This document shows positions 1 through 33,343 of a stretch of DNA of 33,343 nucleotides, in pieces. The DNA is from Patescibacteria group bacterium (lineage in GTDB: Bacteria > Patescibacteriota > Gracilibacteria > UM-FILTER-43-11), in NCBI GenBank assembly GCA_029260985.1, contig JAJDCE010000036.1:1-33343 (forward strand). The letters are read 5' to 3'. Each line of letters opens with the position of its first letter. The stretch's first letter is position 1. The notes beneath the pieces were generated by a model that was given only the letters and a program-made list of their open reading frames with translations, had not been told where the DNA came from and ran no database searches. The translations under genes and the position numbers were made by a program.

Positions 1-342
1 CTGACCACCACCGATCACATGAATTGATTCAATGGAATCATCAGCACTGTGGATGGCTTCATCCAAATCATGAAAAACCTCTGCACCCTCTGCCTCATAT
101 TCAGTATTTCGGGTCAACACCACATTCTTGCGACCTTTTAACGGTCGATGAGGTGGGGGAACGGATTCCCAAGTGGTTCGCCCCATAATCACCATATTCT
201 GCTTTTCAGGGTCCTGAGTTTTTGTGGTCACATCCTGAAAGTATTTGAGTTCATTGGGAATATGCCAGGGGAGTTTCCCGTCTTTGCCGATTCCATTATT
301 TTCGTCAGCCGCCACAATGGCGTAAATGTTGTGACTCATCAT
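1..342 (-). CDS. folA: Dihydrofolate reductase (3' end runs off the window)
   Basis: Missing from the ORF track. Manual translation from ATG at 342 (or 339): MMSHNIYAIVAADENNGIGKDGKLPWHIPNELKYFQ...VIMGRTTWES...RPLKGRKNVVLTR...VIGGGQ, which are DHFR motifs. Lies directly downstream of thyA. Confidence 0.96.
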   Translation of the reverse strand, partial: MMSHNIYAIVAADENNGIGKDGKLPWHIPNELKYFQDVTTKTQDPEKQNMVIMGRTTWESVPPPHRPLKGRKNVVLTRNTEYEAEGAEVFHDLDEAIHSADDSIESIHVIGGGQ

Positions 343-482
343 TCAGGTGGTTAATCAGGTTGTTATTCAAGTGGTTTTTCATGTGGTCAATTTCACCATA
401 TAGCATGACAGACTACATGATAAACGGCCGAAGACCTGATAGACAACCTGAAAGACGGCCGAAGGCCTGAAAAACAACATGT
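343..482. repeat. Bipartite inverted 12-bp tandem repeat element
   Basis: Left arm has four TCAGGTGGTTWW-like units (343-390). Right arm has reverse-complement-like units such as TAGACAACCTGA (440-451), two of them carrying a GGCCGAAG insert. Confidence 0.8.
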
Positions 483-484
483 AA

Positions 485-1378
485 TTAAACAGCAATCGGA
501 AATCTAATAGGTTCATCACTTTCATACCCAACCAATTCAAAATCCTCAAACTCCAGATCCCAAATCGACTTTTTAGCGATCTTAAGGCGAGGGAGCTTTT
601 TAGGAGTTCGTGTCAGTTGCTCCTTAAGCCCCTCAAAGTGGTTGGAGTAAATATGAGCATCTCCAAACGTATGGATGAAATAGCGAGGCGTCAAATCACA
701 CTCCTGTGCAATCATCATCAAAAGCATCGAATAGCTGGCGATATTAAAAGGCACCCCAAGAGCAATATCCGCGCTTCGCTGATAAAGCTGCATATCAATC
801 ATTCCATTATTCACGTAAAACTGAAAGAGAGTATGGCAAAGCGGAGGGGCAGATGTTTTCCCTTTTATTAACTCTTGAATATCGGCCACATTCCAACCAC
901 TCACAATATGCCGCCTGGAGTCAGGCTTTGCTTTAATCTGATCGAGTACATTTTGAATCTGGTTGATCGGAGCGCCGCTTGGCCCTTCCCAACGAATCCA
1001 CTGCTTTCCATAGACCGGTCCCAACTCTCCCCACATTTTGGCGAATCCATCATCAGTTTTAATCTTCTCCACAAATTCCTCAAGCGTTTCACTTTGATAC
1101 GCTTCACTGGCTTTATAGGTTTCATAGGGCCACTCATTCCAGATCCTAACATTTCGATCCACCAGGTATTTTATATTGGTATCACCCTTTAAAAACCAAA
1201 GGAGTTCATGCAAGATTCCGCGGAAGTAAACTTTTTTAGTGGTCGCCAGAGGAAAACCTTCCCGAAGGTCATACCGGTTTTGATACCCAAACACCGAAAG
1301 CGTTCCGGTCCCAGTCCGATCTTCCTTTTTCTCTCCATTTTCCAGCACATGTTTAACGAGCTCAAGATATTGTTTCAT
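485..1378 (-). CDS. thyA: Thymidylate synthase ThyA
   Basis: Motifs [36 protein letters not shown] (catalytic Cys), [18 protein letters not shown] and GDAHIY. Confidence 0.98.
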
Positions 1379-1446
1379 GAGTTCAATATATCGGAACTAG
1401 GTCGAAGTGCAAGTGACAACTTGGCTTAATTAATTTAAACTTGCAC

Positions 1447-1488
1447 TTAGTTCTTAGTCCCTAGTTCTTAGTCCCTAGTTCTTAGTTC
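1447..1488 (+). repeat. Heptamer tandem repeat (YTAGTYC x6)
   Basis: ttagttc ttagtcc ctagttc ttagtcc ctagttc ttagttc, immediately upstream of nnrE. Confidence 0.9.
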
Positions 1489-1495
1489 AAAATAA

Positions 1496-2191
1496 ATGGA
1501 ATATCTCAGTACATCCGATATGCAAACATTAGAAAGATATGCATTCGAAAACTATCCCATCACGTTAGAGCAAATGATGCAGAACGCCGGGAAAGCGATT
1601 TTTGATGTGGTGATGAATGAGGTTTTGCCGAATATCCAACCAACTGTAAGTGGGGATCCCCATCCCCACATATTAGTTATAAGCGGAAAAGGTAATAATG
1701 GAGGTGATGCCCTTGTGACCGCGCGCTTATTGAAAGAGAAGGGGATTGAAGTAGTTGTTCTTGAGCCCTATTCTGATGTTGGACAAAGTGTCGGGAATTT
1801 CGACAACAACTTTTCACTCATCATTGATGCTCTTTTCGGCTTTTCCTTAAAAGGAGATCCAAAACCGCCCACCGACAAGCTTATTGAACAAATTAATTGT
1901 TCATTCTTCGACTGCGCTCAGAATGACAATAGTAAGCCAGAAAAGCATATTCCCGTTTTATCGGTCGACGTTCCATCGGGACTAGATGTGCATGATGGCT
2001 CAATTGGTAATCCAACCGTCAAAGCTGATTACACCTTGGCTCTCGGCATGCTAAAAAAAGGATTTGAGGAACATCCTGATCTTGTCGGTAAAACATTTTT
2101 AGGTGATCTCGGAATTCCTGAGGACGCTTACAGAGAGCAGGGATATGAGCCACCTATATTTAGGGGTAAATCCTACCTTTTCGTCAATTGA
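1496..2191 (+). CDS. nnrE: NAD(P)H-hydrate epimerase (stand-alone YjeF N-terminal domain)
   Basis: Motifs MMQNAGKA, GKGNNGGDALV, IIDALFGFS, SVDVPSG and DLGIP. Confidence 0.92.
   Translation: MEYLSTSDMQTLERYAFENYPITLEQMMQNAGKAIFDVVMNEVLPNIQPTVSGDPHPHILVISGKGNNGGDALVTARLLKEKGIEVVVLEPYSDVGQSVGNFDNNFSLIIDALFGFSLKGDPKPPTDKLIEQINCSFFDCAQNDNSKPEKHIPVLSVDVPSGLDVHDGSIGNPTVKADYTLALGMLKKGFEEHPDLVGKTFLGDLGIPEDAYREQGYEPPIFRGKSYLFVN
1896..1930. repeat. REP-like hairpin inside nnrE
   Basis: attgttcattct-tcgactgcgctc-agaatgacaat. The core TTCGACTSCGCTCA recurs inverted near 23081-23094. Confidence 0.65.
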
Positions 2192-2243
2192 AAAATCAGA
2201 GAGGGATGGTTATAATTCATGGGCAATATATTATGGTTATATC

Positions 2244-2271
2244 GTAGAGACACAAAATTTTGTGTCTCTAC
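2244..2271. repeat. Perfect 28-bp palindrome, GTAG-type REP-like
   Basis: gtagagacacaaaa|ttttgtgtctctac is its own reverse complement and starts with GTAG. Confidence 0.85.
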
Positions 2272-2305
2272 CGAAAAACCATATTTACAAATTAATTTAT
2301 TGCCC

Positions 2306-3463
2306 ATGAAAACCCTCCAAGACGCATCGGATTTAACCGGTAAAAAGGTAATCGTCAGGGTCGATTTTAATGTTCCTCTGGATGAGGAGGGAAATGTTCG
2401 TAACGATAAGCGTATTCGCCATGCTTTACCAACCATCAAACATCTATTGGAAGCGGGTGCCGCTCAGGTTATTTTAATGTCACACGTTGGGCGACCAAAG
2501 AATAATGAAGAGAGCTTAAAAACAGGAAAGATCGCCGCTAAGCTTGCTGAACACCTTGGGCAGGAAGTTGAAAAAGTGGATGATTGGGGTGAAGCAGGTC
2601 TGCCTGAGGCAAAGGTAGTGATGCTCGAAAACCTGCGTTTCCATCCCGGTGAAAAAAGTAAAAATGAGGCAGAGGTTGAAGTTTTCAGTAAGCAATTGGC
2701 CTCACTTGCAGATGTTTATGTGAACGAAGCTTTTTCGAATTCTCATCGAAAGCATGCCAGCATGATGCTGCCAAAATTGATGGAGGGATTTGTCGGGTTC
2801 GGAGTTGAAAAAGAAGTTTCTGCCATTAAAGGCGCACTCGAAAATCCAGAACATCCAGTGGTCGCAGTCATTGGTGGTTTAAAGGCTGATAAGCTAACCG
2901 CCATTAATAATTTACTTGGTATCGCGGATGAAATTTTGGTCGCAGGAGCTTTAGCATTTACCTTGCTAAAAGCAAAAGGAAAGAACATGGGGGCGAGTAA
3001 AATTGACGACGAAGGTCTTGGTGAAATGGGGGATTTGCTCGAAAAGGTGAACGCTAGCGATAAAGTACATCTGCCTGTTGATTGCGTGGTTGCCGATAAT
3101 TTTGCGGAAGATGCCAATGCTAAAAATGTGTCTGTCGATTCCGTCGAAGACGGTTGGATGGCGCTCGACATTGGCCCTGAAACTGTAGGTCAGTACGTTG
3201 CCAAATTGAAAGAAGCAAAAACTATTCTCTGGTTCGGCCCCATCGGCGTATTCGAAATGGAACCCTTCAGTCATGGCACTAAAATGATCGGCCGTACGAT
3301 CGCCGAATCCGATGCTGTATCAATTGTCGGAGGAGGGGACAGCGCGTCAGCCGTTGAAAAGATGGGACTCGCTGACCAAATCACACTCGTTTCAACAGGA
3401 GGTGGAGCATCGCTTAAGATGATTGAAGGAAAAGAATTACCAGCTATTAAATTACTAACCTAA
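2306..3463 (+). CDS. pgk: Phosphoglycerate kinase
   Basis: Motifs VRVDFNVP, MSHVGRP, LENLRFH, ALDIGPET, GGGDS and STGGGASL. Start moved to ATG 2306 because the upstream extension runs through the palindrome. Confidence 0.98.
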   Translation: MKTLQDASDLTGKKVIVRVDFNVPLDEEGNVRNDKRIRHALPTIKHLLEAGAAQVILMSHVGRPKNNEESLKTGKIAAKLAEHLGQEVEKVDDWGEAGLPEAKVVMLENLRFHPGEKSKNEAEVEVFSKQLASLADVYVNEAFSNSHRKHASMMLPKLMEGFVGFGVEKEVSAIKGALENPEHPVVAVIGGLKADKLTAINNLLGIADEILVAGALAFTLLKAKGKNMGASKIDDEGLGEMGDLLEKVNASDKVHLPVDCVVADNFAEDANAKNVSVDSVEDGWMALDIGPETVGQYVAKLKEAKTILWFGPIGVFEMEPFSHGTKMIGRTIAESDAVSIVGGGDSASAVEKMGLADQITLVSTGGGASLKMIEGKELPAIKLLT

Positions 3464-3552
3464 ACTATAGATAGAACGATAGATGAAACAATAGATAAAC
3501 GATAAAGGTGTAGTTAAGCTTCAATCGTTTCCTCAATCGTTTCCTCAATCGT
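3461..3552. repeat. Bipartite inverted 12-bp tandem repeat element
   Basis: Left arm has four GAAACNATAGAT-like units (3461-3508). Right arm has TCAATCGTTTCC x2.7 (3521-3552), approximately the reverse complement. Confidence 0.85.
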
Positions 3553-3554
3553 AA

Positions 3555-5270
3555 ATGGGAAAAATAAGTAGACAAATCATCTATATCGAAATCGACGAGG
3601 AAGTCACTGCGATTTCTGATCGTATCAAACGGTTTCGCCGAAAGGAAATTCTTTTGGTGGTTCCAAGGAAAGCCATCCTTTTCCAAAGTGTGGTAAATCT
3701 AAAAATCCTCAAAAACAAGTTAAAGGAAAAGGGGAAACGGCTGATCATCGTGACCTCGGATCGGAACGGTAAGCACATGGCTGAAAAGGCTGGGATAAAA
3801 GTCTTAAAACGGGTTGAGGTAGAAAAAACTGAGGCTCAGGGGGAAGATACGCCTCAAATGAAAATTCAGCCCATTCAGGCCAGGCGGAACTTAACGCCAA
3901 AAGAAGAAAGGCCCCAACGATTCACGGAAAAAAAGATCAGCATTCGGGAGCTGCTATCCGAGTTTAGAATGCAGAATAAGAAGAAAAAGAAAGGATCTAA
4001 AGACTCGATGGACGACTTCAATTTCAATAAGCCAAAACGAAAATTCATCGCCCTTATCATTATTGTCAGCATCGGCCTTTTTGGCCTGATCACCTATATC
4101 GCTTTACCTAGCGCTACCATTTATATTCGGCCAAAATTCGATAATCTCGATTTCTCTGTAAACGTCACCTTGGCAGATAAGCGAAAAAACCAGACGTTGA
4201 TCAGGCAAAACAAGCCACACATTATTTCCAGCGAGGTGGTATCCACTAGCACCAAACAAACCAAGATTTACAAAACCGCCAGCAAGGAATTCAACGGAAC
4301 AAATGCGCAGGGGAAGATTCTGATCACCAATACTTTTAATGAGGAATGGGAACTTCGTGAAGGAACTCGTTTTCAAACCAAAGACGGTTTGGTGTTCCGC
4401 ATTAAAAAGGGGGTAATCGTCCCTCCAAAAAGCCGGGATGAAGCCGGCGAATTTAAGCCTGGAAACCTTGTGGCGATTGTGGAGGCCGACCCGTTTGATA
4501 TTTATGGCCAGCCCGTTGGAGCTGAGGGAAATTTGTCCCCAACTCGTTTTACAATCCCAGGTCTTTCCAAATACAATCAACGACTGATATGGGGAGAGTC
4601 TCATGAGCCTTTCGTTGGGGGAGTCACGAGCTATCGGGAAATTGTTGAAGAAGATGATATTGAGTCCGCTAAAAAGCAGATTCAGGACAATCTGATCCTG
4701 TTGGCAAAAGAGGACTTGAGAACCTACATCGATGAGGTGAATAAAATAAACAAAACCAATTTAACCCTCCTTGATGACAGCCGTTACTTGAAGACAGAGC
4801 TTGAGGATTTGCGGTTTTCAGATGATCTGGAAGGCAGCTACAAAGAAAAGTTTGAATTATTCGCCAGAATCAGCGCTGAAGGAGTAGCCTTTGATTTCGA
4901 TCAGCTCTTCGCCATTCTCAAAAAAGAATTGGGCACTCGAACTCATCCCAATATGCAGCTTCGTGACGACTCGATTGCGCCCGAAAACATCTCATACGAA
5001 GTGATTGATGAGGATGACATTCTTGGGCAGATTAAAATCACAGCGACTGTTATCGGGATCGAGGAGTTTGTGATAGAGCCGTCTACGGAAGCCGGCGCTC
5101 GGTTTGGCGCTAAAGTTAAGGAAAAGGTAGTGGGGTTGAGCCTTGAAGAGGCCGAAAGTCTGATCGGAAACCTTCCGGAGGTAGATGCGGTAGAGATAAA
5201 AAGCTGGCCCATCTGGATCAGTAAGATTCCTAGAATACCAGAAAGCATCGATATAAAATTGATGGACTAA
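3555..5270 (+). CDS. Single-pass membrane protein with baseplate J/gp47-like extracellular region
   Basis: 571 aa: N-terminal alpha/beta domain (IYIEIDEEVT..ILLVVP), one TM (FIALIIIVSIGLFGLITYIAL), then A-x-G-K-I-x-I-x-N, GTRFQT and GAEGNL patterns recalled from baseplate-J-like CPR proteins. Confidence 0.6.
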   Translation: MGKISRQIIYIEIDEEVTAISDRIKRFRRKEILLVVPRKAILFQSVVNLKILKNKLKEKGKRLIIVTSDRNGKHMAEKAGIKVLKRVEVEKTEAQGEDTPQMKIQPIQARRNLTPKEERPQRFTEKKISIRELLSEFRMQNKKKKKGSKDSMDDFNFNKPKRKFIALIIIVSIGLFGLITYIALPSATIYIRPKFDNLDFSVNVTLADKRKNQTLIRQNKPHIISSEVVSTSTKQTKIYKTASKEFNGTNAQGKILITNTFNEEWELREGTRFQTKDGLVFRIKKGVIVPPKSRDEAGEFKPGNLVAIVEADPFDIYGQPVGAEGNLSPTRFTIPGLSKYNQRLIWGESHEPFVGGVTSYREIVEEDDIESAKKQIQDNLILLAKEDLRTYIDEVNKINKTNLTLLDDSRYLKTELEDLRFSDDLEGSYKEKFELFARISAEGVAFDFDQLFAILKKELGTRTHPNMQLRDDSIAPENISYEVIDEDDILGQIKITATVIGIEEFVIEPSTEAGARFGAKVKEKVVGLSLEEAESLIGNLPEVDAVEIKSWPIWISKIPRIPESIDIKLMD

Positions 5271-5291
5271 CATTTGCAGGCTAGAATGATT

Positions 5292-5702
5292 TTAACTGCT
5301 TAGTATCTGATCGATTTCTTTACGTCGGCTGGTGAATTTTTCCAATGCATTCTTTGAAACCCTGTCCAGTCCTGCATTAACATTTTGACTCGGAAGAAAA
5401 CTTGTTTCCTGACCTTGAGCATCAATCAGATATCCCCCCCTAGTACGCTCACCGTTATACTTTTCCAAAAACCATGCTTCGTCTGTAGCCAGTAAAAAAA
5501 TTAGACACTCTTCTTGAAAAATTCGCATAAAATCCTCACTTACTCTACATAGCTTATCAGCCTGATCCATAATTTTATCCCGATCAGCCATAGAGTCATC
5601 ATTCTGAGCATGATCTAAGTGCGCGTAAGGATTATCATCCTTAATGATTGGCGCAGGCACGACATATTTTGTGCCTTCAATTGTCCTAGGTGAATTATTC
5701 AT
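5292..5702 (-). CDS. Hypothetical protein
   Basis: 136-aa ORF filling the gap downstream of the AEC transporter, with no recognisable motif. Confidence 0.6.
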   Translation of the reverse strand: MNNSPRTIEGTKYVVPAPIIKDDNPYAHLDHAQNDDSMADRDKIMDQADKLCRVSEDFMRIFQEECLIFLLATDEAWFLEKYNGERTRGGYLIDAQGQETSFLPSQNVNAGLDRVSKNALEKFTSRRKEIDQILSS

Positions 5703-5714
5703 GATTATTATAAG

Positions 5715-6641
5715 TTAGTTGAGTATCGAAACCCAAAAAGGAATCGTTATTGCCGCTAAAATCGTACTGAGCACAATCGAGCGGGCGATGAAGCCCTTAT
5801 TCAGCTTATAAGCCTCAGCGAGTGCAAAGGGAGTGATGGCTAGTGGCATGGCCGCATCGATGATGGAGATTGAAAATTGACTGGGCAGAAAGCCAAAAAG
5901 CCTTACGCCAAAGTAAAATAAGGCGGGCAATAGCAGAAGCGTCACAAAAGAAAAGGCAATGGCGGGCTGCCACTTTTTAAAGGAACCGATTTTAGATCGT
6001 CCGATAAAAAATCCGATCACCAGAAGAACCACAGGGGTCACAGACGCTGCCACCATGCTGATAGACTTAGCTATGACAGAGGGGATGGGGAGATTTAAAA
6101 TTGTCACCAATAGCCCGAGAGCAACAGCAATGAGAAGAGGATTTTTGACTAAATGCAGGAGTACTGTTTTAAATAAATCCCTTTTTGACTTTTGCTGAGA
6201 CATTTCTAAGTAACCAACTCCCACTGTGAAAAGCCAGAATAGATAGACCGCTATTATTAAGCTTAAGGCAGGCAAAACGGCATCGCCAAAGACCTGAGCC
6301 AATGTGGGAATACCGAGATAAGCGACATTACCAAACCCAAGGCAGATAAAAAGAGTTCGAAGGTTCTTCTGTCCAATTCTGAAAACCTTGCCAAAAAAGT
6401 AGGCAATAAGAAAGCTCGCTACAAGAAAGAGGGAGTTTGAAGAAATTAGGCTGACTTGTTCTGAAAAAACAAAACTAGCCTTAGTAAGAGCTGAAAAAAT
6501 CAGTGCAGGAAAACCAATTTTAAGCGCATAATTATTGAGAACAGGTGACCAATGCTCATTAGTGAGCTTCAAGCGCTCCAAAACGGCCCCCAAAAGGATA
6601 ATCAGAAACAACGGCGCGATAACAATGAGTATCTCAATCAT
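5715..6641 (-). CDS. AEC (auxin efflux carrier) family transporter
   Basis: About 10 TM segments with motifs IGFPALIF, FGNVAYLGIP, KNPLLIA and AAMPLA. Confidence 0.9.
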   Translation of the reverse strand: MIEILIVIAPLFLIILLGAVLERLKLTNEHWSPVLNNYALKIGFPALIFSALTKASFVFSEQVSLISSNSLFLVASFLIAYFFGKVFRIGQKNLRTLFICLGFGNVAYLGIPTLAQVFGDAVLPALSLIIAVYLFWLFTVGVGYLEMSQQKSKRDLFKTVLLHLVKNPLLIAVALGLLVTILNLPIPSVIAKSISMVAASVTPVVLLVIGFFIGRSKIGSFKKWQPAIAFSFVTLLLLPALFYFGVRLFGFLPSQFSISIIDAAMPLAITPFALAEAYKLNKGFIARSIVLSTILAAITIPFWVSILN

Positions 6642-6652
6642 AGAAATGGCGG

Positions 6653-6699
6653 AATAGAAAAATAGCGCATTAGAACATTAGAAGAATAGAACAATGGCA
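6653..6699 (+). repeat. Degenerate octamer tandem repeat (AWTAGAAC-like)
   Basis: aatagaaa aatagcgc attagaac attagaag aatagaac. The same family occurs at 7419-7498, 29091-29118 and about 30130-30146. Confidence 0.7.
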
Positions 6700-7416
6700 T
6701 TAAAGCTCTTCAATATCTATCTTGCCCATATCCTCAATCTTTTCGTTATGAGCCGTGTCCGGATTGTAGATGCGGTAAAAGAGCTCGACGAGCTGTGGAG
6801 TGGTCAGTTGAGCCGCTCTCAAATTGCAGGACTCTAGCCCGGTTTTAACTGAATTTACCCGTTCCATCAAATGCTTTTTTACCTCCTCAAACTCGTGATG
6901 GCGCCGTTTGATACTATCAATACTGTCGCCAGACGAAATACTTTGCATGAATTTAGAGAAGATATTCGGCTTTTGAGCCCGATAAGGGTCAAACGGAACG
7001 ATAACGTAAAAATTCTTCTCCATAATATCCGCGTATTCAATCAGTTTTTCAACATAATCCGCGTATTCAAGCGTTTGCTGCTTAAGAAGAGGATTTTCAT
7101 GCTGGCTTGCTTTTTCCTTCACACTATCAACGTACTTATCGATATCAAGTTTGCGGGATTGAACATGAATCTGAATCGGGAACTCAAGTGAATTAAGGAA
7201 GTTTTGATAGGAATAAATGATACTGTTCTGCTCATCCTCAGACTTGAGATTAAAATTAACGCTCGACGTCTGAAGAATTGCTCTCATTCCTCCATTTTTC
7301 AGAATCACCACATCATCCTTAATTTCAGCGATATTCAGATGAAGTTGAGTACTGGCAGCAGGAGAGCCTTTCTTCTGCTTTACAGTATCCTTTGCTTTAG
7401 GTTGTGCGTCAGCCAT
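6700..7416 (-). CDS. TraC/VirB4-N-terminal-like protein (no ATPase domain)
   Basis: Motifs IAEIKDDVVILKNG, SVNFNLKSEDEQ, FLNSLEFPIQI and KNFYVIVP. Lies downstream of a PrgI-like gene, an arrangement I recall from CPR genomes. Confidence 0.65.
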   Translation of the reverse strand: MADAQPKAKDTVKQKKGSPAASTQLHLNIAEIKDDVVILKNGGMRAILQTSSVNFNLKSEDEQNSIIYSYQNFLNSLEFPIQIHVQSRKLDIDKYVDSVKEKASQHENPLLKQQTLEYADYVEKLIEYADIMEKNFYVIVPFDPYRAQKPNIFSKFMQSISSGDSIDSIKRRHHEFEEVKKHLMERVNSVKTGLESCNLRAAQLTTPQLVELFYRIYNPDTAHNEKIEDMGKIDIEEL

Positions 7417-7418
7417 TT

Positions 7419-7498
7419 TGATTGAGTTATTGTTTTATTTTTCTATTTTGCTATTGATCTATTTAAATAGAAAATTAGAGCATTAGCCAAATAGAACA
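7419..7498. repeat. Bipartite inverted octamer repeat element
   Basis: CTATTTTG-like units on the left and AAATAGAA-like units on the right, meeting at the palindrome ctatttaaatag (7459-7470). Confidence 0.7.
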
Positions 7499-8431
7499 CT
7501 AGTCCAAATTGAGGTCGATTTCTCCCTTCTCCAGCTCCCGGAATTCCATTGCGTCTGAGTCAGGATGGCTCGTTGCCTTTTTCTGAGTTGATGGACTCGC
7601 CGGTGGGATGGAAGAGGATTGAGCCTTAGGTGTAATTGTATTCACAGCTGAGCTAGGCCGAGCCGGAGCAGCGGGTTTGCGCCGTGGACGTCGTTTTTTG
7701 GTGGCTGTCGGAGCTGCTGCAGTGGTTGGTGAAGACTCCATAGACTCCTCCACCTCCTTCTTAACTTTAGCGATCTCTTGTCGAGCGGCCATAGCTTCCA
7801 CAGACCCTTTCTTGATTTTTGTCACAGGCATTTTAGCGAAAACATCGAGCATTTTCATATGACTCTCTTTGGTACGCCAGTACATATTTTGAGTATCACT
7901 GTCCTTTTGCTTATGGCCAAAGTACGCTTCGGACACCAAATCATCATCATGAGTCGTATCGATATCCTCATGCTCTTTCTTATGCACATGCTCAAAGCCC
8001 CCGCTGTCGAGTGTTTGAGTTAATTCACGCAGGTTAGCGGCTCGTTTAGCTTTCCGTTCATAATCTGCTTCAGCATCATCAGCTTCGGCGCCAGTCACGG
8101 TCTGACTTCCAAGATCAGGGGCTACTAACGCAGCAATTCCTCGATGATCCCATATACGTTTCTTGGGTTTAATCGAAAATTCCAGAAATAAATACATGAA
8201 CTTGATCAAAGGGATGTTATTGATTTTGATTAAGGCAAAGGCAATCGAAAATAAAAGAGGAATAGCGATCACAAAGTATTCGATAAAATTCAAATCATAA
8301 ATCTTGGTCAGGATCGCAAAAAGCACATAGCTGATCCCCCCGCCAACGGCCAGGATAATCAGCTGTTTTAGAGTCAGTGGACCGACAATTTTGTCTTCAA
8401 TGCCTACGTTTTGAGGAATTTTAAATTGCAA
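7499..8431 (-). CDS. PrgI family protein with long low-complexity C-terminal tail
   Basis: MQFKIPQNVGIEDKIVGPLTLKQL plus two TMs plus PKKRIW, the PrgI/TcpE-like pattern. TTG start. Confidence 0.8.
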   Translation of the reverse strand: MQFKIPQNVGIEDKIVGPLTLKQLIILAVGGGISYVLFAILTKIYDLNFIEYFVIAIPLLFSIAFALIKINNIPLIKFMYLFLEFSIKPKKRIWDHRGIAALVAPDLGSQTVTGAEADDAEADYERKAKRAANLRELTQTLDSGGFEHVHKKEHEDIDTTHDDDLVSEAYFGHKQKDSDTQNMYWRTKESHMKMLDVFAKMPVTKIKKGSVEAMAARQEIAKVKKEVEESMESSPTTAAAPTATKKRRPRRKPAAPARPSSAVNTITPKAQSSSIPPASPSTQKKATSHPDSDAMEFRELEKGEIDLNLD

Positions 8432-8523
8432 GAGATATGATTTAATCTAATTATTATACCATAAAAACACCTCAAAATAAAGGGTTATTCAGAGAGGAAA
8501 TGAAAGTTTCGGGAAATGGGGAA

Positions 8524-8573
8524 AAGGCGGTGTATTCACGGTGGGATCTCGTAAGAGATTGTGAAACCGCCTT
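8524..8573 (-). terminator. Long interrupted stem-loop after the PnuC-like gene
   Basis: Nested stems aaggcggt/accgcctt, ttcac/gtgaa and atctc/gagat, with a short U-run on the minus strand. Confidence 0.55.
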
Positions 8574-9156
8574 AGTCCGGATCATTAGACTCCTCCTTTG
8601 CTTGTTTTTGGGAGCGATGATAGCCCCAAACAACAAAGCCGAGAGAAGTTATCTGTTGAACGACGAGGTAGGGTTTGGACTGAACTGCCATTAGGGTGGC
8701 CATGCTGACATTCATCAAAGCGAAGAATAGCCATCCGATTGACTTCTTTTCGGCGAGAAGGTAGGTCCCCATCAGGAAGCCGATTGTCACACACAATTCC
8801 AGGAGCTGTGTAATTGACGTGAGTCCCCGATGATCATACAGGCTGTAGATAATACCGACAGCCAATAGTCCGTAGGCAAATAGACCGGCAAGGATTTTAA
8901 GGATTCTGGGTGTCTGTTCTTTTCCTTTCCAGGCAATCACTAGGCCAAGAAGCATAGCGGGCGCTCCACCGACTTCGGTCGATGTCACGATCCAGTCATG
9001 CTTTTCAGTCAGGATAACAAACCAGGCAGGAAGACCCAGGAGGTAAATAGACCAGCCGGCAATTTGCCACCTTTTGTCACCTCCTTCCCCTAAAGATAAG
9101 AATATTTTGTTCAGGAGGTAAAAGCCCCCTGCCCAAATCTGCAGGAAGACTTCCAT
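8572..9156 (-). CDS. Integral membrane protein, PnuC/nicotinamide-riboside-transporter-like
   Basis: About 7 TMs with two W-containing repeats (IAGWSIY, SIGWLFF). Family assignment is by recall only. Confidence 0.5.
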   Translation of the reverse strand: MEVFLQIWAGGFYLLNKIFLSLGEGGDKRWQIAGWSIYLLGLPAWFVILTEKHDWIVTSTEVGGAPAMLLGLVIAWKGKEQTPRILKILAGLFAYGLLAVGIIYSLYDHRGLTSITQLLELCVTIGFLMGTYLLAEKKSIGWLFFALMNVSMATLMAVQSKPYLVVQQITSLGFVVWGYHRSQKQAKEESNDPD

Positions 9157-9203
9157 CAAACACTTCCGATTCTTGTCGCGTTAATGTTAATGACCGGCCA
9201 CTT

Positions 9204-9232
9204 ATTCTAAAATATAAAAGTAGGCACGTCAA
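9204..9232 (-). promoter_or_regulatory. Sigma70-type promoter
   Basis: TTGACG-17 bp-TAGAAT on the minus strand, upstream of the PnuC-like gene. Confidence 0.65.
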
Positions 9233-11272
9233 TTATTTACCCTGAAGTGATTCAGACAGTTCCAAGGTCTTGATTGCCACCTTACTCATTTCAGCGCGGG
9301 TAATGGGGTTGCTGGGCAGAAATTGGCGCAAGGTGTGGTGTTTACCTGGTGTACCCGACATGATGCCGTGATTGATAGCAAAGCGGGCATAAGGGTAGAA
9401 CCACGCGCTCTTAGGCATGTCCACAAAATTCTTCTTAGCATTTTCAGGCAGTTCGTCAGGCACGTTGGCAATATCCAGTCCAAAAGCTTTGAAAAGAATC
9501 TTTACTGCCTCAGCCCGATTGATCAATTGACCAGGTTTAAAAGTCCCATCATTGTATCCTCCTATAAGCGATAAATCTTTAGCGGTCTTTACATAGGGAA
9601 CATACCAGGAAAAGAGAGGAACATCCTTAAACGGGGCCTCGTCTGATTCTTTGATAGTAGAAATGTCATAACCGGCAGCGCCAAGAGCGATCTTGATAAA
9701 TTCAGCCCGGGTCAGATAATCATTTGGAGCAAAAACTCCCTTATCCTTTCCGGTTACGATGCCTTTACGATAAAGCTCTTCGATGTAGTTTTTTGCCCAG
9801 TGAGTCGCCACGTCGTAAAATACAGTTCGGTTGTAATTCGTACCTGATTGAGAGACGAAGAATTGGTTGGAGCGATAAGCCGAAATGGTCACCTCCTTTT
9901 TGGTGAGATCAGACTCGTAAAGGCCTCGGTTATACTCCGTGTACTTTTCGGTAGAAGGATCATAGGTAAATACCCTCACTTCCTCATCCTGCTTCCACGC
10001 TTCTCCATAAGGGATCGTGATCTTAATGGGAGGCGAAAACTGAAGATCTTCGCCTTCAGCCGACTTGAATTCAAAAATAGACTTAAAGCTCCAGCCAAAG
10101 TTAATAGGGTAATCTTTTAGGTAAAGATTTTTAGGTTGTTTGATATAGCCCACAAAAGGTTTCCCATCAGAATCTTTTATGGTGGTGTTTTTTTCGAATT
10201 CAATGCGTGTGCCCCGTTCCAGATCTTTAAATAACACAGGCCTCGCAATCACTCCTTTGTGCTCCCTGGTAACATAGATGGCTGGTTTTGTAGCAATAGT
10301 CATCGGAGTATCAGAGGCAAATAGAGGGGCTGTAACCGCATTGACTTTATAATCGTCAGGGTCAGAACCGCCCAGTCGGATCACGCAGGTATTCGCTTTT
10401 AAAATAAAACCATAGTCACATTCCTCAATCTTGCATTCAGGGTATTTATCAATTACCTTTTTAGTATTTTCGTAAGCGGGGCATTTAAAGCTATAGCGAA
10501 TCGTCTGAAGCTCAGATTTATTGCCTAAATCATCCTCAGCAAACACCCGAAGAGTGGTTCCATCTTTCAGAGAGAAACTCTGTTTATAAACAGGGCTTTT
10601 GTCGGTTAGATTCACATCGTTAAGGGTGTAATAAATCTTTGCGGTTTCATCTAAAAACTCATCACTTTTTGTATAGTCACCAATATAGGCCTTTATCGTA
10701 ATATCCTGAGAGAAATGATAAGTCCCAGCAGAAGGTGTTACCACAACGGTTGGAGCCGTGTGATCCACCGCTTTTGCTGTCATAAAAGTGCTTATGTATG
10801 CCCCATCAAAACTTCCAACTAGCGTATTGCCAGGAGCATCTTGAACATTCCTGATCTTTATAGCATGGCTAGCTTCACTGAAAAGCTCCTGATTAATTTT
10901 AATATCGAGTGTTTTTAGATCATCGTGCAGGTCGAGGTCATAATCAAGTGGTGCAGTCTTATGCTCAAGAACAACATTAAACTTATTGATCGTCGTGTCC
11001 TTCATTGGCTCAGAAAAAGTGACCGTAATAGTATTCAGTAAAGTGCTTATATCAGTTGCCTGATAAGAAGGGGAGATAGACTCTATTGTTGGCGCATCCA
11101 TATCTTCGACTTTGCAATAAGCGCTGCACCCGTCCCGATCGATAAAATTACCGTCATCACACTCTTCGCCCGACTGCAATCCACCATCACCGCAATAAGC
11201 CAAAGTTAAAGTTGGAAAGAGGACAAGGCCTAAGAGAACAGGGCCAATGGTTTTTGTGAGCCTAGAAAACAT
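9233..11272 (-). CDS. Secreted S-layer-homology (SLH) surface protein with Cys-rich repeat and Ig-like domains
   Basis: Signal peptide; CGDG..EECDDGN..DGCSAYC (Myxococcus-type Cys-rich repeat); VTFSEPM Ig-like domain; IYYTLN domain; three SLH repeats (F.DV..HWA, LTRAE, INRAE, ITRAE). Confidence 0.88.
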   Translation of the reverse strand: MFSRLTKTIGPVLLGLVLFPTLTLAYCGDGGLQSGEECDDGNFIDRDGCSAYCKVEDMDAPTIESISPSYQATDISTLLNTITVTFSEPMKDTTINKFNVVLEHKTAPLDYDLDLHDDLKTLDIKINQELFSEASHAIKIRNVQDAPGNTLVGSFDGAYISTFMTAKAVDHTAPTVVVTPSAGTYHFSQDITIKAYIGDYTKSDEFLDETAKIYYTLNDVNLTDKSPVYKQSFSLKDGTTLRVFAEDDLGNKSELQTIRYSFKCPAYENTKKVIDKYPECKIEECDYGFILKANTCVIRLGGSDPDDYKVNAVTAPLFASDTPMTIATKPAIYVTREHKGVIARPVLFKDLERGTRIEFEKNTTIKDSDGKPFVGYIKQPKNLYLKDYPINFGWSFKSIFEFKSAEGEDLQFSPPIKITIPYGEAWKQDEEVRVFTYDPSTEKYTEYNRGLYESDLTKKEVTISAYRSNQFFVSQSGTNYNRTVFYDVATHWAKNYIEELYRKGIVTGKDKGVFAPNDYLTRAEFIKIALGAAGYDISTIKESDEAPFKDVPLFSWYVPYVKTAKDLSLIGGYNDGTFKPGQLINRAEAVKILFKAFGLDIANVPDELPENAKKNFVDMPKSAWFYPYARFAINHGIMSGTPGKHHTLRQFLPSNPITRAEMSKVAIKTLELSESLQGK

Positions 11273-11292
11273 ACTTTTTGTATTAATTTGAT

Positions 11293-11703
11293 CTAATAAA
11301 GAAAATAGCTGATTCCCATCGCAGCGGCCATATTGATGATGAGTCCGTTTACAAGCTCTAAAGCAAGTAGGCGCATGGGGTAATTAACCATCACAAACAT
11401 GTCAAGAAAACGGGGAAGAATACGGATCAGAAAAATGAAAAGGCCAAAATAAAGACCGGCTGCTATCCAGCTGGTAGCCGGATGAATAGTAATTAGACTA
11501 AAAACAAGGGCATAAATGAAAACTTCCAGCATCAAAGACAGGAAATGACTGAGCATAAAAAGCTTCTGATTCTTCCAGGTTTTAAGAATACCGGTTTTAG
11601 TCGATTTTCGATAAAGCTTAGAAGCCAACGGGTTCGTATAAACAAGCGATGCCACAATAAAGGCAATAACGGTAACAATGAGAGTTGTTTTTAAAATTTC
11701 CAT
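11293..11703 (-). CDS. Hypothetical four-TM membrane protein (possibly DUF1761-like)
   Basis: 136 aa with four hydrophobic segments, co-oriented with efp and the SLH gene. Confidence 0.65.
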   Translation of the reverse strand: MEILKTTLIVTVIAFIVASLVYTNPLASKLYRKSTKTGILKTWKNQKLFMLSHFLSLMLEVFIYALVFSLITIHPATSWIAAGLYFGLFIFLIRILPRFLDMFVMVNYPMRLLALELVNGLIINMAAAMGISYFLY

Positions 11704-11765
11704 CCTATTTTAAGTTTATATAATTAAGCGAGGTATAAATATTAAACTCCCAACTCCCAACTCAT

Positions 11766-12326
11766 CTAAGTAACACGGCTGACATAATCACCCGAATCCG
11801 TATTCACCAAAATAACATCCCCTTCATTAACAAAAAGAGGAACAGAAATGGTAATACCGGTTTCAAGAACGGCTGGTTTAGTGCCGCCCTGGACTGTGTC
11901 GCCTTTTACTCCGGGCGGAGTCTCAACAACTCTCAGTTCGATTTTAATCGGAGGCTGAACCGAAATGGGCTTTCCCTCATAAAAGGTGACATAAACTTCA
12001 GTATCATCTTTTAGATAGGGGAGTGCACCCTCAACTTGATCTGTTGGAAGCTGAAACTGTTCGAACGATTCATTGTTCATGAAATGAGCGGTTCCGTCAT
12101 CACGATACAAATACTGACAACGGTGATTTTCAATTTCCGCAAATTCAAAAGACTCACCCGCAAGAAAAGTTTTGTCCAATGCGGCTCCATTTACTAAATT
12201 CTTAAGCTTGGTCCGCATCACGGGTTTTCGTGCCTGCTTACGATTAAACTGGCTCCAGGTTACCAAATATGGATCACCGCCAATTTTTACAATCGTCCCA
12301 GTTTTAATGTCGGTCAAACTAGCCAT
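11766..12326 (-). CDS. efp: Elongation factor P
   Basis: Motifs RTKLKNL, QYLYRD, FMNNESFEQ, TPPGVKGDT, KPAVLETG and VPLFV. Confidence 0.96.
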   Translation of the reverse strand: MASLTDIKTGTIVKIGGDPYLVTWSQFNRKQARKPVMRTKLKNLVNGAALDKTFLAGESFEFAEIENHRCQYLYRDDGTAHFMNNESFEQFQLPTDQVEGALPYLKDDTEVYVTFYEGKPISVQPPIKIELRVVETPPGVKGDTVQGGTKPAVLETGITISVPLFVNEGDVILVNTDSGDYVSRVT

Positions 12327-12436
12327 AATAGGAGTTAAATTTAGCCAAAACAGTATAGCATAATTCTGATAATTTGCATTCCGGAAAAATTTGTTATAAT
12401 CATTAACAACGAAGTATAAATTTAACCCAACAAATT

Positions 12437-12862
12437 ATGAAATCGAAAAATTGCAGAGACTGGGGCATGCTGGTCGTCCGGATCTTAATTGGACTTCTAT
12501 TTATCATGGCGGCAGTCAATAAATTCCAGAATATTGATGCTGTGGCGGGCGCTATCGACAGTACCTGGCTTCCAGCGGGTAATACACTTGCTTGGGCTTC
12601 AGCCATTTTAGAGTTGCTTGGCGGGCTCATGATTGTTCTTGGGATCCATGCCAACGGCGCTGCCTTAATATTGGCAGCGTATGTCTTGATCACCACCCTT
12701 ACCTTTCACTTAGACTTCAGCGATCAAGGCCAGACTATTCAGCTTCTCAAAAACTTAGCTGTTATTGGTGGATTATTGTCATTATTTTTCAATGGCGGAG
12801 GAAGGTTTTTAGCGGTGAAATGTAAGTGCTGTAACTCATGCGGCACCTGCAGCACAAAATAA
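12437..12862 (+). CDS. DoxX family membrane protein
   Basis: Motifs RILIGLLFI...K, ELLGGL and KNLAVIGGLL, followed by a Cys-rich tail. Confidence 0.9.
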   Translation: MKSKNCRDWGMLVVRILIGLLFIMAAVNKFQNIDAVAGAIDSTWLPAGNTLAWASAILELLGGLMIVLGIHANGAALILAAYVLITTLTFHLDFSDQGQTIQLLKNLAVIGGLLSLFFNGGGRFLAVKCKCCNSCGTCSTK

Positions 12863-12883
12863 AGTAGTTTCAAAAAGAACTAT

Positions 12884-12915
12884 TAAAAACGCTCGCTGAC
12901 TAGTGGGCGTTTTTA
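12884..12915. terminator. Bidirectional intrinsic terminator
   Basis: taaaaacgctcgct-gact-agtgggcgttttta between the convergent DoxX and IMPase genes. Confidence 0.8.
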
Positions 12916-12925
12916 GTGAACAATT

Positions 12926-13717
12926 TTATTGTTCAATCGAACGCTTGAAAATCTCAATCACTTCCTCATGAATTGAAGTCCCATTACTCACCATTATATT
13001 AGAATCCCCGGGAACCCAGTCCTTTCCGTCAAAGTCAGTCGCTCTGCCACCGGCCTCCCGAACCAAAAGCGCTCCGGCCGCCATATCCCACAGGGGGAGT
13101 TTATTCATCAGATAAGCGTCACAAATCCCCTTAGCCACCAATGCCATCTCACTGCCGGCACTCCTAAGTCGGGACGCATCCCGGGCAGCGATCTTAAGTT
13201 CAACCACATATCGTTCAGCTTCCCGAATCGATTTTTCATCAGGCGCATGGCAATAGAGGAGCATCGAATCACCAATAACCTCCTGTTTAGACACATGAAT
13301 AGGCTCTCCATTTCGGAAGGCACCACCCCCTTTGGAGGCATGATAAAGATGATCAACAATCGGTTCATAAATCACAGACACCACTGGCTCTTTATTTTGC
13401 AGTAAGCAAAGCATGGTACAGAAAAAAGGATTCTCTGTTGCGTAATTCTTTGTGCCGTCCAATGGATCAATAACCCAAACAAGCTCACGTTCAGTTCGCT
13501 CAGATGTACCTTCTTCTCCGATAATCCCATGATCCGGAAAACGCTTTTTAATTTCATCGGCATAAAATCGCTCTACTTTTTTGTCGATTTCTGTCACCAA
13601 ATCACGAGGCCCTTTAAGTTGGATTTGCTCGGGGCTAAGTTTTCCAAAATTTTCTTTAAGAATAGCTCCGGCTTTTCGGGCGGTTTCCTGGGCGAATTTA
13701 AGATAGTCTTCAGTCAT
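12926..13717 (-). CDS. suhB: Inositol monophosphatase family protein (SuhB-like)
   Basis: Motifs DLVTEID, IIGEE, WVIDPLDGTKNY and WDMAAGALLVREAGG. Start set at ATG 13717 because the longer ORF overlaps the tRNA. Confidence 0.9.
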   Translation of the reverse strand: MTEDYLKFAQETARKAGAILKENFGKLSPEQIQLKGPRDLVTEIDKKVERFYADEIKKRFPDHGIIGEEGTSERTERELVWVIDPLDGTKNYATENPFFCTMLCLLQNKEPVVSVIYEPIVDHLYHASKGGGAFRNGEPIHVSKQEVIGDSMLLYCHAPDEKSIREAERYVVELKIAARDASRLRSAGSEMALVAKGICDAYLMNKLPLWDMAAGALLVREAGGRATDFDGKDWVPGDSNIMVSNGTSIHEEVIEIFKRSIEQ

Positions 13718-13754
13718 AAGATCATCGTTATTATCCAGTGGAGTGGTGGGTCTG

Positions 13755-13772
13755 GTCCCGCCTTGGCGGGAC
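13755..13772. repeat. GC-rich hairpin downstream of the tRNA
   Basis: gtcccgcc-tt-ggcgggac, with no U-tract. Confidence 0.6.
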
Positions 13773-13789
13773 GACCAATCTAGTTGCGT

Positions 13790-13865
13790 TGGTGGGCCTG
13801 GTTGGAATTGAACCAACGACCAATCGGTTATGAGCCGACTGCTCTAACCACTGAGCTACAGGCCC
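13790..13865 (-). tRNA. tRNA with CAU anticodon, most likely tRNA-Ile2 (lysidine)
   Basis: GGGCCTGTAGCTCAGTGGTTAGAGCAGTCGGCTCATAACCGATTGGTCGTTGGTTCAATTCCAACCAGGCCCACCA: 76 nt cloverleaf with encoded CCA. Paired G1-C72 and no GGG/CCC anticodon stem argue against initiator tRNA; it resembles ileX-type tRNAs. Confidence 0.93.
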
Positions 13866-13958
13866 ACTGACCCGTTTAAGATATACGATAAACTACCCCC
13901 CTGCAAGATCAATGAGCTTTACAAATACGGTATAGAATGAGCCCCATAACATATAATA

Positions 13959-13989
13959 AAAAAGCAGAACCGCTAGGATCCTGCTTTTT
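13959..13989 (-). terminator. Intrinsic terminator of the RRM gene
   Basis: aaaaagcag...ctgcttttt inverted repeat with A/T tails. Confidence 0.7.
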
Positions 13990-14013
13990 CAGTTTGAGTG
14001 ATTAAATCACTGA

Positions 14014-14271
14014 CTAGCTCTCTTCACGAGGACGAGCTTCGTTTACGATGATCGCACGACCATCAAGCTCTTTTTCGTGCCACATTTCAATAGCAGCCTG
14101 AGCCTCTTCAGGAGAACCCATTTCAACAAAGCCGAAGCCTTTTGAACGACCTGACATACGGTCAGTGATAACGGTGGCTGAAACAACAGTTCCTGCCTGT
14201 TCGAAAGCTTCTTTCAAAGAGTCATCTTTGACACCCCATGAAAGGCTTCCAACAAATAACTTGGTACTCAT
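14014..14271 (-). CDS. RRM RNA-binding protein
   Basis: RNP2 KLFVGSL and RNP1 KGFGFVEM, plus VNEARPRE. Confidence 0.95.
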   Translation of the reverse strand: MSTKLFVGSLSWGVKDDSLKEAFEQAGTVVSATVITDRMSGRSKGFGFVEMGSPEEAQAAIEMWHEKELDGRAIIVNEARPREES

Positions 14272-14448
14272 AATAATTATGGTAAAGAAATATTAACAAT
14301 TGATCTCATTCTTTGACCTTAATTAACTAAAATGAACCAAGGGAACGAATTAACAAAAATTGCAAAAAAGATTATGACTATAAATAGAGTGAGAAGCAAG
14401 CAAAAAAACGCCAAAACAAAAATCTATCTAAGTTAAAGGCGAAGACGA

Positions 14449-16188
14449 CTAAGTGCGACGATGGCGATGCTGCTGCTTTTTGAGGGCGAGATACTTATTA
14501 TAACCCTCACGTTTATAAGCATATTTGGTCAATGACTCAGCTTTCTTAATATGGCCCTGATTTTGCATTACTTTCGCCCACCCGGGTGAGCCAATTTCGA
14601 AATGCCAATATTCAGCGCTATACCGCACAAAACCAGCTCGGTTCATACAATATTCAAGAATATCTTTAAATCGATCCGATTTTGATGATGATGAGGTTAA
14701 TTTTTTACCAGTACTCAGATTAACAAGCATCACGTCCGTCGCCCCACCAGAATGATGCCATGACGTACCAGGAGCCGCCACATATTTACCCCTACGCTTA
14801 GGGGAAGTTCGTTCATAAATGCTCTGTTGGGAGTCGTAAGATCGATAACCGGAAAAAATCCTTATATCATAACCCAGGTTGCGAGCTACTTGTCTGGCAT
14901 ATTGAAAAGAGCCATTAACCGATTCCTTTAATTTGTACCGCTTGGATAAGGCATCCTGAGCTGATACCAGTGATTCGTTGGTTGAAAAGTTGTTAGTAAG
15001 CTTTCTGACCTGGGATGTATCAGGCTTGTACTTAAGAACGCGACTGCCTGATTTCGACATAATCACAGATTCTTGGCGTCGAGCAAACCTCTCTTTCTCA
15101 GAGTCAGTTTGAGGGCTTTTCTCAATGGGTTTATTCCCAACCAGGCCAAGTACATTGGGGATCACTTTCCCACTTGTTATTATCGCCCCGTGACTAAAGC
15201 GTGTTTCGATAAGAACTACTTTTGCATTGCTTAGCTTCGCAGTAATGCTGGTAGGGGTTTTCTTGAGTATAGTGGCATCTGGGAAGGGTTTTAAAAATTT
15301 GCGGGCTGCTTTTTGGTGATTGTAGTAAGGATTTTTAGGGCTGGCGACGACCACCATTTTGTGACCTTCCTTCTTAGCCCAGCGATGGAATTTTTTGTGA
15401 TATCCATAAAACGAATCCAGAAGAATTATATTCTTCACATCCTTGTTATGCAGCCACGAGGCAATGGTGGTATAGGCTCCGCTATGCCCAATCAGGGTGA
15501 CATTATTTTTTGCTTCAGCACCGGTTTTAGCTTTAGAAAACGATATTAAGCCCTTTAAATCTAACTTTCGCTTTGAATTCTCTCGCCCATTCCAGTATTT
15601 CCCACTCTCCTTATTGTCGTTGGGGCCTTGAGGCACTATAAAAAGAGCTTTCTTACCACTTTTCTTGAATTGCTGTCGGAGTTTTCCATAACGGCTCCAG
15701 AAGTGATCTGGATTCTTTCGGAATATTTTCTTTTTTTGACTGTAGCCATGAAGTGCAACGACAATTTCTGTTGGTGGGTCACCTCGATACTCCGGATGCC
15801 ACACATGAACCACTCCGTACTTCGGGTGCTTAAGTCTCCAATAGCCTTCAGGGTGTAGCTTCTCAATCTTTTCAGGTGCTGTCGGTTCAGTCTGTCGTAT
15901 TCTTGTGTCGATTTGCTGCTTTAATTTGGCTTTTGCAGTTTTAATTGGAGTGCTTGTTTCTTTTTTCTCCCCCGTCTTTATTCCTTTAATCACTTCTGCC
16001 CATCCGATCAATGGCCCCATCAGAGAAGCCATAAGTCCTTTTTCCTTCGTATTTTTGAAGAACTCCTTAAACCACGAGAAAATCTCCTGAGATCCTTTGA
16101 CAAATCCTTCTTTTACAGATTTGCCTAAGTCTTTCAAGGCATCATGCGTTCTTTTCTTTTTCTCTGGTGTGATGAGTTTATCGAGCAC
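14449..16188 (-). CDS. Alpha/beta-hydrolase-like domain fused to an M15 (VanX/VanY-type) D,D-peptidase
   Basis: Central motifs VVALHG, LIGHSGAY, IILLDSFYG and SHG. C-terminal motifs SGYRSYDSQ, SWHHSGGATD (SxHxxGxAxD) and EYWHF (ExWH). GTG start. Confidence 0.8.
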   Translation of the reverse strand: MLDKLITPEKKKRTHDALKDLGKSVKEGFVKGSQEIFSWFKEFFKNTKEKGLMASLMGPLIGWAEVIKGIKTGEKKETSTPIKTAKAKLKQQIDTRIRQTEPTAPEKIEKLHPEGYWRLKHPKYGVVHVWHPEYRGDPPTEIVVALHGYSQKKKIFRKNPDHFWSRYGKLRQQFKKSGKKALFIVPQGPNDNKESGKYWNGRENSKRKLDLKGLISFSKAKTGAEAKNNVTLIGHSGAYTTIASWLHNKDVKNIILLDSFYGYHKKFHRWAKKEGHKMVVVASPKNPYYNHQKAARKFLKPFPDATILKKTPTSITAKLSNAKVVLIETRFSHGAIITSGKVIPNVLGLVGNKPIEKSPQTDSEKERFARRQESVIMSKSGSRVLKYKPDTSQVRKLTNNFSTNESLVSAQDALSKRYKLKESVNGSFQYARQVARNLGYDIRIFSGYRSYDSQQSIYERTSPKRRGKYVAAPGTSWHHSGGATDVMLVNLSTGKKLTSSSSKSDRFKDILEYCMNRAGFVRYSAEYWHFEIGSPGWAKVMQNQGHIKKAESLTKYAYKREGYNKYLALKKQQHRHRRT

Positions 16189-16264
16189 AAGTAAATCATT
16201 ATAATCTAATTATTATAACATATTTACTTAAAAGTATCAATAGATACCAAAAAGGCGTCGGTCA

Positions 16265-16316
16265 GCCTGCCGGCTGGCAGGCAGGTCCGAAATCAATACG
16301 AAATCAACACGAAATT
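16265..16316. repeat. GC hairpin plus 11-bp tandem repeat downstream of rplI
   Basis: gcctgcc-ggct-ggcaggc (16265-16282), then cgaaatcaata cgaaatcaaca cgaaatt. Confidence 0.7.
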
Positions 16317-16758
16317 ACTCCGCTTCAATCACCACCTTAACCTCAGTTGAAATATCCTCATTCAGCTGAAGTTTTACTTTATGTTCTCCTAAATCTTTTA
16401 ATGGTTCATCAAGTTTAACCATATCCTTAGAGATTTCTACCTTCTGCTCCTTCTTCAGAGCGTCAATAAGGTCAGTCTCTTTAATAGAACCATATAGCTT
16501 TTCACCTCGTGCCTTTTTCTTGAAAGTGAGAACAGCATCTTTAAGTTTGTCAGCCACTTCCTTGGCATTTTCCAGAACAGCCTCAAGTTTAGCAGAAACC
16601 TTAGCTTTCATTCCTTCAGCTTTCTTTAGCTCACCGGCAGTGGCAATAACTGCAAGCTTTTGGGGAAGCAAAAAATTTCGGGCGTAACCGACTTTTACAT
16701 TCACCACATCATAAGGATTTCCGAGCTTAGGAACACGTTTTTTTAGTACGACTTGCAT
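16315..16758 (-). CDS. rplI: 50S ribosomal protein L9
   Basis: Motifs VKVGYARNFLLP, KLYGSI and LGEHKV. Confidence 0.97.
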   Translation of the reverse strand: MQVVLKKRVPKLGNPYDVVNVKVGYARNFLLPQKLAVIATAGELKKAEGMKAKVSAKLEAVLENAKEVADKLKDAVLTFKKKARGEKLYGSIKETDLIDALKKEQKVEISKDMVKLDEPLKDLGEHKVKLQLNEDISTEVKVVIEAE

Positions 16759-16765
16759 CTGAATT

Positions 16766-16830
16766 TAATTAGGAATTAGAAATTATGAATTTTGGGCTTA
16801 GAACTTAAGACTTATAGCTTAAGGCTAAGG
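16766..16830 (+). repeat. Degenerate heptamer tandem repeats
   Basis: aattagg aattaga aattatg, then cttagaa cttaaga cttatag cttaagg. Confidence 0.7.
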
Positions 16831-16831
16831 A

Positions 16832-18937
16832 TTAAAATTGTTTTACGATCCAGCTGACAAAAGTGAGAGGATTGACCCCTTCCGCGAAGCGGCGATCTAC
16901 CCGCGCGTACCAGTCATGAATGCGGGCGAACCGATCAGTTGTAGTCGCCAGATTCTCAAAGGTTGCGTTCTGAATCTTGTCGGAAAGAGCAAAGTTATAA
17001 GTAGGGCTATAGAGGAAGATTGCAGGGATTTCTTTGCTGATGATCTCTTGAATTTTGCCCAAGGTTCTTTTACGATCCTCGACATCATCTTCGAGCCTGG
17101 CTTTATCCAGAAGGCTGTCGACAATAAAATTCTTGAACTGAGAAAGATTATAACCTCCTTCTTTAGCCTGACTGCTATGCCAGTAAGGATAAGCGTCGAG
17201 ATTATAGCCCAGATTCTGACCAAAAATCAACAGATCATAGTTTCGCTTAAACAGCGCCTCCTGAAATTCGCCATTTTCAAGGACCTCAATAGTAAGACCG
17301 ATGCCGACCTTTTTCCATTGTTCCTTGATGACAGAAGCAACCTGACTATAGGCTTCAGGCGTTTTGGGCACAACCATCCGTAAGATCAGTGTTTCATCAT
17401 TATCATTGAGTCGGATCGGAAGAACATCTGCCTCAAGATTCTCCACTGCAATTTCTTTTAGTTCTTCTTCGATAAACTGATCCTCAGTTCCCTGGGTGAT
17501 GGTAATAGAGTCAATCAGTGATTTCTCTTCATCAAATCCAACCGCGTAAACCTCAAAAAGATTATTACCTTTCTTTAAATTTTCAAATTCAAAGCTCGCC
17601 ACATAACTCCAGCCTAGGTCGCCCGGTATATATTTTTTAAGTTCATAATCGTTCACGAAAATAGACTTAGTCTTATCCGGAACCGTTCCGGTGATGGTGA
17701 TTTTTTTATCGGTGGTTTGCCAATCTTTTCCTCCATTCGGCCCCGTAATAAATTCAGGCTCAGCGCTTTCCTCATCCTCAATTATTTCCTCTATCGTTTC
17801 CTCTATAGTTTCACCTATTGTTTCATCGACTTTATCGGGGAGCTGCCACTCCGTTTCAAACAAAGCTCCATTAGCTTTATTGATGCTGTACTGATAAACC
17901 CAATTTTTCTGATCAATTTCAAGCAGGGGAGTGTCAATTCGCTTAGTCTGCCCCAAGGTTTCAACAATGGCATCTTTGTCAGTGCCGAGCTGAAGAGCCA
18001 GGCGCACTTTTGGATCCTTGAGTACTTCAGCCTGAGTATTCATAAACACCGCCACGTACTGAGGCAGATGATAGCGGGTTAAACTGAGTCGTCCGCGGCT
18101 CAAAATCTTTTCAGTGTTTTCCTCGGGTAAATTCCTAATGCCATCCAGGTCACCTTGGCGTTTGATAAGTTCTTTAAAATGAGAAAATACCTTTATCTTA
18201 ATGGTGGGAATGTTCGGCGCTTTGCCGTAATATCCCTCATAAGCCTCGAGAGTGACCTCCGAATAATCCTCGATAGGAGTTAGGGAAACAAATTGATAGG
18301 GCCCACTTCCAACGGGGAAGAGATTATAGGGGTCGCTTTCAATAGCTTCGACTGGCAAATGCCCCAAAAGATGGGATGGAAGGATACCGGCCAAAGTTTT
18401 AACCAGGAAGAAGGAATCAGGAGATTCAAGGAGGAATTTAACCGTTCGTTCGTCAACTTCAGCCACCTTAATCCCACTGTAATCATTGTAATTAAGAATA
18501 AGACCATTAAAGCCCGGAGTATTGATCACTGAGTTATAGGTGAAAAGAATATCAGCGCTGGTCACCGGAGCTCCGTCATGCCATTTGGCATTGTCTTTAA
18601 TTACAAAGGTATATTCCTTGCCATTCGAGGACACCGTAAAATCAGCCAGATCAGGCACAATTTCATTGGTTTTAGGATCAAATCGGGTAAGACCCGAGAA
18701 TATAAGGGTGGTCAGATCATGAGACACACTTCCCAGAGAGACATAGAGCGGATTGATCAAGTCGACTTTGCCCACAGCGCCTTCGGTGTAAACCCCGCCT
18801 TGAACAGGCTTCATTTCCGTGTGTTCATCATAAAAAGCATGGCCAATCTGAAAACCCGACACCGCGACCACAAGGGATAAAAAGGTGACCGTGATTTTTT
18901 CAAGCTGATTGAGGATGCTAAAACGGCGTTTGAACAT
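16832..18937 (-). CDS. ABC transporter substrate-binding protein (family 5, OppA/DppA-like) with inserted Ig-like domain
   Basis: Motifs GGVYTEG, LIFSGL, PDLA, KWHDGAPVTSADILFT, PVGSGPY, VRLAL and YWHSSQ. Start set at ATG 18937 because the upstream extension is repeat DNA. Confidence 0.88.
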   Translation of the reverse strand: MFKRRFSILNQLEKITVTFLSLVVAVSGFQIGHAFYDEHTEMKPVQGGVYTEGAVGKVDLINPLYVSLGSVSHDLTTLIFSGLTRFDPKTNEIVPDLADFTVSSNGKEYTFVIKDNAKWHDGAPVTSADILFTYNSVINTPGFNGLILNYNDYSGIKVAEVDERTVKFLLESPDSFFLVKTLAGILPSHLLGHLPVEAIESDPYNLFPVGSGPYQFVSLTPIEDYSEVTLEAYEGYYGKAPNIPTIKIKVFSHFKELIKRQGDLDGIRNLPEENTEKILSRGRLSLTRYHLPQYVAVFMNTQAEVLKDPKVRLALQLGTDKDAIVETLGQTKRIDTPLLEIDQKNWVYQYSINKANGALFETEWQLPDKVDETIGETIEETIEEIIEDEESAEPEFITGPNGGKDWQTTDKKITITGTVPDKTKSIFVNDYELKKYIPGDLGWSYVASFEFENLKKGNNLFEVYAVGFDEEKSLIDSITITQGTEDQFIEEELKEIAVENLEADVLPIRLNDNDETLILRMVVPKTPEAYSQVASVIKEQWKKVGIGLTIEVLENGEFQEALFKRNYDLLIFGQNLGYNLDAYPYWHSSQAKEGGYNLSQFKNFIVDSLLDKARLEDDVEDRKRTLGKIQEIISKEIPAIFLYSPTYNFALSDKIQNATFENLATTTDRFARIHDWYARVDRRFAEGVNPLTFVSWIVKQF

Positions 18938-18946
18938 AATTAAAAA

Positions 18947-19027
18947 AAGTGCGAGTCTCAAGTGCGAGTCTCTCATCGAGCCTGAGCGGCCTCGGAGCCG
19001 AAGGCAAGTGCGAGTCTCAATGAGACT
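18947..19027. repeat. 13-bp repeat x3 with nested hairpin module
   Basis: AAGTGCGAGTCTC at 18947, 18960 and 19006, with insert gcctgagcggcctcggagccgaaggc and terminal hairpin agtctca-a-tgagact. Confidence 0.8.
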
Positions 19028-19030
19028 GAT

Positions 19031-19243
19031 TTAGACAAAAACAAAGAGTAAGGCATTGAGCAGGAAGAGGCCTCCGAGTAAAACGGTAGCGATAAAAAGA
19101 ACTTTCTCAGGCCCTCGCTTGGTTGCAGAGAAACTTCCGGAACCACCAGAGGCGGTGAAACCTTCATCTTTACCCTGAATCAGAATTAAGAAAGAAAGAA
19201 GGAGTGCAATGATAATTTGAGAGGCGATGAGTAACTTCTCCAT
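19031..19243 (-). CDS. secG: Preprotein translocase subunit SecG
   Basis: Two TMs, ILIQ, a Gly-rich loop and TKRGPEKVLF. Start ATG 19243. Confidence 0.9.
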   Translation of the reverse strand: MEKLLIASQIIIALLLSFLILIQGKDEGFTASGGSGSFSATKRGPEKVLFIATVLLGGLFLLNALLFVFV

Positions 19244-19334
19244 GATAATAAGTGTTAAAAGCGGAAAAAGTCTAGCACAAGAAAGAGGGGAATACAATTT
19301 ATAATTGCCAGAAGATTGACATTTTTACTTTTCA

Positions 19335-19364
19335 TTGACAAATGTAAAACTAAATGATTATATT
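19335..19364 (+). promoter_or_regulatory. Sigma70-type promoter
   Basis: TTGACA followed after 18 bp by TATATT, upstream of the small ORF and comF. Confidence 0.5.
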
Positions 19365-19400
19365 GAAACCAATCTCACATAGTTATAACCCTCCAAAAAT

Positions 19401-19592
19401 ATGAGTGAAATAATTGATAGAACCAGACAAACTGAAATGGATATTGATGCGACCATGGATGCACACGGTACCCTGTTTGGTGAAGAGCCGCCCGTTGATG
19501 AGCAGACATGGAATAAAATGCTATCTCAAATGAGTGCAGAAAGGGCAGCTCAGGCAGAAAGGGATAATGTAGCTGCAATATTTGATAAATAG
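19401..19592 (+). CDS. Small acidic hypothetical protein
   Basis: 63-aa ORF between a promoter and comF, with the stop 4 bp before the comF ATG. Confidence 0.55.
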   Translation: MSEIIDRTRQTEMDIDATMDAHGTLFGEEPPVDEQTWNKMLSQMSAERAAQAERDNVAAIFDK

Positions 19593-19596
19593 TGGA

Positions 19597-20277
19597 ATGA
19601 GGTTTATCAATGCGCTTAAAGCGTTTATCCTAAACACCTTGTTCCCTCCCGTATGCGTTTCCTGTAAAAAGGAAGGGGATTTTTTGTGTATGGACTGCCT
19701 TAATAGTCTGGACAAAAAAAAGATCAGTCAAAGCTATAAAAAAATCGATGACCCCGACCTCCATCATCTGGATGGCGTGATATACGCTTTGGATTACGCA
19801 AAAAATCCGCAGATCCAGGCCGCTATAAAACAGCTCAAATATAAATTCACTCAGGATCTGGCAAAGCACTTTGCGGATATGATGGCACTGAAGCTATCGG
19901 AACTCAATATGGTAAAGGGGCATAAAATTATTCTCATCCCAGTGCCATTGCATAAAAAGCGATTAAACGAGAGAGGGTTTAACCAGGCGGAAGTGATTGC
20001 AAAACTCATCGATAATGCAGAGGTAATACCGATGCTTGAGCGAGTACGAAACACTAAACAGCAGGCAAGACTTAGTAAAAAGGAGCGGCATGAAAACCTT
20101 ACAGGAGCTTTTAGGTTGAACAAAAAATGTATTCACAAATACAATTCAGAAAACATCTATTTCCTCGTCGATGATGTTTGCACCACAGGTTCCACCCTGG
20201 AAAAATGCGCTGAAGTCCTCAAGAAGAATGGGATTGAGAAGGTGTATGGTTTAGTAATTGCACGGGCATTTAAGTAG
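19597..20277 (+). CDS. comF: ComF family competence protein (zinc ribbon plus PRTase domain)
   Basis: Motifs LFPPVCVSC...LCMDC, IPVPLH, RGFNQAE and LVDDVCTTGSTL. Confidence 0.93.
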   Translation: MRFINALKAFILNTLFPPVCVSCKKEGDFLCMDCLNSLDKKKISQSYKKIDDPDLHHLDGVIYALDYAKNPQIQAAIKQLKYKFTQDLAKHFADMMALKLSELNMVKGHKIILIPVPLHKKRLNERGFNQAEVIAKLIDNAEVIPMLERVRNTKQQARLSKKERHENLTGAFRLNKKCIHKYNSENIYFLVDDVCTTGSTLEKCAEVLKKNGIEKVYGLVIARAFK

Positions 20278-20278
20278 C

Positions 20279-20413
20279 TGTCTGAACCGCTGATTCTCAG
20301 GATTACTGAAATGTATCAGGATGGATTTACGTGATTATCCTGCGAAGTCCGCCTTTAGAGGGATAATCCATCACGGTAAATCCATACAATCCTGTGAATC
20401 AGCGGTTCAGACA
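20279..20413. repeat. 135-bp MITE-like nested inverted repeat
   Basis: Arms tgtctgaaccgctgattctcaggatt / aatcctgtgaatcagcggttcagaca (25 of 26 complementary), with inner stems atggatttac-gtgat / atcac-ggtaaatccat and attatcc / ggataat. Confidence 0.85.
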
Positions 20414-20492
20414 AGGGGGGTTAGGGGTTATGGGAGGTTTTAATTTTCTATTTTTTATTGTATCTTTATTCCGCATTTTAAATAATAAAAAA

Positions 20493-21794
20493 ATGATAAA
20501 GTTCGCCGTCATCTCATTTCCCGGAAATAATTGTGAAGTCGAAACCGTTCGCGCGTTCAAGCGTAATGGAATGGAGGCCGAGACTATTCTGTGGAACGAT
20601 CCCGGCATGTTGGATAAGAGCAGGTGTTATGAATTTGACGGCTATTGTCTGGCTGGTGGTTTTAGCTACGAGGATCGTAGCCGTAGCGGAGTGATTGCAG
20701 CCCAGAATCCAATTTTGGACATCATTAAAAAAGAAGCCGAAACAGGAAAAGTGGTGATCGGCATCTGTAATGGGGCGCAAACGTTAATCGAAACGGGTTT
20801 GATCCCGGGGTTCGAAAACTATGATCTGGCTGCTGGCTTGGCTTGGAATGAAATGATTAAAGGTGATGAGGTGGTTGATACGGGGTTTAGAAATTCATGG
20901 GCCTACTTAAAAAACATTGCTCCAAAAAATCGATCTGCCTTCAATAATTTCGATGGCCTGCTGCATATTCCTTACGCGCATGGAGAGGGAAGATTTGTCT
21001 TTAAAGATCTAAAAGTTCTGGAACTGTTAAAAGAAAACAATCAAATCCCTTTCCAATATTGCAATGAGGAAGGAAAGGTTGATCATGAATTTCCCATTAC
21101 TCCAAACGGTTCCACGGATTCTATCGCCGCCCTCTGCAATCCCGCAGGAAATGTGATGGCCATCATGCCTCACCCGGAAAGAGACCCAAGGGGAAATGGG
21201 AATAAGATATTCGAATCGATTCGGGACTGGATTGAGAACAAAAAGAAATCTGAATATAAAAGTTTAGGTGAGCATAAAACGAAGGAGGATATTCGTGATT
21301 TTGGAGAAGCAGACTTGGAGTTTCTGGTTCGTTTGATCATTGTGGATAACGCGGAAAGAACCGTTGAACAAGCTATACGTAAGAGAGGATTTGAGGTGAA
21401 ATTGAAACGATACATTTACTGGTCAGCCTCACTAGCGCCTGGAGTAGACAAAAAGGAGGCCGCGCTAAAAATAATTCAATCAGGCGAGCTGGCGAATCTG
21501 AATAAAGAGTGGATTTACATAAATATTGATGGAAAGCCTTATTCTTATAATAAAGAGGATGGGCTTCAGCAGGCAGAAATGGAATTTAAGAATTATCTGG
21601 TAACCTGCGATCACGAAAATTTTGTCGGGGAAAGCAAAAAACAGACCATCAATCTGCATGCAGGTGAAATTATAAAATCAATCAAGGGAGGCGTTTTTTG
21701 GGAGGTGGAAAACACTGATGATGAAGGGGTTTATGAGATTATCCGAACAAAAATTTTATACAACCCGAATTCAATGTATATCATGAAGAAGTAA
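20493..21794 (+). CDS. purQ: FGAM synthase glutaminase subunit PurQ with about 180-aa C-terminal extension (probably two PurS-like domains)
   Basis: Motifs FPGNNC, GGFSYED, GICNGAQ (catalytic Cys), AHGEGRF, PNGS and MPHPER. Start ATG 20493. Confidence 0.92.
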   Translation: MIKFAVISFPGNNCEVETVRAFKRNGMEAETILWNDPGMLDKSRCYEFDGYCLAGGFSYEDRSRSGVIAAQNPILDIIKKEAETGKVVIGICNGAQTLIETGLIPGFENYDLAAGLAWNEMIKGDEVVDTGFRNSWAYLKNIAPKNRSAFNNFDGLLHIPYAHGEGRFVFKDLKVLELLKENNQIPFQYCNEEGKVDHEFPITPNGSTDSIAALCNPAGNVMAIMPHPERDPRGNGNKIFESIRDWIENKKKSEYKSLGEHKTKEDIRDFGEADLEFLVRLIIVDNAERTVEQAIRKRGFEVKLKRYIYWSASLAPGVDKKEAALKIIQSGELANLNKEWIYINIDGKPYSYNKEDGLQQAEMEFKNYLVTCDHENFVGESKKQTINLHAGEIIKSIKGGVFWEVENTDDEGVYEIIRTKILYNPNSMYIMKK

Positions 21795-21910
21795 CCAATG
21801 GCTATCCAATGGCTTTCCGATTGCTAACCGATTGCTAGTAACAACAGCAACTGGATAGCAATGGATAGCAACTGGACAGCGCGACGTCAGGAGCGGATAG
21901 CAGCAATAGA
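21795..21910. repeat. Bipartite inverted 11-bp tandem repeat element
   Basis: Left ccaatggctat ccaatggcttt ccgattgctaa ccgattgctag. Right acagcaactgg atagcaatgg atagcaactgg, with insert gcgacgtcaggagc. Confidence 0.85.
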
Positions 21911-21913
21911 AAA

Positions 21914-22987
21914 ATGAACAACTACAAACGAATCGTAATCAAAATAGGCACAAACGTAATCACCAAAGAGGACGGCCTTTTGGATAACAAGGTAATGAAG
22001 GGGCTTGTTTCTCAGATGGTTGAACTTAAAAAGTCCGGTGTGGATGTTGTTTTGGTTTCTTCCGGCGCCATGGGGGCAGGCCGCCCACTTGTAAGGCTTA
22101 AGCAGAAAGTCAGCCGGATTCTGGAAAGGCAGATTTTAGCCTCTGTAGGCCAAACACGGCTGATGAATCGTTATGATGAACTGCTATCCGCACATAGCTT
22201 TTTATGCGCACAGGTACTTGCAACCAAAGAAGATTTTCGGGATCGCAAACATTATCTGAACATGAAGAACTGCCTGGAGGGCTTGCTCCACGACCAGATC
22301 ATCCCCATCATCAACGAAAACGATGTAATATCGGTAGATGAGCTGATGTTTACGGATAATGATGAATTGGCAGGTTTACTGGCCTCGATGCTGAACGTTG
22401 ATGCCTTAATTGTTTTGACCAACGTGGACGGAGTTTTGGATTGCAGTAAAAAGGGAGCAAAAGTAATCTCCGAGGTCGATCACAAAAAGGCTAACGTGTT
22501 TTCGTGCATCACTCCGGAAAAATCTTCTTTCGGACGGGGAGGAATGCTGACCAAATGCCGGATCGCGGAACGAATGTCCCAAGTCGGGATCACCACACAC
22601 ATCGCAAATGGTAAAACAAAGTCCGTAGTAGTTGATATTTTGAAGGGTAAAAAGATTGGAACCAAATTCCTTCCACAAAAAAAGGTATCAGGAGTCAAAA
22701 AATGGATTGCTCATGCTGGAGGGCAGGAAAAAGGTGAAGTGATTATAGACGACCGCGCCTCCGAAATTCTCATGTCCGATGACAAAGCAGTCAGCCTTCT
22801 GCCTGTCGGAATCACAGAAGTATCAGGTAAATTCGAAAAAGGTGATATTATTCGCATCAGAAACGTCAGCGGCAAAAAAATCGGCCTTGGCGTCGCCCAG
22901 TACAGCTCTAAAAAAGCTAAAGAGTTTATCGGAAAGAAGGGCAAGAAACCTCTTGTGCATTATGATTATTTATTTATAAATTACTAG
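21914..22987 (+). CDS. proB: Glutamate 5-kinase with PUA domain
   Basis: Motifs IVIKIGT, VSSGA, ASVGQ, PIINENDV, DNDELA, GRGGMLTK and SLLPVGI. Confidence 0.97.
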   Translation: MNNYKRIVIKIGTNVITKEDGLLDNKVMKGLVSQMVELKKSGVDVVLVSSGAMGAGRPLVRLKQKVSRILERQILASVGQTRLMNRYDELLSAHSFLCAQVLATKEDFRDRKHYLNMKNCLEGLLHDQIIPIINENDVISVDELMFTDNDELAGLLASMLNVDALIVLTNVDGVLDCSKKGAKVISEVDHKKANVFSCITPEKSSFGRGGMLTKCRIAERMSQVGITTHIANGKTKSVVVDILKGKKIGTKFLPQKKVSGVKKWIAHAGGQEKGEVIIDDRASEILMSDDKAVSLLPVGITEVSGKFEKGDIIRIRNVSGKKIGLGVAQYSSKKAKEFIGKKGKKPLVHYDYLFINY

Positions 22988-23130
22988 GAGTTCAAATTGG
23001 TGCTCAAATGGGAGCTCAAATTGGGGTAAGTAGACTTACAGTAAAACTGACCCCCAATGTGAGCCCCGCGCCAAAGGCTTTGAGCGGAGTCGAAAAGACG
23101 AAGGAGCAGAGCCCCAATGTGAGCCCTAAT
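22987..23130. repeat. Bipartite inverted 12-bp tandem repeat element with nested REP-like module
   Basis: Left GGAGCTCAAATT-like x3. Right CCCCAATGTGAGCCC x2, separated by an insert containing tttgagcggagtcgaaaag and gacgaaggagc. Confidence 0.85.
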
Positions 23131-23137
23131 ATGAAAT

Positions 23138-23923
23138 ATGGACAAAAAAATAGGAATCATCGGCGCAGGCAACATGGGTAGCGTGTTCTACAAAGGCTTA
23201 TCTAAAATAGTGGATGAGGAAAACCTGTATATCTGCGATACGAATCAGGGCAAGCTTGAGGAATTAGGCGTAAAAAATACATTTGCAGATGCGGGAGAGA
23301 TGCTCAAAGAAGTGGATGTTGTGATACTGGCCATAAAGCCCCAGTCTTTTGAGGAATTTAAAAAGAGCCTCAAAGTACATCTCGATTACAAACTCCTCAT
23401 ATCCATTATGGCAGGCATTTCCGTAGAACGTTTAGAAGAAACCGGTGCAAAACGCATCATCCGCGCCATGCCAAACCTGCCGGTGCAGGTAAAAAAGGGT
23501 GTGGTCGGCTGGTTCACATCGGAAGGGATTGATGATACTGACAAAGAGATAGTAAAAAAACTATTCAGCGCATTCGGTTACGCGCCTGAACTGACTAATG
23601 AAAGCATGATTGACGCCATCACTGTTTTAAGCGGCTCCGGCCCGGCGTATTACTTCTTGCTCGCCGAGTTTTTGTCCGACAAAGCCGTATCCCTCGGTTT
23701 CAGTGACGAGGAAGCTCGTAAGATTACTGAAGCAACATTAGAAGGTAGCGCGGAACTTTTGAAAAAGGGCGATAAATCCGCAAGGGAGTGGCGATACGCG
23801 GTTACATCAAAAGGCGGAGTTACGGAAGCTGTAGTCGACTCGCTTACCGAAGCTGGTTTTGGGGAGATTTTTGATAAGGCGGTGGAGGAGGGGATTGGGA
23901 GGAGTGAGGGGTTGGGTGGGTGA
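23138..23923 (+). CDS. proC: Pyrroline-5-carboxylate reductase
   Basis: Motifs IGAGNMG, LAIKPQ, SIMAG, RAMPN, LSGSGPAY and VTSKGGVT. Confidence 0.97.
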   Translation: MDKKIGIIGAGNMGSVFYKGLSKIVDEENLYICDTNQGKLEELGVKNTFADAGEMLKEVDVVILAIKPQSFEEFKKSLKVHLDYKLLISIMAGISVERLEETGAKRIIRAMPNLPVQVKKGVVGWFTSEGIDDTDKEIVKKLFSAFGYAPELTNESMIDAITVLSGSGPAYYFLLAEFLSDKAVSLGFSDEEARKITEATLEGSAELLKKGDKSAREWRYAVTSKGGVTEAVVDSLTEAGFGEIFDKAVEEGIGRSEGLGG

Positions 23924-24007
23924 GGGGGATGCTTTGTGTAATAGTGAGTTGTGTGAAATAATGAAAAGTTATATAGTATCTATTGTAATTTTTAAAAAAT
24001 AATTTTA

Positions 24008-25750
24008 ATGATTAGACCTGAAAAGAAAACCATTGAAGGCATTTTAAAGGGGAGTGATTCCCAATTTTCTGTACCCTCATATCAAAGAAGTTTTGACTGG
24101 GGTAAGAGTGAGTTGCAGGAACTCATTGATGACTTAAGAGAAACAAAAGACTCAGACAATAAGGAGCTCTTTTTAGGCAACTTTATTTTCGACATTTCCG
24201 ATAAAAAAAATATCAAGATCGTTGATGGGCAGCAAAGACTTACAACTATATCAATAATATTAATTGCACTTCGTGAGCATGCTAAGAAAATAAATGAATC
24301 AGAATTTGCAGGAGAATTGCAAAACTTAATATCAATGAGCTCAGCCTGGAGTGATAAAACTGGAAATAAAATTAAAGTTTCCGAAAATATTAGGGATGTA
24401 TTTGAGTTTATATCTGATAGAGAATGGAATGGAGATTTTCCAGATAAAATTGATGAAAAATCTGTAAAAAGGCAGGTAAACAAAATTAAGCCAATTTTTA
24501 CCTATGTTTTAGATGAGCTATCAAAGTACAGCAAAGAGAGCTTAGAAGGTTTTACGCGCACATTGTTATACTCATATGTAATCGTTATTGAAGTTGAGAA
24601 TACTGAAGATGTATTTTCAATCTTTGAGCGAACAAATGCTCGCGGGCTAGATTTAAACATAGGTGACTTACTAAAAAATTATATTTTTTCACATGGAATC
24701 AAAGAGTTTGAGGGAAGATGGAATGAAATTATTGAAAATGCAGAAAGTTCACTACAGAGAATGTTAAAATATTTTTGGATTTCGCAAAAAGGTCATATAC
24801 AACAATCAAATCTTTATAAAAATTTAAAAAAACATGGTAAGGAGCTTGGAATAGACCAATTTGTTGGTGATCTTTATTCCTTTTCTAGATATTACAAAGT
24901 TGTCCAGTCACAAGATCCTGATCTCACTAGGGACTGGCTAGAAGAAATTGGACTTACTTCATTGTCAAGTAATGAGGATCATTATAGAAGGGTTAATCGT
25001 GTGTTTCAGGCTCTAAAATTATTTAGAGTTACGCAGGCTTATCCATTAATCTTCTCAATCTTTAAATTTTATCAGAATAGTAAAAGTAGTAGCTACAAAA
25101 ATTTGTTTAAAGCACTGGAAACCCTAGAAAACTTTCATTTTGTTAATAATGTAATTTCAGGAAGAATCGGTAATGAAGTTGAAAAATATTATGCAGAAAG
25201 TGCTAAACGTTTTTATGAGAGCCAAGAAGATTTTACAAAGATAATTACTGAATTTATTAACGGCTTAAAAAAGAAAAAGGCACATAAGGACGAATTTATA
25301 GCTAATTTTGTTGAAAATGTCACCTATGATAGCATTCCTTTGATCAACTATATTTATGACCGAATAAATAATTTCGAAACAAAAGGCGCACAACGAGTTG
25401 ATATTTATACTCCTGAAAAAGATATAAAAAGGCGTAACTTCAATATCGAACATATTCTTCCTCAGAGCTCAAAAAGTAACTACGAAGAGGATGAAGAAAT
25501 AGAATGCTTTGATAAAATTGGTAATCTATTGGTAATGTCTAGACACTCTAATTCAGAATTTCAGGATAAAGAGCCTTCTGAAAAGTTTGAAATTATCGAA
25601 TTAGATCCAAAACATACCGCCAACCTCAGATATCTAAATGTCTTTATTAAGGAATACAAAAAAGAGGCTGAAAATTGGGACTTTTTAACAATCAAAGAAA
25701 GGTCAAAAAAAATTGCTGAAAATGGGTTTGAAAAAATATGGGGTTTTTAA
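24008..25750 (+). CDS. DUF262 plus C-terminal HNH (DUF1524) protein, GmrSD-like modification-dependent nuclease
   Basis: DUF262 motifs VPSYQRSFDW, VDGQQRLTT and FERTNARG; HNH motifs NIEHILPQ and IGNLLVMSRHSN. Visibly more AT-rich than its neighbours. Confidence 0.9.
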   Translation: MIRPEKKTIEGILKGSDSQFSVPSYQRSFDWGKSELQELIDDLRETKDSDNKELFLGNFIFDISDKKNIKIVDGQQRLTTISIILIALREHAKKINESEFAGELQNLISMSSAWSDKTGNKIKVSENIRDVFEFISDREWNGDFPDKIDEKSVKRQVNKIKPIFTYVLDELSKYSKESLEGFTRTLLYSYVIVIEVENTEDVFSIFERTNARGLDLNIGDLLKNYIFSHGIKEFEGRWNEIIENAESSLQRMLKYFWISQKGHIQQSNLYKNLKKHGKELGIDQFVGDLYSFSRYYKVVQSQDPDLTRDWLEEIGLTSLSSNEDHYRRVNRVFQALKLFRVTQAYPLIFSIFKFYQNSKSSSYKNLFKALETLENFHFVNNVISGRIGNEVEKYYAESAKRFYESQEDFTKIITEFINGLKKKKAHKDEFIANFVENVTYDSIPLINYIYDRINNFETKGAQRVDIYTPEKDIKRRNFNIEHILPQSSKSNYEEDEEIECFDKIGNLLVMSRHSNSEFQDKEPSEKFEIIELDPKHTANLRYLNVFIKEYKKEAENWDFLTIKERSKKIAENGFEKIWGF

Positions 25751-25802
25751 AAATTATAACTTACTAGAAGGGATACTTTTCATTACATCGTCCAACTAAA
25801 CG

Positions 25803-25886
25803 TTATTATACGCAGTCATCCCCACCCAAACACCCTCCTCAAAAAATAAAGGATATGCTATTTTGTCATTGCTTTAAAATAACCCA
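25803..25886 (+). repeat. 84-bp direct repeat, copy 1 (upstream of SDR)
   Basis: Ungapped alignment to 27131-27214 with 72 of 84 identical by hand count, including the identical 30-bp core caaaaaataaaggatatgctattttgtcat. Confidence 0.92.
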
Positions 25887-25912
25887 ATACTGGTAAATTT
25901 AACTAAGGTAAT

Positions 25913-26668
25913 ATGAAAAATGAAAACTATACGCTGATCACCGGCGCCAGTTCCGGCATTGGCGAAGCCTGTGCAATTGCATTGGCAAGGGATGGGCATA
26001 ATCTCATTTTACCTGCACGAAGAAAGGAGAAGCTTGAAGACCTCAAGACCAAACTGGAAAAAGAATATAATGTCGCAGTATTAGTCTACAAAGTCGACTT
26101 AGGGAACATCGAAGAAATTGAGAGCTTTTTCAATGAGATAAAAGGGCAAAAAATCAATGTGCTCATCAATAACGCCGGCCTCGCTCTGGGTAAGGCCTCC
26201 TTCGAAGACAGCGAATGGGAAGACCTTAACAGGGTGATTGATATTAATATTAAAGCATTTACTAAAGTAGCTCAGCTCGCAATACCACACCTAAAAGAAA
26301 CGAATGGTCATATAGTTAATGTCAGTTCGATTTCAGGCATTGAGGCGTATGAAGGAGGATCAGTTTACTGTGGAAGTAAAGCCTACGTAAAAATGATCAG
26401 TAAAGCATTACGTATCGATTTAATGGGAACCGGAGTTCGTGTCACAGACATAGCCCCAGGCCTGGTTGATACGGAGTTTGCAACCGTTCGCTTCAAAGGC
26501 GACAAGACCAAGGCCGATTCAGTTTATGAAGGTTTTACACCGCTATTTGCAAAGGACATTGCCGATACCATTGCCTTTACCCTCTCCCGACCGAAAAACG
26601 TAAACCTCGAATACATCCTTATCATGCCAACCGCACAAGCTAGTGCAACGCGTATTGCTAAAAGCTAG
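25913..26668 (+). CDS. SDR family NADP-dependent oxidoreductase (YdfG-like)
   Basis: Motifs TGASSGIG, ARR, INNAGLALG, YCGSK (YxxxK) and PGLVDTEF. Confidence 0.93.
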   Translation: MKNENYTLITGASSGIGEACAIALARDGHNLILPARRKEKLEDLKTKLEKEYNVAVLVYKVDLGNIEEIESFFNEIKGQKINVLINNAGLALGKASFEDSEWEDLNRVIDINIKAFTKVAQLAIPHLKETNGHIVNVSSISGIEAYEGGSVYCGSKAYVKMISKALRIDLMGTGVRVTDIAPGLVDTEFATVRFKGDKTKADSVYEGFTPLFAKDIADTIAFTLSRPKNVNLEYILIMPTAQASATRIAKS

Positions 26669-26772
26669 CGGCATAAATTTTTGATAAGGCATTCGATAAT
26701 AATTAGTTGTAGTACATATTTTATAGCCTTTAGTTTTAACTTAAAATAAAATAATCTACTTAAAAAGAAATC

Positions 26773-27102
26773 ATGAAAGAAATATTTGATGCCATAGACA
26801 GAACTTGCGTTGAGCCTGCAAAAGACATGGGAGATTGTAGAAATAGACGAATAAGAATATTTGCCAACGGAGATGTTGTAGAAAGATACACACGACTGGG
26901 AATGAGAGCAGGTCCACATTGGGCCAAAGTAGAAACAAACGAGCGAGCATTTTTCTTCTCAGAAACGGCAAATTTAGGTTGTACAATCGCTCAACGCAAA
27001 GATGGCACTCTTACTTTCATACCGCCAGATAGAGACATAGAAGATCTTGGAATAATAACCAGATATTTTATTGAAAAAGAATTAATGACTAAAGGGCGAT
27101 AG
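26773..27102 (+). CDS. Hypothetical protein
   Basis: 109-aa ORF with an AT-rich leader and no motif recognised. Confidence 0.55.
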   Translation: MKEIFDAIDRTCVEPAKDMGDCRNRRIRIFANGDVVERYTRLGMRAGPHWAKVETNERAFFFSETANLGCTIAQRKDGTLTFIPPDRDIEDLGIITRYFIEKELMTKGR

Positions 27103-27130
27103 CCACAAAAATACGCCCTGCAGCTATCCC

Positions 27131-27214
27131 TTATTATTCGTAGCCATTCTCAACCAAACCCCCTCCCCAAAAAATAAAGGATATGCTATTTTGTCATAGC
27201 TCGTAAATAACCCA
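27131..27214 (+). repeat. 84-bp direct repeat, copy 2 (upstream of proA)
   Basis: See copy 1. Ends 2 bp before the proA ATG. Confidence 0.92.
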
Positions 27215-27216
27215 TT

Positions 27217-28467
27217 ATGCCCGACATAAACACAAACCTCGCAGCCACCCAAAAAGCCAGCAGAACACTGGTAAATCTGGATGAAGAAAAGATAAACAAA
27301 GTCCTCCTCGATTTAGCCGACCATCTTTTAACCGAAACCGACGGAATTTTAGCTGAGAACCGGAAAGATCTGGACAAGATGGACGAAAGCGACCCCAAAT
27401 ACGACCGCCTAAAGCTGACGAAAGAGAGATTGGAAGGTATCGCGTCGGACATCCGAAACGTAGCAAATTTGGACTACCCTGTAGGCAGGGTTTTGGAGGA
27501 AAAGACATTGGAAAACGGGCTTAAGCTCTCCAAAATCACAGTGCCCCTGGGAGTTATCGGAATCATTTACGAAGCACGGCCAAACGTGACCTTCGATGTA
27601 TTCTCCTTATGCTTCAAATCCGGAAACGCCTGTGTTTTAAAGGGCGGAAGTGACGCCCATTCATCGAACACAAAAATTGTTCAGCTAATCCAGTCAGTAC
27701 TCAAAAAACATGAACTGGATGAGAACATAATCTACCTGGCCCCAAGCGAACGTGAAGCCGTAAAAGACATCCTGAGCGCCAATGATTATATCGACGTCAT
27801 CATCCCAAGAGGAAGCCAGAATCTCATCAGTTTTGTCAGAGAAAACGCCACCATCCCGGTAATAGAAACAGGGGCGGGGATTGTACATACTTATTTAGCA
27901 AATTCAGGTGATTTTGAAAAAGCAAAAGCAATCATTCTGAATGCCAAAACTAGAAGGCCAAGTGTCTGCAATGCTTTAGACACTCTGCTTTATGACGAGG
28001 AACAGATTTACACCTTATATGATTTACTGAAGCCATTAGAAGAAAAAAAGGTTGAGCTATACGTTGATCCACCGACATACAGTGAGCTGGAAGGGAAATA
28101 TGATGATGCATTGTTGAATAGAGAATCAGATGAGAGTCGCGGAAGAGAGTTTTTATCTTTGAAAATGTCGATTTACATGATGCCGACTGTTGTAGAAGCT
28201 GTCGATTTTATTAATAGATTTGGATCTGGGCATAGCGAAGCGATAATTTCGGAAGATGAGTCTGAAATTGAATATTTCCTCAACAACGTCGACGCAGCCT
28301 GCGTATACGCCAATACCTCCACCGCCTTCACCGACGGCGCCCAATTCGGCATGGGCGCGGAAATAGGGATAAGTACCCAAAAACTCCACGCCCGCGGCCC
28401 AATGGCCCTTAATGAACTGACCAGCTATAAGTGGATTGTGAGGGGGGAAGGGCAGGTGAGAGAATAA
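27217..28467 (+). CDS. proA: Gamma-glutamyl phosphate reductase
   Basis: Motifs [28 protein letters not shown] (catalytic Cys), SGHSEAI and [15 protein letters not shown]. Confidence 0.97.
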
Positions 28468-28476
28468 ACGCAGAAT

Positions 28477-28562
28477 AAGGATTTATATGATTAGCTGATT
28501 CACTTTGATGTATTGAGCTTCAGCACAGTCATCTTGACCATCAGTTAATCTGCGTAATCCTT
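28477..28562. repeat. Degenerate inverted-repeat element related to 20279-20413
   Basis: Arms aaggatttatatgattagctgat / atcagttaatctgcgtaatcctt (17 of 23 complementary), followed by cagataaggggg, which matches cagacaaggggg after the first element. Confidence 0.55.
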
Positions 28563-28622
28563 GTCCAGATAAGGGGGTAATGGAAGGTGCTTTAAATGCA
28601 AAATAATAAAATGCTAAATTGA

Positions 28623-29096
28623 ATGCGAAATCAGAAATCCGAAATCAGAAATGATGTATACATCCTCCTCAACAACATCCGCTCCCTACACAACGTAGGA
28701 TCCATTTTCCGTACGTCAGACGGCGCTGGTGTTAAAAAACTGTTTCTCTGTGGCCAAACCGGCTATCCTCCGCGGGAGGAGATAGCAAAAACCGCACTCG
28801 GCGCGGAAGAGATAGTTCCGTGGGAATATTACATCGACCCCATCGACTGCATTAAAAAGTTAAAGAAAGAGGGAATCCAAATAGTGGCGCTGGAGCAGAC
28901 CAGTAAGAGCATCGATTACAAAAAACTGAAACCAAAATACCCCATCTGCCTAGTGGTCGGACACGAAATTGATGGTGTATCGAAGGAAATTCTAGAATTA
29001 TGCGATGAGGCCATCGAAATCCCCATGCACGGCGAAAAACAGTCATTGAATGTCAGCGTAGCTTTCGGCATCGCTATTTATGAATTAGCTAAATAG
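28623..29096 (+). CDS. TrmH/SpoU family RNA methyltransferase
   Basis: SPOUT motifs LNNIRSLHNVGSIFRT, VGHE and IPMHGEKQSLNVSVA. Confidence 0.93.
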   Translation: MRNQKSEIRNDVYILLNNIRSLHNVGSIFRTSDGAGVKKLFLCGQTGYPPREEIAKTALGAEEIVPWEYYIDPIDCIKKLKKEGIQIVALEQTSKSIDYKKLKPKYPICLVVGHEIDGVSKEILELCDEAIEIPMHGEKQSLNVSVAFGIAIYELAK

Positions 29097-29116
29097 AAAA
29101 ATAGTAAAATAGAACA

Positions 29117-29368
29117 TTAAGACTGAAGTCGTCTGCTTTCAATAAATATATGAGTATAGAGGTGGTTTACAAACTCTTCAGAGAGCTCATTGTCTTTCGC
29201 CATTTTCTTTAGCATGGCTCTGACTTCTTCCTCACGTTCCTTATCCTGAATCGGTAAGCCGAATTCCTTCTTTGAGTTCCCAATTTCCAGAGAGAGTTTC
29301 ATTCGCTTTCCCAAAAGCTCAATCAACTCCTTATCAATGACTTCAATTTGGTGACGAATTTCATCCAT
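29117..29368 (-). CDS. Chorismate mutase (AroQ class, stand-alone)
   Basis: Motifs IRHQIEVIDKELIELLGKR, IGNSK, IQDKERE and ESRRLQ. Confidence 0.85.
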   Translation of the reverse strand: MDEIRHQIEVIDKELIELLGKRMKLSLEIGNSKKEFGLPIQDKEREEEVRAMLKKMAKDNELSEEFVNHLYTHIFIESRRLQS

Positions 29369-29475
29369 AAGCAATTCAAATTTAGATTATTTACCTCACC
29401 TATTCTAAACTAAAACAACATTTGATTAAAGGGTTACAAAGTGATAAAGTACATGTTGTAATCTTATTTTTAGCT

Positions 29476-30123
29476 ATGGAAGACACATCAAATCCAACAC
29501 CTCAAAGTTCTGATCCAAACGCAGGCCAAGGCGGTCAGCAGGATCCTCAGGCATCTCAGCCAGCAGGCGGTCAGCCCCCTGCAGATCAAGGAGCTCAACC
29601 AGCCGCAGGTGGTGAGCCCGCTGAAAGCACTGAGCCTGCCGAAGCTGTCGAACCCACAGCAGGTCAGCCTGTAACAAGAAAAGCAGGACAGAAGGACTTA
29701 AGCGGTATCATGGAGGAGAATGTGGACATTAGTTCATTGGTTTCTAACGCAGGCAATAAAGCTGAACAGGATAAATTTTTACAGGAAATAAAAATTCCTG
29801 AACATCCCAACACAAAGTTTGACGACAAGAAATTCGTTTCGCTTTTAGCGGGTTCTATTTCATTAACATTCACAGAGAAGAAGAAAATTATTGAAGCCTT
29901 GCCTCAGCTCTCTCAATTTCAAGTGGACGAGCTGATGAAGATTTTTGAAGAAGAACAGCAAAAGTTTACCGAGCTGGAAAAGAAACACGCTGAACAAGTT
30001 GCTAAACTGGAAAAAGAACACGCTGATAACCCTGAAGCTGAGAAGGCGAAGGCTGAAGAGGTAGCCAAGCAGAAGCAGGAAGGCCAGGAAGCTGAGGATA
30101 TTAAGAAATCCCTTGGTCTTTAA
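29476..30123 (+). CDS. Hypothetical protein with disordered N-terminus and helical C-terminal domain
   Basis: Q/P/A/G-rich first ~70 aa, then PEHPNTKFD..SISL..EKKKII..L..IFEEE and a coiled coil. Start ATG 29476. Confidence 0.8.
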   Translation: MEDTSNPTPQSSDPNAGQGGQQDPQASQPAGGQPPADQGAQPAAGGEPAESTEPAEAVEPTAGQPVTRKAGQKDLSGIMEENVDISSLVSNAGNKAEQDKFLQEIKIPEHPNTKFDDKKFVSLLAGSISLTFTEKKKIIEALPQLSQFQVDELMKIFEEEQQKFTELEKKHAEQVAKLEKEHADNPEAEKAKAEEVAKQKQEGQEAEDIKKSLGL

Positions 30124-30189
30124 TTGTTGAATTAGAAGATTAGAAAATTAATCTTGGGGTTTTTAATAGTATTTCTAATTTTAAATCAG

Positions 30190-30217
30190 TTGACAAAGTA
30201 TTAAATTCGATTAAAAT
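30190..30217 (+). promoter_or_regulatory. Sigma70-type promoter
   Basis: TTGACA-16 bp-TAAAAT upstream of the first response regulator. Confidence 0.55.
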
Positions 30218-30275
30218 TTCCACCTTTTAGTCTAATTTTATGATATTGTCAACAAATAGCACTTAATTTATACCT

Positions 30276-30746
30276 ATGAGCTTACTCAGTGATGGCACAA
30301 TTGACAGTCCTTGCGATGGGGGAGGGGGGACAGAGTCTGTTGAAATTTCCAGGCAACACTCAATTCTTTTAGTTGATGATGAAGAAGTTATCATAAAAGC
30401 ACTCAGGAGGATCATTGGTAGGAGGGTTAGTGTAGATACTGCAGCATCCGGAGATGAGGCGATACAGAAAATGGAAGATGGTATAGATCCTGACTATATT
30501 TTCTGCGATATCACAATGCCCAATGGTACAGGAAGGGATGTTTATGAATATCTAAGAGCAAATAAACCGGAATTAGTAGACAGGATCAAATTTGTAAGCG
30601 GAGGCGCTACTAATACAAAAGGAGAGAGGGGTGGTCTGGGAGATTTTTACAATGAAATGAAAAGAATGGGGAAATTGGTCGAAAAACCTTTTGATATTCA
30701 GGAGATCAGGTTGTTAATAGCAAATGCACTACTAGGGGTTGAGTAA
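30276..30746 (+). CDS. Single-domain response regulator (receiver)
   Basis: Motifs ILLVDDE, phospho-acceptor CDITMP, VSG and EKPF. Confidence 0.9.
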   Translation: MSLLSDGTIDSPCDGGGGTESVEISRQHSILLVDDEEVIIKALRRIIGRRVSVDTAASGDEAIQKMEDGIDPDYIFCDITMPNGTGRDVYEYLRANKPELVDRIKFVSGGATNTKGERGGLGDFYNEMKRMGKLVEKPFDIQEIRLLIANALLGVE

Positions 30747-30785
30747 TTGTTGATTGCAAAAGCAGATAGGTTGAAGTGTTTATAT

Positions 30786-30813
30786 TTGACAAATAAATAA
30801 AGTTGTGTATAAT
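30786..30813 (+). promoter_or_regulatory. Consensus sigma70 promoter
   Basis: TTGACA-16 bp-TATAAT, 22 bp upstream of the ATG. Confidence 0.75.
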
Positions 30814-30835
30814 ATAGCACTTAAATCAATTAAGT

Positions 30836-31357
30836 ATGTCAGATATCAATAAGCCCAATGGCAGCAACAGCACAGAATCTGCTGAGAAAATAAAGAAATA
30901 TTCATTCCTTGTGGTTGATGATGATGAGCGAGTGATAAGAAGTAATAGTCGAGTATTAAGGCTTGCACATAAAGGGTCTGAGGTGAGAAGTGCGGATTCG
31001 GGAAATAGAGCCATAAGAATAATTGAAGAAGGCTACATTCCAGACATTATTATCAGTGATTTGTCGATGCCTAATGGAACAGGAAAGGACCTGTATGATT
31101 GGCTAAAAATAAATAGCCCTGAGCTGGCTGATCGACTTATGCTTGTTAGCGGAGGTATTGAAGGGGGGATAATTGGCGGAAGGCATATACAGGAATTAAA
31201 AGCTTTCATTAAAGAAAGAGAGGAGGCTAACCGTTTCGAAAGAAAGCCTGTCTCAGTAGTAAAGCTTAAGGAGAAAATAGCGTTAATACTAAGTGTGAGA
31301 GAAGGGGCAGAAGCTGTTTTATCAGAAGATGAGCCAGAGTCGGACCAGCAGGGTTAA
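30836..31357 (+). CDS. Single-domain response regulator (receiver)
   Basis: Motifs LVVDDD, SDLSMP, VSG and RKP. Confidence 0.9.
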   Translation: MSDINKPNGSNSTESAEKIKKYSFLVVDDDERVIRSNSRVLRLAHKGSEVRSADSGNRAIRIIEEGYIPDIIISDLSMPNGTGKDLYDWLKINSPELADRLMLVSGGIEGGIIGGRHIQELKAFIKEREEANRFERKPVSVVKLKEKIALILSVREGAEAVLSEDEPESDQQG

Positions 31358-33343
31358 GCAGCCTTTACCAATTTTTTCTTAGGTATTTTTGCTTTGAGTT
31401 CCACCTTCATAAAAGTAAACTCCTCCTTATCTTTCAGACATCCGATTTTAATGGTGTCTCCTTTTTTGAATTCACCCGTGAGCATTCGCTCCGCGAGAGG
31501 ATCTTCGATAATATCCTGAATTTTTCTGCGAACCGGTCTTGCCCCATATTCAGGGGTATAGCTCAGCTTCGCAAGAAGCTCAAGAGCCTCAGGCGTTAAA
31601 TCAATTCTAATATCTTTATCGATTAGTCTGTCGTTGAGTTCTTTGATCTGCAGGCTGACAATCTCCTGAATATTTTCGTGAGTAAGAGGCTGGAACACAA
31701 TCACCTTATCAATACGATTGATGAATTCAGGTCGGAACGTGTCCTTAAATTCTTTCATCACTTGCTCTTTCTTCTCATTAAAATCCTCCTCAGCCTGTTT
31801 AAGTTTATCATCGCTCAAAGCAAAACCGATCTTACTCGCTTCTTTGGTCAGCTTTTTAGCACCAATATTACTCGTCATTATAATGATCGTATTGGTGAAA
31901 TCCACTCGCTTACCCTTCGCATCCGTTAAGTAGCCATCTTCGAGTACTTGAAGGAGGATATTAAAGAATTCAGGATGGGCTTTTTCAATTTCATCAAACA
32001 GCACCACGCTGTAGGGTTTTCTGCGTACGGCCTCAGTAAGTTGTCCGCCTTCTTCGTAACCCACATAACCGGCAGTGGCGCCGACAAGACGGGAAACATT
32101 GTGTTTTTCCATAAACTCACTCATATCGATCTTAATGAGCGCTTCAGAGTTGTTATAAACTTCGCGAGCCAGTGTTTTTACCAGTTCGGTTTTACCAACA
32201 CCGGTAGGCCCCAAGAAGACAAATGAACCAATCGGGCGGTTATGAGTCGCAATGCCCACTCGTGCCCGTCTGATCGCCTTAGAAACTTCCGACACAGACT
32301 CTTCCTGGCCTATGATGAAGCCTTTAAGAATTGACTCAAGATCAGATAGCTTTTTAGACTCGTCTTTCATCAATTTCGCCACAGGAATACCGGTTATCTT
32401 GCCAACGGTTTTAGCGATATCATTCTCATCAATTTTCACTCGCTTGGCTTTGTTCTGGCTCTGCTCCTTAATCTTTTCAATATCCTTAAAGATTACTTCT
32501 TTCTTCTCTTTGAGCTTTGAGGCTTTTTCGTATTCCTGAGCATAAACATGCTTTTCAATCTGCTTTTCAATCTTAGCGATTTTTTCCTTCTCTTTTCGGA
32601 TCGACGGAGTATTAAATTGACTCCTGGCGCCCATCAGGGCTGCCGTTTCATCCACTAAATCAATCGCTTTATCCGGTAAGAATCGCTCAGTCAAATATCG
32701 CTTAGACAACTTCACCGAAGCGACAATGGCTTCATCAGAAATATTGATATTATGAAATTTCTCATAAGCGGGTCGAAGCCCTTGCAGAATCTGAATACAT
32801 TCATCATCACTGGGCTCTTCCACCATAATCGATTGGAAGCGACGTTCAAGCGCCTTATCTTTTTCAATCTGTTTTCGATACTCATCAATTGTAGTAGCAC
32901 CAATAATCTGCATAGAACCTCTCGAAAGAGCAGGTTTCAAAAGATTCGCAGCATCCATACTGCCTTCAGCACTCCCTGTGCCGGAAAGGGTATGAATTTC
33001 GTCGATAAAGAGAATAATCTCATTATCAGCTTTAGCCGCTTCATCGATAATACTTTTCATGCGTTCCTCAAATTCTCCACGGTATTTGGTACCGGCAATC
33101 ACATTGCTGAGTGAGAGCAGTAAAATTTCCTTATTCAAAAGGGCGTCAGGCACAGACTCTTCAACAATGGCTTGGGCTAGGCCCTCAACCACAGCCGTTT
33201 TACCCACACCAGGGTCACCGATAATAACGGGGTTGTTTTTGGTTTTTCGGTTGAGCACATGAATCATACGCTCAATTTCCTTTTTTCGTCCGATAATTGG
33301 GTCGATCTCGCCTTTCCGGAACTTATTATTCAGATTGGAAGTA
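31354..33343 (-). CDS. clpC: ATP-dependent Clp protease ATP-binding subunit ClpC (5' end outside the window)
   Basis: The frame is open to the window edge (..[14 protein letters not shown]..). Two AAA+ modules ([13 protein letters not shown] and [15 protein letters not shown]) and a short UVR-like middle domain ([11 protein letters not shown]). Confidence 0.95.

Follow-up and report, generated by a model that had tools for sequence, protein, structure and literature searches.

The five repeat-filled spacers described here are, in our judgement, probably members without an open reading frame (ORF) of a class of palindromic inserts that resemble the intervening sequences (IVSs) of 23S rRNA genes, lie outside rRNA and are kin to inserts bearing a four-helix-bundle (4HB) gene. 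Kinship of the five spacers with 4HB genes is strongly supported, the element being, most likely, selfish or neutral and no device of the host. The window, that is the whole stretch of 33,343 nucleotides that was analysed, belongs to a Peribacteria (CPR) MAG (assembly 1.53 Mb, 86% complete), labelled G000, in which genes were called as crude ORFs. An initial annotation of the window had placed inverted tandem-repeat elements in the five spacers; all were confirmed at the positions given, and Tandem Repeats Finder detected arrays there in both arms of each element. In all five, tandem units of 8-12 nt make up the arms, the two arrays being mutually inverted. All five lie between co-oriented genes and occupy the spacer almost from stop codon to start codon, as had been described, and the names proposed for the neighbouring genes (folA, thyA, pgk, purQ, proB, proC) were upheld. 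The elements, their Tandem Repeats Finder arrays and their RNA folding energies are as follows.

Site 1, 343..484, minus strand: ORF-less element in the thyA->folA spacer; left arm 343-390, four 12-mers of TCAGGTGGTTAA type; centre 391-420; right arm 421-470, three inverted units, two of them broken by a small GGCCGAAG(G) insert (426-433, 457-467); arrays 343-391 (12-mer) and 406-481; fold -41.0 kcal/mol, z -3.74.
Site 2, 3464..3554, plus strand: ORF-less element in the spacer between pgk and the next gene; left arm about 3464-3504, degenerate 12-mers of ATAGATAGAACG type; loop 3505-3520; right arm 3521-3552, TCAATCGTTTCC x2.7; 12-mer arrays 3461-3504 and 3521-3552; fold -20.6 kcal/mol, z -3.32.
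Site 3, 7417..7509, minus strand: AT-rich ORF-less element in the spacer of two co-oriented minus-strand genes; 8-mer array 7428-7464 and inverted array 7476-7509; fold -14.7 kcal/mol, z -3.94.
Site 4, 21795..21913, plus strand: ORF-less element in the purQ->proB spacer; left arm 21795-21838, 11-mers CCAATGGCTAT/CCGATTGCTAA; right arm 21846-21909, which includes a nested GC-rich insert (21877-21894); 11-mer arrays 21795-21837 and 21846-21880; fold -39.9 kcal/mol, z -4.60.
Site 5, 22988..23137, plus strand: ORF-less element in the proB->proC spacer; left arm 22988-23027, GAGCTCAAATTG 12-mers with GGGG at the end; centre 23028-23050; right-arm units 23051-23067 and 23110-23127 (CCCCAATGTGAGCCC), separated by a 42-nt GC-rich insert (23068-23109); 12-mer arrays 22987-23024 and 23109-23134; fold -54.3 kcal/mol, z -5.79.

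RNA folding of the transcribed strand gave one dominant long imperfect hairpin per site. At every one of the five, 0/200 dinucleotide shuffles were as stable as the native sequence (z -3.3 to -5.8). The layout described for site 3 needs correction, as pairing there is confined to about 7441-7496 and the array to the left of that is unpaired. The hairpins had also been called slidable, which agrees with arm complementarities of 0.805 (best register) and 0.765 (shift of one unit). Three other spacers in the window bear repeats.

1446..1488, unstranded: tandem-only array of CTTAGTT/TAGTCCC heptamers in the divergent thyA / nnrE-like spacer.
6644..6693, unstranded: tandem-only 8/16-mer array of AATAGAA type in a co-oriented spacer, without hairpin.
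16767..16831, unstranded: heptamer arrays of AATTAGG ... CTTAAG types with a weak hairpin.

As comparison spacers these stand out less, with z -0.69 for 6642-6699 and z -1.50 for 1379-1495; spacer 16759-16831 folds with z -2.54, 3/200 shuffles being as stable. The unit at 1446..1488 belongs to the GGACTAA family, of which the arms of the C61 4HB element are made. A scan of the window against Rfam 15 at gathering score returned one tRNA and nothing else.

As had been proposed, no two of the five sites have related repeat units, but those of sites 2, 4 and 5 have related copies elsewhere in G000. The further claim that the sites stem from no dispersed element is not supported, these three having paralogs in unrelated spacers. 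For site 2, one arm is 40/40 identical in a copy at C141:6975-7078, and a further copy lies at C101:9138-9195. The paralog of site 4 at C28:14105-14230 has the nested insert in common with it, and site 4 also matches the arms of the C64 4HB element over 21/21 positions. A related empty copy of site 5 occurs at C24:9040-9100, and the site 5 unit flanks the C3 4HB gene (GGGGCTCAAATTGGGG ... CCCCAATCTGAGCCCC). Genes flanking the copies are unrelated; small families of just 2-3 recognisable copies each mix filled and empty members in unrelated spacers. Polarity relative to transcription is kept in 4/4 gene-less paralogs. Alignment of the copies revealed no consistent target-site duplication at their ends, and no transposase or recombinase linked to the elements was found. 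For site 1, G000 yielded no paralog at E<0.06 (best match E 0.063), and site 3 is of low complexity with weak G000 matches only (its unit type, CTATTT/AAATAG, is common across G000 and also found at the C87 4HB gene), so that these two are placed in the class by their architecture alone.

In agreement with the initial annotation, a search for TIGR02436 4HB genes found none within the window; 12 lie elsewhere in G000 (TIGR02436/PF05635, 65-120 bits vs a cut-off of 24). That annotation had also stated that such genes are often flanked by repeats of this kind. This proved to be the case in G000, quite apart from the arm matches of sites 4 and 5: inverted flanks scoring at least 30, mostly tandem arms, were found at 10/11 scorable 4HB genes, compared with 8/324 control ORFs of 90-170 aa and 0/324 when flanks were reversed. 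Inverted tandem arms surround the 4HB genes of C61, C3, C27, C28, C116, C64, C72, C121, C139 and C87, while the arms at C126 are inverted and not tandem. The same flank score was reached by 18/26 4HB genes in relatives, against 1/26 in the reversed control. Pooled over all genomes examined, 49/63 4HB genes have inverted arms, and 8/11 do so in Bacteroidota; the pattern thus recurs in a second phylum. A full-length element has a long stem, in each arm of which 6-12-nt units are tandemly repeated, the two arrays being inverted to each other. Its loop contains the 4HB (Avd-like) gene, preceded by a short leader in which a TATTTTG(T/A)A or TAGTATTTAA motif occurs; ORF-less members have the arms and a short loop. 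In the MFE structure of C61, a 23-bp pairing of the arms encloses the ORF, and the encoded protein scores 124 bits against PF05635. The AF2 model of the 4HB protein has four helices (pLDDT 95.5) and was matched by Foldseek to 2gsc (TM 0.91) and 2rld (TM 0.86), both of which are matched by the sequence profile too.

IVSs of 23S rRNA, with or without an 'S23p' ORF, occur in Leptospira, Coxiella, Salmonella and others, and their classical positions are the hairpin loops of helices 9, 25 and 45. The 23S gene of G000 is 3865 nt long, compared with a model of 2925 positions, and contains two such inserts. The first, ORF-less, stands in place of the helix-25 tip and is built of inverted ATTTCNN heptamers, tandem arms like those of the intergenic elements (fold -63.2 kcal/mol, z -8.2). 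Its arms match those of the C116 4HB element, and its loop has ATTTAG[CT]ATTT..TTCATT..GTTAA in common with the C116 leader. The second insert, of 526 nt, occupies another hairpin loop (model position about 687-690) and carries a 4HB-like ORF enclosed by a 25-nt inverted repeat; this ORF scores 32.7 bits against PF05635, just below the cut-off of 33.8. Since the intergenic architecture is found twice in the 23S gene, the spacer elements can be regarded as intervening-sequence-like inserts outside rRNA, a link that the initial annotation had not drawn. They resemble IVSs in their terminal inverted repeats, in the long stem extending a hairpin loop and in the PF05635 ORF present in some and absent from others. 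They differ in that the five sites and the 12 filled elements sit in protein-coding operon spacers and not in rRNA, and in that spacer-element arms are arrays of tandem units. The account in PMC4990558 considers IVSs selfish elements whose origin and mobility are unknown and which RNase III excises; G000 has an RNase III gene (C69:7008-7667, 247 bits). Our literature search found no description of IVS-like tandem-armed elements in operon spacers.

If the five spacers are IVS-like inserts, their arms would close in the transcript into a 25-45-bp duplex insulating the insert. Inserts in rRNA would be removed by RNase III in the manner of classical IVSs. Within operons the upstream stop and the downstream start codon would meet at the foot of one stem, and the insert could be tolerated for that reason. 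The arms may evolve through replication slippage within each arm, their match being roughly kept by compensatory slippage or template switching, which would account for the same layout being built from a different unit at each site. ORF-less copies might come from filled ones through internal deletion, a descent suggested in one family only by the short motif similarity between the helix-25 insert and C116, and elements would now and then seed new spacers. Several results weigh against this reading: the strand symmetry of the hairpins, the lack of recent copies of filled elements, of target-site duplications and of a transposase, and the usual difference in units between orthologous spacers.

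Orthologous spacers in relatives were filled, empty, tandem-only or bare, so that all the allelic states anticipated in the initial annotation were seen. Of seven copies of the thyA->folA junction that were read, five have an inverted or tandem array and one more has a 4HB element; arrays occupy proB->proC in the window, L001 and G003, and purQ->proB in the window, L001 and L196. Some close relatives lack the element, the thyA-folA spacer of G005 measuring 6 bp and the proB-proC spacer of L196 about 8 bp. Units at orthologous spacers usually differ, and either repeated colonisation or fast turnover would be needed for this. Filled elements are vertically inherited across genera. The C139 element is orthologous in three genera, and the 4HB proteins of C61 and G002 L179 are 78% identical, with GGACTAA arms in both. 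The arms hold 4+4 units at C61 and 3+3 at G002 L179, their copy number changing in parallel on both sides. Arms of related 11-mers are found at C27 and G014 L170, where the cassette lies in opposite orientations with respect to the neighbouring genes and seems to have been flipped between its arms. The parallel change from 4+4 to 3+3 units resembles the compensatory slippage described for rRNA expansion segments of eukaryotes, where selection acts on structure (Hancock and Dover 1990, as cited in PMC1888808), in which, according to the latter source, repeats on one stem strand are matched by complementary motifs and the stem grows on both sides. The G000 stems differ in lying in mRNA spacers, in showing no RNA-strand bias and in being tied to a gene cassette.

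Occupation of the same three junctions in several genera, together with the filling of spacers from stop to start and the conserved polarity of paralogs, could also be read as the mark of host-selected RNA structures acting as signals for intra-operon processing, stability or attenuation, which 4HB genes merely use as landing sites. This strikes us as very improbable. Among 40 co-oriented spacers the more stable strand was the sense strand in 18 cases and the antisense strand in 22, and G-U pairs numbered 128 vs 131 in the same comparison; as the hairpins have no preference for the transcribed strand, their complementarity is not visibly kept by selection on RNA. No site looks terminator-like on the transcribed strand (0/5 intrinsic, Rho-independent, calls), the two terminator calls at site 5 being on the opposite strand only. 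Convergent spacers (10) and divergent ones (5) contain inverted elements too, the junctions in G005 and L196 do without one, and neither sequence nor unit period is conserved. The RNA-level function in processing or stability put forward in the initial annotation thus found no backing in strand asymmetry or terminator signature.

The genome-wide catalogue that had been called for lists 1091 non-redundant arrays with periods of 6-24 in G000. A reverse-complement partner (Smith-Waterman score at least 24, within 200 bp) accompanies 91 of them, compared with 10 when the array was only reversed and 12 when it was only complemented. ORF-less copies number about 55-68 in 1.5 Mb, and in 50 of the 55 inverted-repeat spacers the structure extends over at least 80% of the spacer length. 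Heptamers are the commonest intergenic period (146/428 arrays), and in 56/192 co-oriented spacers no more than 3 nt separate the upstream stop from the start of an array. Arrays as such are far more widespread than inverted ones (292/1074 spacers, just 55 of them inverted) and comprise 893 distinct canonical units, as would be expected if they were neutral mutational by-products: arrays produced at a high rate by slippage, some of them made quasi-palindromic by fold-back template switching, with no element identity and linked to genes through shared permissive sites only. The strand symmetry of the hairpins and the slidable arms, each homogenised separately, fit as well. We nevertheless hold this explanation to be unlikely, given the excess of inverted arms at 4HB genes over control ORFs and its recurrence in Bacteroidota, the recurrence of whole empty elements in unrelated spacers with loop and nested insert conserved, and the arm type kept across genera in orthologous filled elements.

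That stability of arm type, like the strand symmetry, would equally suit DNA-level sites, the units binding the 4HB protein or a partner in the manner of iterons or subterminal repeats and serving mobility, inversion or maintenance, with empty copies non-autonomous. Periods of 11-12 nt are near one helical turn, one cassette is apparently inverted (C27 / G014 L170), and arm period class weakly follows the 4HB tree (1 change vs a shuffle mean of 2.9, 0/500 as low, with only 3 'long' labels). The 4HB fold moreover matches the nucleic-acid-handling DGR protein Avd, itself a four-helix bundle (Foldseek TM 0.80-0.85 to 4dwl and 8ub7; PF22296 bAvd-like, 45 bits). We regard such DNA sites as quite unlikely all the same: units are extremely diverse even between related 4HB proteins, the commonest period is the heptamer and not 10-11, and neither an element-linked transposase or recombinase nor a reverse transcriptase was found in G000. 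Young copies are missing too, since no recent copies of filled elements were found in G000 and identity among its 4HB paralogs does not exceed 58%; tblastn revealed no 4HB pseudogenes there. Of the two ideas in the initial annotation, that of empty sites of a mobile gene system fares better: the kinship with 4HB genes is supported, actual mobility is not. A DGR was rejected on the lack of any RVT_1 match in G000 (86% complete); unlike DGRs, the elements have no template/variable repeat pair, and the 4HB genes lie alone inside hairpins.

Taking the IVS-like reading further, one may speculate, as a doubtful possibility, that IVSs are the visible tip of a widespread palindromic class with self-renewing inverted tandem arms and an Avd-like 4HB cargo, colonising hairpin-tolerant spots of any transcript, whose 4HB protein maintains, flips or spreads the elements via their own arms. 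rRNA helices and operon junctions would then be colonised in at least Patescibacteria and Bacteroidota, and leftover ORF-less hairpins would be a major component of intergenic DNA.

Cyanobacterial STRR are comparable intergenic heptamer repeats, and G000 resembles such systems in the abundance of spacer heptamers and in arrays that often extend to the start codon. TAACTGA heptamers form direct repeats, often running up to the start codon, in spacers of Beggiatoaceae, cyanobacteria and Bacteroidetes, and the relevant passages of PMC4679880 describe one conserved unit with 169 direct sets vs 1 inverted. In G000, by contrast, units are highly diverse and the inverted subset is linked to 4HB genes. 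REP/BIME-RAYT systems and MITEs are likewise short multi-copy palindromes in operon spacers, with non-autonomous copies outnumbering gene-bearing ones. The G000 elements differ from them in lacking conserved termini and target duplication, in forming families of 2-3 copies and in carrying a 4HB protein, not a transposase, as cargo. The sole Y1_Tnp-like gene of G000 (C59) has GC-rich GGGTACAACCCTG hairpins of its own, unlike the five sites.

The five inverted-repeat spacers listed in the initial annotation of the window (one contig of the Peribacteria assembly G000) are present as described, with Tandem Repeats Finder arrays in the two halves of each. Folding of the transcribed strand gave a single dominant imperfect hairpin per spacer, and no shuffled control (0/200) was as stable at any site. 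The bordering genes are folA, thyA, pgk, purQ, proB and proC.

ORF-less repeat-armed hairpins of the window, with fold z-scores (200 shuffles each)
Site 1, about 343-484, thyA to folA spacer: z -3.74
Site 2, about 3461-3554, pgk to next gene: z -3.32
Site 3, about 7417-7509: z -3.94
Site 4, 21795-21913, purQ to proB spacer: z -4.60
Site 5, about 22987-23137, proB to proC spacer: z -5.79

Three further repeat-bearing spacers of the window stood out less, with z-scores of -0.69, -2.54 and -1.50. A reading as CRISPR-like arrays was set aside for want of constant-length spacers, as integron attC sites for want of an array, and as coding repeats because sites 1-5 lie outside ORFs. No intrinsic terminator was called on the transcribed strand at any of the five sites, and the sole Rfam match in the window was one tRNA. 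In contigs of three DNA runs from one study, at a depth of about 3 that is uninformative on polymorphism, no indels or joints were seen at sites 2-5, and one such contig spanned site 3 unchanged. Within single arm units, at 426-433, 457-467, 21877-21894 and 23068-23109 and also in the right arm of an element of G014 (L170), sit small nested GC-rich mini-hairpins, for example GGCCGAAGGCC, which seem to form a second, very small insert class. Twelve-mers close to the site 2 arm unit (GAGGAAACGATT type) also occur in frame in coding DNA, at 17775-17824 of the window (ORF 16832-18976) and at C41:14520-15010, where they encode E/T/I/V-rich repeats.

The architecture recurs throughout the assembly (1.53 Mb, 148 contigs, 86% complete), whose nearest named relatives by ProB are Candidatus Peribacteria/Peregrinibacteria MAGs; when ProB was used to scan metagenomes, no closely related strain emerged, the top match being 72% identical. 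G000 holds 1091 non-redundant tandem arrays of period 6-24, and for 428 of these most of the array falls in the 14% of the genome that crude ORFs do not cover; the heptamer is the commonest intergenic period. The genome-wide catalogue called for by the initial annotation was made by aligning each array to its own flanks; a pairing of Tandem Repeats Finder consensuses, which recovered 14 inverted pairs and two of the five window sites, was superseded. Of the 1091 arrays, 91 align (score at least 24) with a reverse-complement partner no more than 200 bp away (controls: reversed 10, complemented 12), and these merge into 68 places. Inverted arrays lie in 55 of 1074 spacers (40 co-oriented, 10 convergent, 5 divergent), 50 of which are covered over at least 80% of their length by the predicted structure. 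Genes here are crude ORFs and thresholds are our own. A unit-string search allowing 1-2 mismatches was too noisy and was left unused, and single-linkage clustering of arms, which lumped 154 spacers in one AT-rich cluster, was not the basis for families.

The initial annotation pointed to genes for TIGR02436/bAvd-like four-helix-bundle (4HB) proteins as often flanked by such repeats. The window itself has no 4HB gene, but the link holds in the rest of G000, where 12 TIGR02436 matches were found, most with inverted tandem arms.

Arms of 4HB genes in G000, by contig
C61: GGACTAA heptamers
C3: GGGGCTCAAATT, the site 5 unit
C64: CCGATTGCTA.., as site 4
C121: ACGATAGAT.., reminiscent of site 2
C27, C28, C72, C116, C139 and C87: tandem
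C126: inverted, non-tandem
C125: no arms

An inverted-flank score of at least 30 was reached by 10 of 11 scorable 4HB genes; among 324 other ORFs of 90-170 aa, 8 did so, and with reversed flanks none of the 324. The C27 gene lies at a contig end but scored 33 in a separate comparison. Most 4HB start codons are preceded, 5-25 nt upstream, by a leader motif, TATTTTG(T/A)A or TAGTATTTAA. The protein matches PF05635 (124 bits) and a bAvd-like profile (45 bits), and its AF2 model (pLDDT 95.5) resembles 2gsc (Foldseek TM 0.91), 2rld (0.86) and the Avd proteins of diversity-generating retroelements (0.80-0.85), so that the cargo is confidently predicted to be a four-helix bundle. No reverse transcriptase was found in the 86% complete G000. 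A comparison of the 4HB tree with arm period was underpowered (23 labelled rows, 3 of them 'long', and 24 visibly periodic arms labelled 'none'). Two stretches of 583 and 291 bp (C106:8476-9058, about 1.6 kb from the 16S gene, and C108:5435-5725) lie between inverted heptamer arms, lack any ORF of at least 50 aa and are not hit by 4HB proteins in tblastn; each may represent a cassette in decay or a different cargo.

The association extends to related genomes, which are not mutually independent: TIGR02436 genes occur in 25 of 31, with up to 13 per genome, and 18 of 26 scorable loci have inverted flanks, compared to 1 of 26 in the control. In Bacteroidota, sampled through Mucilaginibacter oryzae, one Sediminibacterium and one Saprospiraceae MAG, inverted tandem arrays, ATTTCGG heptamers among them, flank 8 of the 11 4HB genes that were scored. 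Pooled over all genomes examined, 49 of 63 4HB genes have such flanks. Filled elements, those with a 4HB gene in the loop, descend vertically with parallel unit change. The C61 element and its ortholog in G002 (L179) encode 78% identical 4HB proteins between flanking proteins 64-80% identical, with an identical arm unit but 4+4 units in G000 and 3+3 in G002. The C27 element and its ortholog in G014 (L170; 4HB 63% identical, related 11-mer arms) are inverted relative to each other with respect to the neighbouring genes, an apparent flip of the cassette, and the C139 element has orthologs in G004 and G013. Paralogs within G000 are at most 58% identical and all intact, and tblastn with 13 4HB proteins detected no clear pseudogene in G000. 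The filled elements are therefore long established, under selection and for the most part passed on vertically.

Comparison of orthologous spacers, which the initial annotation had proposed, revealed that the state varies by genome between filled, empty (ORF-less), tandem-only and bare.

State of orthologous spacers
thyA to folA, window: 12-mers
thyA to folA, second folA-thyA copy on C141 (83-88% identical): inverted TAATTCT heptamers
thyA to folA, G002 and G003: related inverted AAATCCG/TTTCGAG heptamers
thyA to folA, G012: tandem-only array
thyA to folA, G005: 6 bp
thyA to folA, G021: 4HB element
proB to proC, window, L001 and G003: inverted arrays of unrelated units
proB to proC, L196: nothing
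purQ to proB, window, L001 and L196: inverted arrays
purQ to proB, G017: 4HB gene after purQ

Five more filled sites, from G003 and G014, were matched to G000, where one holds an empty inverted element, one a perfect palindrome, one a tandem-only array, one a complex repeat and one no insert. G000 is fragmented, with contigs broken at repeats; the 4HB hot spot beside the ortholog of C6:5530-6834, for example, is a contig end in G000. The second folA-thyA stretch (C141:20331-21116, matching window 1-864 with a different spacer element) is either from a co-binned sister strain or a duplication.

Elements of the same type interrupt the 23S rRNA gene (C117:2486-6350), which measures 3865 nt for a model of 2925 positions and carries two inserts; the 16S gene has none. 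The first replaces the tip of helix 25 and is ORF-less, with inverted heptamers (TTTTTAC ATTTCGT ATTTCTG ATTTGAC ... AAATGAC ATTGCGA AATCTGA AATGTAA AATGCGA) and a fold of -63.2 kcal/mol (z -8.2). The second, of 526 nt, lies in a hairpin loop at model position ~687-690 and contains a 4HB-like ORF with the 4HB leader motif, enclosed by a 25-nt inverted repeat. The helix-25 insert and the intergenic 4HB element on C116 have matching arms, and ATTTAG[CT]ATTT..TTCATT..GTTAA is common to the loop of the insert and the C116 leader; this likeness is the strongest sign that an empty copy arose from a filled one. G000 encodes RNase III.

Filled and empty elements form mixed families, and empty copies are dispersed. 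Site 2 has a copy at C141:6975-7078, in which one arm is 40/40 identical while the other arm and the loop have diverged, and a second on C101; site 4 has one at C28:14105-14230, sharing its nested GC-rich insert, and site 5 one on C24. Neighbouring genes are unrelated in every case, and polarity relative to transcription is unchanged in all four copies. Site 1 has no paralog in G000 at E<0.06, and site 3, which is of low complexity, has weak matches only.

Among 40 co-oriented spacers, the sense strand folded more stably in 18 cases and the antisense strand in 22, with 128 versus 131 G-U pairs. This symmetry gives no sign of selection at the RNA level and points to DNA as the level at which arms are matched. 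Arm complementarity (n=30) was 0.805 at the optimal register, 0.765 after a shift by one unit and 0.31 when out of phase: the stems can slide, and homogenisation occurs within each arm separately. We propose that the transcript stem shields the insert; in rRNA the insert would be excised by RNase III, by analogy with classical intervening sequences (IVSs), and in operons the stem would bring stop and start codons together. Units may be renewed through slippage and arm matching, empty elements would descend from filled ones, and new spacers would be seeded from time to time.

IVSs have been known since about 1990, and PMC4990558 and PMC11270868 present their origin, their mobility and the role of their 'S23p' four-helix-bundle ORF as unsettled. 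The literature also describes RNase III excision, an ORF and an unknown origin (PMC4990558), CPR rRNA inserts with PF05635 ORFs (PMC11270868), the likeness of PF05635 to Avd (PMC10053308), heptamer direct repeats (PMC4679880) and compensatory slippage (as cited in PMC1888808). Searches of the openly accessible literature turned up no description of 4HB genes enclosed by inverted tandem repeats, nor of operon spacers with IVS-like elements. Flanking repeats may be mentioned in curators' notes on the family. The questions of IVS origin, mobility and ORF role are now testable through three results: a single small genome has this type of element both in its 23S rRNA and in about 12 operon spacers, alongside several dozen hairpins that lack an ORF; orthologs can be traced between genera, with units gained and lost in parallel, cassettes flipped, and alleles that are filled, empty or bare; and the architecture recurs in Bacteroidota, where genetics is feasible. 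These elements account for much of the unusual intergenic DNA in reduced CPR genomes, where repeat-armed spacers should be annotated neither as terminators nor as CRISPR-like arrays, and they offer a natural system for the study of compensatory slippage.

Other palindromes were noted. GIY-YIG genes had been suggested as further candidates for flanking by the same units; two small ones (about 100 aa, PF01541; C51:5359-5676 and C103:10766-11077) do lie within inverted repeats, but these are of a different, non-tandem type, a dispersed GGATTCTGAAT...TTCAGAATGAC palindrome also found alone in several spacers. Window segments 20278-20393 and 28468-28622 bear a loose likeness to it, by eye only. The nnrE-like to pgk spacer (2192-2310) holds a long non-tandem palindrome (-44.4 kcal/mol, z -8.47), with an 87% identical copy at C141:16981-17112. 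The longest pgk ORF overlaps this palindrome with its first ~28 codons, and matches to relatives' Pgk begin at residue 22-29. Contig C59 carries an IS200/Y1-transposase-like gene (29.8 bits; L193:1285-1800, minus strand) between GGGTACAACCCTG hairpin repeats; together these resemble a REP/RAYT-like system, distinct from the 4HB elements. Finally, an 85-aa chorismate mutase type II gene (PF01817; window 29117-29374, minus strand) lies antisense among co-oriented plus-strand genes, adjoined by AAATAG-type arrays at 29091-29114.
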